From: a virus
Virus record (IMG/VR): IMGVR_UViG_3300027850_000002
Span: 111,416 to 175,415 of that record
Direction: 5' to 3' (one strand)
DNA: 64,000 bases
Shown: positions 1-64,000 of the stretch, piece after piece
Position numbering within the stretch: the stretch's first letter is position 1
Layout: each line of letters begins with the position of its first letter
The notes under the pieces: generated by a model
Database searches by the model: none
Seen by the model: only the letters and a program-made list of their open reading frames with translations
Told to the model about the DNA's origin: nothing
Program-made: the position numbers and the translations under genes

Positions 1-1
1 G

Positions 2-352
2 CTCGCGGCCTTTGGCGTGGTTAAGACTGCGACGGGGTTCAAGCAACCGGGGTTCAAGTCCGTCGGAATCCTACTTCCGAAGGCTGCGGATCTTCCGCCG
101 ATCCCACCGCCAAGCGTGCCTTCGCCGCTCGGTATTGGTAGGATCGAGAGCAACTACGACTTCGTACCCAAGGTCGCCTTCAACGTCGGAATGGGGGCTT
201 CGACTTCCACTGACGGAGCGGGCGCTCAGCGGGGAGTTCCAGCGGATACGGGACGTCGTCAACGCAGCGTCATCGACCGGGCGTTCCAACGCAACGAAGA
301 CGATTACGCAACAAGCAGCATGCCGTTGCCAGGGGACGTTGTCGCGCCATGA
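2..352 (+). CDS. 5'-partial tagged (K-x-A) putative internal virion protein
   Basis: Frame is open from base 2 (LAAFGVVKTATG...), so the gene starts before the window. It carries the end of the shared tag (L-x-x-F-G..KTA), and KVAFNVGMG/IDRAF resembles segments of the next ORF. Confidence 0.6.
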   Translation, partial: LAAFGVVKTATGFKQPGFKSVGILLPKAADLPPIPPPSVPSPLGIGRIESNYDFVPKVAFNVGMGASTSTDGAGAQRGVPADTGRRQRSVIDRAFQRNEDDYATSSMPLPGDVVAP

Positions 353-1146
353 CGCTCGAACTCATCTACGCAAATGGGCAGCTCGCGGCACTCGAACGCT
401 ACAAGCTCGGATTCCCCGCGCACCCAACGGTCGCGAACAGCGCCGTGCTGACGACGAAGAAAACTTCACCGACACTGCCCGCTGCAGCACAGCAGGGGAT
501 GGCGCCACCATCAACGCCCATGGGCCTCTCTCAGATCTTCGATGCGCACGAACAAGGTGAAACGCGCTCGGAACCTCGGCGCAAGCTGTCGGCCGATAAT
601 CTATGCACGTCGTGCCGAAGGATGAAGCACTACGGCAAATGCAGTCGTCCGCGTGCGATTCCCGAGAAGGCCGCTGATTTAAACATCGGGATGCAGGGCT
701 ACAGCCCTGAACAGGGCAACAACCCATCCACGAGCCCTAACTACCGCTCAGCGGTCAGCTCGATCAGCTCGCTCACGCGCGCGTTAGAGGGTCGCCCCGC
801 CGATGAGCAGGCAGCATCTGGGTTCGCGGACCTGTACCGCGGGGGCGGGATTTCGAACATGGCGGATGAGCCGGGCCAGATGTCGGGCAGCCTCGCCAAA
901 GTCGCGAACAAGCTCAGCGCCTTCATGTTGCCCGACGCAGGGCTCCATTCGATGCACGAGCAGCGGGGACCGACCGTGAACCCGTACGAAGAGCAGCGAA
1001 CACGGATGGGAGCGCCTGTCGGCTTCGGCGACGAGGGGCTGCAACGCATCAATCGGGCCTTCAATCAGATCGACCACGCGGCCGACACCACGAACATCGG
1101 GGGCGGCGCCGGCGATCCAGAGCCAGGGCCGGCGGTCCTTGGCTGA
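349..1146 (+). CDS. tagged putative internal virion protein (low complexity, small C/H cluster)
   Basis: ATGA overlap with upstream ORF. N-terminal IYANGQLAALERYKL tag, KAA/KVA sites, CTSCRRMKHYGKC cluster. Confidence 0.65.
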   Translation: MTLELIYANGQLAALERYKLGFPAHPTVANSAVLTTKKTSPTLPAAAQQGMAPPSTPMGLSQIFDAHEQGETRSEPRRKLSADNLCTSCRRMKHYGKCSRPRAIPEKAADLNIGMQGYSPEQGNNPSTSPNYRSAVSSISSLTRALEGRPADEQAASGFADLYRGGGISNMADEPGQMSGSLAKVANKLSAFMLPDAGLHSMHEQRGPTVNPYEEQRTRMGAPVGFGDEGLQRINRAFNQIDHAADTTNIGGGAGDPEPGPAVLG

Positions 1147-1981
1147 AGTTCACATCACGCGAACTACCGCACTGTTTCCGAGCGCCGTGTTCGTGCAATG
1201 GAACGTGGAATCGGAGGAGAGTGGAGCGTTCTTCGTCGATGTTGCGCGATCCGAGAGTCCCGACGGCCCATGGGAATACATCGCGACAGGTCTTCGTGAA
1301 GCGTACAACTTCGTCGACGATCAGTTCAACCTGCCTCCAGCAGACCCGCGGAACGCAGGTCGCGAGGGCTTGAACCTGTTCTCGCTCGCGCGTGCGGTCT
1401 ACTACCAAATTACAGTGACGCCGCCGTCGGGCTCCGCGAACGCGTTTCACAGCCACGCGGAACCTGTCGAACCTGGACTTGACCGACGCACACGTTTGTT
1501 CAAACGCAAAATCCTCCACGATCAAGCGGTCGGATACCGACGTCTAAACGGGATCCCACTCATCGTGTTGAAACGTCGTCGCTGGGGTGACCGTTGTCCG
1601 AAATGCTACGACCCCGTGACACGGGAATCGACACTCGAGCACTGCTTGACGTGCTTTGGAACGACGTTCGTCGGAGGCTACTGGACTCCGACGCCGATCC
1701 GCGGACGTCGTGAAGCAGCGACGGTCGAAACGAACATCACGGCACATGGCGATAGCGACGTGAAGTTCAACGACTTCAATATCCTTGACTACCCTCTTGT
1801 CGAATACAAAGACATCATTGTTGATGTCGTACGGAATGAACGCTACCAAGTTCAACGCGTTCACCCTACAGAACTGAAAAGCGTCACGGTACACCAGAAA
1901 CTAACGACGTCTCTACTCGGTCACAACTCGATTGAATACAAGCTGCTCGTGGACCTGACGGCAACGCCGTCTCTGTACTAA
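1139..1981 (+). CDS. putative head-closure/neck protein
   Basis: GDRCPKCYD...CLTCFGTTFVGGY motif typical of large-phage neck proteins. Lies just upstream of the tail terminator and sheath genes. Confidence 0.55.
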   Translation: MAEVHITRTTALFPSAVFVQWNVESEESGAFFVDVARSESPDGPWEYIATGLREAYNFVDDQFNLPPADPRNAGREGLNLFSLARAVYYQITVTPPSGSANAFHSHAEPVEPGLDRRTRLFKRKILHDQAVGYRRLNGIPLIVLKRRRWGDRCPKCYDPVTRESTLEHCLTCFGTTFVGGYWTPTPIRGRREAATVETNITAHGDSDVKFNDFNILDYPLVEYKDIIVDVVRNERYQVQRVHPTELKSVTVHQKLTTSLLGHNSIEYKLLVDLTATPSLY

Positions 1982-1984
1982 CCC

Positions 1985-2692
1985 ATGGCCGACAACTATC
2001 CCAAGTACGTACCGGACCCGAAGGTAGTACCTTCACCGGAAGAAACGCAGCAAGTCAGCATCCGTCCTGGGTCAAAACTTGCGGTGTTGGGAGTATTTGT
2101 CGAAATCATCCGAAGGCGTTTCGGGCGAGACATCGTGGGGGATGAATTCCAGTGGCGCTGGGACTCAGATATCAAGGTCACAAAGCTAGCCGTCGAGAGC
2201 GCGTTCAACGAAGACAAAACGCACCGGAACTTCCGTCCTGCCGTCTACGTGGATTGTGACGACCAGACGATGGGCCGTGTCGTACTCGGAGACCGGGCGG
2301 GTCTCAACCTCAAGACCGGGCTTGAAGGCTTCTGGAATCTGCAAACGGTTCCAATCCTGATCGAGTGCGTCACGGGAAAGCGCGCAGAGAGTGCTGCACT
2401 CGGCGACATCATCGGAATTTTCTTGCAGGCCTCGAGTGACCTCATCCAAGGCAAGTTCGGTTTCCACGACATGACGCCTGTTACGGTTGGACGAACACAG
2501 CCAGCGCAGCGCGACAAAGACCAATGGGTGACGTCCGTGACTTTCGTGGTGCAGTACCCGCAGCGTTGGACGAATGCTCCAACGGCACCGCTGCTGCGAG
2601 AGCTGGAGATGGATATCTCCCGTTCCGGTGCAGAATCAGCGACCGAGTTCTTCGAGTCTATCGCCCTGTCTTGGCAGGACGTGCCCGAGTAG
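1985..2692 (+). CDS. putative tail terminator/completion protein
   Basis: 235 aa, RPAVYV motif, synteny between neck and sheath. Confidence 0.5.
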   Translation: MADNYPKYVPDPKVVPSPEETQQVSIRPGSKLAVLGVFVEIIRRRFGRDIVGDEFQWRWDSDIKVTKLAVESAFNEDKTHRNFRPAVYVDCDDQTMGRVVLGDRAGLNLKTGLEGFWNLQTVPILIECVTGKRAESAALGDIIGIFLQASSDLIQGKFGFHDMTPVTVGRTQPAQRDKDQWVTSVTFVVQYPQRWTNAPTAPLLRELEMDISRSGAESATEFFESIALSWQDVPE

Positions 2693-2721
2693 GGCCCTTC
2701 GTCGTGTTTCGTTGCCCAACA

Positions 2722-2731
2722 CCCTATAATT
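2722..2731 (+). promoter_or_regulatory. CCTATAATT late-type -10 promoter of the sheath operon
   Basis: TATAAT at 2725-2730 in the intergenic gap, GGAG SD at 2751. Same motif recurs before other structural or tagged genes. Confidence 0.6.
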
Positions 2732-2762
2732 TCCGCAACCCTATGGACTCGGAGAACTGATC

Positions 2763-5156
2763 ATGGCCATCCGACCTGTCGTACTTGTTTACCAGGACCT
2801 GGCCACGCCGACGATTACGCCGACGTCGCCAGACCTGAACTGTTTGGTCGTTGGTCCGGCGTTTTGGATCCAGGACTACTTCCAACCCGGCACCACCGAC
2901 TACGCAGACAAGGCCGATATTCAGGTCACGTCTGCGTACGGTGCGCTGGAAACCAGCCCCGCTGCAGCGTTGCCGACGGGGGCCGCCGTGATCACGGTGG
3001 CATCGCCGCCAAACAACGCGGTGGGAGCGCTACTCGACGGAGACAGCGTCCAGATCTACTTCGACCAGGCCCGTGTTCGCATCGCGGGCAAAGGCGTCGA
3101 CGTTGGTGGCGGCGTTCAAGGAACGACCACGGTCCTGACGCCGAACGTGTTCGACACGGCCGAGGGAACTCCGACCACGTTCGCGACGCCTGGTCCCGGT
3201 CGTGCTCTTCCCGGTGACCGTTTGGTCATCGTGGATGCAGGCGCAGTCGTCATCGCGCGCACCGTGCTCACGGTTGTTACGGACACGCAGCTGCTGCTCA
3301 CGTCGGATGTGACCGGCGGTACGTTCGTGCCCGCGGCGAACCAGAGCTGGTACATCGAGCGCCAGGTCAACGACATCCAGATCAACTCGTCGTTCGTTTC
3401 CAGCACCGGAAACATCGTGAAGATCGCTGGTGGCGTCACGCTCCCCGTCACCGGCCAGGGCAGCAAGCCCGTGTCGTACGCGGTCGTGTACGAGGCGTAT
3501 CGCAGCCTCCAGCAGTCGCTGGTCGATCTCGACACCGTCGAGTCGCTGGTGGACATCGAGTCGAAGATCGGTCGTGTCGACGCGCGCAACCCACTCGCGA
3601 CGGGTGCCTTCGTGGCGCTTCAAAACACGACGTCCGTCGTTCAGTTCATCGGTGTCGTGTCGGACGATCTCCAGGGACATGTGTCCGTGCGAGACCATCT
3701 CTCGGCGCGACCCGACGTCTACGCCATCGTTCCGATGACGACGGACATTTCCATCTTCGTGATGTGGAATGTCGACTGTGTCGGTCTCGCACTGCCCGAC
3801 AACGTTCGCGGCCGTCCGCAGCGTTTCCGTGTCGTGATCGGTAGCGGCACGCTGCCCGTCACTAAGACGATCATCGAGCCTTCGGCCACCGGCCAGTCCG
3901 TGCAGCTCGCGGCCAGCGCGCCCACGGCAATCACCCGCCTCACGCTGACCGGCACGCTGAGCTTGGTCACGAACGGCGTGATTCCGGGCGACGTCCTGAG
4001 CGTCACCGTCACCAGCGCTGCGGGTGTTGTTGCGCTCGGTCTGTACCCGATCGGTGCCGTCGAAAATGCGACGATCGTCGAGGTCGACACAACGTCGCCC
4101 TTCGCGAGCGCCGGTGTCGCCAACATCAGCGTCACGATCTTCGAAGCGGACGGTGTGACGGTTCGTCTCGCGTCACAGGCACTGGTCGGCACAGTCACCG
4201 CGACGAGCGACGACCTCTATCTGATCCTCAAGGATCCGAGCGGGACGTTCGTCGTGAGCGGTGTTGTAGCCGGTGATCTCATCAAGATCCCCGTCGACCC
4301 GAACGCGGCCATCGACGACAACAGCGTGTTCGTCACCCTTGTGGTGAACAACATCATCAGCGACCAACGCTTGCAGCTCGTAAATAACGGGCAGGACTTG
4401 TCGACGGCTCAAAATGAGCTGCCGCACGGCGTGAAGCGAACCGGCAGCGCTCTTGTCGGCCTGACGACGATCAACTACCAAGTCGTGCGTACGCTGTCGA
4501 AAAGCCAGCAGGTGACCGAGCTGGTTGCGGTTGCGCAGTCGTTCAACTCCAAGCGCACGATTCTCGTGTGGCCGGATCGTTGTGATGTCGCAGGCGTGAC
4601 CGGCGGCAACAACCAGCCGGGCTACTACCTCGCAGCGGCAGTTGGCGGCATGACTGCAGGTCTGCCGTCGCAGCAGGGGTTCACGAACCTCGGCATCGCC
4701 GGCGTCAGTCAGATCTTCAACTCAAACACGTACTTCACGGACACCCAGCTCACTGACATCTCGAACGGCGGTTGGTACGTGTTCGCGCAGCAGACGACGA
4801 CGTCGTTGCCGTACACCATCCACCAGCTCACGACGGATCCTTCGACGCTCGAGTCGGGCGAATTCTCGGTCGTCAAGAACTTCGACTTCGTGTCGCTGTT
4901 CTTCGTCGACATCGTCGAGGACTTCCTCGGTCAGTACAACGTCACGGTCGACACGCTGACGTTGCTCGGCGCCGCGCTCAACACGGGAGCGCAGCTTCTC
5001 TTGCTGCGTACCGTTGCGAAGATCGGCGCACCGCTGACCTCGTTCACGCTCACCGGCATCAACGTCTCGCCGGCGTCGGCAGACCGTGTGCTCGTGTACT
5101 GCGCAATCGGTCTACCGAAGCCGCTCAACGTCATCGAACTCCACCTGGTGGCATAA
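2763..5156 (+). CDS. contractile tail sheath protein
   Basis: 797 aa. C-terminal HQLTTD...EFSVVKNFDFVS...PKPLNVIELHL is characteristic of sheath C-termini. Upstream of the tube gene. Confidence 0.85.
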   Translation: MAIRPVVLVYQDLATPTITPTSPDLNCLVVGPAFWIQDYFQPGTTDYADKADIQVTSAYGALETSPAAALPTGAAVITVASPPNNAVGALLDGDSVQIYFDQARVRIAGKGVDVGGGVQGTTTVLTPNVFDTAEGTPTTFATPGPGRALPGDRLVIVDAGAVVIARTVLTVVTDTQLLLTSDVTGGTFVPAANQSWYIERQVNDIQINSSFVSSTGNIVKIAGGVTLPVTGQGSKPVSYAVVYEAYRSLQQSLVDLDTVESLVDIESKIGRVDARNPLATGAFVALQNTTSVVQFIGVVSDDLQGHVSVRDHLSARPDVYAIVPMTTDISIFVMWNVDCVGLALPDNVRGRPQRFRVVIGSGTLPVTKTIIEPSATGQSVQLAASAPTAITRLTLTGTLSLVTNGVIPGDVLSVTVTSAAGVVALGLYPIGAVENATIVEVDTTSPFASAGVANISVTIFEADGVTVRLASQALVGTVTATSDDLYLILKDPSGTFVVSGVVAGDLIKIPVDPNAAIDDNSVFVTLVVNNIISDQRLQLVNNGQDLSTAQNELPHGVKRTGSALVGLTTINYQVVRTLSKSQQVTELVAVAQSFNSKRTILVWPDRCDVAGVTGGNNQPGYYLAAAVGGMTAGLPSQQGFTNLGIAGVSQIFNSNTYFTDTQLTDISNGGWYVFAQQTTTSLPYTIHQLTTDPSTLESGEFSVVKNFDFVSLFFVDIVEDFLGQYNVTVDTLTLLGAALNTGAQLLLLRTVAKIGAPLTSFTLTGINVSPASADRVLVYCAIGLPKPLNVIELHLVA

Positions 5157-5158
5157 CC

Positions 5159-5611
5159 GTGTCGGACTCCTTTTTCGACAAGTTCATCGCTGACCTCGTG
5201 AAAGGTGCCAACACCAACTCGAGGGAGAATGGCGGGCCCGGCGTGAACATCATCGTGGCGCGCGAAAACCACGGATGTGAAGAGAAACTCGCGAGCGAGA
5301 AGCTTGGAACGATCGCAGACGCCTATGCCAACGGTGCAACGGCAGCTGCTGCGGCGTTCGGAGTCAAGGAAGCGTTTCTCCCGGCGCTCCTTCCGCTCGC
5401 TGGTTCTCTGCTTGGAGGCACTGCGCTCCGTGCCGGTGCGGGCGCCGTCGCCAAAGGGGCGATGGGTCGCGGTGCAGCCGGTCTTGCTTCCAAGGTGGTG
5501 CCGAAGATGACGGGCGGCATCGGTGGCGCAGCCACGGACATGGCAGGTTCGATGGTAGGCGGTGCCATCGGCAACAAGCTCGCGCCGCAGCCGCAGCAGC
5601 AGCCGCAATAG
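5159..5611 (+). CDS. tagged glycine-zipper protein, putative internal virion protein
   Basis: GTG at 5159 right after the sheath stop. AYANGATAAAAAFGVKEAF tag followed by Gly/Ala hydrophobic helices. Confidence 0.65.
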   Translation: MSDSFFDKFIADLVKGANTNSRENGGPGVNIIVARENHGCEEKLASEKLGTIADAYANGATAAAAAFGVKEAFLPALLPLAGSLLGGTALRAGAGAVAKGAMGRGAAGLASKVVPKMTGGIGGAATDMAGSMVGGAIGNKLAPQPQQQPQ

Positions 5612-5619
5612 ATGAACTG

Positions 5620-6219
5620 ATGAGCGTCGAACGTTTCAAGATCAAGACCGCAAGCTTCGCTTCCGTGTTCCCGTCAGTGGCGGGACCTGCGGTAGGCGGC
5701 TTTGTGGGCTATGGCCTGGGACGTCGATACGGCAACCCAGAACTGGGTGCGTTGCTCGGCACGCTCACCATGGGCACTGCAGGCAAGCTTCTCGGCGAGA
5801 AGGTCCAGCAGGCAGAGGCGCAGGCACAGGCGGTTCCGCCAGGTGCGCCCTTCGATCTCGACGCTACGTCCCAAGACATTCCGGCGTGGGCGCTGCAGGG
5901 TGCGCACCTACTACAGCCACAGATAAAGCAGTCTGGGCACTTCGACGACATCGTAGGCAGCGACATGATGGGCGCCGCATGGCCGGTCGTCGAAGGTGTT
6001 CGCGAACACCAGCCGGCAGGGCAAATCGCGAAAAATGTTGCTGGTCAGGGTCTCGGAACTTTGGGCGGCGGACTGGTCGGACACGGACTCGGTGCACTCA
6101 TCAACAATGCCGCGGGACACCAGGTCCCCGGTATTCTCGGCGTTCCTCTTTCAACCCTGTTAACTGGTCTTGGCGCTACAATCGGTAACGTCAAGGGCCT
6201 CGATTTCGCACGCAAGTAA
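5620..6219 (+). CDS. glycine-zipper membrane protein with K-x-A site
   Basis: ERFKIKTAS at N-terminus, multiple GxxxGxxxG hydrophobic segments. Confidence 0.65.
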   Translation: MSVERFKIKTASFASVFPSVAGPAVGGFVGYGLGRRYGNPELGALLGTLTMGTAGKLLGEKVQQAEAQAQAVPPGAPFDLDATSQDIPAWALQGAHLLQPQIKQSGHFDDIVGSDMMGAAWPVVEGVREHQPAGQIAKNVAGQGLGTLGGGLVGHGLGALINNAAGHQVPGILGVPLSTLLTGLGATIGNVKGLDFARK

Positions 6220-6228
6220 GGAGCAACC

Positions 6229-6999
6229 ATGGCGCTCGGTGTAGTCAAAGGTTTCGATACCTGGTCCTTCCAGGAAAGCTACGTCGAGCGCGTGATGGAC
6301 AACGCTGCGTACACCGCAGCGCATCCTGACGACACGCTCGTTCTCGCAGGGCCTGCGCGAAAGCAGAACCTGTCGCAGGGTTTTGCCAACCTCCTCGCAA
6401 TCGGCATGCTGCAGGCGGTCAACTTCACCCAGACCAAGCCGACACAGCCGATGATGGCGATCGGTTCAGGCCGCTCGTTCTACGTCAGCGGTAAGGCGCA
6501 GACACAGTGGACGATGGGTCGCCTGTTCGTGAACGGACGCAACCTACTTCGCGTGCTCTCGCACAACGCGGTCGCCAGCGGCATCGACGTGTCACAGTTT
6601 GACGACATTGCGGCCGAGTCAGATCCGCAGAGCAAGAAGTACTTCATCAACCTCGACTCCGAGCTGTTCCTCATTCCGTTCGGGATGGGAGCGGTGTTCC
6701 GGGACAAGACGCACGGCTTCTGCGGCGGGTTCTACGCTGAGCTGTCGATGATCACGTCGTACGCGATCGGCTGGAACGCGGGTCAGAACCTGGTGCTCGA
6801 GAACGTCTCGGGTATGTCGGATCGGTTGCTTCCGTTCGGACACAACGCGACGCCGCCGGGTCTTCGACCGCACGCACAGGGCGGTATCGGTGTTCGTGCA
6901 TCCAGCATCGATGCGGTGCTTGGATTCATTGATGACAACAACACCGGTGACAATCAGTCGAATGCGCCAGGGGACACGATCCCCAACGAAAACGTCTAA
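6229..6999 (+). CDS. tail tube protein
   Basis: AAGGAG SD. AIGMLQAVNFTQ...MAIGSGRSFYVSGK pattern typical of tube proteins. Downstream of sheath. Confidence 0.7.
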   Translation: MALGVVKGFDTWSFQESYVERVMDNAAYTAAHPDDTLVLAGPARKQNLSQGFANLLAIGMLQAVNFTQTKPTQPMMAIGSGRSFYVSGKAQTQWTMGRLFVNGRNLLRVLSHNAVASGIDVSQFDDIAAESDPQSKKYFINLDSELFLIPFGMGAVFRDKTHGFCGGFYAELSMITSYAIGWNAGQNLVLENVSGMSDRLLPFGHNATPPGLRPHAQGGIGVRASSIDAVLGFIDDNNTGDNQSNAPGDTIPNENV

Positions 7000-7265
7000 T
7001 GCGCTACTCCCGTGAATGGTTTTTCCTCGTCATCGCTGTGCTCTGTATGGGTGCGGACAGTGCGAGCACAAACACGGACATCGCGGGGTTGCTCAGGGAG
7101 TTCGGATTTCCAATCTTCGTTAGCCTCTGGTTCATGTGGCGTGTCGAGAAACGTATGGACCGTTTCACCGATACGATCCAAAACCTGCTCACGGCAGTCA
7201 CCGTCATGGCGAAAACCATTGACGGCCTGCCGCCCCGAGCATCAACACACCAGCCGCATCCGTAA
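6999..7265 (+). CDS. YvrJ/BhlA-like small membrane protein (possible holin)
   Basis: GFPIFVSLWFMWRVEKRMDRFTDTIQNL: one TM plus coiled coil, YvrJ-like. Confidence 0.5.
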   Translation: MRYSREWFFLVIAVLCMGADSASTNTDIAGLLREFGFPIFVSLWFMWRVEKRMDRFTDTIQNLLTAVTVMAKTIDGLPPRASTHQPHP

Positions 7266-7274
7266 GGGAACTCC

Positions 7275-7508
7275 ATGTCTTGGATCATGACAGGCGTTCT
7301 GGCGTTCGTGGTGGGGGTGATTGTGTGGGCGGAGATTCGTTGCGGTCGTCGCAACAAGATCTTCCAAGCAATGATCGACCCCGAGATCGACACGCTCAAG
7401 ACCAACGCCATTTCCAAGTATCGTGAACGGTTTGGCAAGGACCCCACGGGCCCGTACCTGATCGTCAGCGAACCTCGCGCACGCGACGGGCTCGAAAAAC
7501 GGTCATGA
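7275..7508 (+). CDS. small single-TM protein
   Basis: Hydrophobic N-terminus, SD-like AAGGGA, operonic. Confidence 0.55.
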   Translation: MSWIMTGVLAFVVGVIVWAEIRCGRRNKIFQAMIDPEIDTLKTNAISKYRERFGKDPTGPYLIVSEPRARDGLEKRS

Positions 7509-7855
7509 CCATCGCGCTCGTCGTCGCTTCAATCGTGCTCGCGATTGCGTGGCTCCCGCTCGCCGTTCGCTTCCTGCGCGGTTGGCGAAACCGTAAGAAC
7601 CCCGTCAGCCTCGCCATCTGCGCAGCGCTCTGTTTGTTCGCGTACTCGAACATCATGTTCGCGCTTGTGCTCATCGACGGTGCGTCACTGCGATTTCTCG
7701 CTGTTGCGACCCACACGTTTGAACTCGTCGTCTTGGCCAACTTCTACGTCGCGTTCAAATGGTCTGCGAAAAAGTTTCCAGACGCGCGCACTAGCAAGCC
7801 GCCCGAGTACACCGTGCCGCCAATGAACACGTCGAACACCTCGCGCGAGGCGTGA
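7505..7855 (+). CDS. three-TM membrane protein (holin-like topology)
   Basis: Three hydrophobic segments and a charged tail, ATGA overlap. Confidence 0.55.
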   Translation: MTIALVVASIVLAIAWLPLAVRFLRGWRNRKNPVSLAICAALCLFAYSNIMFALVLIDGASLRFLAVATHTFELVVLANFYVAFKWSAKKFPDARTSKPPEYTVPPMNTSNTSREA

Positions 7856-7867
7856 TACGGTCGGGTC

Positions 7868-9274
7868 GTGAAGGACCCTCTAAGCGCACAACGTGGCGCC
7901 GCCAACCGCGGCGCTGCAGGTCTAGGACGTGTCGGTAAGGGGAACTGGGAGTTGGGGGTAGTTGTCGCCTACAACTCAGCGACTCATACGTCCATCGTGC
8001 GTACGCACAGTGGACGCCCTCTCCATGACGTGCCGCAGATCAAAGCGAGCGCGAGTGGCTTCGACCACATTCCCACAGGAACAACCGTTGTGATCTCGTG
8101 GGACCTCGGCATTCCAGCAATCGTTGGATGTATGGACATGCCGCGCTCTCCCCAGCCGGCGACGCAATCTCCCACGCTCACGGGCGTCGAGGGAGTTGGA
8201 AACGCAGACCCAACCCAGCTGACGCAGGGTTCGAACAACTACAAACCGACGAACGCACCCACCGACATGGGACAGGGTGACTGGGCCCAAGTAGGCACGA
8301 TGGGCAACCACGTTGCCGTGCTCGAGGGCGGCGTCTCGCTCTTGGGCAGCCCCTCCGCACACCTGCAGTCGCTGGGGACGTCTGGAACGATGCGAACCAT
8401 CGCGCGACGCATCCAACAGTTCTCGGACTTCGGTCAAATGCGAATCGAGAACGACCAAGGCAAGACGTCGTTCATCCTTCGCGCGGGGTCCAACCAGACA
8501 ACACAAACGGGGCAAGACGAACAGCACTGGACCATTCGATTGGACCTAGGCGCCACCGGCGACATGTTCGACTTCCGAATCCTTGAGCCCGAAGGTGCTG
8601 TGCTGTTCCGCCTCCACGCGGGCGCGGATGGACGTGTTCAGATCTTCGGCGAAGGCGGTGTCGATCTATCGTCGGGAGCGAGTGGGACCGGTCAAATGCG
8701 TCACGACATCGCAGGAGCCCGCGCGACTACCGTAGCCGGCGATGACACCCACGTCGTGGATGGGGCTTCTGACACCGTCGTTGCTGCGTCCGCAACCTAC
8801 GCCATCGGACGGGACATAACACGTTCGGTAGGACGCAACGCAACGGAGTTCATCGGAGGGGGCCGAGATGTTGGCGTGAGCGGCGATGAAACGCTCGCAA
8901 CCGCCGGTGATCGATCTACCAAAGTAGGTGGTAACGATAAGACCGATGTCACAGGAAACTCGACCATCAAGGCGATACGGGTAAACACGATCGACGGTGT
9001 TCAGGTCAAGCTCGGTTCGAACGCGGTGCAACCCGTCACCCGGAGCCTGGATTTTGGATCGAAGGTGCTAGCGCCTATCAGCGCAGCAGCGACCACGCTA
9101 CTCGCGGGGGCAGCCGCCGCCACGGTCATCGGTTCGGCGCTCCCCGGCCCGCCCGTGACCACTCCGTTGGCGCTCGCCGCACTGAATGCAGCAGTATCGA
9201 GCTTTGCATCCGCGGTGATCTCAGCCATCGCTGCATTCCCAGGAACCCTCTCCACGAAAGTGAAGACGGAGTAA
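7868..9274 (+). CDS. baseplate central spike (gp5/gpV/VgrG-like)
   Basis: N-terminal OB-fold-like GVVVAYN...P.GTTVVI. ~8-residue V/I-x-G-D/N beta-helix repeats (VAGDD, VSGDE, VGGND, VTGNS). Confidence 0.75.
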   Translation: MKDPLSAQRGAANRGAAGLGRVGKGNWELGVVVAYNSATHTSIVRTHSGRPLHDVPQIKASASGFDHIPTGTTVVISWDLGIPAIVGCMDMPRSPQPATQSPTLTGVEGVGNADPTQLTQGSNNYKPTNAPTDMGQGDWAQVGTMGNHVAVLEGGVSLLGSPSAHLQSLGTSGTMRTIARRIQQFSDFGQMRIENDQGKTSFILRAGSNQTTQTGQDEQHWTIRLDLGATGDMFDFRILEPEGAVLFRLHAGADGRVQIFGEGGVDLSSGASGTGQMRHDIAGARATTVAGDDTHVVDGASDTVVAASATYAIGRDITRSVGRNATEFIGGGRDVGVSGDETLATAGDRSTKVGGNDKTDVTGNSTIKAIRVNTIDGVQVKLGSNAVQPVTRSLDFGSKVLAPISAAATTLLAGAAAATVIGSALPGPPVTTPLALAALNAAVSSFASAVISAIAAFPGTLSTKVKTE

Positions 9275-9276
9275 GC

Positions 9277-9435
9277 ATGGCTGAAGACCCCAAATGGGAC
9301 GGTACACCTGCGTTAGGCGTCATCCTTGCGCGGATGGCTGAACTCTACGCACGCGTGGTTCAAGTAGAACTCGCGCAGCAAAAAAAGAACGCGGACCGCG
9401 TCGCTGCAATGTTCACAGAGAGCCCGTCCAAATGA
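9277..9435 (+). CDS. small hypothetical protein (52 aa)
   Basis: MAEDPKWDGTP... fills the gap between spike and next gene with ATGA coupling. Below the ORF-track size cut-off. Confidence 0.5.
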   Translation: MAEDPKWDGTPALGVILARMAELYARVVQVELAQQKKNADRVAAMFTESPSK

Positions 9436-11177
9436 GTACGTGGAACTCCATCAACCCGAATCAGTTGATCCCCAGTAGTGTCGTTGCAGCCGTAACCGCG
9501 ATAGGCGACACCCTCACAAGTGCAATCAGTGCAGCGTCAAATCCGCTCAGTAAATTTCCTTCCTTATCGGCACCGAACGTTCCCGACCCCATCACAGCAG
9601 TCGTTAATGCGATTTTGGATACATTGTCAGGTCTCCTCAAGGCCGGTCGTATTCACACACTTGCCGTACCCATTGTAAAAACGGTTCCTAACAAACCGTC
9701 GCCTCGGTTGCCGTCCACTCTAAACGACCTACAAGCCATGCTTGCAGTGCGATTAGGTCCCGCGTCTACCGCGGAACATGACGCATATACGAACATGGTC
9801 ATGCGTACAGGTGGTAATGCGGGCTTCTACCAAACATTCGCCGCGTCGATCATGGATCCGCAAGACTCCAACAGACCGAAATATGACAACGGTAAAGATG
9901 CCGTTGCGATGACGGTCTTAATGATCGGTGCGCCAAGGTTCTCAAGCATCGCATCAGCAGCATCGACGCTAGACCTTCTAACGCGTCCGACGAGTGACAA
10001 CAGCTTCGTCTCTCGCATCATCCCTGTCCCACAAAATCTAGGTACGAAAGTTGTAGGGTCTACGAAACCTCCGGGAATTGGTGTACGTCTCGATTGGGAT
10101 CCTCCAAAACCAGAGAACACACGTCAATTCTTCCCAGGTCTATCTGTCGAAGTAAAACGTTATGCCGTCATTCGAACAACGGACCCACGCGGAGCACGTG
10201 CACGCATGGTCATGGACTTGTTCAAGACGCAAAAGCTGACTGAAGGTCTAACAACAGGAAAGGCCAAGGTCGTCAAAATCGGGTCGGGCAGAAATACAGC
10301 GTATCTAGATACCGACGCGAGCCTCAAGCCCGCGACCCCCGTCTACTACTTCATCGCGTGGGAATGCACCGTGAAAGAGAACGGGGAGACTGTCACACTA
10401 CCGTTCGATAAACTTTCGAACGTGTCCAAGGTTGCGGTAACGAGTCCTGCTGCACCGCAAACGGGAAGCGCACCCAACTGGGTTGCTACGGACTCGGCGA
10501 TCTCTGCATTTCCAAGTCTCGATAACGCGGCCCGTCGCCTCATCGCAGAGACCCAAGTTCTGCTCAAGCCTTCCGCGAGTCCGCTGTCGCGCATTGATGC
10601 GGCGCTCAAAATATCTAAGGATGCAACTGCACGCTTGTCTGCGCGTTCAACGGAATTGATTGACGACGTCAAGCGGTTGACTGCAGCGCTGTCGGCGCCC
10701 ATTCCCGCGGTCTACGTCACCCAGATGTCGAGCGCTACAGGCGGAACAGCGTTTCTTCTAGCTGAGCTAGCTAAACGTCTCGGCGATACAAGTGACCCTT
10801 CACGCCCCCCGTTTGATAACGGTGAGTATGTGATTGGTGTTTGCTTTGTTGCAGGTGCGCCCCGTCTCGCGGACCTAGCGAAGGTCATCGCATTCTTCAA
10901 GGCGCTATTCGGTCCTGCCAACGCTGCGAATCCGCTACTCGGTCTTCTTGCTTCAATCGACACATTGGTGGCTCAAGCAGAAACGGTAGTTTTCCAGCCA
11001 GACATGACGCCGTTCCCTCCAGGAACGGACCTGACGGCCATCGACCCCGCGACGGGACGGCCTCCAACACTTGGTACGGCGGTGATCGCTGCAGATGGAA
11101 CGCCTGTCGCAGCTGACAGCCCGGACAATCCGAACGCAGGTAACACGAACGTCCCGCCGTCTGCCGAGCGCTGCTAG
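9432..11177 (+). CDS. putative baseplate/virion structural protein
   Basis: 581-aa ORF after the spike, with an FN3/Ig-like central region (LDWDPP...YAVIR...YYFIAW). Visibly lower GC. Confidence 0.55.
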   Translation: MSTWNSINPNQLIPSSVVAAVTAIGDTLTSAISAASNPLSKFPSLSAPNVPDPITAVVNAILDTLSGLLKAGRIHTLAVPIVKTVPNKPSPRLPSTLNDLQAMLAVRLGPASTAEHDAYTNMVMRTGGNAGFYQTFAASIMDPQDSNRPKYDNGKDAVAMTVLMIGAPRFSSIASAASTLDLLTRPTSDNSFVSRIIPVPQNLGTKVVGSTKPPGIGVRLDWDPPKPENTRQFFPGLSVEVKRYAVIRTTDPRGARARMVMDLFKTQKLTEGLTTGKAKVVKIGSGRNTAYLDTDASLKPATPVYYFIAWECTVKENGETVTLPFDKLSNVSKVAVTSPAAPQTGSAPNWVATDSAISAFPSLDNAARRLIAETQVLLKPSASPLSRIDAALKISKDATARLSARSTELIDDVKRLTAALSAPIPAVYVTQMSSATGGTAFLLAELAKRLGDTSDPSRPPFDNGEYVIGVCFVAGAPRLADLAKVIAFFKALFGPANAANPLLGLLASIDTLVAQAETVVFQPDMTPFPPGTDLTAIDPATGRPPTLGTAVIAADGTPVAADSPDNPNAGNTNVPPSAERC

Positions 11178-11220
11178 CTGCCTGATTTGTTTATTAGGTA
11201 AGCGGCGCCTATCATTCCGC

Positions 11221-11484
11221 GTGCCCAAGATTCGTGAATACACGTGCGATTGTGGTGCCCGTTTCGAACACATGCACATGACCGAAGATGAGGTCGCGCT
11301 GTGTCCGACGTGCGCGCAATCAGTCGGTCCAAAGGACGAAATGTTGGGCGGGCATTCGTGTACAACAATCGTTCCGATGTCCCGGACCTCGTTGAAAAAC
11401 AAGGCGGGCTACGTCCACTCGCACGGCGACAAGCCGGCTGAAAAGGGCTCGGTTAGCGTGCCGAGCAACAAGGGGAGCTTCTGA
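11221..11484 (+). CDS. FmdB-like zinc-ribbon protein
   Basis: MPKIREYTCDCGARFE...CPTC. GTG start 5 nt after CCTATCAT. Confidence 0.65.
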   Translation: MPKIREYTCDCGARFEHMHMTEDEVALCPTCAQSVGPKDEMLGGHSCTTIVPMSRTSLKNKAGYVHSHGDKPAEKGSVSVPSNKGSF

Positions 11485-11990
11485 TGCAGGACCAGATCGA
11501 AACCGTCAGCATGTTGATCGTCAAGGGTGTTGTACTGCCGCTCGTAGGACTCTTTGTCGCGTGGGCATCCATGATGCTGCCGGCGTGGATCAAGGCAAAG
11601 GTGAAGAACGAGAGTGTCGCGGGCGTCCTCGAGCGCCTCTCGACGCTTGCGTTCTCCGTCGTAACGGAGATCCAGCAGACGATCGTCTCAGGTCTCGGCG
11701 ACCAAGCGACCACAGAAGAGCTGCAAAAGGCGCGCGACCAAGCGATCGCAACCCTAAAATCACACCTCGGTGCGAAGGGTATGAAGGAACTGATGACAGT
11801 GTTGGGTCTTGCGGACGCCGCCGTCAACAAGCTGCTCGTCACATTCATCGAATCGGCGGTGCACAACCTTCCAAAGACGTTGATGGCAGGAACGTTGATC
11901 GAGACAAAGTCGACCACGACACCAGAAACGGCGAGCGAACCAGCTACCACCACTGTCACTACCACCGCAGCAACTTCGACCCCGACCTGA
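11484..11990 (+). CDS. putative holin (single TM, LL-H-like)
   Basis: N-terminal TM then helical domain ending IESAVHNL. In the lysis cluster. Confidence 0.5.
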   Translation: MQDQIETVSMLIVKGVVLPLVGLFVAWASMMLPAWIKAKVKNESVAGVLERLSTLAFSVVTEIQQTIVSGLGDQATTEELQKARDQAIATLKSHLGAKGMKELMTVLGLADAAVNKLLVTFIESAVHNLPKTLMAGTLIETKSTTTPETASEPATTTVTTTAATSTPT

Positions 11991-12001
11991 AAGGCCTTCC
12001 T

Positions 12002-12409
12002 ATGCGCTTCATTCTCGTCCTCGTTCTCGTCATCGGTCTGGCCAGCACGACCGCGTGTCCTCCAGGTCCAGGTCCTGTCGGTCCGGTGATCAACGCCGTT
12101 GTCGATTGTCTCGGTGCGAACCGCCCGCAAATCGACACCCTTATCAACGAGTTCAAGGGACCGATTCTCGGTGGTGGTTCGGTCTCGTGGCCGGACGTCA
12201 AGCTTCGGGCAACACAGGCCGGCAAGGACATCGGCGGCTGTTTCATCATGGAACTGACGCAGTGGTTCCTCAGTGGAACGCGCGCAGCGCCGGATGCAAA
12301 GGCGGCGCACGACGCTGCAGAGGAATTCCGTAGGACCGTCGGAGGAAACGCGACGTACTCCACGATCTGCGTGCGGGAAGACGGTACCAAGTCGGCGTGT
12401 AAGCTGTGA
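12002..12409 (+). CDS. lipoprotein (possible spanin component)
   Basis: MRFILVLVLVIGLASTTA-C lipobox-like signal, Pro-rich after Cys. In the lysis cluster. Confidence 0.55.
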   Translation: MRFILVLVLVIGLASTTACPPGPGPVGPVINAVVDCLGANRPQIDTLINEFKGPILGGGSVSWPDVKLRATQAGKDIGGCFIMELTQWFLSGTRAAPDAKAAHDAAEEFRRTVGGNATYSTICVREDGTKSACKL

Positions 12410-13152
12410 CGCTGAAGATCGGCAAAACGGGCGCAGTACCGTCGCGACATGATCCAAAGACGGTCACGTACAAGGCGATCCACAAAGCGCTCGCAATTGC
12501 CGATCCGAGACGTACACCGCCATTTCACGTCGACACTCGGCCACGCAACGCACGCTGGGACATCAACGGCAACGACCGCTACGGCTGCTGCACGTTCGCT
12601 GGCATCGTCCGTATCATGCAGAACAACGCGGCCCGCAAGGGCCGTACGCTTGACATCACGGACGAGGACGTCATCAAGGCGTACCTGGACAGCACAGGTG
12701 GCGTCGACGCAGGGCAGATGCCGATCAACGCGCTGAACTACATGCGCAGCATCGGCATCAAGGGCCACAAGGTGTTGGCGTATGCACGGGTCGGTGACCG
12801 AGACGTGTACGAACGACAAAGCGCGCTCGCGACGTTCGGTTCGCTGTACGTCGCCGCAGGGCTGCCTGCCAAACTCAATGATGATCGGGACCTACGGTGG
12901 GAGTTGACGCCGCGTGAGAAACGCACGGCTAGCGACGAGCCGCGCTCGATGGGCGGACACGCCTACCCGATTTTTGGTTTTCAACGCGGTGAAGAGTTCT
13001 CCGTACCGTGGGACCAGGAGGTCATCGAAGAGGCCAACTGGACGGACTATTACCGCGAGGAGACCTGGGTGTTCGCTGACAACCAGGAAACGGACCAACT
13101 TCTGCTCGGTGTCATGTTCGCGCAACTCGCAGCGATCAAGGAGACCGCATGA
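12406..13152 (+). CDS. papain-like (C1-type) cysteine peptidase
   Basis: GNDRYGCCTFAG catalytic Cys region, GGHAY catalytic His, downstream W. Confidence 0.65.
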   Translation: MTLKIGKTGAVPSRHDPKTVTYKAIHKALAIADPRRTPPFHVDTRPRNARWDINGNDRYGCCTFAGIVRIMQNNAARKGRTLDITDEDVIKAYLDSTGGVDAGQMPINALNYMRSIGIKGHKVLAYARVGDRDVYERQSALATFGSLYVAAGLPAKLNDDRDLRWELTPREKRTASDEPRSMGGHAYPIFGFQRGEEFSVPWDQEVIEEANWTDYYREETWVFADNQETDQLLLGVMFAQLAAIKETA

Positions 13153-14147
13153 CCCTCAAGCTAGGCAGTCAAGGACCCGAGGTCGAACAGCTGCAGCTCA
13201 AGTTGAAGGCCGCCGGGTACGACCCTGGCAACGTCGATGGAGACTACGGCAAGCGTACTGTGGACGCCGTGCTCGCGTTCCAAACAGACCGTCCAGATCT
13301 CGACGATGACGGTGCTGCAGGTCCAATGACCCTCGGCGCTCTGGATGCTGCGATTGCAAAGACGAAGCCCGCGTCTGCAACGCCCGTGGCGCCGACATCC
13401 ACCGTGCCTTGCGACGCGACAACGTGGGCCGCTTTCATGTCACTTGTCGACAAGGTCACAAAGCTTCCCGTCAAGTACGGACCTGGGCGAGGTCTTTGGT
13501 CCAAAGACAAATTCGTCATCACGTACAATCCCGGATCGCTCGTGAAAGACGTCAGGTGGACCGGCTGGCCGAACGTTCTCGGAAAGCCGTACCCAAGCTT
13601 TCACTGTACGTCGTGGTGCAACTTCTTCATGAGCTGGTTGTGTCGCCGCAACCAGGACTACACGCACGCGGGCAACATCCCCTCGCTGTTCGACCTTCTT
13701 TCGAAAGGTCCAGAGGTCCATCAGAACCCGGGCGCTGGTCCGTACCGAGGCTTTGGGGACGTGTGCTATCCGATTGTCCCCGATGGGTCAGCTGTGAAGC
13801 GCAGCGGCGTGCCCAAGGTCATGGATGTACGTGAGCTGTACGCACGTCGGGCGGACTTGCCGACCTTCGTCGTGTTCGGCCAATCGACGAAGAAAACCGG
13901 CGGCTGGAATTGGTGGCATCACACAGGGCTGTACGTCGCGCGCGACGGCAAGCTGTTCCGGATCGCCGCCGATGGCTTCAAGGGGTCGAACGGCTACTCT
14001 GCGAGCCCGATGAAGTACGTGGAAATCACGCCCCAGAACCTCAGTGCGTTCGACGGCTGTGTGTACCGCTGCTACGGCGTCCGCACGACGGACGGTACCT
14101 ACGGCGACAAGAGCAGGCCGTACGCGACCGTGGACTTCGAAGCGTAA
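13149..14147 (+). CDS. endolysin: PG-binding domain plus Cys/His (NlpC/P60-CHAP-like) catalytic domain
   Basis: LKLGSQGPEVEQLQ...DGDYGKRT..AV.AFQ...DG.AGPMT (PG_binding_1). FHCTSW and HHTGL candidate catalytic motifs. Confidence 0.75.
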   Translation: MTLKLGSQGPEVEQLQLKLKAAGYDPGNVDGDYGKRTVDAVLAFQTDRPDLDDDGAAGPMTLGALDAAIAKTKPASATPVAPTSTVPCDATTWAAFMSLVDKVTKLPVKYGPGRGLWSKDKFVITYNPGSLVKDVRWTGWPNVLGKPYPSFHCTSWCNFFMSWLCRRNQDYTHAGNIPSLFDLLSKGPEVHQNPGAGPYRGFGDVCYPIVPDGSAVKRSGVPKVMDVRELYARRADLPTFVVFGQSTKKTGGWNWWHHTGLYVARDGKLFRIAADGFKGSNGYSASPMKYVEITPQNLSAFDGCVYRCYGVRTTDGTYGDKSRPYATVDFEA

Positions 14148-14161
14148 TCCCGCGTCGGTCC

Positions 14162-14170
14162 ACTATAATT
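14162..14170 (+). promoter_or_regulatory. CTATAATT -10 promoter, leaderless
   Basis: TATAAT 14164-14169, ATG at 14176, no SD. Confidence 0.6.
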
Positions 14171-14175
14171 AGGGC

Positions 14176-14541
14176 ATGGCGCAGACCCTGACCGTCGCTG
14201 GCGCGGCCTCCTGTCCTTTCGTGGACGGTGGCGCCGTTGCTCCCATTCCCCTTGCGACTGCTCTCGGCTTCACGTCACGAGCAGACTTCCAGCGGAGCTA
14301 TCTCGGCGCCATTGTCGATGATCCTGTCAACTTCGGGACGCTCGCAGTGCCGGGTGCCAAGGGCGTCATCGTCATGTGCACGGCAGGCAGTTGCACGATC
14401 AAGTTCAACGGCGGTCTCGATGCGTGGCCCCTCTCGCCCGGCGGCTACTTCATTTGGATCAACACCGCGCAGCCATTCCCGACGTCGGCTCTGATCTCGA
14501 CGACAGGTGCTGCAGGCGTGTTCTTCCTCGCGGTAGGATGA
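14176..14541 (+). CDS. small beta-rich putative virion protein
   Basis: 121-aa beta-strand-rich ORF behind the late-type promoter. Confidence 0.6.
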   Translation: MAQTLTVAGAASCPFVDGGAVAPIPLATALGFTSRADFQRSYLGAIVDDPVNFGTLAVPGAKGVIVMCTAGSCTIKFNGGLDAWPLSPGGYFIWINTAQPFPTSALISTTGAAGVFFLAVG

Positions 14542-14544
14542 CCA

Positions 14545-14994
14545 ATGCTACAAAGGGCTTTCGAACAGGGCTGTAGCAACGCGTGCGCACGCTTCGGCGT
14601 GAAGATCGCAGCTGTCCCTCTCGCGCGCCCGATACCGCGAATGACGACGCCACACGTGCCAAAGCCCGGCTTCAAGCTCACACCTCAAGAAGAAGCGCAG
14701 GCGTTACGCATGAAGAGTCAGTCGCCTGCACAACGGCAACAAGAACTCGGCTTGGACCGTGACACGCAGAACACGCAGTTCGCACAGCGGCACGACCTGC
14801 CCTCTGCATCCCCTGTGGCGGCTGCCGGGCGGGGTGCGCGTGGTGCGGGTGGTTTCATGCGTCCCATCAAGCGGGGCCTCGGTCTCGCTGCGCTCGGGGC
14901 CGCGGGTACGGCAGCCTACGGTCTCCACAAGCAGCACCATATTGACGAAGAGAAAATTCCGCTCGTCTACGCCCCTCTGCAAGGTGGTTTCTGA
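14545..14994 (+). CDS. tagged protein with C-terminal Gly/Ala TM
   Basis: AFEQGCSNACARFGVKIAA tag, GLGLAALGAAGTAAYGL segment. Confidence 0.65.
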   Translation: MLQRAFEQGCSNACARFGVKIAAVPLARPIPRMTTPHVPKPGFKLTPQEEAQALRMKSQSPAQRQQELGLDRDTQNTQFAQRHDLPSASPVAAAGRGARGAGGFMRPIKRGLGLAALGAAGTAAYGLHKQHHIDEEKIPLVYAPLQGGF

Positions 14995-15269
14995 TGACGC
15001 TCAAGCACGCGTACGCGAGAGGTTGTCGAGCGGCGCTCGAGAAGTTCGCGCTCGATCCTCCAACCGCTGTTGACGCGTTCATGGGCGCGGTGGAATCAGG
15101 CAAGGATGTTGCGCCTGAACCGGCATTGCCGCCGATGTCTCATGCACCCGGCGAGATGCTTCCTGCACTCGACGGCACGACGCCACTCTCGACGTCGCCG
15201 CCCATGTCGCCGGACCTCGGTTCCACCATCGGTGCACCGCCACCACCCATGATGGGCGCGCTGGGCTGA
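14994..15269 (+). CDS. tagged Pro-rich small protein
   Basis: AYARGCRAALEKFAL tag then Pro-rich disordered tail. Confidence 0.65.
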   Translation: MTLKHAYARGCRAALEKFALDPPTAVDAFMGAVESGKDVAPEPALPPMSHAPGEMLPALDGTTPLSTSPPMSPDLGSTIGAPPPPMMGALG

Positions 15270-15270
15270 T

Positions 15271-16875
15271 GTGATGATCGGCAAGGGCTGGCTCAAGTTT
15301 GCGATCCTTGGAAGCACGTATGCACGGGCGCTCGAGAATGCGAACACGCGCGCAGGACGCCCTGGCGGAATGTTCTCGTCGATTGCAGAACAGCCACTGG
15401 CCAAACTCAAGCCAGGCGCATCAGCGTATGTGCGTGCGCCCGGTGCGCTGACGCCGACCGCAGACCAACGCGGCATGCAACAGATGCTCGCGAAAACGCC
15501 GTGGGCGGGTGATGACCATGGTGGGTCGCCGCACGCCGAAGCGACGTACAACGCGCTGTTGAAACGTCGGGGTATGGACGTGAAGACGCCGGGCGGCGAT
15601 ACGAACGCGCAAATCGCGAAGAGCTTCGGGGTCGGAGCCCGTGAACCGTCCGAATCCCATACCGCAGTGACGCGTAAAACGGACCTGCAGGGCCGGGCAG
15701 CGCAGACGCCGGACGGACGGAACCCACTCGAACATCAAGACCGTCGACTGCGAACGCCCAATCCAATGGGTGCGGGGGCTGTTGAGGACGTGCATCAGGC
15801 GCGTCCTATCCAACGGGAACGTCCGCGCGAGCCGCTACCCATGGAACGACACCGCCCGCTTCCTCCGATGCAGCAGGCGGCTCCAATGGCTGCGCCCATG
15901 CCTGCTGCACACAGCAGCGCAGCCACCAACGTGCTCACGGCGCCGCGCCCACCACAGCGGAACATTGCGACGAGTGTCATGAAGGCGGGGGCTGCTCAAT
16001 TCAAGATCGCCGGTCCGCTCGCGACGGCCGTGGGCATCGGTATCCCGCTGGCTGTCGGCGGAAGCATGCTCGCGGGTAAGCCGGGCATTCAGTCGAACAT
16101 CAAGAACCTGTTCGCGGGCAAAGGCACGACGGAGGAACAGGACAAAACGAACGAGCTGCCCGCAGGCGCGTTGCGACAAGCAGACGCAGTCCATCAAACA
16201 CTGTTGGCTCGCGGGTTCGACCCGACGTCGATGCGCATCGGGATTGACGCGCCACCCGGTTCCGGCAAGACGACGCTAGCGCGCGCGCTCGCTCACCGCA
16301 CCGGCATGAAGCACTACGGCCTCGACTGGGAGCCCGGCAATGCCTGGAAGTCGACGATTGGTCTGGGTCGTAACGTCGAGAAGATGCCGCACGCGCCTCG
16401 AGCGGGCGAGATCATGGAGCACTACCTGCTCAACCGTACACACGATCCGGAACTGTTCGACGCTCAGATCCACTTGCGTAGAGACCCGAACATCATCCGT
16501 CAGCAGCTCAACCATCGCGGCAACGCCGCATACATCGGGGACATGATGGACCTCGACAAGTCGCTCGCCGTTGCCGACCTTGGCTTTGACACGCTGGGCG
16601 GCGAGACGATCGATCTCGGCGACGGCACGGTCATGAAGCTTCGGCCGCATGGAGGCTGGGGAGACAACCTCGACCAAGCGCTCATGGCGAAGGGCATCAA
16701 CCCAGCAGGCATGAGTCGTCATTCGAAGCTGCTCTCGCTCCACCGCGGGACACCTACGGAAGGTGCTGGCTGGACGCCGTACGTGAAAAATCCACTGTCA
16801 GGCGGTCAGACGCTTGCGCTGGGTGCGTCGATCCCGTTGGGCGTCATGGCTGCGCGCGCGCTCGCTCGTCACTGA
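15271..16875 (+). CDS. K-x-A protein with TM-flanked P-loop (nucleoside/nucleotide kinase-like) domain
   Basis: IGIDAPPGSGKTT Walker A. Hydrophobic segments on both sides. KFA/KIA sites. Confidence 0.65.
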   Translation: MMIGKGWLKFAILGSTYARALENANTRAGRPGGMFSSIAEQPLAKLKPGASAYVRAPGALTPTADQRGMQQMLAKTPWAGDDHGGSPHAEATYNALLKRRGMDVKTPGGDTNAQIAKSFGVGAREPSESHTAVTRKTDLQGRAAQTPDGRNPLEHQDRRLRTPNPMGAGAVEDVHQARPIQRERPREPLPMERHRPLPPMQQAAPMAAPMPAAHSSAATNVLTAPRPPQRNIATSVMKAGAAQFKIAGPLATAVGIGIPLAVGGSMLAGKPGIQSNIKNLFAGKGTTEEQDKTNELPAGALRQADAVHQTLLARGFDPTSMRIGIDAPPGSGKTTLARALAHRTGMKHYGLDWEPGNAWKSTIGLGRNVEKMPHAPRAGEIMEHYLLNRTHDPELFDAQIHLRRDPNIIRQQLNHRGNAAYIGDMMDLDKSLAVADLGFDTLGGETIDLGDGTVMKLRPHGGWGDNLDQALMAKGINPAGMSRHSKLLSLHRGTPTEGAGWTPYVKNPLSGGQTLALGASIPLGVMAARALARH

Positions 16876-16877
16876 TC

Positions 16878-16910
16878 AAAAAAAAAGGCGGGCCCGCTAA
16901 ACCCGAGCCC
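16878..16910 (-). terminator. intrinsic terminator of the (-) strand early block
   Basis: Minus strand reads GGGCTCG-loop-CGGGCCC, then GCC and T9, at the convergent junction. Confidence 0.65.
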
Positions 16911-16924
16911 CGGAGAAACCCTTG

Positions 16925-17218
16925 CTAGGGCGTCTCCTGATCTGTTTTGTCACGGTCAGGGTTCGCTCGACGCAGGCCCGCGAGGATGTAGATGGCGGCC
17001 GGCTTGCCCGCGCGCGTCTTACGTCGAGCGGCACGCGCTTCAACGAGCGGCTTCGGCTTCCAGTTCGCCAGTTCATTCACGCGCGCCGAGATGCTCTGGT
17101 GCGAGCGCTTCAATTCAATTTCGATTTCGTCGGTCGTCTTTCCGTCCCAGCCAGCGGTACGGATGATGTTGTAGACCTGCAGCTGCAGATCGCTCAAAAG
17201 GCTTTCGACGTCAGCCAT
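16925..17218 (-). CDS. winged-HTH DNA-binding protein
   Basis: GKTTDEIEIELKRSHQSISARVNEL...RKTRAGKPA. Confidence 0.65.
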   Translation of the reverse strand: MADVESLLSDLQLQVYNIIRTAGWDGKTTDEIEIELKRSHQSISARVNELANWKPKPLVEARAARRKTRAGKPAAIYILAGLRRANPDRDKTDQETP

Positions 17219-17417
17219 CTCCCATATGCTCCCTGCATGCCTTACATTCCTTGAACGATTTCTCCTGGATGTTTGATTGGCACGCTTTACATGTTTTGTA
17301 TCCAGAGAAGTCTGACCGTCCCTGTGTCTCGGCTGCGTATGCCAGCCGTGAGACTTGTTGTGTCAGCATCCCGATTGCTTCAATCGCACGTTCGAACAAC
17401 CGTTCGATGTCACGCAT
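17211..17417 (-). CDS. hypothetical protein with two CxxC
   Basis: CKAC x2, operonic overlaps. Confidence 0.5.
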   Translation of the reverse strand: MRDIERLFERAIEAIGMLTQQVSRLAYAAETQGRSDFSGYKTCKACQSNIQEKSFKECKACREHMGDG

Positions 17418-17634
17418 TGTCGAGAATATTCTTCTCGGCCCACCACATCTTCACAACCAACTGTCCGACGTCGTCTTGCTTCCACACCTCTGAGTCGTCG
17501 TGAACAACGGATTTGGGAATCCAACGCTGTCCTTCCGCGCTGGTGAAGGCGACAAGAATCGCCTTTTCAGATTCGCGGATACACTTTCCTTCGCCCATCT
17601 TGTGCGGTTCGTCGCCGCTGTTATCGCGTGGCAT
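17410..17634 (-). CDS. conserved phage hypothetical protein
   Basis: ESEKAILV...WIPKS...WWA motif, AAGGAG SD. Confidence 0.6.
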   Translation of the reverse strand: MPRDNSGDEPHKMGEGKCIRESEKAILVAFTSAEGQRWIPKSVVHDDSEVWKQDDVGQLVVKMWWAEKNILDNA

Positions 17635-17665
17635 GTTTCTCCTTCGAGGTCTTGTACCAAGAAAT

Positions 17666-19411
17666 TCAATCAAACAAGGTAGGGCTCGCCATCACGAGCC
17701 CGCGCCCTGCTTTCGAAACCAGTTTCTTGGCCGCAAGCTGTCGCATGTACTCGTAGCGACTTGTGGCTTTGTACTTCGTGGCTTCCTCGAGCGCTTCGTT
17801 CGTAACGGCTTCCGGGTACGCTTCAATCAAAACGTCGAGCAGTGCGCGTTCACCCTTCGACAGGCGGTGTCGCCACCAATCCTGCAACTCAGACCCCACC
17901 GGCAACGGAGCAGCGTCAGGAAGCGCCCGTACACCAACATCTGTCGCGCGAACGATGTCGCCTTGCTCAACAGTGAGATCCTCTTGTTTTAGGATGCGCA
18001 GGAACTCATATAGGCTGGTGGCTTTGTACCCCGTGAGCACGGTCAGCTGTTCACGACGAAGACCCGCGGGATATTGAATCAACGCAGTCAGAATGTTCCG
18101 CGGCCCTTTCGCAAGCGGACTGGCATCGACGATTCCTTTGGGGACCGCCATACGTCCGGTTCCCATCGGTGGATGGCGCTGTGCACCAATCGCAGGAGGT
18201 GCGTCAATCCTCGCTGAGGTCCGCTGTTTCATCGCAAGGTCGATAACAGTCTGACGGAGCATGTTATCGGCGTGCTTGTTGTTGACCTCCGCCTGCGCGA
18301 CCTTGCCGAGCTGGATTGCGACCATCGAACGGAAGTTGTGCAGCTCGCTGACGACGACCTGCTGCGCCTGCGCGAGCGTGTCCGTGACTTTGGCAAGCTT
18401 GTCGACAGCACGTTCAACGACGGCGACTTGCTTCGGATCGAAGATGCGAACTTTCTCAACTTTGGTCTTTGACAGCGCCGTCTCGGGCAGCTTTGTGATT
18501 TTGATCTGGCGCTCGAGGTCGCGGACGCGTGTACGCAGCTCGGACACGGTTTGTTGCTCGACCTCGACTTCCTTGGGCAGGTCAGCGAGCTGTGCCAGGA
18601 TGCGCTTCACACTGGCACGCGGAGGTGTTGGCGGGGCTGCGCGTTCGCCTGCACGCGGGTGTGTTGTCTGAACCTCGCCGATCTTGATAGTGCGAACGTC
18701 GTCGCAGATCGCAGGACCAAACGCATAGAACTGGCCTGCCTTGAGCGCACGAAGTCCGAGCATGTCCGTCGAGTTCGACATGCCCAACTCCGCAGACGCG
18801 CGACGCATGTCGATATCGAGACCGCAGCGTCCGATGAGCTTGTTGTTGCACTCAGCTGCTGCGTCCTTGCTGAGCTTGCTGATCCGCTGGGTAGCAAGCA
18901 CGCCACAGAAGCCGCGCTTGCGTCCGCGCGTCATCAGATCAATGACGGCATGTGCGCTCTCGGCCTTGTCCTTCTCAGGACAGAACATGTGGGCCTCATC
19001 AATAATGACGAGAACCGGATGCCACAGCTCACGCGGCGCCGACATCATAGACTCGAGGAACAGCTTCACGAATCGTTGGCGTTGTGCGCCCAGTTCGTAA
19101 ATGTCGATGATCGCAGAGACGTTCAACTCGAGCAGTCGCCGCGCCAGCAACGCAGCGCTCTTACAGTCGGCCGGACAGTCGCCGCCTTTTTGACCTGCGA
19201 GCACGTAGTCGTACTTCTCGCGCAAGGAGTGAAACTCGCCTTCGACGTCAATCAGGATCTGTTGGGGTCCGCCGTATGTGGTCTCACACAGCTTGCGGAG
19301 CGCGTAGCTCTTACCTCCGCCAGAGTTGGCCTGGAGCAACAGCCGCGTTTCGACGAGGCGCTGAACGTCGATGGAGACGTTCGGCGCCAGTTGTGCGAGG
19401 AGCTTGGTCAC
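17666..19411 (-). CDS. HerA/FtsK-family ATPase with C-terminal winged-helix domains
   Basis: ANSGGGKS Walker A, IDVEGEF, IIDEAH Walker B, RGRKRG, ATQR. GTG start coupled to upstream stop. Confidence 0.8.
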   Translation of the reverse strand: MTKLLAQLAPNVSIDVQRLVETRLLLQANSGGGKSYALRKLCETTYGGPQQILIDVEGEFHSLREKYDYVLAGQKGGDCPADCKSAALLARRLLELNVSAIIDIYELGAQRQRFVKLFLESMMSAPRELWHPVLVIIDEAHMFCPEKDKAESAHAVIDLMTRGRKRGFCGVLATQRISKLSKDAAAECNNKLIGRCGLDIDMRRASAELGMSNSTDMLGLRALKAGQFYAFGPAICDDVRTIKIGEVQTTHPRAGERAAPPTPPRASVKRILAQLADLPKEVEVEQQTVSELRTRVRDLERQIKITKLPETALSKTKVEKVRIFDPKQVAVVERAVDKLAKVTDTLAQAQQVVVSELHNFRSMVAIQLGKVAQAEVNNKHADNMLRQTVIDLAMKQRTSARIDAPPAIGAQRHPPMGTGRMAVPKGIVDASPLAKGPRNILTALIQYPAGLRREQLTVLTGYKATSLYEFLRILKQEDLTVEQGDIVRATDVGVRALPDAAPLPVGSELQDWWRHRLSKGERALLDVLIEAYPEAVTNEALEEATKYKATSRYEYMRQLAAKKLVSKAGRGLVMASPTLFD

Positions 19412-19974
19412 GGTCGGAGCGCCGTAATTGCTGCAACGACCCCGCCCCAGTCGTTCGCGGACGTGCCTTCCCACCCATCACGCGTGTTGTAGCTACGACG
19501 GAACAAAACACCGTGACCTTTGGGGTGGTGCGAACACCACTCCACAAGCGTGGACGTCTTGTCTTCGATGAGAAAGTCACCAGACACGACGTGCTTCCGG
19601 CTACTGCGGACATGTAGTACGTCATCTTTGTGAAAGCCGAGGTTCTGAATGCACCACTGATCCCGTTCGTGCATCCAGTGGTTGCCGCCGAACGGCGACG
19701 TCACAGCTAAGACCTCGGCAATCTTACGTAGCTCTTCGACGCCCTCCTTGGCGCCTGGGTAGACCGGAATGCCCAAACACAGACCCGGCGCCTGCATCGA
19801 TTCATAGATGGTCTTGGCGTCGGGCCCTTCGATGCCGAGAGACTTCATGATGTCCCAGTCACCGATGTCTTCAGGCGTGAAACGTTTCCCGGTATGTTGA
19901 AACACAGCTTCCAGACACGGCGTGAGAAAGTCTCCGCAGACTCCGTCGATATCAAGTAGAACACGTGGCTTCAC
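19408..19974 (-). CDS. 5'(3')-deoxyribonucleotidase (HAD, NT5C-like)
   Basis: LLDIDGV, PVYPGA, VTSP, DFLIEDK, YN motifs. Confidence 0.85.
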   Translation of the reverse strand: MKPRVLLDIDGVCGDFLTPCLEAVFQHTGKRFTPEDIGDWDIMKSLGIEGPDAKTIYESMQAPGLCLGIPVYPGAKEGVEELRKIAEVLAVTSPFGGNHWMHERDQWCIQNLGFHKDDVLHVRSSRKHVVSGDFLIEDKTSTLVEWCSHHPKGHGVLFRRSYNTRDGWEGTSANDWGGVVAAITALRP

Positions 19975-20801
19975 GAAGTTGCTCCATAACTGGTGATGAT
20001 CACTTCGGCGACCTTGCCTCGTTTGTCACCTTTGCTGTTGATTGACCGCCCACACTGGACGGTGTCCATACAGAAATCTTGGTAGAGGTCACGGATGTAA
20101 GGTGTGTCGTTGTTTGACAACATGACGTTCGTGCCACGTTTGCGTAGCTCGCGTGAGTACTCTGCCAACTGTTCTTGTTGTTTCTGACCAAAGACATCCT
20201 TGGTGTACGATGTAAAATTAGATGTCTTTGAATGCGGGTCGTAGGGCGGATCGAAATACACGAAATCGCCCGCGGTCGCGGAAGCAGTCGTCAATTCGTA
20301 CGACGTCTTACGTAGACTGACCCTACCCAATACTTGACTCGCGGTGCGTAACGTTGCGGGTTCAAATATTTTGGGGTTCTCGTAGTCACCGCGTGGGACA
20401 TTGAAACCGCCTGCACGGTTCACGCGCCACAGTCCGTTAAAACAAGTCTTGTTCAGGTAGAGAAACGCGGACGCTCGCGCACTGGGATCCTCTATCCATC
20501 CGCCTTCGTTCCAAATGTCACGAATCTCATAGTAATACTTGGGACGAACATGGGCTCGACGGTGCACTTCAAGCATCCCGATGATTTGTTCAACGTCGTC
20601 AGCGACTGCTTGATATGTGTTGATCAAGGCGTCGTTCATGTCGCCAAGCACCGCGTCCTTGGGCTCAAGAGCGAAGAACAAGGCGGCGCCGCCCGCGAAC
20701 GGTTCGAAATAGCATTTGAACGTCTTAGGTAGACGCGCACGCAATTCAGGGAGGAGTTTGGACTTCCCTCCAACCCACTTCACGATAGGCGAGGCCGGCA
20801 C
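19971..20801 (-). CDS. dam: Dam-like DNA adenine methyltransferase (D12 class)
   Basis: KWVGGK, YFEPFAGG, YLNKTCFNGLWRVN, FVYFDPPY. Confidence 0.9.
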   Translation of the reverse strand: MPASPIVKWVGGKSKLLPELRARLPKTFKCYFEPFAGGAALFFALEPKDAVLGDMNDALINTYQAVADDVEQIIGMLEVHRRAHVRPKYYYEIRDIWNEGGWIEDPSARASAFLYLNKTCFNGLWRVNRAGGFNVPRGDYENPKIFEPATLRTASQVLGRVSLRKTSYELTTASATAGDFVYFDPPYDPHSKTSNFTSYTKDVFGQKQQEQLAEYSRELRKRGTNVMLSNNDTPYIRDLYQDFCMDTVQCGRSINSKGDKRGKVAEVIITSYGATS

Positions 20802-20807
20802 CGAGGA

Positions 20808-20836
20808 ACCCTATATGTTTATGCCGCAAACGTCAA
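20808..20836 (-). promoter_or_regulatory. sigma70-type leaderless promoter of the methylase
   Basis: Minus strand TTGACG-17 nt-TAGGGT, 6 nt before GTG at 20801. Confidence 0.5.
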
Positions 20837-20963
20837 CTAACGGCCAAAAAACAACCAGGTGCGATCTCTCGCCAATCCCACCGTCCAAGACGGCACCGCC
20901 ACCACGCGAATGCTCGCCCATGCAGATACGCATGTTCAGCAAGCACTCGCGCGATGTTGGAGG

Positions 20964-21224
20964 TCATCGATTCTTACGTTCGTCCGATGTTAGTTCGCTG
21001 GTGAAGCCGAATAGTTGGTCCAACTCGTCCGCGAACCCTTCAAACGATTCACGCATAGCCGCATTCCTGACGCCATCCAGGTCCGACGTGTAGTGGTCGT
21101 CGTGCATCCAATACGCACGTGAACGAAACCGTTTGGCCAACGTGAACATCTGCCCAACAGTTACCGTTTGGACCGCGTCGGGCGGCTGCCACATCTGGTT
21201 GTCGTCGTTGTCGCCTGTCATCAC
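20964..21224 (-). CDS. hypothetical protein
   Basis: Operonic small ORF. Confidence 0.5.
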   Translation of the reverse strand: MMTGDNDDNQMWQPPDAVQTVTVGQMFTLAKRFRSRAYWMHDDHYTSDLDGVRNAAMRESFEGFADELDQLFGFTSELTSDERKNR

Positions 21225-21514
21225 GACACGACAGGTTCGAAATCCAACACGTCAACAAGCGTCTTGGGACGATCGCCACCAAGGAGCAGAACGGTTTGAC
21301 CGCGGTCCTTGAGCTGGTTTGCAGCCCACGCCGCAGCGTCATACGGGGTCGTAAAGCCGTTCTTCCCCAAGTGAACGACGGCACGTTCCATCTGACGGTA
21401 CTCCGGGCAGAGCGACAACGTCGCAGCCCACCTCCCGTCTTGGCCGTCGAGAAGGACTTCCCACGCGGCCCAGCGTGCGGCCCAGAGACCTGTATCGAGC
21501 TGTACCGCCTTCAC
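21221..21514 (-). CDS. hypothetical protein
   Basis: Coupled overlaps on both sides. Confidence 0.55.
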   Translation of the reverse strand: MKAVQLDTGLWAARWAAWEVLLDGQDGRWAATLSLCPEYRQMERAVVHLGKNGFTTPYDAAAWAANQLKDRGQTVLLLGGDRPKTLVDVLDFEPVVS

Positions 21515-21783
21515 GAAGCGACCTCGAAGGCGAGAGACGCGTTGTGTAGTTTGCGAGCGAGCACGATACGACGTTCGACCTGCGCGAGTTTGTCATCGTA
21601 CGCAAAGTAGTGTTTGTCGTCGGGGTAGCGGGTCTCAACGTACGACGCTGCAGGTGTACGACGTGCAGCGAACTCGCCAAGCGCGTCCACGAGCAGGTAG
21701 CGGAGGTCGGTCTGTTCTTGTTCGGTGAGTCCGTCTTCGACTGTCAGAACGATTTTGGTAATCATATTCGTTGGTCCTTTCAT
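21511..21783 (-). CDS. hypothetical protein
   Basis: Operonic small ORF. Confidence 0.55.
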   Translation of the reverse strand: MKGPTNMITKIVLTVEDGLTEQEQTDLRYLLVDALGEFAARRTPAASYVETRYPDDKHYFAYDDKLAQVERRIVLARKLHNASLAFEVAS

Positions 21784-21788
21784 GCGCG

Positions 21789-22010
21789 TCAGCGCGAACC
21801 AGTGTCTTTGGAAATTCGAATAACAAGAGGTAATTCGTTCGGCCTGCCGTCAACAGGCGTCAGGTCGTCATTTTCATCAAGTTCATCGGAAAGACGCAGG
21901 CGAACTTGAAACTCGGCGATCAATGCCGCTTTGACTGTCCGAGCAAGCATCAGTACATCCTCTGATGGTTGTTCGGGCAGGCAAAGCAAGACGCGTCGTC
22001 GACGCATCAA
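21789..22010 (-). CDS. hypothetical protein
   Basis: Operonic small ORF. Confidence 0.45.
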   Translation of the reverse strand: MMRRRRVLLCLPEQPSEDVLMLARTVKAALIAEFQVRLRLSDELDENDDLTPVDGRPNELPLVIRISKDTGSR

Positions 22011-22333
22011 TGCACCAAGTGCATGTGTTTCATCAGACCGTCACGATTGCGGTCATAGAGCACATACGTATCGTGGTCGTCAGAAGACCCGGAAACTTGG
22101 AACTCGCCTTTCTTGCGTGTGCCATCACGTAAGATCACTTCGATCTCGTAATCCACAACGGACTCGTCGTGGTCGGGGCATTGGTGCACCGTCACCGCGC
22201 GAACGTCGCGAACATCGACATCTTGCATCAGCTCCCGAACGCGGACCGGCAGTGCGAACGCCACGGGGAGTTCACACCGCAGGCCCGCTTGCAGGAGCGC
22301 GTTGCTCAGGCAGTTGAACTCGTTGTTGCTCAC
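22007..22333 (-). CDS. hypothetical protein
   Basis: Operonic small ORF. Confidence 0.5.
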   Translation of the reverse strand: MSNNEFNCLSNALLQAGLRCELPVAFALPVRVRELMQDVDVRDVRAVTVHQCPDHDESVVDYEIEVILRDGTRKKGEFQVSGSSDDHDTYVLYDRNRDGLMKHMHLVH

Positions 22334-22348
22334 AGACAGAAGTGTAGG

Positions 22349-22636
22349 TCACGCATCGTCTGGAGCCACACTACGAAAATCATCTTCAGTAACAGCCGTG
22401 TCGATCTCCTCAGTGGTCAAGAAGCCGATCTCGAGAATCAAATCTTCGGTCTGTCGCATGAGGCGGTTGACGTGTTTCATGAGCCAGAACGCGGCTTCCT
22501 TTTCTGTCTTGCCGGCTGCGTGAACGATCTTGCGTTCGTTCTCGTAGACAGTGAGATGAACCGAGCCATCCCGTACTTCTTGGGAGAGCTTCAGCTTCCG
22601 TTCGTATTGAAGAATCGTCCGCGGTTTGAGCGGCAT
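22349..22636 (-). CDS. hypothetical protein
   Basis: Operonic small ORF. Confidence 0.55.
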   Translation of the reverse strand: MPLKPRTILQYERKLKLSQEVRDGSVHLTVYENERKIVHAAGKTEKEAAFWLMKHVNRLMRQTEDLILEIGFLTTEEIDTAVTEDDFRSVAPDDA

Positions 22637-22639
22637 GAC

Positions 22640-24355
22640 TCAAACCTTCTTACCAGAGAACGCTCCCTGAAAGACCTTGGCCAACGCCACCGGCTTGCTC
22701 TCGACCTCGACAGCGCTTCCGTTCAAGGCGCGGTCGACACTGTTACGCGCGTCCATGACGATATCCTTCACGAGCCGCTTGGCTGCAGCTTTGTGACGGT
22801 CCGACTTGAGTGCGACGCCCAGCGCTTCAGCGTCATACATCCGCGTGTGGCGGTCGTAAGTCACTGTTCCAACAACGTCGCCGTTGTCGAGCAAGCCCCA
22901 CTGACGAGCGTGCTCGACGTTGTCACGCGTCCGCCACGACGACATCGCCAACCACTGCATCTCTGCAGAGTTGGCTTTTGACGCGATGTACTCCGGAGAA
23001 GCTTCGATACCCGCCGGAAGCAGCGGCACATGTACGTGCCGCGCCTTGAGCGACACGCCTGTGAACCGCAACGCGTCTTCTTCGCACTGCGCATCGAAGC
23101 ACGGCGAGCAGAGGCCGTTCGTTTCGACCGAGCCTTCCGTCGCCGACCGCATTCCCGGTTCCGTCGTGCCGCACGCGAAGCACGGTGTGTTCACCGCGAT
23201 CGCATGACCTTCGTCGGCGTCGTCGTGAACGACGACCATCGTCGGCGGAACGTCGTGCGCCGTGCCCCACAACTCCTCCGTGCCCTTTGCGCGCAGGGTG
23301 TTCCCGCGCGTCCAGGTCTCGGGATTGTTCGGGGCGTCCGCCGGCGTGATGTCGATTCCATGATCGTGCGCAACCCGAAGAACTCGGGCCTGCGCGACAC
23401 CTTCCGTGGTTCCCACACGGGATTCGCTCGTGACGATTTTTGGGACGGCCGCCTCGAACTTACCTTGTAGAGCAAGTCCGAGCGGCGAATCCGCGGGAAC
23501 CTCCCGAACGGCGGGTGCGACCACTTCGATCGACTTCGACTTGGTCGTCAACATCGTGCGCACGCGGACAGACGGCTTACGAGGAGCCACTGCACCTTCC
23601 GTCACGAGCTGCGACGACGCACCGTTCATCGCAGAACGAATCATGTCGGGAATGGTCGCGGAGGTCCAGTTCCCGATCGAACGCATCACCAACTCGGTGA
23701 TGAACACGAGCGCCAGCGGCAACGAGATTGAAGCGGCGAGCAGCGTCATCGCGCCTGCGCCCACGTAGAGCGCGACGCGAACGGCCTGAGCCACTGCTTC
23801 GAGGAAGTCCCGTGTGAACTTCGCCAGCTTCGACTTCGACTTCTCGAGCCAGCCGACGCCCTGCGCGGCTGCGAGTGCCACGAGACCTGCTGCCGCGGTC
23901 ACTGCCGATGTCGCCAACGGCGCAATCGAGAGCGAGACCAACCACGCGGCGGCGCCGAACAGAAAGCCCCAGTCCTGGAGGAAGGGGCGGAGGACCGTGC
24001 GCCACGCGTGCGCCACGCGCGCCCACGCCGCCTGACCCAACTCACGGAGCGCGACGACCGGCCGGCTGTTCGCTGCCTTGCTGTAGACCCGGACGATCCG
24101 CTTCGTGACCGGCTCGACGAGCTTGGCGACCTTGAGTGCTGCCGCCTTGGTCGAGCGCGCCACACGGAGCGCTGCCGCCTTCGTCATGCGCGCAAGCCGC
24201 TTCGCCGCTGCCTTGGCGCGGTGACCGGCTGCCGAACCCATCCGTGCGACCTTGCGGAGGGCGCGCTTGATTGAACCTTCCGAACGAACGGTGCGTGCCT
24301 TGCGAACGGTCTTACGGCTCGTGCGGGGAACTGAAACTGTTGCTGTCGTTGCCAT
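22640..24355 (-). CDS. early membrane protein: basic Lys/Arg/Ala N-terminus, ~4 TM, CxxC-CxxC zinc site
   Basis: ATG at 24355 behind hairpin+AGGAGA. Repeated TKAAAL, hydrophobic helices, CFAC...CSPC. Confidence 0.65.
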   Translation of the reverse strand: MATTATVSVPRTSRKTVRKARTVRSEGSIKRALRKVARMGSAAGHRAKAAAKRLARMTKAAALRVARSTKAAALKVAKLVEPVTKRIVRVYSKAANSRPVVALRELGQAAWARVAHAWRTVLRPFLQDWGFLFGAAAWLVSLSIAPLATSAVTAAAGLVALAAAQGVGWLEKSKSKLAKFTRDFLEAVAQAVRVALYVGAGAMTLLAASISLPLALVFITELVMRSIGNWTSATIPDMIRSAMNGASSQLVTEGAVAPRKPSVRVRTMLTTKSKSIEVVAPAVREVPADSPLGLALQGKFEAAVPKIVTSESRVGTTEGVAQARVLRVAHDHGIDITPADAPNNPETWTRGNTLRAKGTEELWGTAHDVPPTMVVVHDDADEGHAIAVNTPCFACGTTEPGMRSATEGSVETNGLCSPCFDAQCEEDALRFTGVSLKARHVHVPLLPAGIEASPEYIASKANSAEMQWLAMSSWRTRDNVEHARQWGLLDNGDVVGTVTYDRHTRMYDAEALGVALKSDRHKAAAKRLVKDIVMDARNSVDRALNGSAVEVESKPVALAKVFQGAFSGKKV

Positions 24356-24363
24356 AGTGATTC

Positions 24364-24384
24364 TCTCCTGCCCGTCTGGGCGTT
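24364..24384 (-). promoter_or_regulatory. hairpin+SD motif copy 1 (AACGCCCAGACGGGCAGGAGA)
   Basis: One of four related copies, directly upstream of a start codon. Confidence 0.7.
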
Positions 24385-24399
24385 GTTGAACAGATACCG

Positions 24400-24441
24400 A
24401 CGGGAAGGGGTTGAAGCGGAATTGCTTCAATCCTTTCCCGT
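24400..24441. repeat. 18-bp imperfect inverted repeat (long hairpin)
   Basis: ACGGGAAGGGGTTGAAGC / GCTTCAATCCTTTCCCGT with a 6-nt loop and two G-T positions. Confidence 0.75.
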
Positions 24442-24467
24442 AGGCGCGACCGCGAGGTCGCGTGGGA

Positions 24468-24800
24468 CTAGTTCGAAATGAACGGGACCACGAAGGCTTC
24501 GTCCGTCTTGTCGACGAACTCCATCTTCGACGCGTGTGCTTCTGGAGTCGGATCGTGCATCCGCGCCAAGAAGTTGCGCGCCTGGGTCTTCAGCTCGTCG
24601 GCCGTCGACGTCTCGCGAACAACCACGACGGTTGCCTTGTCGATGTCATCAGACACGACGATAACGGGCATGATCGTGAACAACACGCCACGCAACGAAC
24701 TGACGCGATACTCACTGCCCGTGAGACGTGCCAACTTCAGCGCGGCCACGATGACGTGGTCGAGCGCTGCCTTGATCTCTGCATCACACTTAGTACACAT
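24468..24800 (-). CDS. hypothetical protein
   Basis: Strong SD with hairpin motif upstream. Confidence 0.6.
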   Translation of the reverse strand: MCTKCDAEIKAALDHVIVAALKLARLTGSEYRVSSLRGVLFTIMPVIVVSDDIDKATVVVVRETSTADELKTQARNFLARMHDPTPEAHASKMEFVDKTDEAFVVPFISN

Positions 24801-24805
24801 GGAAA

Positions 24806-24828
24806 TCTCCTCACCCGTCAGGGTGGTT
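24806..24828 (-). promoter_or_regulatory. hairpin+SD motif copy 2 (AACCACCCTGACGGGTGAGGAGA)
   Basis: Compensatory A-T pair relative to the other copies. Confidence 0.7.
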
Positions 24829-25188
24829 GTTCGTTAGTACGTTCTGAATGGTTGAGCGAAGCACTGGGACGTCCGAGCCTTTGGCGACGCAGGGCACGCC
24901 GCGGTCTTGAGCAGATTCGTCCGACGTCAGGAACAAGAACCGCTTCACGAGATGTGAAACGTGAGTCTCGACCCATTCGAGAACGTCCCCACCCGTACGC
25001 GGTCCGATCAGATTCCAGTCGCAGATGATCAAGTCGAACTCGCGTTCGAGCACGCTCTCCTTGAGGTACTCGATTGCGAGGTCGGCGTTGTCTGAGACCC
25101 AGACGTCTACGTCGCCGTACTGACGACGTAGAAGCCTGGCGAGAACCCGTTGAATGTCCGCGCAATCTTCAACGAGGAGGACCTTCAC
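24811..25188 (-). CDS. single-domain response regulator (CheY-like receiver)
   Basis: VLLVED, FDLIICDWNL (phospho-Asp), GGDVL, FLFLT, VAK. Confidence 0.85.
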   Translation of the reverse strand: MKVLLVEDCADIQRVLARLLRRQYGDVDVWVSDNADLAIEYLKESVLEREFDLIICDWNLIGPRTGGDVLEWVETHVSHLVKRFLFLTSDESAQDRGVPCVAKGSDVPVLRSTIQNVLTNNHPDG

Positions 25189-25847
25189 GGCGTCACGCTC
25201 CTACCGCGACGGTAGATGTACATGTCGTCATGAATGCCGTCCCAGTTGGGAAGGTGCACTGCCTTCACCTCAGTCCAATCCCTCTCGAGCGCGTCATGGA
25301 ACGCGTAGTCGCCGGTACATCCTCCGCGACCTTCACCGATGTACGCCACCGTGTCGCCGGTGTAGTACCAAAGACACGACGACGCGAAGTCGGTGTTGTA
25401 GTTCGGCCAGCACAAGAAGAGGGCGCGGTCAGCGCGCTTCTTGAGCTTGCCTGGCAGACCGTGCACCACACCCGTCCACCGCTTGGTGAACTGGTAGTGG
25501 TTGGTTTTGCCCGGGTGCTTGTCGTACGCCTGAACGTCCACGCCACGCTTGCGCAGCAAGTACGCCCAGTATCCCGACCCGGCGCCCATCTCGATGATGG
25601 GCCCCAGAGCCGCGAGTGCGTCGATAGCCTCGTCGTTGGGAATCGCGAACGAGAACTGCTTGATCAGCTCGCCGCGGACCGTGAACGATGAGCACACTGA
25701 GCCGTAGCGCCAGGAATCACGCGTAGTGTTCTTGGTGGCCTCGAAGCGCGCGCGGTAGTCGTCCTCGGGCAGCTTCGCGAGCCGCTCGAGAAACGTTTCG
25801 TGCGCAATCTTGTACTGGGTCAAGTACTGCCCGTAGCCCAGGTTCAC
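25185..25847 (-). CDS. class I SAM-dependent methyltransferase-like protein
   Basis: IIEMGAGSGYWAYLL, LFLCWP, YIGEG.GGCT. GTG start coupled to upstream stop. Confidence 0.65.
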   Translation of the reverse strand: MNLGYGQYLTQYKIAHETFLERLAKLPEDDYRARFEATKNTTRDSWRYGSVCSSFTVRGELIKQFSFAIPNDEAIDALAALGPIIEMGAGSGYWAYLLRKRGVDVQAYDKHPGKTNHYQFTKRWTGVVHGLPGKLKKRADRALFLCWPNYNTDFASSCLWYYTGDTVAYIGEGRGGCTGDYAFHDALERDWTEVKAVHLPNWDGIHDDMYIYRRGRSVTP

Positions 25848-26467
25848 AGCGCGGCTCCGTTCGGCGCAACGAGCGCGTGCGTGGCCCAGAAGATCTGAGC
25901 CTCGCTGAGCTGCGCCTCGAGCCGTGCCCGCCTCTCCAAGCCCTCCTGCGTGCTGTCCTCGGGGAGCGCAGCGAGCTTGTTCTCGAGGTCGCCAGCCTCC
26001 ATCGACGCAGTCGGCATATCGAGCGAAGCGACGCCGTACGCCGTGTAGAGGACGCAGGCGACCGCGGTCACCTTGGTGCCCTTGCACTCCACACACTCGA
26101 CCTGGAACTTCACGCTCGGTCCACTGAGACCTGCGGTCCAAGTCCAACCCTCACCCATGCAGTAGTCGCACTTCTCCTCGTGGGGACCTGCGATGACGCG
26201 CACGAATCGCGTCGGCCGCTTGGGCTTGGCGACCAGGCGCGAGTCGCACGTACGCATGCCGCGCTTGGCATAGAACACCTCGCCCTCGTCGACCGGCGCG
26301 TCGCCTGCCGTCGGTCCGTACAGTTCGTTCGTGACCGTCCCGAGGTCTTCGGGCAGCTCGAGTGTTTCGATGAAGAACGCCGTCTTGTCAGCGTACTTCG
26401 CGAAGATGTGATCCCACTGCGCCTGAGTGAAACCGTGGTCCATATGTGATTCAGCGTGCTTCTTCAT
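25844..26467 (-). CDS. hypothetical protein with inserted CxxCxGxG zinc finger
   Basis: CDYCMGEG...CVECKGT, SD plus hairpin motif upstream. Confidence 0.65.
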   Translation of the reverse strand: MKKHAESHMDHGFTQAQWDHIFAKYADKTAFFIETLELPEDLGTVTNELYGPTAGDAPVDEGEVFYAKRGMRTCDSRLVAKPKRPTRFVRVIAGPHEEKCDYCMGEGWTWTAGLSGPSVKFQVECVECKGTKVTAVACVLYTAYGVASLDMPTASMEAGDLENKLAALPEDSTQEGLERRARLEAQLSEAQIFWATHALVAPNGAAL

Positions 26468-26472
26468 GTTGA

Positions 26473-26495
26473 TCTCCTTGCCCGTCAGGGCGGTT
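26473..26495 (-). promoter_or_regulatory. hairpin+SD motif copy 3 (AACCGCCCTGACGGGCAAGGAGA)
   Basis: 23/23 identical to copy 4. Confidence 0.75.
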
Positions 26496-26503
26496 GAATG
26501 TGT

Positions 26504-26695
26504 TTAGTAACGATACCTGGTGGTTGCTCCGATGCCGAGTCGTGCGTACCGCTCGGCCGTGGCGTAGTCACCGCGCTCGGCAGCCTTGCTCGCTTCGGCG
26601 TACCAGTACTTCGGAGAGGTCGTCTTCTCGACCGCCACAGCCATAACCGCGAGCCCGCCGCCGATTGCTTTCATCGCTTTCTTGAACTTACCCAT
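26504..26695 (-). CDS. small hypothetical protein
   Basis: 63 aa, bracketed by two identical 23-nt motifs. Confidence 0.6.
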   Translation of the reverse strand: MGKFKKAMKAIGGGLAVMAVAVEKTTSPKYWYAEASKAAERGDYATAERYARLGIGATTRYRY

Positions 26696-26703
26696 AACAT
26701 CTG

Positions 26704-26726
26704 TCTCCTTGCCCGTCAGGGCGGTT
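26704..26726 (-). promoter_or_regulatory. hairpin+SD motif copy 4
   Basis: 23/23 identical to copy 3. Confidence 0.75.
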
Positions 26727-26765
26727 TATTGAATGCCTAGTGAAAGGCATGGTTTATCGACATAG

Positions 26766-26798
26766 TCTTATACCTATTTTCGAGGTCATTTTTTAGAC
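26766..26798 (-). promoter_or_regulatory. putative promoter GTCTAAA-N17-GGTATAAG
   Basis: Heads the (-) block. Second copy at 29413-29444. Confidence 0.45.
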
Positions 26799-26913
26799 TC
26801 ATTGGGTCAAGGATAGACGGCCATCTAGACCGCCCATCGTTCAACCAATGCGTATTAACGGAGGTCTCGGATATCCATAGGCACCTCCTTTCTTTGAATG
26901 AAAGAGGGGCCTG

Positions 26914-27114
26914 CTAGGGCTTGAACACGATCTTCGATTCGCCGTTCACGCGAGCATCGGGGTCACGGACGATAGCGCCGTCCACCGTGACCTTGCCTCG
27001 CAGGATGGCTTTTCGAGCCTTGCCCTTCGACAGTTTGACGTCCTCGGAAACGACGTCGAGTAGCGCGAATGTGAACACCGTCGGGATGTTCTGGAGGGGT
27101 GGTAGGCCTTTCAC
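26914..27114 (-). CDS. stand-alone S4 RNA-binding domain protein
   Basis: LSKGKARKAILRGKVTVDGAIVRDPDARV matches the S4 consensus. AGGAG SD before GTG at 27114. Confidence 0.7.
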   Translation of the reverse strand: MKGLPPLQNIPTVFTFALLDVVSEDVKLSKGKARKAILRGKVTVDGAIVRDPDARVNGESKIVFKP

Positions 27115-27120
27115 GGAACT

Positions 27121-27129
27121 CCTATAATT
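27121..27129 (+). promoter_or_regulatory. CCTATAATT late-type promoter
   Basis: TATAAT 27123-27128, GTG at 27138. Confidence 0.6.
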
Positions 27130-27137
27130 ACAGCGAC

Positions 27138-28532
27138 GTGGAAAATTACCTGAAGATAGCTTTCCTCGACGGAGCGCAGGATGCCCTGTCACGACATGGC
27201 CTCGCTCCCAAGCGGGAGAAATCCATGCTTCGGAAGGTGCTTCCTTGGGCAGCGGCGCTTGGCGCGGGGGCAGGGGCGTACAAATTCTTACGGACGCCAT
27301 CGTTCTCCGCGAACCCGCTCCTTCGGAAGGTGCAACAGCAAGCCGCGAGCAAGGGCTTCCACCGCATCGTCGACGTCACGCCGGACGGAACCGGCGGACT
27401 GTTTCGTCCGGTGGCCAACGCCGAAGGCAAGCTGTCTCCGTGGAACAAGCTGAAGATGTTCCTCAACGAGGGTACGACCGAAGCGATTCCGATCTCGCAC
27501 GCAGGTGACGTTCCGAAAGTCGTCGGGCACAAGGGGCCGCGTCGCGTGCAGGGCGTCACCCACGGGCGGCATGACGTCTTCGGAACCTCCGACGCCGTAC
27601 GTGGCGGCATCGACATCGAGGGGCCGCAAGAGACGATGACAGCGATGAACCGCGTATCCAAGGGCGGCAAGAAGTTCGAAGCAAACCTGTTGAACAAACA
27701 CGCTCCGGGGTCGATGCCCGAGACACATACCGACCTCGGTCAACTGTTCGAAGGTCTACCTGCCGATCGCCAGCAAGCCGTTGCGGAGCTGCAGAGCCGG
27801 GTTCTTTCAAACCACGGCGAGAACGTATTGCTGAAACCGAACCAGGGCTTGGCATCCGGAGGAAAGTTCCCTCGTGCAAACCAGGACTGGAGTTCACAGC
27901 TTCAAGCATACGATGCACACATGGCAGACCCTGCCAAACGCCAAACGTGGCGAGCAGCGAAGCAAGTCGGCGGAAACGAACTGTCGAAATACATGATCGA
28001 CAACGGATTGTATGAAGGTGGCGTTCTCCATCAGGCGCTGCGCAACCCGAAGTCGGTGCTTGCACAGAAACTGATCGAGAATCCATTGGGTGAATGGCGG
28101 GCACACACGATGGCGGGCAGCGTGCCTGCGAACATGATGTTCCCGCGTTTCTCCAAAGGACCGAAGGCCATCGCGGGCGTCATCCATCGTGACAAGGCGA
28201 TGCAGAGTTTTCTCGAGGATACGGTCGCGAAGCTGCCGCCGAAGTATCAGTCGGGGAACTACGCGTTCGATGTGATGCCACACCGCCAACCGGATGGTTC
28301 CATCGGATACAAGATTCTCGAGATGAACCCAACCGAACAAGCCACGGCGACGGCGGCGGGTGGTGGATCTGGTTTCTTGGATCCGTCCACCGTACCGTTC
28401 ACCGGACACTCGCATTACCGCGCTGCGACGGGCCGCCACACGCCGTTGGTGGCGGGCTTGGGCGGCGTCGGCGCCGCGAGTCTCGCAGGTCTCGGCACGC
28501 GCGCGCTCACTCGTGACGAGGACGAACAATAA
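27138..28532 (+). CDS. tagged, TM-flanked ATP-grasp (RimK-like) ligase
   Basis: AFLDGAQDALSRHGL tag. VLLKPNQGLASGG, LAQKLI, EWRAH, YAFDV, ILEMNP ATP-grasp motifs. Gly/Ala TM near each end. Confidence 0.7.
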   Translation: MENYLKIAFLDGAQDALSRHGLAPKREKSMLRKVLPWAAALGAGAGAYKFLRTPSFSANPLLRKVQQQAASKGFHRIVDVTPDGTGGLFRPVANAEGKLSPWNKLKMFLNEGTTEAIPISHAGDVPKVVGHKGPRRVQGVTHGRHDVFGTSDAVRGGIDIEGPQETMTAMNRVSKGGKKFEANLLNKHAPGSMPETHTDLGQLFEGLPADRQQAVAELQSRVLSNHGENVLLKPNQGLASGGKFPRANQDWSSQLQAYDAHMADPAKRQTWRAAKQVGGNELSKYMIDNGLYEGGVLHQALRNPKSVLAQKLIENPLGEWRAHTMAGSVPANMMFPRFSKGPKAIAGVIHRDKAMQSFLEDTVAKLPPKYQSGNYAFDVMPHRQPDGSIGYKILEMNPTEQATATAAGGGSGFLDPSTVPFTGHSHYRAATGRHTPLVAGLGGVGAASLAGLGTRALTRDEDEQ

Positions 28533-28992
28533 CCCCGTCGTTCATCCACCGCTGCTTGAAGCGTTGGATGGGCGTCCACCGGCGCAGTTGTCGGCGAACG
28601 CTCGGATCAGCGAGGTAGACAATGTCTTCATCCTCGTCGATCGCATGTACGACGCCGTAATGGTCGTCGTCCAAGCCAACCAGGACCACGTTGCCACGCT
28701 TCAATGCGCGCACGAGGCCTAACCAACTTAGGCGTTCGCGCGGAGCGACCCGCAGGTCACACGAACGCAAGAACCGAACGATCGGTCCCTCCGCGGTGCC
28801 TTCACTCGTGGTGCCGACTGCGTCGAGAACCTCTGTGTAACTAACGTCAGCACCGAAGAACGACGCAATCGCGTAGGTGCAGCAAGGGCCGCACGTGTAG
28901 CGCGTGAACTGAAGCTCGCGTGGAAAGTCGATGTAGCCGACAAGCACTGGGCGCCTCCGAGGCAGGTCTTCGTGAGTGTTCACGGTGATCAT
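28507..28992 (-). CDS. C39-like cysteine peptidase
   Basis: QFTRYTCGPCC, DHYGVV, VYLADP. Confidence 0.75.
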   Translation of the reverse strand: MITVNTHEDLPRRRPVLVGYIDFPRELQFTRYTCGPCCTYAIASFFGADVSYTEVLDAVGTTSEGTAEGPIVRFLRSCDLRVAPRERLSWLGLVRALKRGNVVLVGLDDDHYGVVHAIDEDEDIVYLADPSVRRQLRRWTPIQRFKQRWMNDGVIVRPRHE

Positions 28993-29366
28993 GACGGCAG
29001 CACGAAGACGGCGGACGTAAAGGTTTCGCAAACTACGACTGCGTGACCATCGCCCACGAACAGCGCGGAGCCTGCTAAAGACCGTGTGACTGTACGACCG
29101 CCCAGTTGACTCGCAGCTCCAACACGCCACGCCGTTAGCTGGAGCAAGTCCGAAGCTGTTTTGCCTGGGTACAGGTGAATGGCGTACCCGTTGGAACACG
29201 TCACGGTCGCCGTCGACACCATCGACACAGCACCACTGTCGGTAACGGCCGTGCCACCGCCGTCTATCGCTACACTGCCGGCATCAGGAAGTATTTCCTC
29301 TCGACCATCGTTCCGACCTTCGACACCGCAACCGAACATTAAAGCGAGAACCAGGACGATCTTCAT
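28989..29366 (-). CDS. lipoprotein with DAG/DGG linker
   Basis: MKIVLVLALMFG-C lipobox, PDAG/DGGG/DSG linker. Confidence 0.65.
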   Translation of the reverse strand: MKIVLVLALMFGCGVEGRNDGREEILPDAGSVAIDGGGTAVTDSGAVSMVSTATVTCSNGYAIHLYPGKTASDLLQLTAWRVGAASQLGGRTVTRSLAGSALFVGDGHAVVVCETFTSAVFVLPS

Positions 29367-29412
29367 AGAGAGCCTTTGGTTGAATGTGTATTCCGCATAC
29401 CTGTAGACACAT

Positions 29413-29444
29413 CCTTATGCCCAAATCGTAGGGCCGATTTAGAC
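29413..29444 (-). promoter_or_regulatory. putative promoter GTCTAAA-N16-GGCATAAG
   Basis: Matches the motif at 26766-26798. Upstream of the lipoprotein gene. Confidence 0.45.
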
Positions 29445-29598
29445 CGCCCCTTGACAGGGTCCAACCGACGAGGCTGCCAGCGTGCGGGTGTGGGTGTTGT
29501 GACGTCCAACCGCGGCCCGGCAGGACCGGACCCCGCTGCCCGCCCTCAAACCATCGCCAACGAGTTGCGTGCGTGTCCTCCCAACTAAGGAGGATCGA

Positions 29599-29859
29599 AT
29601 GGCAGCAGCTACCCCCCGACCGTTGTCCGGCGACGACCCGCCACGCAACGCGTTCACAACCCAGCCTGAATGGATCTCCGCTGCTCGTCTAGCGAACCTC
29701 CTGGATGTTCGCGTAGACCATCTCCGTTCTCTGGTCGCCCGGCGCGAAATCCCGTTCGGCCGGGTCGGCAGACTCGTCAGGTTTCACTGGCCGACGATCC
29801 AGCGCTGGATCGGTGAAGCAGCGGCAGCAGGCCGGGCCCCCGCCAGGGTGTCCCCGTGA
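29599..29859 (+). CDS. excisionase-like HTH DNA-binding protein
   Basis: AAGGAGG SD. WISAARLANLLDV...EIPFGRVGRLVRF. Confidence 0.75.
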   Translation: MAAATPRPLSGDDPPRNAFTTQPEWISAARLANLLDVRVDHLRSLVARREIPFGRVGRLVRFHWPTIQRWIGEAAAAGRAPARVSP

Positions 29860-30124
29860 CGTCGCGCCAGCTGAGCATGTTGAACGAGCGCGATCGCCGC
29901 TACGTCGGCGCGGACGCCTCGTTCATGATCAACATCGCGAAGCGCTGCACGAGCGTGCCATCAACGATCAGCGCGTTCGTGGCGGACGTCGTGTCCGGAT
30001 CGCCGAAGGCCGTCATGTTCTCCGAACAGAGCCGATCCCAGCGTGGGAGCAACTGACCATAGAGGAGCGATCGAACTGGTGCGCCACTGCAATGGCGGTG
30101 TTCCCACAGCTGAACGACGCGTAG

Positions 30125-30388
30125 CTACGCGTCTGCGGGCGGGTTCGCCTTCGCGAACGCCTTGAACACGCGCTTGTACTCAGCCTTGTTCTTGAGCTTG
30201 AGCTGAGCACTGCCCGCGAGATTCTGCAGCTGTTCAGCAGCAAGCTCACTGAGCACATCCATCGACGCGTCCGGATCACGGCCTTCGCTGAGGGCGGACG
30301 CGAGATCGACAGGGAGGTTGATGATGATCGGCGTCTTGCCGATCTTGGTGGTGAACTGCGCAGTGATGGTGGACTTGGTCTTAGGCAT
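30125..30388 (-). CDS. hypothetical protein
   Basis: 87-aa ORF with good codon pattern. Confidence 0.55.
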   Translation of the reverse strand: MPKTKSTITAQFTTKIGKTPIIINLPVDLASALSEGRDPDASMDVLSELAAEQLQNLAGSAQLKLKNKAEYKRVFKAFAKANPPADA

Positions 30389-30400
30389 GGCGATGTTTAT

Positions 30401-30895
30401 CTAGCAACCCGATGCAGTCGTCAACTCTTGATCCTGCCATTGCAGCTGCTTCACTTGACGTTTCACATGCGCCGCGTACTCAAGGCAGTTGAACGTTCCG
30501 CCTGCTGAGCCGTCGTGCACAGACAAGAGCAGGCTGCAGTGGTCGACCATCCACTCGTTACGTCGTTGCATCTTCCAAGGCTTGTACGGTCCCGCGGAGA
30601 CGACGTGGATCTCTTTTGCTTTGTTCAGGAGTGCTCGGTACCGCTCTTGAGAAGGCAGTGGCCAGTTCTCGCCCCACCCATCGCAAGGCAGCGCCGCGAT
30701 GAACGGTATGCCCAGCTCGACGCATGTCTCGGCTGCCCAGGTATCGACACCGAGTGCCATGCCCGAGATTGCGTAGACTGGCCAGTTCGCGCAAAGGGCA
30801 TTACGTAACGCAATACGGATGCACAATACGACGGGGTGAAGAGGGTCCCAGCCGCCCAACTTGTCTGGACGATGTCCCGTGAATGCAACAATCAC
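30401..30895 (-). CDS. YspA/DUF1273 SLOG-family protein
   Basis: AFTGHRP, ISGMALGVD.WAAE, MQRRNEWMVD, GGT.NC..YA. Confidence 0.85.
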   Translation of the reverse strand: MIVAFTGHRPDKLGGWDPLHPVVLCIRIALRNALCANWPVYAISGMALGVDTWAAETCVELGIPFIAALPCDGWGENWPLPSQERYRALLNKAKEIHVVSAGPYKPWKMQRRNEWMVDHCSLLLSVHDGSAGGTFNCLEYAAHVKRQVKQLQWQDQELTTASGC

Positions 30896-30913
30896 GCGTG
30901 GTACCGTCCGAGG

Positions 30914-31093
30914 ACGTTCACTCTCATTGCAGTTATTGTTGCCGTTGGTGTCATTGTGTGGGCGATCAACTACGCCATCCCGATGGAGCCGATGTTCAAG
31001 CGGGCGGTTACCGCGGTGGCTGTTGTATGTGTCGTACTTTACGCGCTGAAGGTCTTTGGCCTGTTCACAGGCCACATGCGTTTCCCGGGCTAA
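30914..31093 (+). CDS. Thivi_2564-like two-TM small membrane protein (start uncertain)
   Basis: LIAVIVAVGVIVWAINYAIPM...VVCVVLYALKVFGL. No canonical start codon at the expected position. Confidence 0.45.
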   Translation, partial: TFTLIAVIVAVGVIVWAINYAIPMEPMFKRAVTAVAVVCVVLYALKVFGLFTGHMRFPG

Positions 31094-31437
31094 GGCTCAT
31101 TCCGCCAGCCCGGCGGCAACCTGCAGTTCGTAGGAGCGGACTCGAACATCGGAGCGATTTCAGCTTCGGTGAAGCCTGCGAGTCCGCAACCAATCTTGAC
31201 GACCTGGAACTCCAGTTCGGGGTGTTCGTGCGCGTACGCGACGAACGTTTTGACGGACGACGCGACGTCGTCGAGAGGGCGTACACGAAGGTTCGCGTCC
31301 TTGGTCGGAATTGCGTAGGCCCTGCTGGTGCGGCCTTCGCCGACGCCGTAGACCGCGCCGTAGGTCTCGCGTGCCTCGAGCGCGGAGCCCTTGCCGTGGC
31401 GACCGGCGAGGTTGGAACCGAAGACGAAGATCTTCAA
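31090..31437 (-). CDS. macro-like phage protein (A1S_2505-type)
   Basis: IFVFGSNLAGRHGKGSA, YAIPTK, IGCGLAG. Confidence 0.75.
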   Translation of the reverse strand: MKIFVFGSNLAGRHGKGSALEARETYGAVYGVGEGRTSRAYAIPTKDANLRVRPLDDVASSVKTFVAYAHEHPELEFQVVKIGCGLAGFTEAEIAPMFESAPTNCRLPPGWRNEP

Positions 31438-31781
31438 GGTCCCGTCATCCTCACACCGTGCAGCCGCCCGACATCCCGCACCTGCTTGACCACGTTCTCC
31501 CAGTGCTTGGAGCCGCTTCGCGTCAGCTCGCCTTCGACGATCCCGGGGTGTGTCTTTTTTTCTTCGTCCAGGACGCGGTCCCAGCGCCAGCCCTGCAACG
31601 TCATCGCGAGGAACCAGGCGCTGCGTGTGAAGTCAGGGCTGCCTGTGTTCAATGCAGCGTCTGCAACTGCGTAGGCGGCGACCCGACGCCAATCCGGCGC
31701 CTCAGTCCACGGGACTGGATCGAAGTCGTGCTCGAGAGCGGCCTTCGCACACGTCGTGAAGTACTCGTCGTACGGCCTCAT
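31434..31781 (-). CDS. degenerate RyR-domain protein
   Basis: GWRWDRVLDEEKKTHP. Paralogue of the adjacent gene. Confidence 0.6.
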   Translation of the reverse strand: MRPYDEYFTTCAKAALEHDFDPVPWTEAPDWRRVAAYAVADAALNTGSPDFTRSAWFLAMTLQGWRWDRVLDEEKKTHPGIVEGELTRSGSKHWENVVKQVRDVGRLHGVRMTGP

Positions 31782-32206
31782 GCCGGGCGCGGGGTGACCT
31801 GAAGGCTCTCACGCACATTCAGCGCCGTGCTCCCCATCACTGGGTGGTTGAGCGCCATCGCAACCGAGAGCACCGTGCTCACGAACAGGAAGTCCTTTGC
31901 CTTCTGTTCTTCGGTCAGCTCGTCGTAGGGAACGAAGCACGGATGCTCCTTCTTCGTTGGGTCTTTCACCGCGCCGAACTTCCAACCGTCCGCGGCCTTC
32001 TCTGCCAACCACGACTCGTGGGCCGCGCGAGGATTGTTCCCTGCGAACACGCCGTCAACGCCGTTGATCGCGCTCTTACGCTGCCAGTCCTCGGCTGCGC
32101 TCCAGGAGGGTTGGGTGAAGTCGCCCAGGGCCCTGCAGTAAGTCGCATTAACCTCGTGCGCAGCTTCCGCGCAAATCAATCGAACCTCTTTACACGTTCG
32201 CGGCAT
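31778..32206 (-). CDS. RyR-domain protein
   Basis: HESW...GWKFGAVKDPTKKEHPCFVPYDELTEEQKAKD. Confidence 0.8.
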   Translation of the reverse strand: MPRTCKEVRLICAEAAHEVNATYCRALGDFTQPSWSAAEDWQRKSAINGVDGVFAGNNPRAAHESWLAEKAADGWKFGAVKDPTKKEHPCFVPYDELTEEQKAKDFLFVSTVLSVAMALNHPVMGSTALNVRESLQVTPRPA

Positions 32207-32807
32207 TTCGCATTCTCTCGTGGTAGGCCTTCGTCGCCGCGCTCAATTTGGCGCGTTTCTCCGGTGTACATTTTTGGGCAGCCATACTCAATTTGGCACG
32301 ATGTTCGTCGGACTGCGGTCCGAGTTTTTGTCCGCGCTTCATTAGACTGACCTTGGCGCGCACATCAGGACGCAGCATGGGGTTGCGTCCAATCAACGCA
32401 GTACGTTGTTTCGCGCGAAACGCCTCGGATCGAGGCGGACGTGTTCGTCCCGCGTTCGCCGCGCTGATCTTGGCACGTGTTTCGGCTGAAACGACTTTTC
32501 CGGGTGTGCCTTGACCGCCGTCAGTCGTGTTCGTTAACCGACAACCGATGGTACGAAAGAATTTAATCCAATACCGCTCAGCGGTCGCCCATTCCGTCAA
32601 CGGGACTTCCTGCAAAAGTAGAATGATCGGAACCATCGTCAGTCGACGGAGTACCTCTAGCCATTGAGCGCGATGGAATGTCTTGTGTTTCTCGCGCAGG
32701 TGGCAAGCGAGACGTCTCTGAAGTGTCTTGTTCGTCCAACCCACGTAACGGATCTCCCCGTCGTGGGAGTCCACTAGCACGTAGATTCGAGCAATCATCG
32801 ACTCCAT
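32190..32807 (-). CDS. GIY-YIG homing endonuclease with NUMOD3-like repeats
   Basis: IYVL...YVG.T..RR..H, ERYWI, LTN.TDGG, repeated ETRAKIS/EHRAKLS. Confidence 0.8.
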   Translation of the reverse strand: MESMIARIYVLVDSHDGEIRYVGWTNKTLQRRLACHLREKHKTFHRAQWLEVLRRLTMVPIILLLQEVPLTEWATAERYWIKFFRTIGCRLTNTTDGGQGTPGKVVSAETRAKISAANAGRTRPPRSEAFRAKQRTALIGRNPMLRPDVRAKVSLMKRGQKLGPQSDEHRAKLSMAAQKCTPEKRAKLSAATKAYHERMRNAANV

Positions 32808-32885
32808 GTTTACCTCGCAAGCAAGGCCAGGTGCAAGGGGTCTCCATGCCGGAGAGCCATCCGTCGTCGTACGGAGACACGGACA

Positions 32886-33488
32886 TCAATCAGCGTCAGA
32901 AACGCCGCAAACCACGCACACATCGTTGGAGAAACGATGAATCGCACAGGACTCAGGAGAAACGAGCGTGGAGTGTTGAGCACCGCCGAAGTCCTGTGAT
33001 GCGATGTCCGTAGGGGCGTCGAGCATGCCCATCAGCGACTTGAACCGTGTCATCTGATCGGGTCCCATACGGTCAACGACGATGCCGGCCTCCCGCAGGA
33101 AATCGGGAACATCGGCGCTCTTGCCGTAGCGGCTCTCGTAGTGCTCGTCGTAGCAGACCCTCGAGATGCCCGCATTGACGACGCGCTTGGCACAATCCCA
33201 ACACGGAGTGACCGTTACGTAGAGCGTGCAGCCCTCCGCGAAGCGGCCCGCGAAATCGATCGCGTTCGACTCGGCGTGAAGGGTTCGTACACAGTGCCCT
33301 TCGACCATCTGGCAACCAACCTCATCGCACGATGGCTGGTGTCGGGGAGCGCCGTTGTAGCCTGTGGCCACGATACGGTGCGCCGAATCGGTGATGATCG
33401 CGCCAACGTGTTTGCGAGGGCAACTTGCCCGCATCGCAGCAACGTAAGCGAAGCGCATCATGTAGGTATCCCAATCAGGGCGAGACAT
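32886..33488 (-). CDS. dCMP deaminase
   Basis: CPRKHVGA, TGYNG, HAESNAI, PCWDC. Confidence 0.9.
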   Translation of the reverse strand: MSRPDWDTYMMRFAYVAAMRASCPRKHVGAIITDSAHRIVATGYNGAPRHQPSCDEVGCQMVEGHCVRTLHAESNAIDFAGRFAEGCTLYVTVTPCWDCAKRVVNAGISRVCYDEHYESRYGKSADVPDFLREAGIVVDRMGPDQMTRFKSLMGMLDAPTDIASQDFGGAQHSTLVSPESCAIHRFSNDVCVVCGVSDAD

Positions 33489-33673
33489 CAGATGTCCTTC
33501 CGTTTGTAGGTCAAGACCAGCGTGAATTCGCCGGTGGGCTTGTATTCAACGCGGCCCGCCGCGTTGGACGTCGGCATCGCGTTCTGCGACGTTTCAATGT
33601 TGCCGAGGTCGTAGGAACTGTCCCGCAATCCTGCGGCGATGTGTTCAAGTGTCTTCACGGCATGGGCCGTCAC
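33488..33673 (-). CDS. hypothetical protein
   Basis: Coupled small ORF. Confidence 0.4.
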   Translation of the reverse strand: MTAHAVKTLEHIAAGLRDSSYDLGNIETSQNAMPTSNAAGRVEYKPTGEFTLVLTYKRKDI

Positions 33674-33981
33674 TGCGGGTGCTCCTCGAAGCCGTCGGTA
33701 GGCCGCCAACCGGCTCGTTGAAACGGTGCAGTATGCGCTTCGTCGTCTTGGGAGACGTGCATGAAACGCGGCTGTCCGTCCTTCTCACCCAGAAAGACCG
33801 AGAGCGCACGTACCCATACAATGCCGTCGGGACCTGCGTAGATGACGACAGGTGCAAGCGTTGCTTCGTCGATGCCCGTAGCGATTACGGTATAGCGGCG
33901 TCCCGTCTTCCCATGCAGCCAGCTCTGTCCAGGACAGACCTCGGATGCGTCAATCGTCTGCAACGCGTCTTCCTTCGTCAT
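33670..33981 (-). CDS. DUF1653-like protein
   Basis: H.KTG..Y.VI...E.T...VVIY...WVR....F. Confidence 0.7.
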   Translation of the reverse strand: MTKEDALQTIDASEVCPGQSWLHGKTGRRYTVIATGIDEATLAPVVIYAGPDGIVWVRALSVFLGEKDGQPRFMHVSQDDEAHTAPFQRAGWRPTDGFEEHPQ

Positions 33982-34002
33982 CCACCGTCCGTATCACGCA
34001 CG

Positions 34003-34188
34003 TCAGTCCACTGCCAACACCTTGCGTACGCACTCGCTAAATTCTTCGAAGGGATGCTCCGCGAATTTTCGACCGCACCCACCACATTGCTCTTGTTGTT
34101 GCCGTGTCTGTTCAAGACGTGCAATTGCCTTTAGAAACCGTTCATCCCATTCACGACGGAGCCGAGCGATTGGTTGCCATACACTCAC
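34003..34188 (-). CDS. small hypothetical protein
   Basis: AGGAG SD, CGGC..H..C. Confidence 0.45.
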   Translation of the reverse strand: MSVWQPIARLRREWDERFLKAIARLEQTRQQQEQCGGCGRKFAEHPFEEFSECVRKVLAVD

Positions 34189-34215
34189 GTGCGGTCTCCT
34201 AGATGGGATGTCCGG

Positions 34216-34560
34216 TCATCGGCCAGCCTTGGCCTCGTACAAAAAGAGCGGCATGCCGGTGGCCTCGTCGACGTAGGAGTAGAGGAATTTCAGATCGCCT
34301 GGATACTCGAGCGCTTTGCCGGCAGGCAACCACACGTACGAACGCTTGCGCGGTGTGGTGTCGGGATCCACTTCAAACACGAGGGCAGGCCGCGCGATCA
34401 TCTCCGCTGCGGGCGGCTGTCCCATCGACGCGGGAATGATCGAGCTGGGAGGCTCGTATCCGGTAAGGATCGTACGGAGTACTCCCGGATCTTTCACTTC
34501 AAGCGTGAACGGCGAATAACTGTCGTTGGGTGAACTCAGGACTTCGATGGCGCGCTTCAT
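34216..34560 (-). CDS. hypothetical protein
   Basis: Operonic ORF. Confidence 0.55.
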   Translation of the reverse strand: MKRAIEVLSSPNDSYSPFTLEVKDPGVLRTILTGYEPPSSIIPASMGQPPAAEMIARPALVFEVDPDTTPRKRSYVWLPAGKALEYPGDLKFLYSYVDEATGMPLFLYEAKAGR

Positions 34561-34820
34561 GGCTGCCTCATATCACGGACGACCTCGAGCAGTTCAATCC
34601 GTTTCTCAAGAGACCGTGTGCGTTCGTGGCCCCAAAATTTGATCAGTGAGGACGCAACCAAGGCGATCGCAATAACAACAGTGGACCAACGAATAGTGCG
34701 CCGTGCTTGAGCAATCGTCTCGGGTATAGACACACTCTTAGCAACGATTTCAAGAGCGCTAACCTGAAGTTTCAGATCGGCGAGACTGCGGGATACTTGT
34801 TCGACGTCTTGCGGTGCCAC
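34557..34820 (-). CDS. single-TM coiled-coil protein
   Basis: Central hydrophobic segment. Confidence 0.5.
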   Translation of the reverse strand: MAPQDVEQVSRSLADLKLQVSALEIVAKSVSIPETIAQARRTIRWSTVVIAIALVASSLIKFWGHERTRSLEKRIELLEVVRDMRQP

Positions 34821-34824
34821 AAGT

Positions 34825-35151
34825 TCACGGAGTCACAACGGCAATCTCATCGGTCTCATACGCGACGAGAAAGGCCCGTTTATACATGCTGGGTAGGCTC
34901 AGGCTGGCGGGCTGTTGTACGCGCATGTTGTCGATAATGTTTTCCATCGCCATGAGCACAACGTTGATCGCTGTTGGAACAACGATACGAACCGGATCTT
35001 GTGAAAGGGAGAGGTTGAGCGGGTCGGCGTCGGGGCGCGGTGCAGGCAGCGCGGGCACAGGCACGGACTGTGTGATCATGCCCTTCGTGGTGACCGTGAC
35101 GCCGCGCCCCGACGGGGAGCCTTTTGAACCGTGTGCTCCGCCGTTGCTCAC
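34825..35151 (-). CDS. hypothetical protein
   Basis: Operonic ORF. Confidence 0.45.
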   Translation of the reverse strand: MSNGGAHGSKGSPSGRGVTVTTKGMITQSVPVPALPAPRPDADPLNLSLSQDPVRIVVPTAINVVLMAMENIIDNMRVQQPASLSLPSMYKRAFLVAYETDEIAVVTP

Positions 35152-35774
35152 TGGCGGACCGCCCGATGTGTTGCGATCTTGTTAGGACCTGTGTACGTGG
35201 TCGTGATGTTGAATGTCGCGAACTCGCCTTGGCCCGAGCCGCCGTCGGTGGCGAGAGCTGTAGCTGCGCCCGTTCGGAACACGCGTAGCCGCGCGAATAT
35301 TTGTCCGTTCGGGTCAGTGTTGTTTGTCTGGTCCATGTAGAAGTTGCCTTGGAGAAGACCGGCGGCGACTGCGATCGCATCTCCGACACTGCCGACGACG
35401 GCGTGTGCCGTGAGCAAGTCGTCGAGGACGGCAGCGGCGATCGCGGGTGCAAGAGGAAGATCGTCGGTGTTGCGCGTCAGGATGTTGAACGACGCGACGC
35501 CGCTGACCGGGCATCGTGCAGTCACGCCGCCGACAGTGACCTCGGCGTAGCTGCTGTACTCGTGACCCACGAGAAAGCCGTTGCCTGTCGTCAAGACCGC
35601 CTGAATCTCGTAAAGCCCGACAGCCTTCAACGCGACGACAGGCGCGTAGCCCATCGGCGTGCCTTGATCGAGGATCACACAGACCGGAAGGGAATCTGCG
35701 TTCTGTGCAGCGCCCGTTCCAAAATTCGCAGTCCCAAAGGTTCCGCGGAGGGTTTCACCAAGTTTGACGTACAT
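35148..35774 (-). CDS. putative virion structural protein (Ig-like)
   Basis: NADSLP...GLYEI..., Ig-like strands. Follows the appendage genes. Confidence 0.55.
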   Translation of the reverse strand: MYVKLGETLRGTFGTANFGTGAAQNADSLPVCVILDQGTPMGYAPVVALKAVGLYEIQAVLTTGNGFLVGHEYSSYAEVTVGGVTARCPVSGVASFNILTRNTDDLPLAPAIAAAVLDDLLTAHAVVGSVGDAIAVAAGLLQGNFYMDQTNNTDPNGQIFARLRVFRTGAATALATDGGSGQGEFATFNITTTYTGPNKIATHRAVRQ

Positions 35775-38700
35775 CAGCCACCTCCACGCAGAATGTTCGA
35801 ACCCACCAAGACGCCGCCGCCGCCACTGCCGCCAGCAATGATCTCGAGCGGATCTTGCGCCAGGAGAAGCGGATCGACTTCAACCTCGACTTGACTCGGC
35901 AACACGATGATCGAGCCGGTCACCGCTTGAATGGGCACGCCAATCGAACTACGCGAACCGTCAGCCACTGTACGGAACTCGGTGTTGCCGCTGTACGGTC
36001 CTTGCGGGTCGACGCTGTTGAGCGGGACGCTGCCGTTCCAAGGTACAGCGAATGCGTGACGCGACTGATCGGTTTGATACAAGTTGTTCGTCTTGAACAC
36101 GACCTTGTGCATCATGTAGTCGCGGGCAGTGCTCACCGTGATCGAAGTGCCGCCGTAGCCGTACGCTCGATCCGGCAAGTGCAAGAAGGACGATTCGCCC
36201 TTGATGCCACGACCCGCAGGCGCACCGCCGGTCTGTAACCACACCCACGGCCACAACCGCAGGTGGTTGCCTCCGACAGCAGGGTCACACCCAAAGAGTC
36301 CTCCGCCACCGCTACCACCACCCGCGATGGTGCCGTAGAGCGTCTCGTAGGTCGGAGAGCCGACGTTCGTCCAAAGCGCGTTCTCAGCAGTGAACGCCTC
36401 GCCGTAAAAAAACGCTGCGAAGGGTTGTGCGAACGGCGGGTAGTTGCTGTTTCCGCTGGAGTTGAATGCGCCCTGCATCCCGGAGAAGCCTTGTCCAGGC
36501 GAACTCCGCTGAGACACGTAGACAACGTACGGATCAGGGTCGGACGGGTCTGCGTTCTTGATCGGGTCATAGAACATGAACCCGGACGCTGAGCCGTTGA
36601 ACTTGCCGGTGTACCAGTGGTGTCCTGCGTGAACGAAGTGCGCACGACTTCGTGAGACGTCGTACGCGGTCGCGGCATATCCGTCGGAGCCTCCGGTGTA
36701 TGGCAACGCCTGGCCTTGGTTGTTGCCAGTCGGCGCCTCGAAGAAGTCCGTCTCCTGTTGCCAACCAAACACGGTGTCGACACGGTCCCAGAAGTATCCA
36801 GGTCCAGGGATGAAGCCTGAGTAGTTGCGCCCGCCTGCCATCGCGAGAACACCGCGCGCGTTGTCAAACCACATCGACCCGCCGACGCGCGGCAGGCTTG
36901 CCGGCAGAAACGTTTGCAGGACCCAATTTCCGCCGACCCATTTCCACGTATCGGTAGGAAAGATGCTGCCGTTGTACCCGCCGTACAGCCACACATTCGT
37001 TCCATCGCCACACATCGCCACCGACTCGCGCGTCCCTGGATTGTTCGCGGGTGCGAGCAAAGTCCAGTTTGATCCGTTCCACGAGTACGTCGAGGACTGG
37101 AGTGTCGGAGAACCGTCGTAGCCTCCGTACAAGATGACGCGGTCGCCGGCGCCATCCCATGCCATCGCGTGAAGAAACCGTGTCGCGGGTGTCGTCACGG
37201 GAACGGCGTTCGTCCACGTCACGCCGTTGTACATCCACGTGTCCGAGAGTGCGCTGTTGTTGCGATCACGACCGCCGAAGAGCACGACACGGCTGTTGGC
37301 CACGTCGTATGCCATCGAATGGTGGTACCGCGCTGACGGAGACGTTGTAGGAAAGATGCGTGTCCACTTCGTGCCGTCGAATTCCCATGTTCGATCGGTC
37401 GCGCCGTTTGGTGGCGTAACCGTGTCGTTGTATCCACCGAACCAGACGAGCACCTGTCGAACAGGGTCATAAACCATCTGTGAGCCGTGCCCAGCAGACG
37501 GAATGGCGCGGACAACACTCCACTGCGTACCGTTCCACAACCAGGTTTGGTTGCTGGTCTGGTTGCTGAACCCCCACGGAGCGTAGTCGTTTCCCGATGG
37601 AAACCCGGAATGCACAACCATACGTGCTCGATCAGAATCGAAACACGTAGCTGCACTGGCACGCCGACTCGGGGCACGTTCGTCCGGAAGCGAAAACGGT
37701 GTCGACGGTGATGCGACGGCCAGTGTCCAGTTCGTGCCGTTCCATGTGTATGTAGCACCGTCGTAGATGCCGCCAGCGAGCAACCCGCCCAACATCACAA
37801 TCTTACCGTTGGTCGTGTCTGTCACCATCGCTTGCGTCGAGCGTGCTGGTGGTATGGTGCCCGGAGCAAGCAACGTCCACGTATTGGTCGCTGTATTGAA
37901 CTCGTACGTCTGGCTGTTCGGGACTCCGCCGTTCTCGCCGCCGAACATGATGATGCGTCCGTTGGACGGGCTGATGCCCATGCCAGCGCCCGCGCATGCG
38001 GTCGGTGTTCCAACGGTTACGAGCAACGACCAATCCGTGCCGTCCCACTTCCAGGTGTCGTTCAGATACGTGCCACCCTGATCCTTGCCGCCGAACATGA
38101 TGATCGCATCCGCCGCGGGCGACCACACCATGGATTGTTGCTGGCGTGCGGGCGGTGTCGTAGTGACTGTAGTCGATGGGTGCCAACGCACGCCGTTCCA
38201 GATCATGGTCGTGGGCGTGGTTTCGATGTTGAAGTTGTCGATGAGGCCACCGAACAACACAACCTCTTGACGAGTCTCGTCGTACGCCATCGCGCCATTG
38301 CGACGAGGCCGCGGAGATCCGTTCCACGAGACCGTCGCAGCTTTCCAATCCGTGCCGTCCCACAGCCATGTTTGGATGTCGACGAAGTTGCCGCCAAACA
38401 AAACGCCTCGCTGACGAGCCTTGTCGTAGGCCATCATCGCGCCATCAGCAGCCGGCGGTGAATGTGCCAGTGAGTCAGGGTTACTGTCCCCACTGGTATC
38501 GAGCACGACCCAATCGTCGACGGCCAGCCCGCCTGCAACGAACCACCCGTCAAGATTGTAGCCGTACCCGCCTGCCCACCATCCATAGGGCGCAGCGTTG
38601 TCAGCGCTGATCGTGAACGTCTGATCCCCGTCTGGGTAGAGCGGGACGACGGCGAACGTCGGTGCTGCATCTGTTCCGCCACCGACAATGATGTGCTCAT

Positions 38701-39109
38701 CAACAGACGTCGGTGTTTCGATTGCGGACGGTGTTCCGCTCGTGAAAGGCGCAAACAGCGTGTACTTGATACGCCAACACAGGTTTGCAGAAAATCCAAG
38801 GAGGGGCGCGTACCCGAGTGTGTTGAGCGCTGCCGGATACACCGTGGCGTCGTCGACACGCTGAAAACAGAACATCGCACCGCTGTCCGGCTTCTTGATT
38901 ACAAACCACGCGAGTGTGTTCGCCATGCCGCCTGCGCCTGCGCCTGCGGTCGTGATGACGTCGTTGACGTTGCCTGGCGTTGTAGAGAACGTCGTACCAT
39001 CACTCGACGCTTGTACGACCCAACCGCAGCTCTTGAGCAACTGCTTGATTCGGAAGATCGCCTCCGCGAACGTGGCGGGAATGAAATTGGCGTCGAATTG
39101 CATGGTCAT
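35774..39109 (-). CDS. Kelch/galactose-oxidase beta-propeller tail appendage (putative receptor-binding protein)
   Basis: About a dozen P.AR....M.YD...V.LFGG...DTW.W.G..W repeats inserted into a scaffold shared with the two upstream genes. Confidence 0.8.
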   Translation of the reverse strand: MTMQFDANFIPATFAEAIFRIKQLLKSCGWVVQASSDGTTFSTTPGNVNDVITTAGAGAGGMANTLAWFVIKKPDSGAMFCFQRVDDATVYPAALNTLGYAPLLGFSANLCWRIKYTLFAPFTSGTPSAIETPTSVDEHIIVGGGTDAAPTFAVVPLYPDGDQTFTISADNAAPYGWWAGGYGYNLDGWFVAGGLAVDDWVVLDTSGDSNPDSLAHSPPAADGAMMAYDKARQRGVLFGGNFVDIQTWLWDGTDWKAATVSWNGSPRPRRNGAMAYDETRQEVVLFGGLIDNFNIETTPTTMIWNGVRWHPSTTVTTTPPARQQQSMVWSPAADAIIMFGGKDQGGTYLNDTWKWDGTDWSLLVTVGTPTACAGAGMGISPSNGRIIMFGGENGGVPNSQTYEFNTATNTWTLLAPGTIPPARSTQAMVTDTTNGKIVMLGGLLAGGIYDGATYTWNGTNWTLAVASPSTPFSLPDERAPSRRASAATCFDSDRARMVVHSGFPSGNDYAPWGFSNQTSNQTWLWNGTQWSVVRAIPSAGHGSQMVYDPVRQVLVWFGGYNDTVTPPNGATDRTWEFDGTKWTRIFPTTSPSARYHHSMAYDVANSRVVLFGGRDRNNSALSDTWMYNGVTWTNAVPVTTPATRFLHAMAWDGAGDRVILYGGYDGSPTLQSSTYSWNGSNWTLLAPANNPGTRESVAMCGDGTNVWLYGGYNGSIFPTDTWKWVGGNWVLQTFLPASLPRVGGSMWFDNARGVLAMAGGRNYSGFIPGPGYFWDRVDTVFGWQQETDFFEAPTGNNQGQALPYTGGSDGYAATAYDVSRSRAHFVHAGHHWYTGKFNGSASGFMFYDPIKNADPSDPDPYVVYVSQRSSPGQGFSGMQGAFNSSGNSNYPPFAQPFAAFFYGEAFTAENALWTNVGSPTYETLYGTIAGGGSGGGGLFGCDPAVGGNHLRLWPWVWLQTGGAPAGRGIKGESSFLHLPDRAYGYGGTSITVSTARDYMMHKVVFKTNNLYQTDQSRHAFAVPWNGSVPLNSVDPQGPYSGNTEFRTVADGSRSSIGVPIQAVTGSIIVLPSQVEVEVDPLLLAQDPLEIIAGGSGGGGVLVGSNILRGGG

Positions 39110-39113
39110 GGGT

Positions 39114-40247
39114 TCACGTCAACGGCAGCGAGCCGTTCCAATCGAGGATGACCTTGCCCACGACGATCTTATCGCGTGAGGTGACGGCCTTGAGTGCTTG
39201 TCCGTTGGAAAGATGTGCGTTGCAGAACTGCATCAACGACGACACCCCTTTGTAGCCGCGGATCATGCCGGGTGCAGACAATCCAAACCCGTCGGTGCCC
39301 ACTTGAAATTGGGGGGCTGTGATTTTGTTGTTGTAGCTGTTGTACGACCAACCCATGGGGAGGCCGTACACGACAGGCCACCGATCAACTTTGTTGTTGA
39401 TCGGATTTTGCATTCGTCGTTCAGACGCTACGTAGTCCGGGAAGTGTGTTTGCATCGGAAGCCACGTCTCGACAGGGCCGCCGTAGTCGATGTACCCCCA
39501 GATCGAACTCTGTCCGGGTTGAAACGCGTATTGAAGCTCGTCGTCGAGAGCGTTTCCGTAACCCGCCCACGTGAAGTAGAACGCGTACGGATCGAGGTCT
39601 CCTGGAACAGCATGCATGATCGGGTCGAACACGGCGGCCCAGCCTGTGCGTCCGCTGAGGTGTCCGTCACCTTGCATGCCGTAGCCAACTATCCACCAGC
39701 CATACGGGGCAGCGTTGTCAGCCGCAATGTGGAAGATGGTGCCGGTGATGCGCTGCGACCCGAGCCACTCGGACCATTGAGGCGACGCATCTGTTCCAAA
39801 CCGTGCGGGGTCTGATCCGTATTTGCCGAGTACGAACTGTTCATCCAGCGCGTACGGAGTCTGGATGGCACTCGGTGTACCGCTGGTGAAGCCAACGTTG
39901 ACGGAGTATTTGATTCGAAACCCCGTGGACTGCGGATTCGCGGTATCGCCCAATCGACGCTGAATCTGAAAACACAACTGTCGGTTGTCGTCGGGCTTCT
40001 TGATCACGAACCACGCGAAGTCTTGGTTCATCTTGTCAACGGTCGTGATGACATCATTGGCGTTGCCCGGCGTCGTGTTGAACGACGTGCCGTCACTCGA
40101 TGCTTGGATGACCCAGCCCACCGACTTCAAGTGCTCCTTCAGCGTGAAAAGCATTGTTGCATGTAGACCTGCGGTCCCCAGACCCCCACTGGTGCTCCAG
40201 TCAGGATCAAAGCCGCGCAGAATATTGTTTGCGCTGAATTGCATCAT
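39114..40247 (-). CDS. tail appendage paralogue 2
   Basis: Shares LK..GWV.QASSDG, AWFVIKKPD, KG.SS, WNGS.P with its neighbours. Confidence 0.65.
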   Translation of the reverse strand: MMQFSANNILRGFDPDWSTSGGLGTAGLHATMLFTLKEHLKSVGWVIQASSDGTSFNTTPGNANDVITTVDKMNQDFAWFVIKKPDDNRQLCFQIQRRLGDTANPQSTGFRIKYSVNVGFTSGTPSAIQTPYALDEQFVLGKYGSDPARFGTDASPQWSEWLGSQRITGTIFHIAADNAAPYGWWIVGYGMQGDGHLSGRTGWAAVFDPIMHAVPGDLDPYAFYFTWAGYGNALDDELQYAFQPGQSSIWGYIDYGGPVETWLPMQTHFPDYVASERRMQNPINNKVDRWPVVYGLPMGWSYNSYNNKITAPQFQVGTDGFGLSAPGMIRGYKGVSSLMQFCNAHLSNGQALKAVTSRDKIVVGKVILDWNGSLPLT

Positions 40248-41218
40248 GCGATGTCTCGCTTCGGCAGGGTGCCGTTCCAGGGTGCCGCGACGAGATAGCC
40301 GAACCCAGGGCCAAGGATGATGCGATCGCCTAGGGTGTCGACGGTCAAGACTGTGCCGATCGATCGCGGATTCAACACGTTCTTGAACAACGACGACAAC
40401 CCTTTGACGCCTTGTCCCATGCTCTTCGTGAAGCCGTAGATGATAGGACCGAGGTCGTCTTTGCCGTTGTATGGATTCGCACCTTGTCCATCGTATTCTG
40501 AACCAGGCATCACGATCCCCGAGGAGTAGTCATCGTAGAGCCACTGACCGTCGTACATCGCGAAGCGTTGCTGTGTGCCCGTACCGACGTACCCCCAACC
40601 AAACAAGTAATGGTCGGCCGTGCAGATGTACACGTATGGATCCGGGTCGATGGACACAGCAAGTGTGTTTGGATGGAGTGCGTCCATCGCGATCATCTGC
40701 GCGTATTCGTAGTCGCCGTTGCTGCCGTCCAACACGGCGGCATAGAATCGCCAGGGCGCCGTGTCTTCGACACAAATGTTCCACCGGATATCGCGATTGA
40801 AGCCGCCGAGATTGAACCCGTAAAAGTTGTCGTCGGAGACGAAACCACTGTCTGGTGCGGTTGGCTTGTCCGTCGCGGGGATCGCGCCTGCGACGAACCC
40901 CGCAGTCTTCGACACTCCGATGTACCAGTACTGAGAGCTAATGTTGTTGTCTGGGCCTTGTGGAAACAAGCCGCGCTGGAACATCCACTCATGTAGATTG
41001 TCCGGCGCCCGGACAACGAACCACGCGTTGTTGTTGTCCATGCCGTTGGCGCCGCTGTTGCGGTGTGCGATCTGATCGCCTGAGGCGTTGTACGTGATGC
41101 CGTCGGACGAGATCGGCACCGTCCACCCCACCGCCTTCAACGCTTCCTTGAGTGCGAAGACGGCCCACGGTGTGAACCCGTAGCGCAGGAAGATGTTGTT
41201 GTTGAAAACGAAGGCCAC
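40244..41218 (-). CDS. tail appendage paralogue 1
   Basis: GTG at 41218 with AGGAG SD. Same conserved N- and C-terminal motifs. Confidence 0.65.
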   Translation of the reverse strand: MAFVFNNNIFLRYGFTPWAVFALKEALKAVGWTVPISSDGITYNASGDQIAHRNSGANGMDNNNAWFVVRAPDNLHEWMFQRGLFPQGPDNNISSQYWYIGVSKTAGFVAGAIPATDKPTAPDSGFVSDDNFYGFNLGGFNRDIRWNICVEDTAPWRFYAAVLDGSNGDYEYAQMIAMDALHPNTLAVSIDPDPYVYICTADHYLFGWGYVGTGTQQRFAMYDGQWLYDDYSSGIVMPGSEYDGQGANPYNGKDDLGPIIYGFTKSMGQGVKGLSSLFKNVLNPRSIGTVLTVDTLGDRIILGPGFGYLVAAPWNGTLPKRDIA

Positions 41219-41219
41219 G

Positions 41220-41636
41220 TTAGGGCTCCTTGGGCTTGTCGGGCTTGTCGGGTTTATCGTGTTTGGCGGGCTCGCCTGCTTCACCGTTCACGAGCAATCG
41301 ATCGGGAATCGGCGGCATCAGAACAGGTGTTGGTGTCGGCTCGACGGGCAAGACAGTCGGACCGACGATCCAACCGCCCGCCTTCAAGATCGACAGGGCC
41401 TCGAGAGGTGCGTCGAACTCGGTCTCCGGTTCTCCGAGAAAATCAACAAGGCCCCATGTGATGGGAAACCGCCCTCGCTTCACACGAGCACGCACCCGCA
41501 CGCGCACAGTGTTGTTGGGGACGGGCGCGTCCTTGGACTCGGGCTCAGCTTTACCCAGTGCAGCAGGTGCGCCTTGAAGTTCAGTTTTTTCCTGTGCAAC
41601 AGGTGCACGCAGCGGTCGTTTCACCTGACGCTTCAT
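41220..41636 (-). CDS. Pro-rich hypothetical protein
   Basis: ATGA-coupled, ends in a (DKP)3 repeat. Confidence 0.5.
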   Translation of the reverse strand: MKRQVKRPLRAPVAQEKTELQGAPAALGKAEPESKDAPVPNNTVRVRVRARVKRGRFPITWGLVDFLGEPETEFDAPLEALSILKAGGWIVGPTVLPVEPTPTPVLMPPIPDRLLVNGEAGEPAKHDKPDKPDKPKEP

Positions 41637-42145
41637 GGTTGCGGCTCCCATACTCCATTGGTGACGTGACCGTGAGCGCCGCACGTACGGCACTTCAAGC
41701 TCGGCGTCAGCGTGAGCGGTTCAACGCAGATGATCTGGTGGACCGGAGCCCCGTCGAGAGGTCGCACGGCGCAGAACGACTGGCACACGGCGTTCGAGTT
41801 GCGTGCGTCGATGTGCGTGTGCAGCCAGCCGATGAGGATCTCGTCTTTATCGAGCACGGCCTCGAACGTGTGGCCATGTCCCAGCTCAAGTGCTCCGACG
41901 TGGACAAGCGGCTCCTTGGATGTAGGCTGCGCCTTCGTGGGATCATCACGCCACGCGGGCCTGCCATTGATCTCGTCGAGGTCATCGGCGGTGCGCGCGA
42001 TCGGCTCCTCGAACCTTTGCTTACGCAAGCAGTCACTGCACAACGGGCGGTGTGCGAGCGGCGTGTTCGGGACATGATAGAGACGCTCGTCGATGCGCTT
42101 GCAGTCGCACTCGCCGACGCCGACGTAGACCGGACGCTCCATCAT
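41633..42145 (-). CDS. Cys/His-rich protein with DUF6527-like C-terminus
   Basis: PLTLTPSL.C..CG.HG.VTNG.W. Confidence 0.6.
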   Translation of the reverse strand: MMERPVYVGVGECDCKRIDERLYHVPNTPLAHRPLCSDCLRKQRFEEPIARTADDLDEINGRPAWRDDPTKAQPTSKEPLVHVGALELGHGHTFEAVLDKDEILIGWLHTHIDARNSNAVCQSFCAVRPLDGAPVHQIICVEPLTLTPSLKCRTCGAHGHVTNGVWEPQP

Positions 42146-43533
42146 CAGCGCCGTCCCGGCAACGCGAACGCGGCAGCGGCGGCTTCCTCACCCAGCGAGG
42201 CCCACTTCGGATTCTGTGGTGGGCTGTGTTCTTGGATGAGGGGCTTCGCGTTGCCGAACGCCTGGCCCATCAGGTTGCCGGGACGGGCCGGGTCCTTGAT
42301 GTAGTTCGTGAACGCGTGGTTCATGCCGTGCTGGTGCGCAGCTGCAGCAGCTTCGCCGCGCTCTATCACATCAGTACGAAGGCCCGTGGGCTGACCCGGC
42401 TTGATCGGAAGGTAGTCCACGGCTTTGCCACCGACGATGTTGCCTTCGTGCACGTCGTGCAGACGCATGCCGTTGGGACGCTCGCCGCGCACGCGCGTGG
42501 CCGCTTCGAAGCTGGACGTCGCGCCCGGGTGATCGGTGGCGTGCTCGTAGAAGTGCGCGGGTCCGATCTTTGTCGGGGTCTCACCCTTGTACTGCGCGAC
42601 GTACGGGTTGCCGCGCAGTGCGGTTCCGGCCTCCGCCTTGTTCGCGACCATCAGGGGACCGGAGATGCCTTGCGGGTCGTAGACCTTGCGGACCGCGATG
42701 CCGTGCTCGGGGTGCGCGACGAGCGTCGACGTTCCCTCCATGCCGCTGCCGATGTGTTTGATCTGGCTGCCGGCCGCAGACGGCTTGAGCACGCCGGGCG
42801 TGGTAGCGAGCCGGTTCGCTGCACCCATGTTGCCGGTGTTGATGTGCTGCTGGATTGCACGCATGCCTGCGCGCGCAGCCGTCTTCTCCGTTGAGAACGA
42901 TGCGGCCTTCTCGCCGAGCGACTTCTCGCGTCCGGTCAGCGGGATCTCGTGGTGATCGCGTGCCGCTACGTGCGCGTGGTCGATCGTGAACTTTGCATCG
43001 AACGCGGGAAGGTGACCTTCAACGCGCCCCTTGTCGCCGAGGTAGCCAAGCGTAATGTGCGGGGTGAAGGTGTGGAGATCGGACGGGTCGATACCGTGCG
43101 TAGAAAGAGCACGCGACATGTCGACGTGGAGGTGTTCGAGGCCTGGCGCGTCGAGTAGCGCGACCAGAGCAGTCGAAGGCTTGCCGCCGCTCGAGGCGCC
43201 ATCGAAGTAGCCCCAGCCTTGGATCTTGGCGTCGATGGGTTCGGTCTTTTCGCCGACCTGGCGAAGCGCGGAGAGTGCGGCATGTACCTTCTCGGGTGGA
43301 TGGTCCTCGGCGGGCTTGCGCGTGTAGACCAACGTGACGTGGTCAATGTCCTTGTGCTTCGACGCATCCGGGATGACCTTCCTCTGGATTTCCCGAAGGT
43401 TGTCAGCGACATGCTCGGGCACGCGAACGTGCACGAAGAACGTCTTTGGATCAGTCGAAATCCTCGCAGTCTTCACCTGGCTGGAGGCCAGAAGAAGCTC
43501 ATCGAGCACCGCGGCAAACGAGACGGTTCGCAC
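42145..43533 (-). CDS. 2H phosphoesterase (Acb1/LigT-like) fused to a minimal protein-kinase-like domain, with K-x-A sites and C-terminal tag
   Basis: HVTL and HITL 2H motifs. IGSGMEG, AVRK, HDVHEGN, VDY kinase motifs. GTG 6 nt after TATAAT. Confidence 0.75.
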   Translation of the reverse strand: MRTVSFAAVLDELLLASSQVKTARISTDPKTFFVHVRVPEHVADNLREIQRKVIPDASKHKDIDHVTLVYTRKPAEDHPPEKVHAALSALRQVGEKTEPIDAKIQGWGYFDGASSGGKPSTALVALLDAPGLEHLHVDMSRALSTHGIDPSDLHTFTPHITLGYLGDKGRVEGHLPAFDAKFTIDHAHVAARDHHEIPLTGREKSLGEKAASFSTEKTAARAGMRAIQQHINTGNMGAANRLATTPGVLKPSAAGSQIKHIGSGMEGTSTLVAHPEHGIAVRKVYDPQGISGPLMVANKAEAGTALRGNPYVAQYKGETPTKIGPAHFYEHATDHPGATSSFEAATRVRGERPNGMRLHDVHEGNIVGGKAVDYLPIKPGQPTGLRTDVIERGEAAAAAHQHGMNHAFTNYIKDPARPGNLMGQAFGNAKPLIQEHSPPQNPKWASLGEEAAAAAFALPGRR

Positions 43534-43538
43534 GGGGA

Positions 43539-43547
43539 AATTATAGG
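43539..43547 (-). promoter_or_regulatory. CCTATAATT leaderless promoter
   Basis: TATAAT on minus strand at 43540-43545, GTG at 43533. Confidence 0.6.
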
Positions 43548-43585
43548 TGTTCCGGCCGTTTGCACCGGAACCAAAAAAAAATCCA

Positions 43586-43594
43586 CCTATCATT
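43586..43594 (+). promoter_or_regulatory. CCTATCATT leaderless promoter (divergent partner)
   Basis: TATCAT 43588-43593, ATGs at 43597 and 43600. Confidence 0.5.
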
Positions 43595-43596
43595 AC

Positions 43597-44028
43597 ATGA
43601 TGGTCCCACCACCACCGAAGACGATCGCGGCGATCATTGCTGGTGTCGTCATCGCAATCACGCCTGCACTGTTTGGTTACTTGCAGAGCCGTGATGAGAT
43701 CAGCGCGAAGTATCGACTGACCCAGGATGAAGCCGCGAACGGCTACACCGCGCTTGCCACGTCAGTCAAAGAACTTCAGGCCGCGATGACGGCACAGCAC
43801 GACTACATCGTGAAGCTCGAGGGACATCTCGAGGCGATGGACAAATTCGTGCTGTCGAACATCGACAAGCCCATGCTGATGCCTACGGTCGACGGCCATC
43901 AGCCGCCTGGAAAGCCTGTCACACCGGAGCAACCACCCAAGCCGATCGAACCGCCTGCAAAGCCCTCGTTTGGGGATCTACCGGCCGATTTCACTGCGGC
44001 GACGCAACAGGCTGCACCGTCGTCGTAG
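43597..44028 (+). CDS. TM-coiled-coil-Pro-rich protein (spanin-like topology)
   Basis: N-terminal TM, coiled coil, Pro-rich tail. Next to the SLT gene. Confidence 0.55.
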   Translation: MMVPPPPKTIAAIIAGVVIAITPALFGYLQSRDEISAKYRLTQDEAANGYTALATSVKELQAAMTAQHDYIVKLEGHLEAMDKFVLSNIDKPMLMPTVDGHQPPGKPVTPEQPPKPIEPPAKPSFGDLPADFTAATQQAAPSS

Positions 44029-44046
44029 TGTGTTAAGATCCGCGAC

Positions 44047-44577
44047 ATGTCAATCATTATCGCGTTTCTGACGTTGTTTCTTGTATCGGCAGATGATGTA
44101 GAGACCTTCCGAGCGACCGCGCCGTCCTACCTCACGACAGAGACCGCACGTGATCACCTGGTCGCAGCACGTATGGCCGCTGTGTATCATCGTGTCGATG
44201 CGGACTTGCTGCTCTCGATCGCATGGTTCGAGAGTCGTTACACCATCGACGCGGTAGGGCCGATGGTCCGCGGCAAGCGTGCATGTGGCGTCCTCCAGCC
44301 GATCATGGAGCAGAGGTGCAGCGAGACGCCGTCTCTGATGGGCGGATACTTCGAAGGCGCCAAGCACCTGCGCGAATGGATGAACGCGGCGCGTGGTGAC
44401 ATGCGCACGGCGATGCTCGGGTACGCCGGCGGCTACGCACTGATCAAGGCCTGCGACGAAGGGCCGTTGATGGTGCAACGCGGCGGCCGTGAGGTGGACC
44501 TGTGCACCGTCGTCAACGCCCGCTTCTCCCGCATGCGTTGGATTCAACGTATGAGAGCAAAAAAGACCGCCGTCTAG
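44047..44577 (+). CDS. lytic transglycosylase (SLT) with signal peptide
   Basis: LLLSIAWFESRY (catalytic E), ACGVLQ, GYAGG. Confidence 0.8.
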   Translation: MSIIIAFLTLFLVSADDVETFRATAPSYLTTETARDHLVAARMAAVYHRVDADLLLSIAWFESRYTIDAVGPMVRGKRACGVLQPIMEQRCSETPSLMGGYFEGAKHLREWMNAARGDMRTAMLGYAGGYALIKACDEGPLMVQRGGREVDLCTVVNARFSRMRWIQRMRAKKTAV

Positions 44578-44665
44578 CGAAGCTTGATCTACACAAGCGC
44601 ACCCGCGCTTGTGTTGACCGCCGCTACACAGCGGATCTCGTGAGAGGTCCACGGAGTGGCTGGAG

Positions 44666-44863
44666 CTACTCGAACAGGTCGAGCAGGTCGCCACCCGTGC
44701 TTTCGTCCTCCAACGGGGCCTCGCCTGCTACTTGCCGGCGTAGCCACGTGCGGTGACGTCGTTTGAGCAACGCCAGTCGCTTCGCTTTGCTGAACGCTTC
44801 CGCGAAGCTCGTCGCGCCGAGAAAGGGCACGCCATGGGGCTTGCCGTTGGTCCACGTCATCAC
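44666..44863 (-). CDS. hypothetical protein
   Basis: Coupled small ORF. Confidence 0.4.
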   Translation of the reverse strand: MMTWTNGKPHGVPFLGATSFAEAFSKAKRLALLKRRHRTWLRRQVAGEAPLEDESTGGDLLDLFE

Positions 44864-45108
44864 TCACCGCTTGGTATCACATCGTCAAGAGGCGCAGCAA
44901 CGATACATTGAAGACACGTCGGGAAGCCGTCGACCTTCGTTCGAGCGTTGACGTCGTCCACCGTTACTTGCAGACGACAGAGAGTTGTGTATTCGACACG
45001 GTCAACACCGTGGGGCGTGCCGTACACGAGCTTGAGGATCGAGTGCTTCAGCTTTCGTAGAGGATCGAACCAGAGCCAGGGTATGTTCTCGCGGGTTTGA
45101 AACGTCAC
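44860..45108 (-). CDS. HC3-type zinc-finger mini-protein
   Basis: LKH...TTLC...PTCLQC. Confidence 0.6.
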   Translation of the reverse strand: MTFQTRENIPWLWFDPLRKLKHSILKLVYGTPHGVDRVEYTTLCRLQVTVDDVNARTKVDGFPTCLQCIVAAPLDDVIPSGE

Positions 45109-45596
45109 GGCTTGGGCATTGTGGTAAGCATCCCGGCGAGCCACGCTTGGTAGTCGACGATGTTCTTGTAGTCGTCGAAGATGGAGACGACGCGCCGACC
45201 GTTCATCTTCGGCGGAGGTATGTTCTGTAGTGGAATTTGCGGTCCAGGATACGGCGTACGTCCGGAGACGGTCTTTCCATATCGTGCGGCGAACGTCAGG
45301 GTCTTCTGTTCGTAGCGAAAGCTGACGCCGTCCGTTGAGTGTCCAGACAAACAACGAATACATGTGAGCATGTGGTCGTCGTTGATGTAGACGCCTTCAC
45401 GTGCGCGTCCTTTAGACCCGGGGTACAACGTGACAAGGACGCCACACTCCGTGATGCCCTCGACGGGATACATATCGTTGACGTCCATCTGTTCGTAGCT
45501 CGTGACGTAGGTTGCAAGCACTGTATGCGTGAGACTGTCGTGGTCGGGACCACGATCGTAAAAGAACGTCCAACGGTTGCGGCCGAGGGGCTTCAC
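45105..45596 (-). CDS. HC3-type zinc-finger protein
   Basis: DSLTH...TEC...LTCIRC. Confidence 0.6.
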   Translation of the reverse strand: MKPLGRNRWTFFYDRGPDHDSLTHTVLATYVTSYEQMDVNDMYPVEGITECGVLVTLYPGSKGRAREGVYINDDHMLTCIRCLSGHSTDGVSFRYEQKTLTFAARYGKTVSGRTPYPGPQIPLQNIPPPKMNGRRVVSIFDDYKNIVDYQAWLAGMLTTMPKP

Positions 45597-45883
45597 TCCA
45601 CCTGCTCCCGTGTCCCCAAACACTCGAGGCAGTTGATTATGGCTGGTTCGTCGGTTTGCGCGTCGTCCCATGTTTTAGCCAACACGTCTGTGCAGAGGAT
45701 GGTGTAGCCGATGATGACATCGACGTGATCGACGCCGGCACCGAGGATGTTGTCTGCGGATTGCCGTACCAGCACGGCGCCGTGGTGAACGAGCTGCGTC
45801 GCAGGGTCACGCCAGCGAAACGCTGCGGGCAGGAGCAGGATTCGAGGAACGACTCTTCGTGAGTCGAGTTTTCCAAAGCTCAT
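45593..45883 (-). CDS. HC3-type zinc-finger mini-protein
   Basis: DPATQLVH...TILC...INCLEC. Confidence 0.6.
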   Translation of the reverse strand: MSFGKLDSRRVVPRILLLPAAFRWRDPATQLVHHGAVLVRQSADNILGAGVDHVDVIIGYTILCTDVLAKTWDDAQTDEPAIINCLECLGTREQVE

Positions 45884-46062
45884 CACTCCTCCTTGGCCAG
45901 GCACTGTAAGCATGTGCGTACCCGGTCGCCTTGTTGAACTTCGTCGCTGCCGAACGTCTGATCGCACAACGTCAGGTAGGCCATCGCGCTGCGGCCCGGA
46001 AACACGATGGCGTGCACGAGGCCTGTGCTATCGACGACCGACCAGATGGTTCGGGCCGTCAT
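45883..46062 (-). CDS. HC3-type zinc-finger mini-protein
   Basis: DSTGLVH...TLC...RTCLQC. Confidence 0.65.
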   Translation of the reverse strand: MTARTIWSVVDSTGLVHAIVFPGRSAMAYLTLCDQTFGSDEVQQGDRVRTCLQCLAKEE

Positions 46063-46229
46063 CGCAGGCATTCAGGCTTCACCATCTCCTTGACGGTGTC
46101 GTGCACGCGGTCCTCGTAGCCGTGTGAATAGTTCCACGACCGTTCGAGCTGCCACGCGCCGTAGCTGACGAAGCTGAGAACAATGACCACGACGACGTAG
46201 AACGCCACGGACGGCTTGAAGGTCTTCAC
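46059..46229 (-). CDS. small single-TM protein
   Basis: MKTFKPSVAFYVVVVIVLSFVSYGAW..., coupled on both sides. Not in the ORF track. Confidence 0.55.
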   Translation of the reverse strand: MKTFKPSVAFYVVVVIVLSFVSYGAWQLERSWNYSHGYEDRVHDTVKEMVKPECLR

Positions 46230-46804
46230 GGCTTTTCTTTCTCCTTCTCGAGTTTCTCCTGTTCCTCGTACGCACGCATCAGTGCTTCCTGTTTGAGGCG
46301 CTCGGGCCAGTAGTACTCAGGCGTGTCGTAGTACGAGACCTTCTCTTCAACGACGGGCCGCACATAGTGCTCACGTTGGACATCCTTGTTCTTAGGCCAG
46401 TCTTCCCAAGCGCTGTCCTCTATCTCGTCTTGATCGAAGTACCACTCCATCCGCGCGTCGATGAGCTTCTGCTTCGCAGCGGGCGATAACCCTGTCATGC
46501 ACTGGCCGCCGGCCTTCATGTCGGGGAAGAAGTTCTCCTCCAGGTCGTTCCAAAGCTGTTCGTAGATCCAACCCTCGCACGCGAAGTGATCGCGGATCTC
46601 GACACACAACAAGCACGTCTTGAACGAATCGGGTCGACCGTCCCAGACGCTGGTAGCGTAGTCGTACTTCGTGCCTGCGGAGATGACCTCACGGCATTCA
46701 CCGCATACATGCTCCTTGCGGGCCTTGCGTACCGTTCGTGACGAACACGTCGGGCCTTCGCCGTCGTTGCCTTGAAGCGGACAGCAGACGATGTCACCCA
46801 TCAC
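46226..46804 (-). CDS. phage protein with zinc-ribbon (RKARKEH.C.EC...C..C)
   Basis: Common phage motif. Confidence 0.6.
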   Translation of the reverse strand: MMGDIVCCPLQGNDGEGPTCSSRTVRKARKEHVCGECREVISAGTKYDYATSVWDGRPDSFKTCLLCVEIRDHFACEGWIYEQLWNDLEENFFPDMKAGGQCMTGLSPAAKQKLIDARMEWYFDQDEIEDSAWEDWPKNKDVQREHYVRPVVEEKVSYYDTPEYYWPERLKQEALMRAYEEQEKLEKEKEKP

Positions 46805-46959
46805 AGCACCCAGTAGATGGGTTCAAGACCAATACACGCGAAGCATGTCAACGGACCGTCCACGGTGTCCCATGTTCGGGTGAGCTGACTCTCGTTGCAC
46901 AACGAGAGATGGTGACGAGGCCGTTCAATGTGAACAAGCCCGTCACCACCTGAGTGCAC
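46801..46959 (-). CDS. HC3-type zinc-finger mini-protein (start uncertain)
   Basis: DGLVH...SLC...LTCFAC. Confidence 0.5.
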   Translation of the reverse strand: MHSGGDGLVHIERPRHHLSLCNESQLTRTWDTVDGPLTCFACIGLEPIYWVL

Positions 46960-46997
46960 GGAAAGCGTTACGTAGTCGAACCGAGGTTGCGTGAGAC

Positions 46998-47243
46998 CTA
47001 CGGTGCTGCGTCCTTCGCAATCTTGTTGAGGGCTGAAACGTCGATCGGACGAGCCACGCGACGCGGCATCATCTTGAGCTTGACGCCTTCCTTGCGGAGG
47101 CGCGTCGACATTGCCGACACTGTGTTGCGGGAGAGGCCCGTCGCGGCCACCACCTCGGCGATGTTCGTCGCCTTCTGCCAGTTCTTCACAAAGGCCTCGT
47201 AAGCGTACGGGGCCGTCTTGGTCTTTCCATTCATCTTGGTCAT
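46998..47243 (-). CDS. HTH DNA-binding protein
   Basis: NIAEVVAATGLSRNTVSAMSTRLRKEGV. TTGACG -35 at 47273-47278. Confidence 0.65.
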   Translation of the reverse strand: MTKMNGKTKTAPYAYEAFVKNWQKATNIAEVVAATGLSRNTVSAMSTRLRKEGVKLKMMPRRVARPIDVSALNKIAKDAAP

Positions 47244-47313
47244 ATTGCTTTTCTGGCATGGCTCGGCACCTCCGTCAAGAGTCTAGTCAGTTCAATAAAC
47301 ACAGCTCGACAGT

Positions 47314-47517
47314 TCAGAACTCGCCCCACGGCCTTTCAACCAGGCAGCGAAAGCATGTGGTAGGTCCGAACTCGTAGTACACGGGCGACTTTGTACGGCC
47401 CATCCCGCATACAGTGGTGCCCCGAGAATTAGCACGGTGCATGAGGTCGTCGTGACCAGCCACATAGCCGTAGCGCCAGAGTCGGCGTTCAGCATCGAAG
47501 TCGACTATATCCCTCAG
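47314..47517 (-). CDS. HC3-type zinc-finger mini-protein (start uncertain)
   Basis: DDLMH...TVC...TTCFRC. Confidence 0.5.
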   Translation of the reverse strand: MRDIVDFDAERRLWRYGYVAGHDDLMHRANSRGTTVCGMGRTKSPVYYEFGPTTCFRCLVERPWGEF

Positions 47518-47732
47518 GTTGTTGGATCTTTCGTCCAATCGTGCATCGTAACGCCGGCAGCGCAGCCCATGCACGAGACCGGCAACGAGGTGACTGACGA
47601 CATCGCGAAGCCCCAGCCGCATGTGAACCAGGGCCACTCAGATTTGTTGTCCCGTTCGTTGGTCTCGCCGATATGGACAAGGCCGGTCGTGCGGTCGAGG
47701 AAGTGGTTATTGATGAGTGTTGGCGTTGGCAC
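47514..47732 (-). CDS. HC3-type zinc-finger mini-protein
   Basis: DRTTGLVH...FTC...VSCMGC. Confidence 0.6.
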   Translation of the reverse strand: MPTPTLINNHFLDRTTGLVHIGETNERDNKSEWPWFTCGWGFAMSSVTSLPVSCMGCAAGVTMHDWTKDPTT

Positions 47733-48126
47733 GTACCTCTCCTTCCCGTGCGATGCACTGCAGGCAGTTGACGGTCACTTCGTGGCTGAGAATACATTCG
47801 GCGTCGACACTCTCGTAGTCGCAGAACCGCATCCAGTGATCAATGCCGTCCCGAGTGTTGATGCCGGCGGAGTGCGTGAGCTGCTCGCGGCCAAGCGCAC
47901 GCCACTGGCGATAGGGTTCGTGAACGATGGGTGCGACCAAGAAGACCTGCGAGATGAACAAGAGGCGGCTCATCATCGATGAAGTGGTCGGCGACCAAGG
48001 CCCGACCTTGTTCTTGGTCATCTCGTCGACAGGCTGTCCGATCATCGGCTTGAGCGCGTCCCTCAAGTAGTCCGACATCCGTTGATGGATCTTCTTGATC
48101 CGCTTGTTGCGCTGTCGTTTGTTCAT
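47707..48126 (-). CDS. HC3-type zinc-finger protein with basic N-terminus
   Basis: QLTH...RFC...VNCLQC. Confidence 0.55.
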   Translation of the reverse strand: MNKRQRNKRIKKIHQRMSDYLRDALKPMIGQPVDEMTKNKVGPWSPTTSSMMSRLLFISQVFLVAPIVHEPYRQWRALGREQLTHSAGINTRDGIDHWMRFCDYESVDAECILSHEVTVNCLQCIAREGEVRANANTHQ

Positions 48127-48602
48127 TCGTGTTCCGCCGCGATGCACTGAAGGCACGACAGGATGGGCGGGTCCTTGGGCAAGTACATGAAGCATGTGAC
48201 TGTGGTCGTTTGCGGGCACTGCCACAGGAACAGCATCCCACACAAGAGAACGCCGGCCTGTTCAGCGAACGGCCACACCTGGACACGGTGAGCGAGGTCC
48301 GTGTTGGCGTCGGCGACAATGAACGGACGCTTGGTTTCGTTGCCTCGTAGCGGACTCTCTTGAATCTCGAGCGACTCGTCCTCGACCTCGGTGGTGTAGA
48401 GGCGGTGGCACAACATGAAGTCGTCGTTCTCGTAGGCGTCAGCGATAGCGCGTCGAACATCGGCGTCGGACACTTCGTCCTCGATGTTATTCATGATGAT
48501 TTCGGCACGCGCCTCCCGGGCGTCTTCAAGGGAGGCCCACGTGGTCACGTTTTCTCCGTGCCGATGCTTGTAGTGCAGCACGTACGTGTACTGCTTCATC
48601 AT
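48123..48602 (-). CDS. two-part protein with C-terminal HC3-type zinc finger
   Basis: DANTDLAH...LLC...LSCLQC. Confidence 0.6.
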   Translation of the reverse strand: MMKQYTYVLHYKHRHGENVTTWASLEDAREARAEIIMNNIEDEVSDADVRRAIADAYENDDFMLCHRLYTTEVEDESLEIQESPLRGNETKRPFIVADANTDLAHRVQVWPFAEQAGVLLCGMLFLWQCPQTTTVTCFMYLPKDPPILSCLQCIAAEHE

Positions 48603-48907
48603 CCGAAGCTCCCGACGCTGAGGCATTGCAGGCAGGTTGGAATCTCACGCACGTGGTACTCGACGATTTGGAATCGAGGCGAGCTGTGGGTCATCGTCAC
48701 GGCGGGAAGGGTGGAGCCGTGCCAATAGATGCCGCGCTGGTTGATTCCGTCGAATTGCTCGACCTTCGGGTGACATGCCGTCGAAACGTGCAGCGTGCAA
48801 AGCTTGTCTTCATCGTCAAAGAACCGCGCAACCATCGAATTGTGCAGGAGGCCCATGTCATCGCGGCAGACCCAGTGGTCGCGTTTGTTACGGGACGTCA
48901 CAGACAC
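48599..48907 (-). CDS. HC3-type zinc-finger mini-protein
   Basis: DDMGLLH...TAC...PTCLQC. Confidence 0.6.
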   Translation of the reverse strand: MSVTSRNKRDHWVCRDDMGLLHNSMVARFFDDEDKLCTLHVSTACHPKVEQFDGINQRGIYWHGSTLPAVTMTHSSPRFQIVEYHVREIPTCLQCLSVGSFG

Positions 48908-48908
48908 G

Positions 48909-49121
48909 TCAATGCCACGCGCCGCACGAACACGGGCCACTACGGACATCGCACGACTGCCCACCGTTCGTACCAAGCGACGCGTGCTCACCATGGGCGT
49001 CCATCAGACCGAGGTCCATCGCGCCGTTGACGAAGCAGCATTGCTGCAGTCCGTTGAAGTCGTGTTTGTGTTTCTCGGGGTGATTCTTGATATCGAGCAT
49101 CTTGGCTTGTCGCGCATTCAT
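48909..49121 (-). CDS. small Cys/His-rich protein
   Basis: CC...H...CDV..GPCSCGAWH. Confidence 0.55.
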   Translation of the reverse strand: MNARQAKMLDIKNHPEKHKHDFNGLQQCCFVNGAMDLGLMDAHGEHASLGTNGGQSCDVRSGPCSCGAWH

Positions 49122-49286
49122 CGTCGATAACTCTCCCGAAGCTCCCGGTGCAGCGCTTGTTCGTCATGAGCATGTACACGAGGTCGTAGGCCGCGTCGTA
49201 CATCGCGTTCGGGCGGGCTTTGACCTCGGAGGTCGAGATTGTATCGCCTGTCACGATGACGAGCTTGATGCGTGGTTTGTAGGCCA

Positions 49287-49592
49287 CTACGTCATCGCTC
49301 CGGTTGTGAGGTTGAGGCTGTACAGCTTGTAGATCTCGGGTTGATACAACGTCGCGTTGACGCTGCACACGTGCTGCTTGCACAGTGCATAATTGGTCCA
49401 GGCCCCGGTCGACACCTTGAGCCCGAACGGATCGTTGGCCAGCTCCTCCGGTGTCCATGTGATTGGGTGCGTGCGGTCGAACAACGAATCGAGAACGATC
49501 GTCTCGGCTTCACGTCGGCTGCATGCGCTCACGAGGTAGACGGTCTCGATGTCGTCTTTTTTGTGGATGACCTTCCAGACGTTGAGGGTCAT
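49287..49592 (-). CDS. hypothetical protein
   Basis: Coupled ORF. Confidence 0.5.
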   Translation of the reverse strand: MTLNVWKVIHKKDDIETVYLVSACSRREAETIVLDSLFDRTHPITWTPEELANDPFGLKVSTGAWTNYALCKQHVCSVNATLYQPEIYKLYSLNLTTGAMT

Positions 49593-49804
49593 ACGTACTC
49601 CGGCCAGACAAAGACGTCGTCAGGGAACCCGCCCTTGAGCTGCTTTCGATAGGCACCACCGGCCATGGCCATCGTGCGCCGATACTCGTCGTCGTCCTCG
49701 GTGCACTGGCGCATGGCGGCGGATGCTTCGACCTGTGACTTGAAGGGGCCGCACTTCGCGATGCCGCCACCTCGTGCGAACCATTGCAGTTTCTTTTTCG
49801 CCAT
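49589..49804 (-). CDS. hypothetical protein
   Basis: MAKKKLQWFARGGGIAKCGPFKSQ..., coupled. Confidence 0.55.
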   Translation of the reverse strand: MAKKKLQWFARGGGIAKCGPFKSQVEASAAMRQCTEDDDEYRRTMAMAGGAYRKQLKGGFPDDVFVWPEYV

Positions 49805-50016
49805 CACGCGCTCCCGAAGCGAAACGACTGGAAGCACGGATCGCCGTCTGAATCGCTGATGAAGAACCCGAGCGTCTCAAGACGTTTTTCGTCGGCCGCG
49901 GAGACTTTCCCCGGGTCAATGCCGCAAATGGTCAGAACGTCGTGCTCGCAGTGTGTCGGGTTGCGCGGGTTGCCGTACTTGAGGAAGATGGTGAGCGCTT
50001 CGATGAGGTCCTTCAT
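49804..50016 (-). CDS. conserved phage hypothetical protein
   Basis: MKDLIEALTIFLKYGN..PTHCEHD...SFRFGSA, GGAG SD. Confidence 0.65.
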   Translation of the reverse strand: MKDLIEALTIFLKYGNPRNPTHCEHDVLTICGIDPGKVSAADEKRLETLGFFISDSDGDPCFQSFRFGSA

Positions 50017-50204
50017 GTCTTCTCCATCCGGGCGACGGCGTGGCGTGCGGCGTCGACGTGCGTTTGAGCACTCGCGATGTCGATGCGCGCAGCGTCTCTC
50101 GGCGAACCCGCGAGAGGCGCAGGTAGTCGACGGGAGGCTTCCTTCAAGGCCATCTGCGCCGTCAGCAACAGTCCGTAGATGACGCCGATGTCTTCGTCGC
50201 TCAT
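50013..50204 (-). CDS. hypothetical protein
   Basis: Coupled ORF. Confidence 0.45.
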   Translation of the reverse strand: MSDEDIGVIYGLLLTAQMALKEASRRLPAPLAGSPRDAARIDIASAQTHVDAARHAVARMEKT

Positions 50205-50240
50205 GGCTGGATGCGCTTGTCGAGGTCATCGGGATCGATG

Positions 50241-51581
50241 TCAGACACTGAGCACCTCACTCGTCTGCCGTTCGAGGTCCCAGTGCTTCTCGATGAAGTC
50301 GATGACGAGCTTGGGGTCGACGTTCTTGTTGAACACGATGTTGGGTCCGTGCTTCTCGAGCATCACCGCCTTCACGGGGTATTTGAGGTTGCCGTTGTAG
50401 AGGTCAAAAACTTTCAGCCCGTCGCTCGTGTTCTTGCCGCACTCGTGCGAGCCGCACTCGTGGGCTTCTTGCGACCGCATGGGGATGTCACCACGCACGA
50501 GGTTCTCGTGGCGGTCGCCCTTCATCGGGCAGTGGAAGTGCACGATGCAATCGACGTCCGGATGGTCCGCGAAGATGATGCGCTGACTCTGGCCGCCGAC
50601 CGAGGGCTTCGCACCCATGGCGATCACGTTGTCGTCGCCTTTGGCGAGCACCATCACCATACCGACCTTGTCCAGCTCGTTGAAGTTCACGCCGCGCCGA
50701 GACGTCACGAACACGCCGTTGTCGACCTTGAACGCGAAGTGTCCGACGGTCTTACCGTTGAACGGCTTGTACGCACCGCGCTTGATGCAGTGGTCGACGA
50801 CGGTGCGTAGCGACGCAGGAACGGTCTCGCCGGTCCACGTGACAGGCTCACCTTCACGAACCTCGCTGCGTGTGAAGTGTCCCTTCGACCGATCAACCGC
50901 CATCGACACCAGGCCGTTGATCGCCGAGCGTCGGTCGTAGGTCATGTAGTACGGCGCCTGCTCGGGCGTGACGACCATGTTCATGCGGGTCTCGAGGTCG
51001 TTGGCGAGCACGAGGTTGCATGACGCCTTCTTCACGAGGTTCAGGCCGGCGTCGAACTGCTGTTCGGGGGTGGCGCCGGTCGTCGTCTTGAAGCCGACGA
51101 GGAAGATGTCCTTGCGGGTGCGTCGGACCTTCTGGATGACCTTCTCGGACGGACGGAGGTTGAGCCCGTACTCGTGCGCCGAGGACAAGCGTGAGTACGC
51201 CTTGCCGATGTCACGAAGCTTCTCGCCCATCGACCACAGCCCGTCGATGGACTCGACCTCGAAGTCACACAGCGCCGCCGGCAAGATGATGACCTTGGGC
51301 TTAGGGTCGGTGCACAGCTCGTTGAGCAGAGCTGCGATGTCTTCGTTGGTCTCGAGGTTCTTGGGCTCGACATCGTCACGCCCCGTACGCGCCGACCAGA
51401 TCGAATGACGGTTGCCCGCCATCTTCGTCGTGTACGAGTGGACGAGGCCGTCGAAGTTGTTCTGGTACAGCGCCTCCTCGATGTCACGCACGACCTTGCC
51501 GTACGCAGGAGCCGAGAGCGCGAGATGCGGACGGATGTGGAACACGGTTCCGCCGCCGATGATGTGGACGGGCTTGTTCAT
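50241..51581 (-). CDS. CoaB (phosphopantothenate-cysteine ligase)-like domain fused to class II aldolase/adducin-like domain
   Basis: IGGGT..HIRPH.ALS, PAALCDF, LVGFK, VLANDL (CoaB-like). FVTSRRG, KPSV, IVHFH, LEKHG (aldolase II-like). Confidence 0.7.
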   Translation of the reverse strand: MNKPVHIIGGGTVFHIRPHLALSAPAYGKVVRDIEEALYQNNFDGLVHSYTTKMAGNRHSIWSARTGRDDVEPKNLETNEDIAALLNELCTDPKPKVIILPAALCDFEVESIDGLWSMGEKLRDIGKAYSRLSSAHEYGLNLRPSEKVIQKVRRTRKDIFLVGFKTTTGATPEQQFDAGLNLVKKASCNLVLANDLETRMNMVVTPEQAPYYMTYDRRSAINGLVSMAVDRSKGHFTRSEVREGEPVTWTGETVPASLRTVVDHCIKRGAYKPFNGKTVGHFAFKVDNGVFVTSRRGVNFNELDKVGMVMVLAKGDDNVIAMGAKPSVGGQSQRIIFADHPDVDCIVHFHCPMKGDRHENLVRGDIPMRSQEAHECGSHECGKNTSDGLKVFDLYNGNLKYPVKAVMLEKHGPNIVFNKNVDPKLVIDFIEKHWDLERQTSEVLSV

Positions 51582-51790
51582 GGTGTTTCCTTGTGAGCGT
51601 GTGCATCGCAGCGCACGCAGATCTTCTTCTTGCGTCCGCCGGTCTGGCGGAACCAGTGCCATTCGTGGGAGCCGAGCCTGCACAGAAGCTGCCCAGCGAC
51701 GTACGACGCGAGCTGCGGTGCTCGCCGGACGTAGTCATGCCAGCGCAGACCTTCTTCGATGCCTGCTCGATAGTCGCGCGAGGGGCGCAT
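51578..51790 (-). CDS. DUF1660-like zinc-binding small protein
   Basis: LLCRLGSHEW...CVRC. Confidence 0.55.
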   Translation of the reverse strand: MRPSRDYRAGIEEGLRWHDYVRRAPQLASYVAGQLLCRLGSHEWHWFRQTGGRKKKICVRCDAHAHKETP

Positions 51791-51966
51791 TACTCCTCCG
51801 GTTCGATGGGCTCGCTCGCCTCGTAGTTGGGGTCGGTGAGAACTTCGGGACGGAAGCACTTCAGCTTCTCGTCGATGCATTCGTTGCAGACGCGTGCGAG
51901 GGGAATGCCGCGAGCGTCGTTCTCCCACCACGAGCCGTCACCCTTAGTGTGCTGATGCGCCGTCAT
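51790..51966 (-). CDS. small phage protein
   Basis: DARGIPLARVC..C....FRPEVLTDPNY. Not in the ORF track. Confidence 0.55.
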   Translation of the reverse strand: MTAHQHTKGDGSWWENDARGIPLARVCNECIDEKLKCFRPEVLTDPNYEASEPIEPEE

Positions 51967-52011
51967 GCCGAAGCCTTTCGTTCGTATTTTGACGTTCGTA
52001 TTTCTACGTCT

Positions 52012-52239
52012 TTACGTCATGGAGATGTTTGTTTGACAGACCTCTCTTGCTTTCCCTGTCTCAAAGCGCAGACTCCCCTTGTGTTGGTTGCGTTCATCCA
52101 GGCGAACCGCACCATCCTCATTGAGCGTGCGCAAGAACGCCTCATTGAGCGTGCGCAAGAACGCCTCATTGAGCGTGCGCAACGCGCCCCACATGCCGTA
52201 GGTGTTTGCGATGCGGGTGTAGCGCTTCGTCGGTTTCAC
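52012..52239 (-). CDS. hypothetical protein with LRTLNEAF repeat
   Basis: In-frame tandem repeat. Confidence 0.4.
   Translation of the reverse strand: MKPTKRYTRIANTYGMWGALRTLNEAFLRTLNEAFLRTLNEDGAVRLDERNQHKGSLRFETGKAREVCQTNISMT
52116..52182. repeat. 24-bp perfect tandem repeat, ~2.8 copies
   Basis: Unit cctcattgagcgtgcgcaagaacg at 52116 and 52140, partial at 52164. Confidence 0.9.
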
Positions 52240-52547
52240 GCGGCATCGGCCTTGGCCTTTGCATCGAGCTTGACTCGAACCCGTCGAAGCTTTGCATAGA
52301 GCGCGGGGTCCTCGCTCTCATGCATGAGCGACGGATTGGGGTCGCGGCCTTCCATGTCGCAGTCTTCGCAGAACGAGTTGTCACCGTTGTTCCACGAGCC
52401 GCACAGATCGTGGGTCTGGTCGGTGTTGGGCGAATACCAGATCGAGTACTGCACGTCGTGCGAGCCACAGACTCGACAACAACAGAAGTCCGTGTCAGGC
52501 GCCGTCGTCGTCTTCGACTTCTTTTTCTTCTTCTTCAATGTAGCCAC
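52236..52547 (-). CDS. zinc-ribbon protein with poly-Lys N-terminus
   Basis: CRVCGS.DV...FCEDC, AAGGAGG SD. Confidence 0.6.
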   Translation of the reverse strand: MATLKKKKKKSKTTTAPDTDFCCCRVCGSHDVQYSIWYSPNTDQTHDLCGSWNNGDNSFCEDCDMEGRDPNPSLMHESEDPALYAKLRRVRVKLDAKAKADAA

Positions 52548-52583
52548 GTTCGTACGCCTCCTTGGCGATGTTGAAACCGAACT

Positions 52584-52715
52584 TCACGTTCTCGAGGGGT
52601 GGCCTGTGACCTCGAGAAGGGTGAGATCACACTCCGTGATGATGATGGGTTGATGTTCCGGTGTTTCGTAGATGATGTGGACGAGACCGTCATCGTCGCA
52701 GTTGAACTGGTTCAT
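52584..52715 (-). pseudogene. truncated HC3-type zinc-finger copy
   Basis: MNQFNCDDDGLVH...ITEC... stops before the CxxC. Confidence 0.45.
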
Positions 52716-52951
52716 GGTTCAGGCCCTTGTTCGTTCGGTGAACGAACGCCCCATTGAAACCATTGAAGCCCCGAACCATCGGAGCCGCCGATGCACCAGA
52801 AGCACGTCGGCACCGCGTTGCGATCGTAATGTTGGTCCATCGTGGCAGCTCCGAAGCTGCCCTTGCAGACCGAAAGGCTCAGGCTCTTAACGTCGCGCAG
52901 GTGTACGACCGGGTCGGGTCCTTTGATGCGGGTGTAGTCGGTGTACTTCAC
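52712..52951 (-). CDS. HC3-type zinc-finger mini-protein
   Basis: DPVVH...SVC...PTCFWC. Confidence 0.6.
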   Translation of the reverse strand: MKYTDYTRIKGPDPVVHLRDVKSLSLSVCKGSFGAATMDQHYDRNAVPTCFWCIGGSDGSGLQWFQWGVRSPNEQGPEP

Positions 52952-53199
52952 TTCCAGAAACTCCTCCCTGAGAGGCACCAGAGACATGTGACGGGTGCGA
53001 GCGTCTCGACCATACGGTGGTCGATCAAGCACACCGTCATACCGAGGTGGTTGGCGGTCACCTGTTGACTGCTCTCGTGAACGACGCCGTTGTCGTCAGC
53101 CCAGTGCCACGACAGACCCGCGCCAAGTCGTTGCGAGAGCACAGAGCCTTGCTCGCTCGTCGGTAGAGGTGTGTGTGGTGTAAACGTTCGACGCTTCAT
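52948..53199 (-). CDS. HC3-type zinc-finger mini-protein
   Basis: DDNGVVH...TVC...VTCLWC. Confidence 0.65.
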   Translation of the reverse strand: MKRRTFTPHTPLPTSEQGSVLSQRLGAGLSWHWADDNGVVHESSQQVTANHLGMTVCLIDHRMVETLAPVTCLWCLSGRSFWK

Positions 53200-53438
53200 G
53201 GTTCGAACTCTTTTGCCAAACACTGGAGGCAAGTTACGAAACCGTTGAACAGGTGCGGCGGTTTGTTGGTGCGAGATGTGGTGACTATCACCTCGTAGAG
53301 GCCGCAAAGCGTGACCCAGGTGACCGATTCTTCTTCGAAGACATTGTGAAGAACTCCGTGACGAAGACCGTGAAGACTCCAGACCTTGCCTTCGAGGTAC
53401 ATGAGCTGCCACCCACGATCGACGGCCGCGTGCCTCAC
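53196..53438 (-). CDS. HC3-type zinc-finger mini-protein
   Basis: GLRH/GVLH...TLC...VTCLQC. Confidence 0.6.
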   Translation of the reverse strand: MRHAAVDRGWQLMYLEGKVWSLHGLRHGVLHNVFEEESVTWVTLCGLYEVIVTTSRTNKPPHLFNGFVTCLQCLAKEFEP

Positions 53439-53980
53439 GACGTTTCGATCTCAATCAGTGGTCGACCGTAACCCTGCCACTCCTTCACACAGTCTTCGCA
53501 CGTGATGACAGCCTCCTTAGTCGTACGCAGTCGTCGTGTGGATGCACCACACATTGTGTAGTTCGTGTCGACGATACCGATGTGAACTGTACCAGGACGT
53601 CCTGCGCTCATATGTGGGTACTGGAGCAGACGAGCTATATCACTCGGTCCAAGCGTGTACGCTTTGTCGGTAGGCGGATTGGCGTAACGCCAATGACGCG
53701 GGTTGATACATGTAGCCAAACCACACGTGTTCTCGAGAAACAGACGGCGGATGCCAACACCGTCATTGTCCCAACACCAAAGCAATCGGGCGACAACGAA
53801 CTGTACCGAGACCTCGGCCGGCGGCGTCCACGGAAAGATGGCGATCGGTCCTGCACCATCGTCATGGAACTCAGCGAGCCAATACCAGTGGTTCGGTGTG
53901 ACCTCCACGAAGGGGTCAACCAGCTCACGGGGAGGGATCACAACCGTACGTCCGAAATGTCCAGGTAACCGGATACCCAT
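53435..53980 (-). CDS. degenerate HNH (His-Cys zinc-loop) domain plus HC3-type zinc finger
   Basis: VARLLW...CGLATCINPRHW, then GTVH...TMC...ITCEDC. Confidence 0.6.
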   Translation of the reverse strand: MGIRLPGHFGRTVVIPPRELVDPFVEVTPNHWYWLAEFHDDGAGPIAIFPWTPPAEVSVQFVVARLLWCWDNDGVGIRRLFLENTCGLATCINPRHWRYANPPTDKAYTLGPSDIARLLQYPHMSAGRPGTVHIGIVDTNYTMCGASTRRLRTTKEAVITCEDCVKEWQGYGRPLIEIETS

Positions 53981-54570
53981 CAGCAACCGCCTTTACATGT
54001 GATGACTGCGTTGGTGGCGAGCACTGTGGAAACGTCGGGGACGATGACGGCTTCGCACATCGCAACAAACCTGGACGTCAGAACCGGGAGCACGGGCACT
54101 GCGTGCGAAACCCCGTGCTGGTCACGTACCGCGAGTAGCAGGCGCTTCTCCACAGGGCGTCCTGTTCGGCGCTCGACCACACGCCAACCCCCGTACTCGG
54201 CAGGGTCGAAGCGATACCGGGGCACAGGTTCAACCCATGTCCAGTGGTCCGGATTCACACAGCCCGGGTGACCGCACTTCAGTGTGAAGCTAGAACGTTC
54301 GGGGAACGGTCCTTTGTGGTGTTCGATAAGCAATCGAGCAACGACAAATATTCCACGCTTAACATTTGTGTTGGGCGCCCACGATATAACCGCATGGCCG
54401 TACTCACTAAGACGACGTGGAAACTTGGCCTCGAGATCGACAGACCATAACCAATGCCCTGAAGTGTCTTCGTCCTTCACTATATAACGCAGTAAAAGCG
54501 CCATCGGAGGCTGTTGTTTTCGGAGCCAAGTCGCTCCATGTGTTTTCAACAAGTTGGCGGAATATGACAT
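53980..54570 (-). CDS. degenerate HNH (His-Cys zinc-loop) domain plus HC3-like zinc finger
   Basis: GHWLW...YG...VARL...CGHPGCVNPDHW, then DQHGVSH...AMC...ITCKGGC. Confidence 0.6.
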   Translation of the reverse strand: MSYSANLLKTHGATWLRKQQPPMALLLRYIVKDEDTSGHWLWSVDLEAKFPRRLSEYGHAVISWAPNTNVKRGIFVVARLLIEHHKGPFPERSSFTLKCGHPGCVNPDHWTWVEPVPRYRFDPAEYGGWRVVERRTGRPVEKRLLLAVRDQHGVSHAVPVLPVLTSRFVAMCEAVIVPDVSTVLATNAVITCKGGC

Positions 54571-55030
54571 ATCCGTTTTAAAACTCGCGATGGGCCTATT
54601 CTGGCCTGGAAGAAAGAAACCCACGGCCCGCCGCAGCGCCTCTACTCTACTCTATCTAGGAGGATCATAATGGTTTTAGTTTAGGGGGACGCTGGGGGCA
54701 ACCAAAACCACGATTAATCGCGACTGCTGCTTTGGGATGGAGGTGTTATTACGGCGTATACTTGATCGCGGGAGCCCGTATTTGTGAGTAGGTTTGTGTA
54801 GGTGGAGATGTGTGAGCCACGGACACGTCCTGAAAACACGTTAAAATCGTTAAAAACATGCCCTCCCGAAAAGAAGTGTGCGCCGTAACAACATGTCCGT
54901 ACTTGTGGAACGGTCGTTTTATTTCTTGTTTTTGATGTACACAACCTTGACCTTCTTGTTACGTTTAACATATCCCTGATTGTGGTCACCTTCGTTTTTC
55001 CAAACCAACTACTCAATTAGGGCATTCGCA
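54571..55030. other. AT-rich divergent intergenic region
   Basis: ~460 bp without a credible ORF, visibly AT-rich, at a strand switch. Confidence 0.6.
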
Positions 55031-55846
55031 ATGTCAAAACATAAAACACACTTTCACTACAGCTTCAAGCCGTTGGACTGGGTGGAGGCGCATAGCTGCG
55101 AGCGTCTCGGTGCACGTTTGCGTGATGATGGATCTACGTTCGAATTCAATGGGTTGAACGCCTGGCAGGCACGGCATCAGTGGCAGCTCGAGGTCCCTCT
55201 GGGTCTCTTCGCACACGATTTCCGTCCCGGCCTCATCACCCCAGAACAAGACGTCGCCGCACGCGACGCCCTCTTCGCCAAGATGCGTCCCAAGCGCTTC
55301 CACCAGGCGCGAGACGTTATCGTGCGCGACGACGTCACGTACTACCGCAAGCCGGTGCTTGAGCAGGTCCGGGGGCATCACGACCACCCCGAGCTGATCG
55401 ACGCCCTGCTGGCGTTCTGGAACGCGGCAGAGCGTGACCGCACAATCATCAAGCCACCCAAGCCCAAGAAGCCCCACCTCGAGCCGTGGGAGCGAAAGCA
55501 ACGCTTCGGCACCGAATGTCGCGGTCCGAGCTGGACAAACGAAGAAGACGACGTGATCCGAAAGTGGTTCGGACGCCGCACCATCGGTCCCTATGCCGGT
55601 TCGCACGTCCCGCTCACATCCGACGAATGGAACACCGTGCTCGACGCCCTTGGTCGCCGTCGCACCAAAGCCGGCGTGCATCAACGTCTCGTCATCCTCA
55701 ACAACCGACTCCGCCAAGAGTTCGTCGATCGCAAGTACATCTTCGGTGGCTTCATCGGACGCGCACACCATGGAGAGTGGTTGAATCGCGTGCTCGGCGA
55801 ACGCCCCCGACCATTGCAGGTGCGACCATCGCGACGACGAGCCTAG
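55031..55846 (+). CDS. hypothetical protein with Myb/SANT-like C-terminal motif
   Basis: GPSWTNEEDDVIR...W....L.RRTKAGV..R. Confidence 0.55.
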   Translation: MSKHKTHFHYSFKPLDWVEAHSCERLGARLRDDGSTFEFNGLNAWQARHQWQLEVPLGLFAHDFRPGLITPEQDVAARDALFAKMRPKRFHQARDVIVRDDVTYYRKPVLEQVRGHHDHPELIDALLAFWNAAERDRTIIKPPKPKKPHLEPWERKQRFGTECRGPSWTNEEDDVIRKWFGRRTIGPYAGSHVPLTSDEWNTVLDALGRRRTKAGVHQRLVILNNRLRQEFVDRKYIFGGFIGRAHHGEWLNRVLGERPRPLQVRPSRRRA

Positions 55847-55847
55847 C

Positions 55848-55856
55848 CCTATAATT
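55848..55856 (+). promoter_or_regulatory. CCTATAATT late-type promoter
   Basis: TATAAT 55850-55855, GTG at 55867. Confidence 0.6.
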
Positions 55857-55866
55857 TCGAGAACCT

Positions 55867-56478
55867 GTGCCACCGCCGAAGGATCTCGTTCGCTTCAAAG
55901 AAGTCCGCGTCGCGGATCTGCGAAACGATCAGAAGACCGCCGCACAGATTCTCAACGCCGACGCTGCGTCGCTCACACAAGAGCAGTTCCAAGAATTCAT
56001 CCTCTCGCAGATCAAGCGCATCATCCACGGCGACAATGTCGGCGTTTGGAAAGACGACTTCCTCGCGCTCGGCATCCTCGACCTGCAGGACATCAGCGCG
56101 GGGCAACTTCTCCCCGCTGACTGCCAAGCCGGCGACTCACCCGGTGCAGCCGTGCGCATCACGGGTCCCTATGTTTTGGGGGTTGCCCAAGTAACGACGT
56201 GCGACGTCTCTATCGCCGGCGGCTATCCAGCGATCGGCATCATCCAATACAAGACAAGCCCCACGCGTTGCTTCGTTCGCATGGCAGGACCGCTCGCGGG
56301 GTACATCACGCTGACGCCCGGCGTGACCTACTTCGTCGGCTTCGACGGCATGCCCGCAGCAGCCCCGCTCCCCGCGTCCATCACCGGCTTCACCGCGGTG
56401 CAGGCACTCGGCGTCGCCATCGACGCAACAACACTGCAAGTCTCCGTCACGCCGAACCGTTTCCTTCGTTCAAGCTGA
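55867..56478 (+). CDS. putative virion decoration/structural protein
   Basis: C-terminal PAIGII...LTPG.TYF...Q.LGVA.D domain, also seen at the C-terminus of 56963..58180. Confidence 0.55.
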   Translation: MPPPKDLVRFKEVRVADLRNDQKTAAQILNADAASLTQEQFQEFILSQIKRIIHGDNVGVWKDDFLALGILDLQDISAGQLLPADCQAGDSPGAAVRITGPYVLGVAQVTTCDVSIAGGYPAIGIIQYKTSPTRCFVRMAGPLAGYITLTPGVTYFVGFDGMPAAAPLPASITGFTAVQALGVAIDATTLQVSVTPNRFLRSS

Positions 56479-56484
56479 CCAACG

Positions 56485-56493
56485 CCTATAATT
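56485..56493 (+). promoter_or_regulatory. CCTATAATT late-type promoter
   Basis: TATAAT 56487-56492, ATG at 56501. Confidence 0.6.
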
Positions 56494-56500
56494 CCGGTGA

Positions 56501-56959
56501 ATGGGCAAGGCATTGCAAACCCCGGAACTCGATGAGGATGGACAGCTCATCCTTCGCGGGGAGCTGTTCTGGAAATGGAAAGCGCTTCACGAAGCGGTGC
56601 AGCGTTGCGACGCTGAGATCAAGCTTCGCAACCCGCTCATCGACGCTCTGCTCGATCAGCAGCCCGACCTGAAGAAGCTGCTCGGCGAGCGCTCGACGTA
56701 CATCCAACAGTCCGTCACCGCACGGCACGAGTACAAGACCGTGCTCGCCGCGCTCGAGGCCCACTTCGGCTTCTCGATGGCGGAGGTCTCGATCGACGAC
56801 ATCACGGGCGTCGTGCATCGCCTCTCGCCCGCGCCCGTGCCCGTCGCGCCAGTGAAGAACGGCGTCAACGCACACACGCCTCGTCGCCCCGCCAAACCAT
56901 CTCCCGTCGCATCCGGCTCCACCACGCGCAAGACACCCACGAAGAAGAAAAGGACGTAG
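56501..56959 (+). CDS. helical hypothetical protein (possible chaperone)
   Basis: Coiled coil plus basic tail. Confidence 0.55.
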   Translation: MGKALQTPELDEDGQLILRGELFWKWKALHEAVQRCDAEIKLRNPLIDALLDQQPDLKKLLGERSTYIQQSVTARHEYKTVLAALEAHFGFSMAEVSIDDITGVVHRLSPAPVPVAPVKNGVNAHTPRRPAKPSPVASGSTTRKTPTKKKRT

Positions 56960-56962
56960 ACC

Positions 56963-58180
56963 ATGGCCCTCCGCAAGCTTGTCGTATTCAATGCCACCGA
57001 GGGTTATCCCACCGATGTCATCGGCGCCGACGACTTCGATGTTGGCTCTCGCCTTCTCTCCAACGTGCTCAACCCCGTTGCAGCACAGGACGCAGCCACC
57101 AAGGCCTACGTCGATCTCTACGTGCAGGGCATCTCGTGGAAGTCGCCCGTGCGTCTCGCGACTGCGGCGGCTCTGTCGCCTGCGAACACCTACGCCAACG
57201 GCGCCTCGGGCGTCGGCGCGACGCTGACCGCGACCGGCAACGGCACGCTCACCGTCGATGGCTCGCTCACCGTCATTGGCGATCGCATCCTCGTGAGGAA
57301 CGAGGTCGCGGCACTGGGCAACGGTATCTACGTCGTCACCACGGCGGGCGCCGCCGCCGCTGCCTACATCCTCACCCGCGTCACCGACGCCGACATCGCC
57401 GCCGAGCTGCTGCAGGCCGCCGTGTTCGCGCAGGAGGGCACCGCCAACGGCGACATCGCATTCGTCGGCACGGCCAACGCACCGATCACGGTCGGCACCA
57501 CGGCACTGCCGTTCATCGCCTTCACGACCACGACGGCCTACACGTTCGACGCAGGCCTTCTCAACACGGCCGGCGCGATCTCGGTCGAGCTGGACACGGC
57601 CGCTGCAGCAGCGACGGCTGGTAACGGCGGCGGTAGCTCAGGCCTGGAGTTCGACGCAGCAGGCGTCGCAGGCAAGCTTCGCGCAGCCGTTGTTTCAACG
57701 GGCGGTCTGACGCGCCAGGCAACGGGCCTGGGCATCCTCGTTGACCCGGTCGCGAACACCGCCGGCAACAACCCGTCGTCATCGACGTCGGCCACGGGCT
57801 TCAAGGTGCTGCGTGCGCCCAAGGTCGACGACAACTACCTCATCAACTCGGCAGTCGCCGTTGGTGATGCGGTGAACTTCTCAGCCACAGCCAACCGCAT
57901 CAAGAAGAGCGATGCCGCTGTCGACGCGGACTCCCGCGTCATCGGCGTGGCACGCACCGCTGGCACCGTCCCCGGCACCGACACCGTCCAGGTGGTCAGC
58001 GCGGGTCCGTGCCTCGGCGTCATCGCTGGCGCAACGGTCAACACGCCGTACTACCTGCAGAGCGGCGGCGGCATCGGAACCGCGCTGCCCAGCGGTGGCA
58101 CGCGCACCATCCAGGTCGGCAAGGCCATGAACACGACCGACCTCTGGGTGCAGATCATCGACTTCGGCAAGAAGGCGTAG
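56963..58180 (+). CDS. tail fibre / head fibre-like structural protein
   Basis: P.AAQDAATKAYVD..SWKSPVRLAT...GDRILV.N....NGIY motif of phage fibre proteins. Confidence 0.7.
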   Translation: MALRKLVVFNATEGYPTDVIGADDFDVGSRLLSNVLNPVAAQDAATKAYVDLYVQGISWKSPVRLATAAALSPANTYANGASGVGATLTATGNGTLTVDGSLTVIGDRILVRNEVAALGNGIYVVTTAGAAAAAYILTRVTDADIAAELLQAAVFAQEGTANGDIAFVGTANAPITVGTTALPFIAFTTTTAYTFDAGLLNTAGAISVELDTAAAAATAGNGGGSSGLEFDAAGVAGKLRAAVVSTGGLTRQATGLGILVDPVANTAGNNPSSSTSATGFKVLRAPKVDDNYLINSAVAVGDAVNFSATANRIKKSDAAVDADSRVIGVARTAGTVPGTDTVQVVSAGPCLGVIAGATVNTPYYLQSGGGIGTALPSGGTRTIQVGKAMNTTDLWVQIIDFGKKA

Positions 58181-58191
58181 TCAGATAGGTT

Positions 58192-58566
58192 ATGGCGATC
58201 ATTCGTACCCTTCCTGAGAAAGACTCCACCGAAGGGTACGAGACCGAGTTCGATCGCAATAGCGATGCTGCGGATATGCGTGGCGCGTATTTGCAGAACG
58301 ACGTGAGCAACGACGCGACGGTCTTGGTGTCGCGCGATGCCTCAGACAACCTGACGTTTACGGATCCCGTCGTGGGCGTCACCAAGACGTTGACCGACTT
58401 GCTCGCAGGTGGTGGTGGCGCGAGCGCGCTCGCTCTCAACAAGCACGTGCTGTCCGCGAACTTCACCGTGACAGCGGCGTATGGCGTCGTCGTGCCTCGC
58501 TACATCGAAATCGCAGCAGGCATCACGCTGACGCTCGGCGACGACGCCGACTTGGAGATTTCATGA
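58192..58566 (+). CDS. putative fibre-associated protein
   Basis: Operonic, beta-rich C-terminus. Confidence 0.55.
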   Translation: MAIIRTLPEKDSTEGYETEFDRNSDAADMRGAYLQNDVSNDATVLVSRDASDNLTFTDPVVGVTKTLTDLLAGGGGASALALNKHVLSANFTVTAAYGVVVPRYIEIAAGITLTLGDDADLEIS

Positions 58567-59765
58567 GCTATTTGACGCAATCCAAGTTGGCTGCGCCGTC
58601 CACACCCGCGAGCGGCAAGGGCACCTGGTACATCGACGTAAACGGCGAGCCTCGCTTCAAGGACGACAACGGCGTCGACATCGCGCTCTCTCCGAAGTGG
58701 AAGTACAACTGGATGCGCAACGGCGGCTTCTGGTTCGCACAGCGCCAAGCGCCCGGCACGCTCACGACGTACTCGAACTTGACGGGTCGCGCGATCGCAG
58801 CAGACGGCTGGGGGATCACCAACGAGAACGCGAGCGTGCAGTACCTCCGCGTCGATACGATGACGTCGCCGGAGACGAATCTCTACGCGCGGTACTACGG
58901 ACAGTTTACCAAAATCACTAGCACGGGAAAGCTCGTCATCTCGCAAGTCGTCGAAGGCTTCGATACCGCGAACCTACGCGGCAGCACGTTTCGTATCCAG
59001 GCCAAGATCAAGGCCGTGACCTCGAACATCACGGTGCGGTTGGCGGTCGCGTTCCTGACGACGGGATCACCCGACACAGGCATGCCGGCGACGTTCGTCA
59101 CGGCGTTCGGAGCCAACGCCACCGACCCGACCCTGGGAACCAACCTCGCCTATATCACGCCGAAGGCAGGCGTCAACGCAGACGGCGGCACGGTGCGCGG
59201 CAACGCGATCGACTGCACGGTGACGAGTGCTGTGTGGGGTCGGTTTGGTGGTGTGTTCGACATTCCAACCAGCGCACGCAACATCGTCATCCTGGTCTTC
59301 AGTGACAGCCAGCTCATTCCCAACAACGGTATCTCGATTTCGGAAGTGTCCCTGACGGATGGCCAGGCGACCCAAGACTGGGCGCCCAACTCGATCTCAC
59401 AGGAACTCGTGAAGGTGCAGCGCTTCTACTGCAAGAGCTTCAACATCGACGTGCTGCCTGCGCAAAACGTAGGTCTTGTCGGCGCCGTTCGCGGTTACGT
59501 GAGCGTTGCGGGCGCGACCGCCAACCAGCCTGTCGGTGTGCGGTTCCCCGTGCCAATGCGCGCAGCTCCGACTACCTTCGTGTTCTACAACCCGTCGGCG
59601 GCCAACGCTTTCGCACGCAACACAACAGCAGCAACCAACGCGACCGCGCTCGCCCTGGGCGGAACGTCTGGTGACCAGGGGTTCGACGCGTTCTTCACCG
59701 GCATCGCGGCGTGGACCATCGCGCAGTCGGTTGCGTTTCACTTCACGGCCGACGCGGAGATCTAA
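58563..59765 (+). CDS. tail fibre-like protein with carbohydrate-binding-like domain
   Basis: N.MRNGGFW.AQR, EL...QRFYCKS, RFPVPMRAAPT. Confidence 0.65.
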   Translation: MSYLTQSKLAAPSTPASGKGTWYIDVNGEPRFKDDNGVDIALSPKWKYNWMRNGGFWFAQRQAPGTLTTYSNLTGRAIAADGWGITNENASVQYLRVDTMTSPETNLYARYYGQFTKITSTGKLVISQVVEGFDTANLRGSTFRIQAKIKAVTSNITVRLAVAFLTTGSPDTGMPATFVTAFGANATDPTLGTNLAYITPKAGVNADGGTVRGNAIDCTVTSAVWGRFGGVFDIPTSARNIVILVFSDSQLIPNNGISISEVSLTDGQATQDWAPNSISQELVKVQRFYCKSFNIDVLPAQNVGLVGAVRGYVSVAGATANQPVGVRFPVPMRAAPTTFVFYNPSAANAFARNTTAATNATALALGGTSGDQGFDAFFTGIAAWTIAQSVAFHFTADAEI

Positions 59766-61085
59766 ATGCGCCAGCGAGCGCGGTACGCACCAATGCCGGT
59801 TGCTGGCAAGACGCACCGCTACGTCGAGCGCAACCGTGGGACGACCGACCTCAACGGATTGACGGAGCCTCCGACCATCATCCCGTTCGCACAGGAAGAC
59901 AGCGGTGCTCGCTACACACTGAACCGTGACAGCACGTACAACTATCTTCGCAACGCTGGGTTCTGGTCTACCCAACATCAACGGTTGGGCGTTACCGGCT
60001 TGCCCCAAATATTCATCCCTGCGGGCACGCGGATCATGGCGTTTGACGGTTGGGCTCTTAACATGGGGTCGACTACAGGTAATAACGCGGTGACCCGCGT
60101 GTCAGCTGTCACAAACGGGCAATACTACAGAAACCCGTACTATTCAGCAGTCGTAAGACAGTGGGACGGTGTCGACTTCGCAGGTCGATGGATGTGGTCA
60201 CAGGTGATCGAAGCCTCCGACGTTGCAACATTGCGAGGCAAGGTTGTAAGGCTGCAGGCAAAGGTGACCTGCCCGAGTTTTTGGATCGCGAACGCGAGGT
60301 TTAACAACTCGGTGATTCGACTCGGCCTGTTGAAGTTATCAGGCGGGACGGACGACACGATTCCAACGACGTTCACGACGAACTCCACGGCAGGTGTTAT
60401 CCCGACGTTTGGAACCGGGCTCTCCCTCATTCCACCTTTGACCTACGGTATAGATGGCGCTGGTGCAGACCAGTACTCGCTCTTCTCCAACGACCCCGGC
60501 GCCACCAAACTGCCCTTTTTTGCCGACTTCGAATCAACCATCGCGACGTACCCGTTCGGTAGGAGGCTCGGTGGACTGTGGCAAATCCCTTCTGACGCTC
60601 AGAACCTAATCTTCGTGGTATGGACACACAATGTGACGACGGGCGGGTTTGGCGGCATGGGTCTTGTCCTATCACAACCACAGCTCACCGTCGGTGAGTC
60701 CGTCAAAGAGTGGACGTGCCTGTCACCTGCGCTTGAGCGTGTACGCAGCCAGCGGTTCGTATGTAGCAGCTTCAACGATAACCCAAGACAGAACGCAGGG
60801 CTCGCAGGCGCTCTTCGCGGGCACGCGAACGCCGCGGGTGCTGCTGCCGACCAGGTTCTGCCCGTACGATTCCCTGTCCAGATGCACCGCGCACCCACAA
60901 TCACGCTCTACAACCCGCTCGCCGCCAACGCGTTCGTGCGCAACACCGTCAACATCACGGATGCGAGCGCGTCGTCGTTCGCGAATGCGTCCGAGCAAGG
61001 GGCAGACATAACGTTCACCGGACTGAGTACCTGGGACGTAGGAGCGTCTGTCGCTGTACATTACAAGGCAAGCGCTGAACTATAG
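59766..61085 (+). CDS. tail fibre-like protein, paralogue of upstream gene
   Basis: YNYLRNAGFW, QRFVCSSF, RFPVQMHRAPT, YNP.AANAF.RNT. Confidence 0.65.
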   Translation: MRQRARYAPMPVAGKTHRYVERNRGTTDLNGLTEPPTIIPFAQEDSGARYTLNRDSTYNYLRNAGFWSTQHQRLGVTGLPQIFIPAGTRIMAFDGWALNMGSTTGNNAVTRVSAVTNGQYYRNPYYSAVVRQWDGVDFAGRWMWSQVIEASDVATLRGKVVRLQAKVTCPSFWIANARFNNSVIRLGLLKLSGGTDDTIPTTFTTNSTAGVIPTFGTGLSLIPPLTYGIDGAGADQYSLFSNDPGATKLPFFADFESTIATYPFGRRLGGLWQIPSDAQNLIFVVWTHNVTTGGFGGMGLVLSQPQLTVGESVKEWTCLSPALERVRSQRFVCSSFNDNPRQNAGLAGALRGHANAAGAAADQVLPVRFPVQMHRAPTITLYNPLAANAFVRNTVNITDASASSFANASEQGADITFTGLSTWDVGASVAVHYKASAEL

Positions 61086-61122
61086 GTCCGACCTAGTGTA
61101 GGGTTCTCCCAAGGAGATGTAT

Positions 61123-61359
61123 ATGAAGCTACTGCTCACTGCCATCCTCATCACAGCAACCATCACCGCCGTCTCGTCGGCGGTGTTCACCCCCACGAAC
61201 TACGGGTACCAGAACATCGTCGTGACAGGCGTCGACGACATGCTCCATGACGGCAACATCGTCTATTACACCCTCACGGACTTCTGCACGAGCACGGACC
61301 TTGCCTACAATGGCTCGAATCCCACCACAGTGGCGTTGTCCAACAAAGACAATGACTGA
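61123..61359 (+). CDS. small secreted protein
   Basis: AAGGAG SD, signal peptide. Confidence 0.5.
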   Translation: MKLLLTAILITATITAVSSAVFTPTNYGYQNIVVTGVDDMLHDGNIVYYTLTDFCTSTDLAYNGSNPTTVALSNKDND

Positions 61360-61365
61360 TCTTTG

Positions 61366-61650
61366 ATGAAGATCATCATCGAGCGAATCACGGCGTTGAC
61401 CAACCAGAAGGTCACCAAGGAGCTGGTCGCCGTCATCGACGCCGACATGCTCCCTGCACTTCCGGGCGACGCCTTGTGGATCGCCGATGACAACGGCTCG
61501 CGCGAGCGCCACATCATCCTGGCTGTTCGCCCGTGCGTCCAAGGCACTCAGGTCGCGCAGATCTTAGACGTCGCCAAGGCAAGCCTGGCCAAGACGCTCG
61601 ACCGCGCCATGCTCGCCAAGGCCCAAGGCGACACCGAGACGTCGTCATGA
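61366..61650 (+). CDS. hypothetical protein
   Basis: Operonic ORF. Confidence 0.5.
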   Translation: MKIIIERITALTNQKVTKELVAVIDADMLPALPGDALWIADDNGSRERHIILAVRPCVQGTQVAQILDVAKASLAKTLDRAMLAKAQGDTETSS

Positions 61651-61859
61651 CGCACGTCCTCTCCATCGAGACGAGCAACGGCGCCATCTCGGTGTTCACG
61701 TGCCCCCTTCCCTGGGGCCCGCAAGGACCGACGGTGACGCTCAACGGCCGCGCCTTGTCCGAGGGCTACACCATCCTCTCGAGCACGCAGGTTCGTTTCA
61801 CCGAAGCGCCTCGTATGGACGATGTCGTCGGTTTCTTCGTGGCGACGACCTACACTTAG
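61647..61859 (+). CDS. small beta-rich structural module
   Basis: NG....F......V.LNG....Y......I.F..AP...D.V pattern shared with the next gene. Confidence 0.55.
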   Translation: MTHVLSIETSNGAISVFTCPLPWGPQGPTVTLNGRALSEGYTILSSTQVRFTEAPRMDDVVGFFVATTYT

Positions 61860-61862
61860 GTC

Positions 61863-62318
61863 ATGGCCAACACGCGCATCATGTTGATGCAGGGGCTGAT
61901 CGACGGTTCCAACCGTGTGTTCAGCACCGGCGTGCCCTACGTGCTGGGCTCGACCGCGTACATCCTCAACGGCCGCATCCACAACCGCCTGGGCTCGGAC
62001 AGCGACTACGGCTACGTCGAGTCCAACCCCGACTCCGGCGAGATCACGGTCGACGTTGCACCACTCACCGACGACGTCGTGCAGCTGTTCTTCTGGGACC
62101 GTGTGGTGTCGCCGCCATCGCCCATCCAGCAGCTCACGGGCGTCGTGGTGACGGGGGCGACGCTCACCGGCGTTGCTCGAGAGCCTGTGGTCGAACGTCT
62201 CTCGGGCGTCGTGCGCACGCGTGCGTTGCAAGGTGCCGTCCGAAGCCCCGACGAAACACGGCTCGCGGGCGTCGTCCGCACGCAACGAATCATCGGAACG
62301 ATCAAGGAGCGATGCTGA
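61863..62318 (+). CDS. putative structural protein
   Basis: DGSNRVF...LNG...DY..E....I....AP..DD.V, plus L.GVV repeats. CCTACACT 6 nt upstream. Confidence 0.6.
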   Translation: MANTRIMLMQGLIDGSNRVFSTGVPYVLGSTAYILNGRIHNRLGSDSDYGYVESNPDSGEITVDVAPLTDDVVQLFFWDRVVSPPSPIQQLTGVVVTGATLTGVAREPVVERLSGVVRTRALQGAVRSPDETRLAGVVRTQRIIGTIKERC

Positions 62319-62968
62319 TGTCCAACCGTATCTCCCTCATCCGCGGCACGACCAAAAAACTGAGCGTTGACCTCGTCGACGAGACCGGCGAGCCCATCGC
62401 AGTCAGCCGTCTTGTCGGTGCAACGGCCGAGTTCCTGATGCGCGAGGCGCCCGAGGATGTCGTCAACATCCTGCGCTACACGACCGCGCTCAATCCGACG
62501 AACCTCGCGTTCCAGGTCGGCGTGCCCGTGCTCGACCTGACGTTCCTCGCGACCGACACCCCGACGCTCGCGCTCAAGCTCTACTACTACCAGGTGATGG
62601 TCACGCTCACGACGGGCGACGTGCTTCCCGTCATCGAGTGGGACCTGCTCGACCTGAACCTCGGCGGCGCTGCTGTCGTGCCGCCCGCACCGTTCGCGAG
62701 CACGGTGACGATCACGGCCGACTACCCACTGTCCAACGACATGACGTACATGACGCCGGGCGGCTCGCCGATCGTCGGTGCGCAGGTACGGCTCTACTTG
62801 AAGAGCGAGTACGACATCGGCAACCTCGCGAATCCGATCGGCATCACGACGACGGACACGCACGGCAAGTGGATGAACCCGATCCTCGTGCTGCCGGGCT
62901 ACACGTACGTCGCACGCTTCGAGAAGCCCAACGAGTTCGGACCCGACAAGGTCGAGTTTTTCGCCTAG
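62318..62968 (+). CDS. putative baseplate/structural protein (BppU-like N-terminus plus Ig-like domain)
   Basis: IS.IRG.T...L.F...DT..L....YYYQV, P.VGAQVRLY...TTTD..G.W. Confidence 0.55.
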   Translation: MSNRISLIRGTTKKLSVDLVDETGEPIAVSRLVGATAEFLMREAPEDVVNILRYTTALNPTNLAFQVGVPVLDLTFLATDTPTLALKLYYYQVMVTLTTGDVLPVIEWDLLDLNLGGAAVVPPAPFASTVTITADYPLSNDMTYMTPGGSPIVGAQVRLYLKSEYDIGNLANPIGITTTDTHGKWMNPILVLPGYTYVARFEKPNEFGPDKVEFFA

Positions 62969-63222
62969 CTCAACTCGTCGAGACGGCCGAACTGATTCTC
63001 GAGCCTAGCCAGTATGGCAGGGCTTTCGGTGTGAAGGCGTGCGCGTTCTTGAACAAGAAATTGTTTGAGCGCCGCTTCGAAAATCGCGCGTAGCGTCGCG
63101 CGTTCCCCGCGTTCTTTCCTGTGCATCATGCGAAGCATGTCGAGCTTAATACGCAGCGTGTACGGCAGCTCAACACTCAGTACGGCTGTCTTGTTTGGAC
63201 CAGCATCCTTGGTGGATGGCAT
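62965..63222 (-). CDS. ribbon-helix-helix-like DNA-binding protein
   Basis: LSVELP..LR.KL...TLRAIFEAALKQFL, AGGAG SD. Confidence 0.6.
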   Translation of the reverse strand: MPSTKDAGPNKTAVLSVELPYTLRIKLDMLRMMHRKERGERATLRAIFEAALKQFLVQERARLHTESPAILARLENQFGRLDELS

Positions 63223-63377
63223 GTCGATTGCGCTCCTACAAAAATAGGTTTGTGGGTGTCCGACCGTCTAAACGGGACTGGATGCTACTAACATGGACGG
63301 CTTGAGCACCATGAACAGCACGTCGTACGTCTTGTACGCCGTTGCAGCGCGCGTGTTTATCGTGTAAGCCTCAGAGG

Positions 63378-64000
63378 ATGAGCGACCATGCCATCCCCAC
63401 CACATACAACGGTGTCCGATTCCGCTCGCGACTCGAGGCGCGTTGGGCCGCATTCTTTGATCTCTGCAAGTGGCCGTGGTCGTACGAGCCTCTCGACCTC
63501 AAGGGTTACATTCCTGACTTCATTCTCTCGTTCAAGTCTCCACTGCTTGTCGAGGTGAAGCCCTTGATGTGGGACTCTTCGTTCGAGGAGCAAGAAGCTG
63601 TCACGGCAGCACAGAGAAAGATTGCAACTGCTGGATGGCGGAAGGAATCGATCATCGTGGGTGCCCGCGTCATCCAAGGGCCTGTTCTAGACAACAAGCT
63701 CGGCGTATGCAGTGATCGACACGTCCATTATGACGCTTTCGATACGCCAGTCTCTGCTGAGTTTATATGGGACGACGCGTTTTACTATTGTTGTTCGAAC
63801 TGTAAGCAGGCCACATTCGGAAATACAACACAGTCATGGCGTTGTCGTACGTCCGATTGTTACGACGGAGACCGCTATCTGACGGATGGATGGGATGCCG
63901 CTGCGATGTTTAACGAGGCGGGCAACAAGGTACAGTGGAAGGCGCCTCAGTCATCAATAGTTAAGACGCGAGGCAAGGTACGTACCAAACCACGCGCCAG
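63378..64000 (+). CDS. PD-(D/E)XK nuclease, 3'-partial
   Basis: YNGVRFRSRLEARWAAFFD...YEP...YIPDF...VEVKP. Open to the window end. Confidence 0.8.
   Translation, partial: MSDHAIPTTYNGVRFRSRLEARWAAFFDLCKWPWSYEPLDLKGYIPDFILSFKSPLLVEVKPLMWDSSFEEQEAVTAAQRKIATAGWRKESIIVGARVIQGPVLDNKLGVCSDRHVHYDAFDTPVSAEFIWDDAFYYCCSNCKQATFGNTTQSWRCRTSDCYDGDRYLTDGWDAAAMFNEAGNKVQWKAPQSSIVKTRGKVRTKPRA

Follow-up and report, generated by a model that had tools for sequence, protein, structure and literature searches.

Background

The choice of virion cargo in large phages is understood in detail for phage T4 only, and partly for phiKZ-like phages. In T4, the capsid-targeting sequence (CTS) is found on internal proteins IPI-III, on the enzyme Alt and on gp67 and gp68 (PMC5694885; PMC3012670). 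In the phiKZ-like phage SPN3US, ejection proteins gp47, gp53 and gp54 carry propeptides of 80-130 residues, which were shown by mass spectrometry to be cut at A/S/G-x-E (PMC5694885). N-terminal signal peptides are also present on payloads of eCIS/PVC particles, where loading depends on the Pvc15 ATPase (PMC11495950).

Here we analyse a stretch of 64,000 nucleotides (positions 111,416 to 175,415 of virus record IMGVR_UViG_3300027850_000002), hereafter the window, together with the rest of the genome. About a dozen of its late proteins, otherwise unrelated, share a helix of about 20 residues, which we call the tag; relatives of this uncultured phage have it too. Like the CTS, the tag is a short N-terminal peptide (10-20 residues) that is portable and modular and sits on diverse proteins including an enzyme; both belong to late genes of large myoviruses, with a head protease encoded in T4 and a candidate one here. 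Unlike the CTS, the tag is not followed by a conserved [LI]-x-E or any other cleavage site, its consensus does not resemble the T4 sequence, and one family (T10) carries it internally. Further, there are 13 tagged proteins in this genome, and the tag varies by lineage and has been exchanged on one cargo. With SPN3US the common features are a conserved N-terminal region on otherwise diverged proteins (head-internal in SPN3US), a membrane-type helix after this region in gp47, and a virion RNA polymerase; the difference is that our helix has 20 residues and no shared cut site.

Three other systems deserve mention. In encapsulins, a short conserved peptide docks unrelated enzymes inside an HK97-fold shell. 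These cargo-loading peptides are usually C-terminal, extended and of another consensus, whereas the tag, equally short, conserved and placed on unrelated putative cargo, is an N-terminal helix. eCIS/PVC payloads are similar in that an N-terminal element sends unrelated proteins into a contractile-tail particle, and tagged genes T10-T12 lie in the tail module. Signals of the eCIS kind have greater length, are disordered for the most part and follow no fixed motif. A P-loop protein (15274-16875) adjoins T11 and T12; it gives sub-threshold AAA_18 and AAA matches only, and no homologue of it was found in the tag-bearing relative G005. Double-glycine leaders, associated with Peptidase_C39, resemble the tag as N-terminal amphipathic helices with spaced hydrophobic residues, and a C39 gene adjoins one tagged gene here; however, our proteins have no Gly-Gly site and the tag is present in a complete genome free of C39 (G005).

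A tag family in late genes

The tag follows the consensus h-x-x-A-[YFH]-x-x-G-x-x-x-A-[LM]-x-x-[FY]-[GK]-h. Clear copies number 13 in the whole 175-kb genome. Seven of them precede the window: they are located among the RNA polymerase genes, behind these and behind the capsid gene. The window itself holds the remaining six:

2..352, + strand: tagged gene T8, 3' part (131 aa); start 43 nt before the window, visible end of tag at nt 2-31; orthologues keep the tag
349..1146, + strand: tagged gene T9 (265 aa); tag at nt 352-411, body predicted disordered
5159..5611, + strand: tagged gene T10 (150 aa), between sheath and tube genes; internal tag at nt 5306-5377, then glycine-zipper segment
14545..14994, + strand: tagged gene T11 (149 aa); tag at nt 14545-14610, Pro-rich middle, hydrophobic C-terminal helix
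14994..15269, + strand: tagged gene T12 (91 aa); tag at nt 14994-15053, Pro-rich body
27138..28532, + strand: tagged gene T13 (464 aa from GTG 27138); tag at nt 27138-27200

A first-pass annotation of this DNA had proposed six tagged proteins. Those at 349, 5159, 14545, 14994 and 27138 belong to the family, as does the partial frame at 2-352; the sixth, with a supposed C-terminal tag in the ORF at 42145, has to be removed.

The tag Gly and Ala stand at fixed spacing and are invariant in all 13 copies. All four synonymous codons are used for each of the two residues, and a DNA-level repeat can therefore be rejected as the source of the likeness. Whether the motif exceeds shuffled controls, a test proposed in the first-pass annotation, depends on how it is written. 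For the extended pattern [YF]xxGxxxAxxx[FYH][GAK][LV], six occurrences were observed in the whole-genome proteome against 0.065 expected (200 shuffles); no enrichment is seen for the bare core G-x3-A-x3-[FYH], with 47 observed and 39 expected. When each of the 12 N-terminal copies was left out of the profile in turn and searched for among 243 proteins, it ranked first in ten cases and second in two. In a blind check, the N-terminal 32 residues of all proteins were compared with one another, and the tag family emerged as the largest cluster. Pfam and PHROGs gave no match on any tagged protein, nor did megablast match the sequence to known phages. The tag family is real, and selection acts on it at the protein level.

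Every copy is encoded on the virion-gene strand (P ~4e-6). Of the 13 copies, 12 fall in one block of 50 genes reaching from portal to baseplate, where tagged genes are interleaved with genes of RNA polymerase subunits. The tag is confined to late genes. Homologues of the same polymerase subunits are among the proteins with highest spectral counts in a virion preparation of Arash, the nearest cultured relative; no other cultured relative has a virion proteome. In Arash itself, no tag was found by profile, iterated profile, blind N-terminal clustering or neutral regular expression, and no homologues of the tagged families were found. Arash gp217, considered as a member of the T4 tagged-gene family, proved unrelated by hhalign.

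The helix and its cargo

One side of the helix combines the aromatic residue, the invariant Gly, the invariant Ala four residues on, Leu and the second aromatic. The helix is amphipathic and flanked by basic residues. Its small-xxx-small face is suited to tight packing on a partner helix.

The proposal that the tag is a module on otherwise unrelated proteins is corroborated, as the tag-stripped bodies show no similarity detectable by BLAST or profile comparison. Among them are disordered proteins, proteins of glycine-zipper type and one ATP-grasp-fold enzyme (T13). The ESM Atlas model of T9 has pLDDT 0.41; for tagged genes T4 and T9 this resource held no relatives and its models are disordered. 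T13 is composed of the tag, an Ala/Gly-rich helix, the ATP-grasp-fold domain and another Ala/Gly-rich helix. Pfam does not match it. The AlphaFold model (pLDDT 82) is closest in Foldseek to Ddl, LysX/ArgX and RimK (probability 1.0, target TM-score 0.43-0.53), which bears out, as far as the fold goes, the initial ATP-grasp assignment of 27138-28532.

Such a helix might also be an in-plane membrane anchor or envelope-targeting element for late proteins of the infected cell, active in lysis, exclusion or envelope remodelling and unrelated to the virion. Amphipathicity with flanking basic residues fits this idea, and so do the Ala/Gly-rich hydrophobic helices that follow or pair with the tag in five tagged proteins (T10, T13, T11, T2 and T3); these membrane-type helices could equally belong to proteins destined for a membrane of the infected cell. 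About seven tagged proteins nevertheless have no hydrophobic segment, helices that bind lipid can usually do without a strictly spaced, invariant Gly and Ala, and a lipid target would not yield the lineage-specific variants or the exchange on conserved cargo that are described below. We regard membrane anchoring as quite unlikely to be the function of the tag.

Conservation, covariation and exchange

A profile scan extended to relatives, as the first-pass annotation had suggested, recovered the family: six-frame translations of 0.9 Mb gave 83 matches, every one of them on the virion strand. Close relatives have 6-12 tagged ORFs each, and the number of tagged proteins across phages ranges from 3 to 13. 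The notion of a "polymorphic" set of effectors finds no support: for the most part, one common dozen of families, of small, disordered or glycine-zipper proteins, is tagged in every close relative. The tag is retained where cargo identity falls as low as 37%. It is position-dependent: after a large insertion it is still found at the extreme N-terminus. The one exception is the tag of T10 (residues 50-73), which is internal in relatives as well.

The tag also varies in step within a phage lineage. In the complete relative G005, most tags have Leu or Ile at the position of Phe in this genome. Evidence of this covariation is modest, comprising a Fisher p = 0.015 and the three-member cluster of G006 described below. 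In its concerted changes, the tag resembles an address that a single partner recognizes. The same changes would be expected if tags bound each other, with the N-terminal helices bundling into one hetero-oligomeric complex, for example for ejection or as a membrane channel, and no separate receptor involved. From the pattern, the small-xxx-small face looks typical of helix-helix packing, and many members are disordered or of glycine-zipper type, as in ejection complexes. It is harder to reconcile a shared assembly element with tags on enzymes of different folds (ATP-grasp, kinase-like) and with a count of tagged proteins that varies from 3 to 13, and retention of the N-terminal position after insertions suits a docking signal better. 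We consider bundling unlikely.

A further observation comes from a distant phage, G006, whose capsid protein is 28% identical. From residue 22 on, the ATP-grasp cargo of G006 retains 61% identity, and the head motif differs (D-E-L-x-K-I). Two other N-termini of G006 have the same head motif; the pattern of this three-member cluster was defined post hoc. The head motif has been exchanged on one conserved cargo.

The exchange bears on the view that the helix has no addressing role and just represents what is best conserved of a single ancient family of small proteins whose bodies diverged past recognition. Low-complexity bodies do make homology hard to see, and tagged genes are frequently arranged in tandem. 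Yet ATP-grasp and kinase-like folds, both found headed by the tag, cannot be mutual paralogues, and a remnant would not readily account for a head motif swapped on 61%-identical cargo or for a tag kept at the extreme N-terminus after insertion. This makes common descent of whole proteins a very unlikely explanation.

Possible cleavage and the C39 neighbour

Past the end of the tag, neither the 13 copies nor the orthologue sets have a conserved residue at constant spacing that might mark a protease site. Glu-containing triplets near the tag end occur at about chance frequency. Neither a K-x-A nor a Glu-type site is universal, and nothing indicates removal of the tag by cleavage. A candidate head protease of 580 aa is encoded 6.4 kb before the window, matching the PHROG "head maturation protease" with E = 1.9e-7. 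It has no match among PDB sequences, and its AlphaFold model (pLDDT 51) is too poor for fold classification; its C-terminal half is helical. A scaffold-like protein of 192 aa is encoded 4.6 kb ahead of the window. Its homologues in public data number 944, some with inteins; by this family alone, the lineage is abundant.

Next to T13 there is another peptidase gene:

28507..28947, - strand: stand-alone Peptidase_C39 gene, convergent with T13

The two genes are adjacent in four phages (G000, G006, G008 and G009), and the C39 protein retains the residues Gln, Cys, His and Asp. The tag could accordingly be imagined as a leader peptide for a processing or modifying enzyme, either C39 or T13, by comparison with double-glycine and graspetide leaders, the former of which are likewise N-terminal amphipathic helices. 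Against this stand the tag on T13 itself and the lack of any Gly-Gly, Gly-Ala or Gly-Ser pair at a fixed distance past the helix in all 13 copies. Moreover, profile search finds neither T13 nor C39 in G005, a complete genome with at least eight tags; neither protein can therefore be the general tag reader. A leader function is hardly probable.

A possible model of cargo addressing

We propose that the tag is an address read by a common partner that brings tagged proteins to the virion, most likely to the prohead interior or core, and give this reading a probability of about 0.4. N-terminal retention after insertion, the Leu/Ile variant of G005 and the exchange in G006 all point to a tag with a common reader. 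Weighing against the proposal are Arash, whose virion proteome is known but which lacks both the tag and the tagged families, the want of a conserved protease site past the helix, the internal tag of T10, the membrane-type helices of five tagged proteins and the modest covariation. According to this model, the portable amphipathic helix, about 20 residues long and nearly always N-terminal, would be recognized late in infection by one phage-encoded partner, which would then carry the proteins that bear it to the virion during assembly. From the prohead interior or core, the likeliest destination, they would exit with the DNA into the host. The load would comprise disordered proteins and membrane-active ones of glycine-zipper type; some lineages would add an ATP-grasp and a kinase-like enzyme. 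By analogy, the tag may be a variant of the capsid-targeting idea known from T4, as a candidate function.

More tentatively still, one may picture a large, widespread freshwater and soil phage lineage with a lineage-specific N-terminal helix code that co-evolves with the phage, loads a dozen proteins for injection with the DNA and is open to replacement upon transfer of a cargo gene from one phage to another.

Besides that of T4, an unrelated tag of this kind would provide a direct experimental handle on virion cargo selection, with an explicit consensus, 13 clients per genome, lineage-specific variants and a natural exchange on a conserved enzyme. If the model is true, injected proteins could be predicted from sequence in uncultured phages, the tag might serve to bring foreign proteins into phage particles, and the ATP-grasp and kinase-like enzymes would be likely effectors of the first minute of infection. 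If membrane targeting or complex assembly applies instead, the tag still marks a new functional class among the numerous unannotated late genes of this lineage.

The kinase-like protein and the CTATAAT element

The ORF excluded from the family above has the following position:

42145..43533, - strand: 2H phosphoesterase fused to protein-kinase-like domain; likely start GTG 43533

Its annotation as a 2H phosphoesterase is confirmed by Pfam. The C-terminal "tag" is a chance match, scoring -3.3 bits and ranking 127th when left out of the model; in orthologues P0029-P0037 the motif is missing or out of register. In other phages the kinase-like domain is a stand-alone protein with an N-terminal tag. 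One clade of the kinase-like protein bears a different head motif; no member of this clade was found among the viral contigs searched.

The first-pass annotation had placed tagged genes either in structural operons or behind a CTATAAT promoter of their own. This element is overrepresented in the window (6 copies versus 0.5 expected). The sites are:

2724: CTATAAT ahead of the sheath gene
14163: CTATAAT ahead of the gene at 14176
27122..27128, + strand: CTATAAT promoter-like element, 9 nt ahead of the T13 start
43546-43540, - strand: CTATAAT preceding the likely GTG start (43533) of the 42145 ORF
Two further sites: CTATAAT ahead of the genes at 55849 and 56486

Genome-wide there are 12 copies, each directly upstream of a gene start, and the element is common to the sheath gene and tagged genes T13, T1 and T7.

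Copies and anatomy of the tag

The first-pass annotation had described the spaced motif G-x3-A-x3-[FYH] on six otherwise unrelated proteins and read it as a candidate signal for virion packaging and ejection. Every peptide that it quoted is present in the sequence. In the proteome of the genome the bare core is not enriched (47 observed vs 39 expected), and it is the extended form, with a preceding aromatic residue and a following [GAK][LV], that exceeds background (6 observed vs 0.065 expected). A genome-wide scan yields 13 clear copies (T1-T13) of a helix of about 20 residues, h-x-x-A-[YFH]-x-x-G-x-x-x-A-[LM]-x-x-[FY]-[GK]-h, with six copies in the window and the others 5' of it; a 55-aa ORF carries one further, doubtful copy. 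Five of the quoted carriers (T9-T13) hold. The sixth, the C-terminus of the 42145 ORF, was rejected: it scores -3.3 bits and ranks 127 when left out of the profile, and the endings of close orthologues differ or are out of register.

2-352 (+), T8, tagged, partial
349-1146 (+), T9, tagged
2763-5156, sheath gene of a contractile tail
5159-5611 (+), T10, tagged
7868-9274, gp5-like spike gene of the same tail
14545-14994 (+), T11, tagged
14994-15269 (+), T12, tagged
27138-28532 (+), T13, tagged
42145-43533 (-), 42145 ORF, 2H phosphoesterase fused to a protein-kinase-like domain
2724, 14163, 27122, 43546-43540 (-), 55849 and 56486, CTATAAT elements

A profile of the 12 N-terminal copies was tested by leave-one-out: of 243 proteins, the copy left out came first in 10 of the 12 runs and second in the other 2. 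Blind clustering, in which the first 32 residues of all proteins were compared all against all independently of the annotated pattern, gave no larger cluster in the genome than the tag family. Genes were predicted with our own simple caller, which missed one tagged gene of 70 aa. The Gly and the Ala four residues later are invariant in all 13 copies and each uses all four codons; their conservation therefore lies at the protein and not the DNA level.

Since the Gly stands at residue 9-12 in 12 of 13 proteins, the helix begins at residue 2-5. For T13 this position requires a GTG start at 27138, 9 nt 3' of a CTATAAT. The exception is T10, where the tag occupies residues 50-73 between two glycine-zipper stretches, likewise in relatives. 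In the AlphaFold model of T13, residues 2-19 form a helix of their own, from which a loop leads on to a long Ala/Gly-rich helix; in many copies a linker containing Pro follows the tag. The conserved positions fall on one helix face (hydrophobic, Ala and aromatic, Gly, Ala-Leu, then aromatic). Such tags might instead associate with one another in an assembly bundle, which we consider unlikely.

Bodies of the tagged proteins

Once the tag is taken off, BLAST finds no significant similarity between any two tagged proteins (best E = 0.08), and profile-profile comparison of the bodies of four orthologue sets gave no convincing match (best probability 9%). The annotation had likewise called the rest of each protein different. 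Mere paralogy of the tagged proteins is considered very unlikely. Disordered or Pro-rich bodies are found in T1, T6-T9 and T12, and also in T4, which has internal repeats and a charged tail (Atlas models, pLDDT 0.46 for T4 and 0.41 for T9). T2, T3, T10 and T11 have glycine-zipper or hydrophobic-helix bodies. That the tag would serve membrane targeting of the tagged proteins in the infected cell is quite unlikely. Only T13 has an enzyme body. The matches of its model (pLDDT 82) are D-Ala-D-Ala ligases, LysX/ArgX and RimK, and its annotation as an ATP-grasp protein is borne out at the level of the fold.

T4 (L005:5643-6947, on a locus carrying DNA 5' of the window) has 434 aa, including two copies of an internal repeat, each about 90 residues long, and a tail rich in Lys, Asp and Glu; its conservation extends to the related phage G005, and elsewhere no relatives were detected. 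Adjoining T10, between the sheath and tube genes, 5620-6219 (+) encodes a glycine-zipper protein that lacks the tag (Gly-zipper_Omp, sub-threshold); its positional counterpart in relatives bears the tag.

Position of tagged genes and the CTATAAT element

All 13 tagged genes lie on the + strand, as against 38% of all genes (P about 4e-6), and 12 of them lie inside one 50-gene block that opens with the portal gene and closes with the last of the baseplate genes. Some separate or follow the two RNA polymerase genes, some stand between the connector-like genes and the sheath gene or between the sheath and tube genes, and others lie where the tail module ends. T13 stands isolated amid minus-strand genes with its own CTATAAT. 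The annotation had likewise placed these genes in structural operons or behind a CTATAAT promoter of their own.

CTATAAT, usually in the form C-CTATAAT-T, occurs 12 times in the genome (six copies lie 5' of the window), each 6-61 nt 5' of a same-strand gene start when corrected GTG starts are used for T13 and the 42145 ORF. Genes behind it include the sheath gene, T1, T7, T13 and the 42145 ORF. Its position before the sheath gene would make it a late promoter, and the distance of most copies, only 6-12 nt before the start codon, suggests near-leaderless late transcripts. In close relatives the element is strongly strand-biased (64 vs 6); it is absent 5' of T13 homologues in distant relatives.

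The tag in related phages

The contig (175,415 bp, GC about 0.60), whose final 64 kb make up the window, has no DNA-level match to known phages. Among cultured phages, Salmonella phage Arash comes closest in its proteins (sheath 32%, capsid protein 41% identical). Eighty loci around capsid-protein homologues (63-97% identity; 0.9 Mb), searched with the profile in six frames with a cut-off of at least 8 bits, contain 83 tag matches, all on the virion strand and 0 on the other; Arash has neither the tag, by four methods, nor any of the tagged families. According to the Arash paper, the RNA polymerase subunits are among the proteins with the highest spectral counts in virion material; it classes 116 proteins as 'structural', so its virion list is not stringent. 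In searches of whole records, each of four close relatives has 6-12 tagged ORFs, and because these belong, with few exceptions, to the same families as here, the set is conserved and not polymorphic as first proposed. Within orthologue sets the defining positions are retained and the x positions vary.

Four observations favour a tag that a common partner reads. First, members of the T13 family as little as 37% identical still have the helix. One homologue has gained a large zinc-finger-like insertion, and there the helix again heads the protein, at its new extreme N-terminus, instead of keeping the old aligned position. In some T13 homologues (P0024, P0026 and L090:2242-4371) about 250 residues are inserted behind the tag, with a C-x-C...C-x-H pattern like that of a SWIM zinc finger. 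Second, many other phages encode the kinase-like C-terminal half of the 42145 ORF as a protein in its own right, about 300 aa long, its N-terminus ranging from the canonical tag to clade-specific variants; in this genome it is fused behind the 2H phosphoesterase and the tag is lost.

Third, the relative G005 is complete and its capsid protein is 72% identical, yet the profile found almost nothing there. Inspection and a neutral filter (G-x3-A-[LMQ] within residues 3-23, later positions disregarded) gave at least 8 tags at the same genomic positions; the second aromatic position is Leu/Ile in 7 and aromatic in 1, the corresponding counts for this genome being 2 and 8 (Fisher p = 0.015). Fourth, in the far more distant G006 (capsid protein 28% identical), the T13 homologue is 61% identical from residue 22 on and its N-terminus is not alignable. 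In blind N-terminal clustering it groups with two other N-termini sharing D-E-L-x-K-I, a pattern defined after being seen (4 in G006 vs 0.2 expected, three of the four N-terminal). Such a switch of head motif, by which a cargo comes to match its new genome, would be predicted for an address tag; the statistics of the G005 and G006 points are modest.

Possible function of the tag

We suggest, with a probability of roughly 0.4, that the tag addresses proteins to the virion much as the capsid-targeting sequence of T4 does. The T4 peptide, N-terminal and 10-20 residues long, is carried by diverse internal proteins and by the enzyme Alt (PMC5694885, PMC3012670). Virion addressing fits the restriction to late genes, the interleaving with probable virion RNA polymerase genes, the enzymes behind the putative late promoter and the membrane-active bodies. 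A comparable architecture is that of SPN3US gp47 (PMC5694885). No cleavage site is evident for the tag. A shared capsid-targeting peptide is an idea already known from T4; this motif is in neither Pfam nor PHROGs, in agreement with the annotation.

Because a 146-aa Peptidase_C39 (E = 9e-10) adjoins T13 in convergent orientation, the helix might alternatively be a leader peptide for an enzyme. The C39 aligns to the peptidase domain of ComA and has the Gln, Cys, His and Asp in place, and the adjacency recurs in G006, G008 and G009; however, no Gly-Gly site follows the helix, and tagged G005 has neither T13 nor C39 by Pfam and profile searches. For these two reasons the pair is a separate module, with T13 tagged incidentally. 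We regard the leader peptide as the least probable explanation. A P-loop protein encoded after T11/T12 was considered as tag reader and rejected, being absent from tag-bearing G005.

The pair itself (27138-28947; T13 +, C39 -) combines a membrane-helix-flanked ATP-grasp protein with a stand-alone C39 and is kept in four phages, even in one with a capsid protein only 28% identical. It is reminiscent of graspetide and bacteriocin maturation genes, a candidate likeness for which a precursor was not found. T13, C39 and three nearby genes are 37-62% identical to G006 genes, vs 28% for the capsid protein, which suggests that a gene block was exchanged between lineages. The three are:

30401-31075 (-), YpsA/SLOG (DprA-like) protein
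31778-32179 (-), RyR-domain protein
32886-33488 (-), dCMP/cytidine deaminase

Kinase-like fusion and candidate head protease

Of the annotation of the 42145 ORF as 2H phosphoesterase plus kinase, the first part is supported by Pfam. The first domain belongs to the LigT/2'-5' RNA ligase superfamily (sub-threshold Acb1 match), and the second is kinase-like, showing a Gly-rich loop, a VRK Lys, a D-x-R-x-x-N loop and an I/V-D-Y motif. In other phages the same kinase-like domain is fused to different N-terminal domains, or occurs alone with the tag.

A candidate head protease of 580 aa is encoded at L005:13594-15336, 6.4-4.7 kb before the window; it had no sequence match in the PDB, and its fold gave no classification. 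Long helices are predicted for its C-terminal half, which may be a fused scaffold. Public data contain 944 members of the family, and an intein is present in about one in ten of the homologues listed.

Follow-up and report, generated by a model that had tools for sequence, protein, structure and literature searches.

Five gene starts in one operon of a 175-kb viral genome are each preceded by the same module, a short hairpin abutting the Shine-Dalgarno (SD) sequence, within a stretch of 64,000 nucleotides (hereafter the window) that was analyzed in detail. The same module stands at 33 gene starts in eight related uncultured-phage contigs. The hairpin is a sense-strand, RNA-level structure under selection, and the module is an RNA motif new to Rfam, a scan of positions 21000–27500 at E ≤1 having returned only two chance-level microRNA matches (E 0.5–0.9).

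Copies in the window

The first-pass annotation had described four minus-strand copies, each located 5–8 nt before an ATG. All four (E1–E4) are present with the sequences that it gave, the distance from GGAGA to the ATG is 8, 5, 5, and 8 nt, respectively, and each of these ATGs opens an ORF (Table 1). A fifth member, E5, had been overlooked. The motif CCCWGACGGG was found five times in the window, compared with 0.31 expected, and none of 100 shuffles reached five; its fifth match (38627) falls within a coding region and has no relation to the element. An 18-mer including the SD, with up to three mismatches allowed, was found three times in the window, compared with 0.04 expected. Scanning with a covariance model, as the annotation had proposed, yielded no copies in the 175-kb genome beyond the five, and in neither this genome nor a 157-kb relative was any copy located outside the one operon. 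All covariance-model matches with E <0.1 lie on the gene strand.

Table 1. Positions of the module copies and neighboring features in the window.
Feature	Position	Strand	Description
S4-domain gene	26914..27117	-	Pfam S4, 5e-6; conserved core ~60 aa; ORF open to 27300
Promoter-like motif	26760..26800	-	GAGTCTAAAA-N19-GGTATAAGACTATGT at operon head; kept in relatives; consensus match only
Leader hairpin	26733..26750	-	AUGCCU-uucacu-AGGCAU, between promoter-like motif and E1
Copy E1	26704..26726	-	AACC, hairpin GCCC-UGAC-GGGC (26711-26722), AAGGAGA; ATG of 63-codon gene at 26695; covariance model 36.2 bits
Copy E2	26473..26495	-	23-mer identical to E1; hairpin 26480-26491; ATG of 207-codon gene at 26467; 37.1 bits
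Copy E3	24806..24828	-	Hairpin CACCC-UGAC-GGGUG (24812-24825); ATG of 110-codon gene at 24800; 34.5 bits
Two strong hairpins without U-tract	24400..24467	-	Between g110 and E4
Copy E4	24364..24384	-	Hairpin GCCC-AGAC-GGGC (24370-24381), AGGAGA; ATG of 571-codon gene at 24355; 31.2 bits
Copy E5	21766..21795	-	Hairpin GCGC-UGAC-GCGC (21784-21795), AAAGGA; ATG of 84-codon gene at 21765; 28.5 bits, E 1e-6
Operon with copies	21511..26695	-	g63, g207, methyltransferase-like g220, receiver-domain g125, g110, g571, then small genes to g84

Architecture of the module

The module consists, in order, of an unstructured AAC-rich tract, a stem of 3–7 bp, a loop that is usually UGAC, and AAGGAG (consensus AACCGCCCTGACGGGCAAGGAG; 5′ flank consensus AAnAACC in 20 aligned copies). 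The SD begins 0–3 nt past the stem and is unpaired in predicted folds, with the start codon located 10–19 nt from the stem in the 33 instances. The 4-bp hairpin is weak, and window fold energies are ordinary (z −0.1 to −1.0). In E3, the hairpin overlaps the TGA stop codon (24811–24813) of the receiver-domain gene, such that the T and G of that arm are part of the stop. About 15 different stems occur in total, and either C-G or C·C closes the loop; despite this stem turnover, C-UGAC-G/C (loop plus closing pair) is retained in about 27 of 33 copies. The loop variants AGAC, UGCC, UGAAC, and GGAA were observed at orthologous sites, with GGAA (a GNRA sequence) replacing UGAC at two of them. As judged from its sequence, the cap is probably a UNAC/GNRA-type tetraloop, mostly C-UGAC-G.

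A selected RNA structure

The proposal that the structure is real had been based on a single compensatory change, that in E3. This change was confirmed and in fact gives a longer stem of 5 bp (CACCC/GGGTG); the covariation detected in homologous loci goes far beyond it. Across all TGAC sites 14–41 nt upstream of starts in five genomes, 58% of cells are paired, compared with 39 ± 2.3% in shuffles, and the covariation score is 0.344, compared with 0.124 for shuffled sites (0 of 500 shuffles as high) and 0.08–0.20 for shifted registers. In a model-fitted alignment of 26 copies, double changes were found at all five pairs. A flanking stem of at least 3 bp accompanies 55% of upstream TGACs, but only 9.5% of other TGACs; the Fisher P value of 4e-11 overstates this evidence because the copies are not independent.

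More detailed comparisons of orthologous starts showed replacement of entire stems. Six or seven different stems, including GCCC, GGCC, GAGGUC, GGUCC, and AGUCC, were found before the 571-aa family (E4 orthologs). The 84-aa family (E5 orthologs) has GCGC, GCCC/GGGC, CCACC-UGCC-GGUGG, CCGCC/GGCGG, and—in flanks that are otherwise near-identical—CCGUC/GACGG. The E3 orthologs have UGCCC/GGGCA, CCC/GGG, and GUUCC/GGGAC, and the E2 ortholog in contig L128 bears the same module. Since the whole stem is swapped without loss of the hairpin or a shift in its position, an RNA structure is indicated rather than a DNA operator. A G·U pair is part of at least four stems; in an antisense RNA it would be an A·C mismatch.

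A DNA-level element is thus very unlikely, be it a promoter element, an operator in the form of an inverted repeat bound by a dimeric regulator, or a DNA hairpin promoter of the N4 type. The sequence is indeed an inverted repeat, a palindrome would also stay symmetric through a two-sided change such as that in E3, and two TGAC motifs lie 19–22 nt apart in L128; however, the wholesale replacement of stems leaves no conserved half-site, the G·U pairs and the asymmetric loop do not fit, the distance from one TGAC to the other is variable (by 4 nt), and every copy points the same way as its gene. Moreover, a transcription start past the hairpin would place the conserved AAGGAG, which lies at SD distance, at or before the 5′ end.

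Operon context

The copies precede most starts in the operon that are not coupled to the preceding gene. In five annotated loci, the module was found at most starts with a gap of at least 10 nt and at none of the overlapping starts, and the number of copies per operon ranges from three to eight across genomes. Looking across the genome for hairpins of any kind next to an SD gave too many false starts to be informative. From its gene content, the operon is plausibly early. No sigma-70-type site was found in a scan of 22000–28000, and the motif at the operon head is of another, promoter-like type. In relatives, the counterpart of the leader hairpin has the loop (C)UGAC(C/G), and a UGAC hairpin also occurs after the promoter-like motif and after tRNA 3′ ends. 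The leader words ACATTCAACC and GCATAAAC are not more frequent than chance in the window. The two strong hairpins upstream of E4 are possibly a processing or 3′-stabilizing site; at this site the syntenic contig L125, which has both flanking genes, has a mere 27-nt gap.

Directly upstream of the operon in seven genomes lies the S4-domain gene. An AlphaFold2 model of its product is predicted to adopt a canonical RNA-binding S4 domain and gave Foldseek matches to S4 domains, with no sequence match in the PDB and nothing beyond the S4 domain in PHROGs and NCBIfam. From this synteny, the S4 protein is a candidate RNA-binding partner of the hairpins.

Relatives and the cassette pattern

The alternative suggestion of the first-pass annotation, that the repeats act as recombination joints for the shuffling of gene cassettes, is supported by comparison, with genes between conserved copies often being unrelated in relatives. 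In the window and in contigs L001, L125, and L128, conserved copies enclose genes that are unrelated or related in part: g63 and g80 gave no alignment, and for g207 and g204 the alignment is confined to the ~58 C-terminal residues (28% identity, E 0.001). Orphans make up 7 of 21 genes behind copies, with the 19–23-nt module being ~96% identical. The presence of the module at one gene family can differ between genomes, depending on the neighboring gene. On the basis of gene content, we infer that exchange took place exactly at the copies.

Both within a genome and between genomes, most copies are nearly the same, as would be expected from recent copying, and orphan genes stand behind many of them; the copies could therefore be viewed as functionless, that is, as scars or hitch-hiking homology from cassette insertion next to an ordinary SD. 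However, pairing that persists through complete replacement of the stem is not expected of a neutral scar, nor is a distance to the start codon that is kept at orthologous sites in eight genomes, in which the proteins have diverged to 27–70% identity. This explanation is likewise very unlikely.

No match was found when the 7-kb region was compared by blastn with 50,697 GenBank phages, and farther homologues of the methyltransferase-like gene (≤51% identity) are in other contexts, with the element absent. The exact 18-mer was found in IMG/VR, beyond relative G001, as one SD-like match in an unrelated contig of 69% GC and as two further matches that have no start codon downstream and are apparently coding. 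The more than 118 matches to a looser 15-nt pattern are at chance level, and the few single look-alikes before starts in unrelated phages have no further copies nearby. With respect to an antisense or kissing partner, hairpins with CGUCAG-type loops in the rest of the genome gave many matches, which were taken in bulk, and no candidate stood out.

Comparison with known repeats

Cluster K mycobacteriophages contain start-associated sequences (SAS) and their extended forms (ESAS) (Pope et al., 2011; PMC3203893), which were still unexplained in 2025 (PMC12699233). Like the module, SAS are repeated, oriented SD-core motifs located just before start codons, mostly ATG, and are limited to non-structural genes of different families; the SAS position of 3–8 nt before starts is matched here by GGAGA 5–8 nt before the ATG on the gene strand. 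However, SAS are defined by a 13-nt linear consensus, GGGATAGGAGCCC, whereas the module is without that consensus and instead has a covarying hairpin 5′ of the SD; for the ESAS repeats, no support for RNA pairing was found by the authors (PMC3203893). The module also differs in sequence, phage group, and copy range (one operon, 3–8 copies).

Promoter-early stem-loop (PeSL) cassettes of T4-type phages (Arbiol et al., 2010, PMC2839356; Comeau et al., 2014, PMC4122927) are likewise small repeated regulatory cassettes with a stem-loop; they occupy a hyperplastic region, where the genes on either side are non-essential or orphans, and bound gene replacements between relatives, which for the module is judged from gene content. 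Each PeSL comprises a strong sigma-70-type early promoter and a terminating stem-loop. In contrast, the module has a promoter-like motif of another type at the operon head only, and none per copy, and its stem, given as 4–6 bp in this comparison, is followed by AAGGAG rather than a U-run, with the hairpin fused to the SD.

The likeness to boxB noted in the first-pass annotation has some basis in the loop sequence but not in the surroundings of the hairpin. The N peptide binds the boxB of phage 21, the C-UAAC-C hexaloop of which has a UMAC/GNRA-like fold with C·C as its flanking pair (PMC12550061). By sequence, the module similarly has a short GC stem and a loop of the UNAC type, with C-G or C·C at its base; unlike lambdoid boxB, it lacks boxA, has no N-like protein among the operon products, and is present in many copies at ribosome-binding sites.

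Possible functions

Of the roles initially suggested for a cis RNA element—antitermination, processing, or translational control—a role in translation or mRNA fate fits the fixed position relative to the SD and start codon; antitermination is not supported. A lambda-type nut site, in which a boxB-like hairpin loads an antiterminator onto RNA polymerase, is accordingly the least probable of the explanations considered. The GCCCUGA...GGGC arrangement is like that of lambda boxB as quoted in the annotation, and the UNAC loop is like that of phage 21 boxB. However, boxA (CGCUCUUUA-like) is absent upstream of the hairpin in 20 aligned copies, in which AAC repeats occur instead, and each of the three to eight copies per operon is fixed to an SD and start codon at the ribosome-binding site, as opposed to a single site after the promoter. 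In addition, no N-like protein with an arginine-rich motif was found among the operon products—the N-terminus of the 571-aa family instead has K/A-rich AKPFK repeats—and no terminator-like hairpin with a U-run was found on the gene strand between cistrons, all four minus-strand scan matches lying within coding sequence.

We tentatively favor, at a probability somewhat short of even, the explanation that the module is a cis-acting translation-initiation and mRNA-stability cassette that is also a recombination joint. The module would be transcribed within one polycistronic, probably early, operon, and the hairpin would, in cis, keep the adjoining SD single-stranded regardless of the upstream sequence. 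Where transcription start, tRNA excision, or an endonuclease cut creates a 5′ end, the hairpin may also serve as a cap for the mRNA segment downstream. With the SD kept open and the 5′ end capped in this way, any gene dropped behind a copy would be expressed predictably. The copies, being near-identical, would also be points of gene exchange between phages, as at the PeSLs of T4. A purely structural role, however, does not on its own account for the conservation of C-UGAC-G/C, and this pattern would also fit recognition by a factor.

The main rival, which is less probable than the cis-acting cassette but well above the other alternatives, is an operator role, in which an RNA-binding protein acting in trans and encoded by phage or host recognizes the C-UGAC-G/C tip of the hairpins. 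With the hairpin directly adjoining the SD, a bound protein would control all independently initiated genes of the operon together at the level of translation, either shutting them off in a RegA-like manner or activating them. Its standing derives from the resemblance of the loop to phage 21 boxB, CUGACC being one base from the CUAACC hexaloop (PMC12550061). The loop and closing pair are conserved on the ~15 different stems, the upstream "first" hairpins share the (C)UGAC(C/G) loop on unrelated stems, and the appearance of GGAA in place of UGAC would be expected if the fold is read. An S4-domain gene with a predicted RNA-binding fold adjoins the operon, although the S4 protein is tied to the hairpins by synteny alone. 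On the other hand, the operon products include no N-like arginine-rich peptide, and the variant loops AGAC, UGCC, UGAAC, and GGAA are tolerated at orthologous sites. There is also a precedent for conservation without a reader: the intercistronic C(UUCG)G hairpins of T4, reportedly described by Tuerk and colleagues in 1988, indicate that stability alone can give rise to a conserved tetraloop on variable stems. These hairpins resemble the module in that one tetraloop and closing pair recur on variable stems in intercistronic RNA; they differ in loop class and are not known to stand at a set distance from an SD and start codon.

A more specific form of the operator explanation, and a somewhat less likely one, is a regulon of boxB-like operators of the phage 21 UNAC type at ribosome-binding sites, in which one small RNA-binding protein would recognize the hairpin tip and turn translation on or off for the entire set of swappable early genes. 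The S4-domain protein, from its position directly upstream of the operon in the relatives, would be the first candidate reader of such a regulon. If true, boxB-style recognition would be used here for global translational control and not for antitermination.

Implications

Phage early regions have been known to contain start-associated repeats since 2011, and these are still unexplained. The present module is unusually tractable, with a 12-nt covarying hairpin, a loop of a class bound by phage peptides, a fixed position at the ribosome-binding site, and a candidate RNA-binding gene adjoining the operon. If the hairpin is a cis-acting insulator and stabilizer, it would represent a natural "standard part" with which new genes can be plugged into phage genomes; as an operator, it would define a new post-transcriptional regulon. 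In either case, the module provides a sequence marker for gene-exchange points in a clade of large uncultured freshwater phages.

A hairpin fused to the Shine–Dalgarno sequence

In one variable operon, most cistrons that are initiated independently carry a selected RNA hairpin at a constant position, 0-3 nt 5′ of the Shine–Dalgarno sequence (SD). The genes concerned form a run on the minus strand of the window, the final 64 kb of a single 175,415-bp virus record (G+C 59%), and the module—an AAC-rich tract, hairpin, and SD—has the consensus AAnAACC-GCCC-UGAC-GGGC-AAGGAG. Four hairpin–SD sequences reported in the first-pass annotation (E1-E4) were located exactly where it had placed them, and in each the GGAGA is 5-8 nt ahead of the ATG of a genuine ORF. 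The compensatory change that it had described in E3 was likewise confirmed; here CACCC/GGGTG forms a 5-bp stem, and the receiver-domain gene has its TGA stop within the 3′ arm. The core CCCWGACGGG occurs five times in the window (0.31 expected), one occurrence being an unrelated coding match, and the core plus SD three times (0.04 expected).

Features of the hairpin operon in the window and in related contigs
Feature	Source	Position	Strand	Remarks
E1	window	26704-26726	-	
E2	window	26473-26495	-	
E3	window	24806-24828	-	before 110-codon gene
E4	window	24364-24384	-	
E5, GCGC-TGAC-GCGC	window	21784-21795	-	before ATG at 21765; hairpin scan, then covariance model
S4-domain gene	window		-	first in minus-strand order; Pfam S4, E 5e-6
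Spacer, 218 nt	window		-	between S4-domain and 63-codon genes
63-codon gene, then 207-codon gene	window		-	after 218-nt spacer
Methyltransferase-like gene, 220 codons	window		-	after 207-codon gene; phrog_19090, E 7.5e-41
Receiver-domain gene, 125 codons	window	24811-25188	-	stand-alone CheY-like receiver; Response_reg, E 3e-7
110-codon gene	window		-	after receiver-domain gene
571-codon gene	window	22640-24355	-	then several small genes
Long form of S4-domain ORF	window	26914-27300	-	
ATP-grasp-like gene	window	27099-28532	+	
Mini-ORF, 7 codons	window	26855-26878	-	MDIRDLR
Two strong hairpins	window	24400-24467	-	between 110-codon gene and E4
Promoter-like motif	window	26760-26800 and 29407-29447	-	
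Promoter-like motif	L001	2846-2905		
Promoter-like motif	L125	4397-4455		
Promoter-like motif	L127	3705-3763 and 4884-4942		
Promoter-like motif	L128	2036-2094, 3508-3566, 5642-5700		
tRNA genes	L125	5694-5766 and 6182-6254		
tRNA genes	L128	3442-3514 and 6718-6792		
tRNA	L127	2317-2391	-	CUA anticodon; amber-suppressor type by ARAGORN

In its long form, the S4-domain ORF runs into the beginning of the ATP-grasp-like gene; because relatives conserve only its last ~60 codons, the true gene is probably the short form, starting near 27100. Translation of the receiver-domain gene is coupled to that of the methyltransferase-like gene, and the receiver-domain gene is conserved in L127, L146, and L147. 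The 571-aa family, without a match in Pfam or PHROG, opens with K/A-rich repeats (AKPFKAAAKK-like), continues with hydrophobic segments, and closes with a Cys-rich C-terminal domain that is conserved; L128 holds three tandem paralogues or fragments of it, each preceded by its own hairpin.

Distribution among relatives

Syntenic contigs of related uncultured phages were reached through homologues of the methyltransferase-like and 571-aa proteins: L001 (G001; 157 kb, IMG/VR), L125 (187 kb, ENA), L127, L128, L146, and L147, with L148 and L149 covering the operon in part only. The module was found at gene starts of the same operon in every one of these, whereas methyltransferase-like homologues at ≤51% identity lie in other phage contexts and lack it. 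As the first-pass annotation had proposed, a covariance model was built; scanning the 175-kb genome and the 157-kb relative yielded no copy outside the operon, and Rfam gave no match. Across eight genomes, 33 start-associated instances with ~15 different stems were tallied (three automatic picks being corrected by eye), with the stem ending 10-19 nt before the start codon and a UGAC loop in ~27 of the 33, C-UGAC-C hexaloop forms included.

In the five mapped loci, the module stands at most starts separated by at least 10 nt from the preceding gene, over the stretch from the S4-domain gene to the small gene that follows the 571-aa gene; no start that overlaps or touches the preceding gene has it. 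Its presence varies by genome within one gene family: the methyltransferase-like gene carries it in L127 and L128 only, the 72-aa family in L146 and L147 but not L125, and the 84-aa family in three of the four loci holding that family.

Covariation of the stem

On sequence comparison, the strongest evidence for structure comes from orthologous starts. The stems of the 571-aa family read GCCC (AGAC loop), GCCC, GGCC (CUGACC loop), GAGGUC (GGAA loop), GGUCC, AGUCC, and GGUCC with a UGAAC loop, and those of the 84-aa family GCGC, GCCC, CCACC (UGCC loop), CCGCC, and CCGUC/GACGG, the last two differing by a clean double substitution within otherwise nearly identical flanks. Because whole stems turn over while position stays, there is no conserved DNA half-site; moreover, no fewer than four of the stems include a G·U pair, and all model matches below E 0.1 are on the gene strand, two observations that point to the sense RNA. 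DNA-level readings fail on these three points, and a functionless scar fails on the maintained pairing and spacing.

A test made without selecting for pairing took in all TGACs located 14-41 nt ahead of starts in five genomes, 39 sequences altogether. Paired cells amounted to 58%, against 39±2.3% in shuffles, and the covariation score was 0.344 versus 0.124, a value reached in 0 of 500 shuffles; shifted registers scored 0.08-0.20. A flanking stem of at least 3 bp accompanied 55% of upstream TGACs and 9.5% of other TGACs in the same loci, a comparison whose P value overstates the evidence because copies are not independent. In a model-fitted alignment of 26 copies, all five base pairs changed on both sides. 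The hairpin is small, with unremarkable fold energies over 51 nt (z -0.1 to -1.0), and the SD is mostly unpaired in predicted folds.

Proposed gene exchange between modules

The module is ~96% identical between the window and L001, whereas the genes behind it are not alike: the 63- and 80-codon genes gave no alignment, the 207- and 204-codon genes align over the C-terminal ~58 residues only (28% identity, E 0.001), and the 571-aa gene aligns at the DNA level in its C-terminal half only. Between the window and L128, homology in the 207-aa family sets in at the module, with none farther upstream. Across five genomes, genes lacking a homologue in other loci numbered 7 of 21 behind a module and ~3 of 22 without one, a trend that is not significant. 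The earlier suggestion of cassette shuffling is supported by comparison, unrelated or partly related genes lying between conserved copies.

A k-mer survey also showed short tandem repeats that look in-frame: ahead of the window, near 100.8 kb (genome 100738-101040), they are periodic with 48-nt units, and near 52.1 kb (window 52117-52169) the units are of 24 nt.

Operon head and tRNA genes

The operon is headed by a motif conserved among relatives, (G)GTCTAAA, 17-19 nt, and GGCATAAGAnTGTGT, which looks like a promoter. It precedes a few operons in this phage clade, fits sigma-70 poorly, and is distinct from the CCTATAATT 'late' motif. In relatives, it is followed by a second hairpin that shares the (C)UGAC(C/G) loop but has an unrelated stem; a leader hairpin of another kind occupies that place in the window. 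Hairpins of the UGAC type also follow 3′ ends of operon-embedded tRNA genes and some stop codons in relatives. tRNA genes lie in or beside the operon of relatives, none in the window; a UGAC-loop hairpin occurs within ~10 nt after L128 tRNA-Thr and L125 tRNA-Val.

The mini-ORF, located after the S4-domain gene and before the promoter-like motif, has a very strong SD (AAAGGAGGTG) and could be chance or a leader peptide. The two strong hairpins before E4 lack a U-tract and are possibly a processing or 3′-end stabilising site; L125, with both flanking genes, has just a 27-nt gap there.

Possible function and known systems

N-type antitermination, raised in the first-pass annotation, does not fit: there is no boxA in the 20 aligned copies, copy number and position are wrong, and an N-like protein was not found among the operon products. 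The main rival reading, itself rather unlikely, is an operator for an RNA-binding protein. In its favor, the loop and the pair closing it stay conserved although stems change, and a single base separates C-UGAC-C from the C-UAAC-C loop of phage 21 boxB, which adopts a UMAC/GNRA-like fold and binds the N peptide (PMC12550061). In addition, a GNRA loop replaces UGAC at two sites, and the S4-domain gene, with a predicted canonical S4 fold, adjoins the operon in seven genomes. However, the S4-domain protein is only a candidate binder, variation in the loop is tolerated, and a stable tetraloop may be kept for stability alone.

We tentatively favor a cis-acting initiation cassette as the likeliest function. 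The hairpin of such a cassette would shield the SD from any upstream sequence; it may also cap the 5′ end that transcription start, tRNA excision, or cleavage leaves on the downstream segment. Copy identity would then turn the modules into exchange points.

Among known elements, the module comes nearest to the start-associated sequences of cluster K mycobacteriophages, of the same position and orientation and with function still unknown in 2025 (PMC3203893; PMC12699233), and to the PeSL cassettes of T4-type phages, whose evolutionary behavior is alike, the same pattern of gene replacement having been described for them. By defining features the module belongs to neither; PeSL cassettes are promoter-plus-terminator units (PMC2839356; PMC4122927), unlike the modules here. 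Overall, what is new is this particular motif, a UNAC-capped hairpin whose stem covaries and which is fused to the SD.

Follow-up and report, generated by a model that had tools for sequence, protein, structure and literature searches.

The locus described here raises the question of which two enzymes have been joined in a single phage protein, and on what targets and at what stage of infection such a protein would act. The first-pass annotation had read it as an Acb1-like 2H phosphoesterase fused to a minimal kinase resembling T7 gp0.7, packed into the virion and acting at injection. Both halves of that reading touch on phage counter-defence. Broad anti-defence action has recently been demonstrated for phage kinases, as with the T7 kinase gp0.7 (T7K), which disarms defences via promiscuous phosphorylation (PMC13645617), and 2H nucleases are known to destroy the nucleotide signals of immunity, as with the anti-CBASS nuclease Acb1, which is the product of T4 gene 57B and has been solved for phage FBB1 (PDB 7t26/7t27; Hobbs et al. 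2022, PMC9117128). Here a single gene, apparently a late one, pairs a kinase with a 2H enzyme.

The gene and its control region

The reading frame is open for 482 codons (42145..43593, minus strand) in the window, which is the whole 64,000-nt stretch of viral DNA that was analysed. Residue numbers follow this frame, so that the GTG at 43533 is residue 21 (Table 1). Most homologues start at this residue, and the upstream ATG lies in another frame in the relative L001; the true gene is therefore 42145-43533, as first annotated, and the ATG at 43593 was ruled out as a start. In total, 114 relatives of the protein were detected, and tblastn against 50,697 phage records gave no match and hence no cultured relative. 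Gene order around the locus is kept in relatives, and the 2H gene is constant in the phage clade, at 60–79% identity. The carriers of the family are uncultured phages of about 150–215 kb.

The TATAAT hexamer that had been noted just before the start is present at 43545-43540, 6 nt upstream of the GTG, and belongs to an element, CCTATAATT, that is both recurrent and conserved. CCTATMATT occurs seven times in the window, against 0.04 copies expected, with a start codon 2–10 nt downstream in six of the seven, and CTATAATTTCCCCGTG is identical in three related phages (L001, L003 and L004). The CCTATAATT element is also found upstream of the tail sheath gene and of a lysis-like pair, and its sharing with these genes points to late, leaderless expression of the 2H-kinase gene.

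The 2H-kinase gene is the first of an operon with fibre-like genes. The gene that directly follows has a weak match to phrog_15183 (E 4.5e-4) and syntenic counterparts of 146–167 aa in relatives. On the contig of one orthologue, an Acb2/Tad1-hairpin gene lies two genes off; neither Acb2/Tad1 nor DUF5661 was found in the present genome.

Table 1. Features of the locus, with window positions and, where given, residues of the 482-codon frame.
Feature	Position	Strand	Remarks
2H phosphoesterase-kinase CDS	42145..43533	-	462 aa; GTG at 43533, stop 42147-42145
Upstream in-frame ORF extension	43534..43593	-	Non-coding; contains both divergent promoter elements
CCTATAATT promoter-like element	43539..43547	-	-10-like TATAAT; leaderless layout
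N-terminal leader, residues 21-47	43453..43533	-	Short helix, then low-confidence linker with conserved K-T-A (41-43)
2H phosphoesterase domain, residues 48-225	42919..43452	-	Pfam, AF2 pLDDT 88, fold matches
HxT motifs	43330-43341 and 43048-43059	-	HVTL (residues 85-88), HITL (residues 179-182)
Boundary motif 1, S-L-G-E-K-A-A, residues 225-231	42901..42921	-	End of 2H module
Helical N-terminal extension of kinase module, residues 226-275	42769..42918	-	Conserved; includes the 'linker' of the first-pass annotation
Kinase core, residues 276-406	42376..42768	-	Profile and fold matches, invariant residues
Gly-loop IGSGMEG, residues 281-287	42733-42753	-	
Lys303, in AVRK (300-303)	42685-42687	-	
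Catalytic loop HDVHEGN, residues 379-385	42439-42459	-	
DFG-like D-Y-L-P, in VDYLP (residues 392-396)	42406-42420	-	
C-terminal helical subdomain, residues 407-476	42166..42375	-	Replaces activation segment and helices F to I
Boundary motif 2, S-L-G-E-E-A-A, residues 466-472	42178..42198	-	Overlapped by the C-terminal 'tag' of the first-pass annotation
Downstream gene, 170 aa	41633..42145	-	ATG overlaps 2H-kinase stop codon by 1 nt (translational coupling)
Divergent partner unit	43586..44577	+	CCTATCATT at 43586-43594, then two genes
N-terminal-TM protein, 143 aa	43597-44028	+	
SLT-like protein, 176 aa	44047-44577	+	SLT E 0.003, below cut-off

The two enzyme modules

Judged from sequence and predicted structure, the N-terminal half is an intact 2H phosphoesterase of the LigT/CPDase type. 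Both annotated HxT motifs are present and their histidines are invariant in the 41 family members compared, and the domain scores above the curated Pfam cut-offs for PF13563 (E 1.5e-14, 54.8 bits, cut-off 27) and PF02834 (E 5.4e-9, 36.5 bits, cut-off 23.3). The AF2 model matched 20 solved 2H enzymes with Z scores of 9.3–17.6, led in the VIA comparison by the D. radiodurans CPDase (Z 17.6) and E. coli LigT (Z 16.6), and Foldseek reached E 8e-9. LigT (ThpR; 4qak/5ldm) and CPDase (5h7e/5h7f) are thus the best matches by both sequence and fold, and share the two HxT motifs and a domain of ~175 residues, but the phage protein differs from them in its N-terminal leader and fused kinase and is only 17–25% identical. 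The leader is predicted to form a helix at model residues 6–17, followed by a stretch with pLDDT <50 (18–22), and 90% or more of the 41 family members share its K41. For the phosphodiesterase of Burkholderia phage BCSR5 (PDB 9q2g), a literature search found no publication.

The more specific label 'Acb1-like' was not borne out. The Acb1 Pfam model (PF23474) matches at E 1.6e-5 with 25.1 bits, under its cut-off of 27, and other family members score lower still, whilst the Acb1 structure 7t27 aligns over 132 residues at Z 10.3 (rmsd 3.5, 23% identity) and is outscored in the fold comparison by LigT/CPDase, Usb1 and AKAP18. Acb1 and the present domain have in common a phage-encoded 2H fold with two catalytic HxT motifs and, by analogy, a plausible role in destroying nucleotide signals (PMC9117128), but Acb1 packs ~150 residues into a compact fold that bears a C-terminal lid; after the last 2H strand, where such a lid would be sought, pLDDT is ~60 here. 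Among the folds that the first-pass annotation had put forward for comparison, LigT therefore fits the 2H half best, with Acb1 as a weaker match, and kinase folds match the C-terminal half.

In its C-terminal half the protein carries a kinase-like domain of the Hanks Ser/Thr type, with every predicted residue for ATP binding and phosphotransfer kept. The Gly-loop, lysine, catalytic loop and VDY already picked out are all there, and none of the 62 relatives departs from E286, G287, K303, D380, N385 or D393, while 60–61 of them keep G282 and G284. The motifs follow the Hanks order (G282-x-G284-x-x-G287, K303, D380-x4-N385, D393), in register with PknA and PknB. Searches of Pfam with the full protein gave no kinase-domain match at E <= 1, leaving it short of the Pkinase cut-off, and PF00069 was matched by only one of the 62 relatives (E 4.9e-4); the kinase half alone had no match in Pfam or PHROGs (PHROG E <= 0.01), and the whole protein had no PHROG kinase match at E <= 0.1. 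The domain was therefore identified by comparing the family profile with the PDB and by fold search. The profile matched PknA and PknB at E 6e-7 to 6e-6, and Foldseek returned 81 matches at E <= 1e-3, the best 50 of which are all kinases. The best 50 VIA matches are likewise all protein kinases or pseudokinases (Z 8.2–10.8, model residues 46–182, rmsd about 3 over 114–137 residues), and include M. tuberculosis PknA, PknB, PknE and PknI (Z 8.7–10.1) and the minimal kinase Rio2 (Z 9.3), bearing out the proposed kinase fold. A BFVD fold search gave weak kinase matches, none of them close.

The very short C-lobe that had been described is also apparent. The fold is bilobal, with the N-lobe and the catalytic part of the C-lobe matched and the activation segment and helices F to I absent, and structural matches to kinases end near residue 182 of the model (406 of the protein). 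Beyond this point lies a subdomain of ~70 residues, predicted to be helical (model residues 183–252, pLDDT mostly >90); most kinase alignments end by model residue 183 and none spans the whole stretch. Ahead of the core, helices are predicted at model residues 2–28 and 32–39 (pLDDT 93–97), and 90% or more of the 62 kinase-family members retain K237, G254, A259, A263, G267 and G275. The domain thus resembles Hanks kinases in carrying GxGxxG, VxK, DxxxxN and D-[FY] in canonical order, but differs in lacking the activation loop, APE motif and helices F to I, and in having an extra conserved N-terminal two-helix extension and another C-terminal helical bundle. The alpha-C glutamate is shifted by one position here relative to most relatives (A320/E321), and no conserved histidine precedes D380 in the family. 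N385 and D393 are 8 residues apart; the equivalent spacing in PKA is 13 residues. In the strand at 346–350, H347 is found in 44 of the 62 relatives (Gln in 9) and E350 in 60.

Kinases without a C-lobe and with a glutamate before strand 2 have been described from polyvalent proteins of Verrucomicrobia-Chlamydia and Bacteroidetes (pro)phages (Iyer, Burroughs, Anand, de Souza and Aravind 2017, PMC5512222). As far as the protein-kinase section of that paper describes this clade, the present domain resembles it in keeping the active-site residues, losing the C-terminal subdomain and placing a glutamate, E286, directly before strand 2 of the model, but the conserved glutamine of the last N-lobe strand is replaced by His/Glu, and the 2H-kinase family is found in uncultured phages of about 150–215 kb. 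The polyvalent clade is further characterised by an insert separating the conserved His and Asp of the phosphotransfer loop. The present kinase family comprises 160 related clusters at 50% identity, is covered by no Pfam or PHROG model, and has only viral clusters as its nearest neighbours in the Atlas; the locus thus reveals an unannotated family of minimal kinases.

The suggested kinship with gp0.7 found no support in sequence or in PHROGs. By analogy, both are small phage kinase domains without canonical regulation, for which broad host phosphorylation is proposed, but where T7K has D-P-V as its DFG-like motif (PMC13645617), the present family reads D-[YF]-L-P. T7K is also the product of an early gene and has a shut-off/DNA-binding C-terminal domain, whereas here a late-type promoter and an N-terminal 2H domain are found. 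What stands of the original interpretation is the fusion of an active-looking 2H phosphoesterase to a minimal kinase-fold domain, supported by Pfam, profile and fold.

Module exchange among relatives

The kinase is one of several modules found behind the 2H domain. The motif S-L-G-x-[KE]-A-A is present twice in 33 of 68 family members, where it flanks inserts of widely differing size, and the module behind 2H may be absent, a cupin, DUF5661, the kinase or others; the bracketed modules include an unknown insert of about 800 aa. The 2H and kinase domains also occur separately, and two complete relatives with terminal repeats (187,862 and 184,915 bp) keep the 2H gene and have no kinase. The kinase is therefore dispensable alongside 2H, and the two do not form an obligate pair. 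More distant members of the same 2H subfamily include a portal C-terminus fused to 2H (P0084) and two 2H-Dam methylase-XkdF protease proteins (P0250 and P0251) encoded beside a head structural protein (matched at E 1e-69), and a domain of the kinase family is carried by a LigD_N-SNF2-kinase protein of 1682 aa (P0166). With a constant 2H enzyme ahead of a bracketed insertion site, the family is a simple natural setting in which to study the swapping of phage effector modules.

This arrangement is reminiscent of polyvalent proteins, in which several unrelated enzyme modules share a single phage polypeptide and 2H domains, fused to MuF or portal, have a predicted role in the degradation of defence nucleotides or as RNases (PMC5512222). 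On the account given in its 2H-domain section, the likeness extends to the missing ligase partner, the fusion of relatives to portal or head proteins and the shuffling of domains among relatives; differences are that the present protein has two modules only, in 462 aa, and no MuF, portal or peptidase domain. The protein-kinase and 2H-domain sections of the paper describe no direct 2H-kinase fusion. The pairing of domains is thus new and well supported but falls in a known class, that of the polyvalent proteins, and is most likely a shuffled variant of these and not a new kind of system.

Function and delivery

The locus is best explained as encoding a bifunctional effector of the polyvalent-protein type, probably serving takeover or disarming of the host, an assignment held at slightly better than an even chance. 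Both enzymes would act independently on host targets following late and leaderless expression. The 2H enzyme would hydrolyse a 2',3'-cyclic, 2'-5' or cyclic-oligonucleotide phosphodiester, in immune second messengers or nuclease-cut RNA ends, and the kinase would phosphorylate host proteins with low selectivity, like the phage T7 kinase, thereby blunting defence or redirecting metabolism. Among the points against this reading is that the protein itself is not fused to a head protein. The constancy and good conservation of the 2H gene are less typical of a sporadic anti-defence gene, and might reflect a housekeeping function in the phage cycle.

Since the kinase has no substrate-docking elements, a non-protein substrate might also apply, and it is possible that the module phosphorylates 5' ends of nucleic acids. 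Such an activity would fit RNA or DNA end-healing, in which the 2H enzyme would open 2',3'-cyclic phosphates at the ends that host anticodon nucleases, or other nucleases that need no metal, leave behind, the kinase would phosphorylate the 5'-OH and a host ligase would reseal the break, by analogy with the CPD and kinase modules of fungal and plant tRNA ligase. The nearest folds of the 2H half are indeed cyclic phosphodiesterases and LigT, and in P0166 the kinase family is also fused to the 3'-phosphoesterase of LigD, an end-healing enzyme. This explanation is nevertheless quite unlikely, as neither an Rnl-type ligase (PF09414) nor RtcB (PF01139) was found in the 94%-complete genome, complete relatives keep 2H without the kinase, and the best sequence and fold matches of the kinase are Hanks protein kinases; we know of no polynucleotide kinase with the Hanks fold. 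The 2H versions in polyvalent proteins, as covered in the 2H-domain section of Iyer et al. (PMC5512222), are moreover never found with RNA ligases.

The C-terminal domain could instead be a pseudokinase or scaffold, with 2H alone catalytic, given that the activation segment and helices F to I are missing and the alpha-C glutamate is displaced. This is highly improbable: pseudokinases usually lose catalytic or ATP-binding residues, whereas six such positions are invariant and G282 and G284 nearly so across 62 diverse members.

The route by which the effector would reach its targets bears on a further alternative, an Acb1-type anti-CBASS nuclease and a gp0.7-like kinase packed into the virion, cut apart at K-x-A sites and acting at injection. 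The Acb1 matches described above (7t27 and the weak Pfam hit), the late-type promoter, the joining of the 2H subfamily to head proteins elsewhere, the Acb2/Tad1 gene close to one orthologue and the K-x-A sites conserved at residues 41, 229 and 237 are in its favour. Four of the five K-x-A sites are in fact position-conserved in most of eight orthologues. The linker had been called K-x-A-rich, but five sites against 3.5 expected is no enrichment (P = 0.26), and K237 falls within a kinase-module helix that is predicted with confidence, not in a free linker. The announced C-terminal tag fares no better, amounting to a loose G-x3-A-x3-[FYH] match that is equally common in shuffled sequences (P = 0.135) and is absent from the same place in all eight orthologues checked. 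With LigT-type models scoring twice as high as Acb1, better fits to the CPDase/LigT, Usb1 and AKAP18 folds and no PHROG match to T7-type kinases, this combined reading is unlikely.

Head loading of the effector and its delivery with the DNA can be considered apart from the identity of its enzymes. The model is provided by T4 Alt and the internal proteins with a capsid targeting sequence, which are synthesised late and enter the head, where the head protease trims them, and which act on the host as soon as they have been injected. Here the leader has no match to the tag proposed for this genome, the strict loading-tag pattern being absent from the whole 2H-kinase protein. The late-type promoter and the fusion of the 2H subfamily to portal or XkdF head protease elsewhere speak for virion delivery; the failed C-terminal tag and a boundary motif confined to one protein of the genome speak against delivery and processing. 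Loading into the head is accordingly a serious candidate, held at somewhat under an even chance, and cutting between the modules is rather doubtful.

A late cytoplasmic enzyme pair that is no virion cargo is a tentative competitor. It could, for example, counter abortive infection triggered by structural proteins, or have RNA and proteins of phage or host as its targets while virions are assembled and the cell is lysed. The promoter type and a bidirectional control region are shared with the lysis-like pair and the tail sheath gene; the gene heads an operon with fibre-like genes, and this copy has no head-protein fusion, no genome-type loading tag and none of the conserved ~30-residue C-terminal tail of many orthologues. 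Set against these points are the joining of the 2H subfamily to portal or head protease in other phages, and the conserved N-terminal leader with a conserved K-x-A in a disordered stretch.

It is also conceivable, if improbable, that the 2H protein is a cargo carrier, in which modules between S-L-G-x-[KE]-A-A motifs would be made late, loaded into the head via the N-terminal leader, cleaved at the motifs and injected. Among the 216 ORFs of the genome the motif occurs in no protein other than the 2H-kinase, so that its use by a general head protease is unlikely, and the idea of a genome-wide cleavage code was rejected. If the protein were nonetheless carried in this way, the phage would bring along a phosphodiesterase and a promiscuous kinase, both made beforehand, and virion delivery would provide an example of two counter-defence activities acting ahead of phage gene expression.

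Domain architecture of the 2H-kinase protein

The N-terminal half of the 2H-kinase protein is recognised in Pfam by PF13563 (2'-5' RNA ligase/LigT superfamily, E 1.5e-14) and LigT_PEase (E 5.4e-9) and in PHROGs by phrog_755 (E 6.8e-9). The two HxT motifs noticed in the first-pass annotation are located at residues 85–88 and 179–182 (numbered from the long ORF, in which the GTG start is residue 21), and both histidines are invariant in 41 family members. The best fold match of the AlphaFold model, which is based on the 41-member family alignment (mean pLDDT 88), is the D. radiodurans CPDase (Z 17.6, rmsd 3.2, 166 residues), followed by E. coli LigT (Z 16.6), the P. horikoshii 2'-5' ligase (Z 16.0) and Usb1 (Z 15.8). 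Viral 2H enzymes score lower, including MHV ns2 (Z 12.9), the Burkholderia phage BCSR5 PDE (11.5), Acb1 (7t27; 10.3) and the penguinpox cGAMP PDE (9.3), and Foldseek agrees. Residues 21–47 form a short helix followed by a low-confidence linker containing K-T-A, the lysine of which at least 90% of members retain. This half constitutes an intact LigT/CPDase-type 2H enzyme, for which activity on cyclic oligonucleotides is conceivable. The earlier description of it as Acb1-like is supported for the 2H fold but not for membership of the Acb1 family, whose Pfam match (E 1.6e-5, 25.1 bits) falls below the 27-bit family cut-off.

No Pfam or PHROGs family recognises the C-terminal half, and 160 clusters related to it were identified when 1.84 billion representatives were searched exhaustively with HMMER. 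Across 62 aligned clusters, E286, G287, K303, D380, N385 and D393 are invariant and G282, G284, E350 and K390 nearly so, and the 62-member profile aligns with M. tuberculosis PknA and PknB (E 6e-7 to 6e-6) in register over the alpha-C, hinge, catalytic-loop and DFG regions. The AlphaFold model (pLDDT 93, pTM 0.87) has protein kinases or pseudokinases as all 50 of its best 50 VIA structural matches (Z 8.2–10.8, rmsd ~3 Å, 114–137 residues), most of which cover model residues ~46–183, comprising the N-lobe, catalytic loop and DFG region; Foldseek and the ESM Atlas agree with the kinase fold. After D393 the model lacks the activation segment, APE motif and helices F to I, and ~70 residues of confidently predicted helices replace these canonical C-lobe parts, so that “minimal kinase”, as it was first called, is apt. 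Residues 226–275, initially taken for a linker, form a conserved two-helix N-terminal extension of the kinase module in both the model and the 62-member alignment. All catalytic residues are conserved, which speaks for an active enzyme. The domain had been likened to the phage T7 kinase gp0.7 (T7K), to which PHROGs reveals no sequence relationship; the protein carries D-[YF]-L-P in place of the D-P-V motif of T7K (PMC13645617).

Gene start and control region

The ORF is open on the minus strand from 43593 to 42145 (482 codons), and most of 113 relatives from a 5.8-billion-protein collection have their first residue at position 21, the GTG at 43533. In the closest long relative, the 157-kb JGI contig L001, this GTG and the 16 preceding bases are identical. 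A start at the upstream ATG (43593) was ruled out, as homologues begin at residue 21 and this ATG is out of frame in L001. The predicted product is thus 462 aa, and the gene boundaries originally assigned (42145–43533) were exact. The source IMG/VR record spans 175,415 bp and is estimated to be 94% complete; the window, its final 64 kb, also encodes tail sheath, baseplate hub, endolysin-like, head-decoration-like and tail-fibre-like proteins and a dCMP deaminase.

A TATAAT (43545–43540) is located 6 nt 5' of the GTG within CCTATAATT. Its extended form, CCTATMATT, occurs seven times in the 64-kb window (0.04 expected); six copies are followed 2–10 nt downstream by a start codon, opening ORFs of 87–464 codons, and the seventh is upstream of the tail sheath gene, which has a normal leader. 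L001 and the related phage loci L003 and L004 all retain the element 5' of the 2H gene. The leaderless promoter proposed earlier is borne out. That CCTATMATT accompanies sheath and lysis-like genes points to a probable late promoter class. In the control region a T/A run separates the two elements, which drive the GTG start at a distance of 6 nt and an ATG start at 2 nt, respectively; the bidirectional layout is conserved in L001 and L004.

Features adjoining the 2H-kinase gene
Feature	Coordinates	Strand	Description
Downstream 170-aa gene	41633-42145	-	Translationally coupled to 2H-kinase gene, ATG overlapping TGA
Bidirectional control region	43539-43597	both	56 bp; two CCTAT(A/C)ATT elements back to back
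Second CCTATMATT copy	43586-43594	opposite	Drives divergent pair (N-terminal-TM protein and SLT-like protein)
Divergent pair	43597-44577	+	143-aa then 176-aa protein

The 143-aa protein of the divergent pair is Pro-rich at its start, contains a single TM helix and ends in a coiled-coil-like tail; the N-terminus of the 176-aa protein is hydrophobic, and its sequence matches SLT transglycosylase weakly (E 0.003). The pair resembles a lysis or cell-wall cassette, and relatives have conserved counterparts (genes of 147–205 aa). The downstream 170-aa protein is rich in Cys and His at its C-terminus and matches phrog_15183 weakly; in every relative examined, a syntenic gene of 146–167 aa is located 3' of the 2H gene.

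The variable C-terminal module

In relatives the genomic slot is always occupied by a 2H gene, and its C-terminal part differs. It is a kinase in the window, in L001 and in the contig of the orthologue P0005, and a cupin in L004, and the 283-aa protein of L003 has nothing past a short tail. No kinase is encoded anywhere in two complete, terminal-repeat-bearing relatives (187,862 and 184,915 bp), both of which keep the 2H gene; stand-alone kinases of ~300 aa are lone genes in more distant ~206–212 kb phages, with a GTG 6 nt past a –10-like hexamer. Of 68 family members, 33 carry two copies of S-L-G-x-[KE]-A-A flanking the variable part, directly next to each other in the shortest form but separated by ~800 residues in the longest; among the genome's 216 ORFs this bracket motif occurs twice, both times in the 2H-kinase protein (0.34 expected). 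P0013, a related protein, lacks the kinase but retains the module's final residues, a trace of module loss. The kinase is thus an optional insert and no obligate partner of the 2H enzyme, which favours two activities that operate independently over successive steps in a single pathway.

In the 206–212 kb phages L005 and L006 the kinase genes are alone on their strand, and the upstream stretches (7960–8003 and 7966–8003, respectively) contain TTGACC, a 17–18 nt spacer, a TAnnCT hexamer, 6 nt and GTG, a leaderless layout yet with a sigma-70-like –35. A DUF5661 (PF18905) module of ~60 residues (...PGG.(S/A)D...P.DF...EHT...A.EIA.DHL.E.P.YY.KL), of which the window's genome has no copy, is present in many relatives, among them P0012, P0013, P0008, P0047 and P0045, where it either follows the 2H domain and precedes the second bracket motif or is N-terminal to the kinase. 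At least 18 of the 68 relatives (P0002, P0004, P0007, P0009, P0011, P0028 and others) carry after the second bracket motif a conserved C-terminal tail of ~30 residues (...QHR..PGKGTT.P..GG.P.QGS), missing from the window's protein, that could be a docking or targeting peptide.

Predicted function and possible virion association

Three architectures among the relatives are those named polyvalent proteins by Iyer et al. 2017 (PMC5512222). P0084 joins a more distant member of the 2H subfamily (members 35–42% identical) to a portal protein at the latter's C-terminus; P0250 and P0251 combine the 2H subfamily with a Dam methylase and an XkdF-type head protease and adjoin a head structural protein (E 1e-69); and P0166 (1682 aa; L088, a 5.9-kb metagenome contig, 631–5679) joins LigD_N/LigD 3'-phosphoesterase and an SNF2 helicase to this kinase family. 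For polyvalent proteins, Iyer et al. report kinases that lack the C-lobe and have a Glu preceding strand 2, together with 2H domains joined to MuF or portal, and they predict that the kinases phosphorylate host proteins and that the 2H domains degrade defence nucleotides or are RNases. Both domain types, and a role in phage-host conflict within multi-enzyme, often head-associated proteins, are already in print; what is new in detail is the 2H-kinase fusion itself, a kinase family that lacks annotation and the insertion site between the bracket motifs.

The 2H-kinase protein is most likely a two-headed host-directed effector, a predicted function in which the 2H domain would target nucleotide signals or 2',3'-cyclic or 2'-5' linkages, and the kinase, like T7K (PMC13645617), would be largely unselective in which host proteins it phosphorylates. 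The main rival, in which the two domains form an RNA end-healing pair, would accommodate the CPDase-like fold of the 2H domain and the LigD_N fusion in P0166, but is improbable given the protein-kinase character of the C-terminal domain, its dispensability in the two complete relatives and the failure to find an Rnl-type ligase or RtcB in the 94% complete genome. On the P0005 contig (Logan SRR20217180), a 73-aa Acb2/Tad1-hairpin gene (PF24729) is the second gene upstream of the orthologue and on the other strand, which fits an accessory or counter-defence neighbourhood for the effector; the window's genome has no such gene.

The first-pass annotation had proposed an injected polyprotein. The fusions of more distant 2H relatives to a portal and to an XkdF-type head protease lend indirect support to virion delivery. 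The C-terminal tag cited in that annotation matches a loose pattern only, one that shuffled sequences contain as often (P = 0.135) and that is either missing or out of register in 8 of 8 orthologues, and the strict pattern is absent from the protein; nor is K-x-A enriched (5 sites, 3.5 expected). Being private to this protein in the genome, the bracket motif probably does not serve head proteases as a general site. Packaging in the virion is a real possibility that we do not favour, and cleavage is doubtful.

Downstream of the fibre-like genes in L001, L003 and L004 is a conserved run of DUF1653, dCMP deaminase, RyR-domain and YpsA-like genes, which hints at nucleotide or DNA-modification metabolism; in the window (32886–33488, minus strand) the dCMP deaminase is the one member checked.
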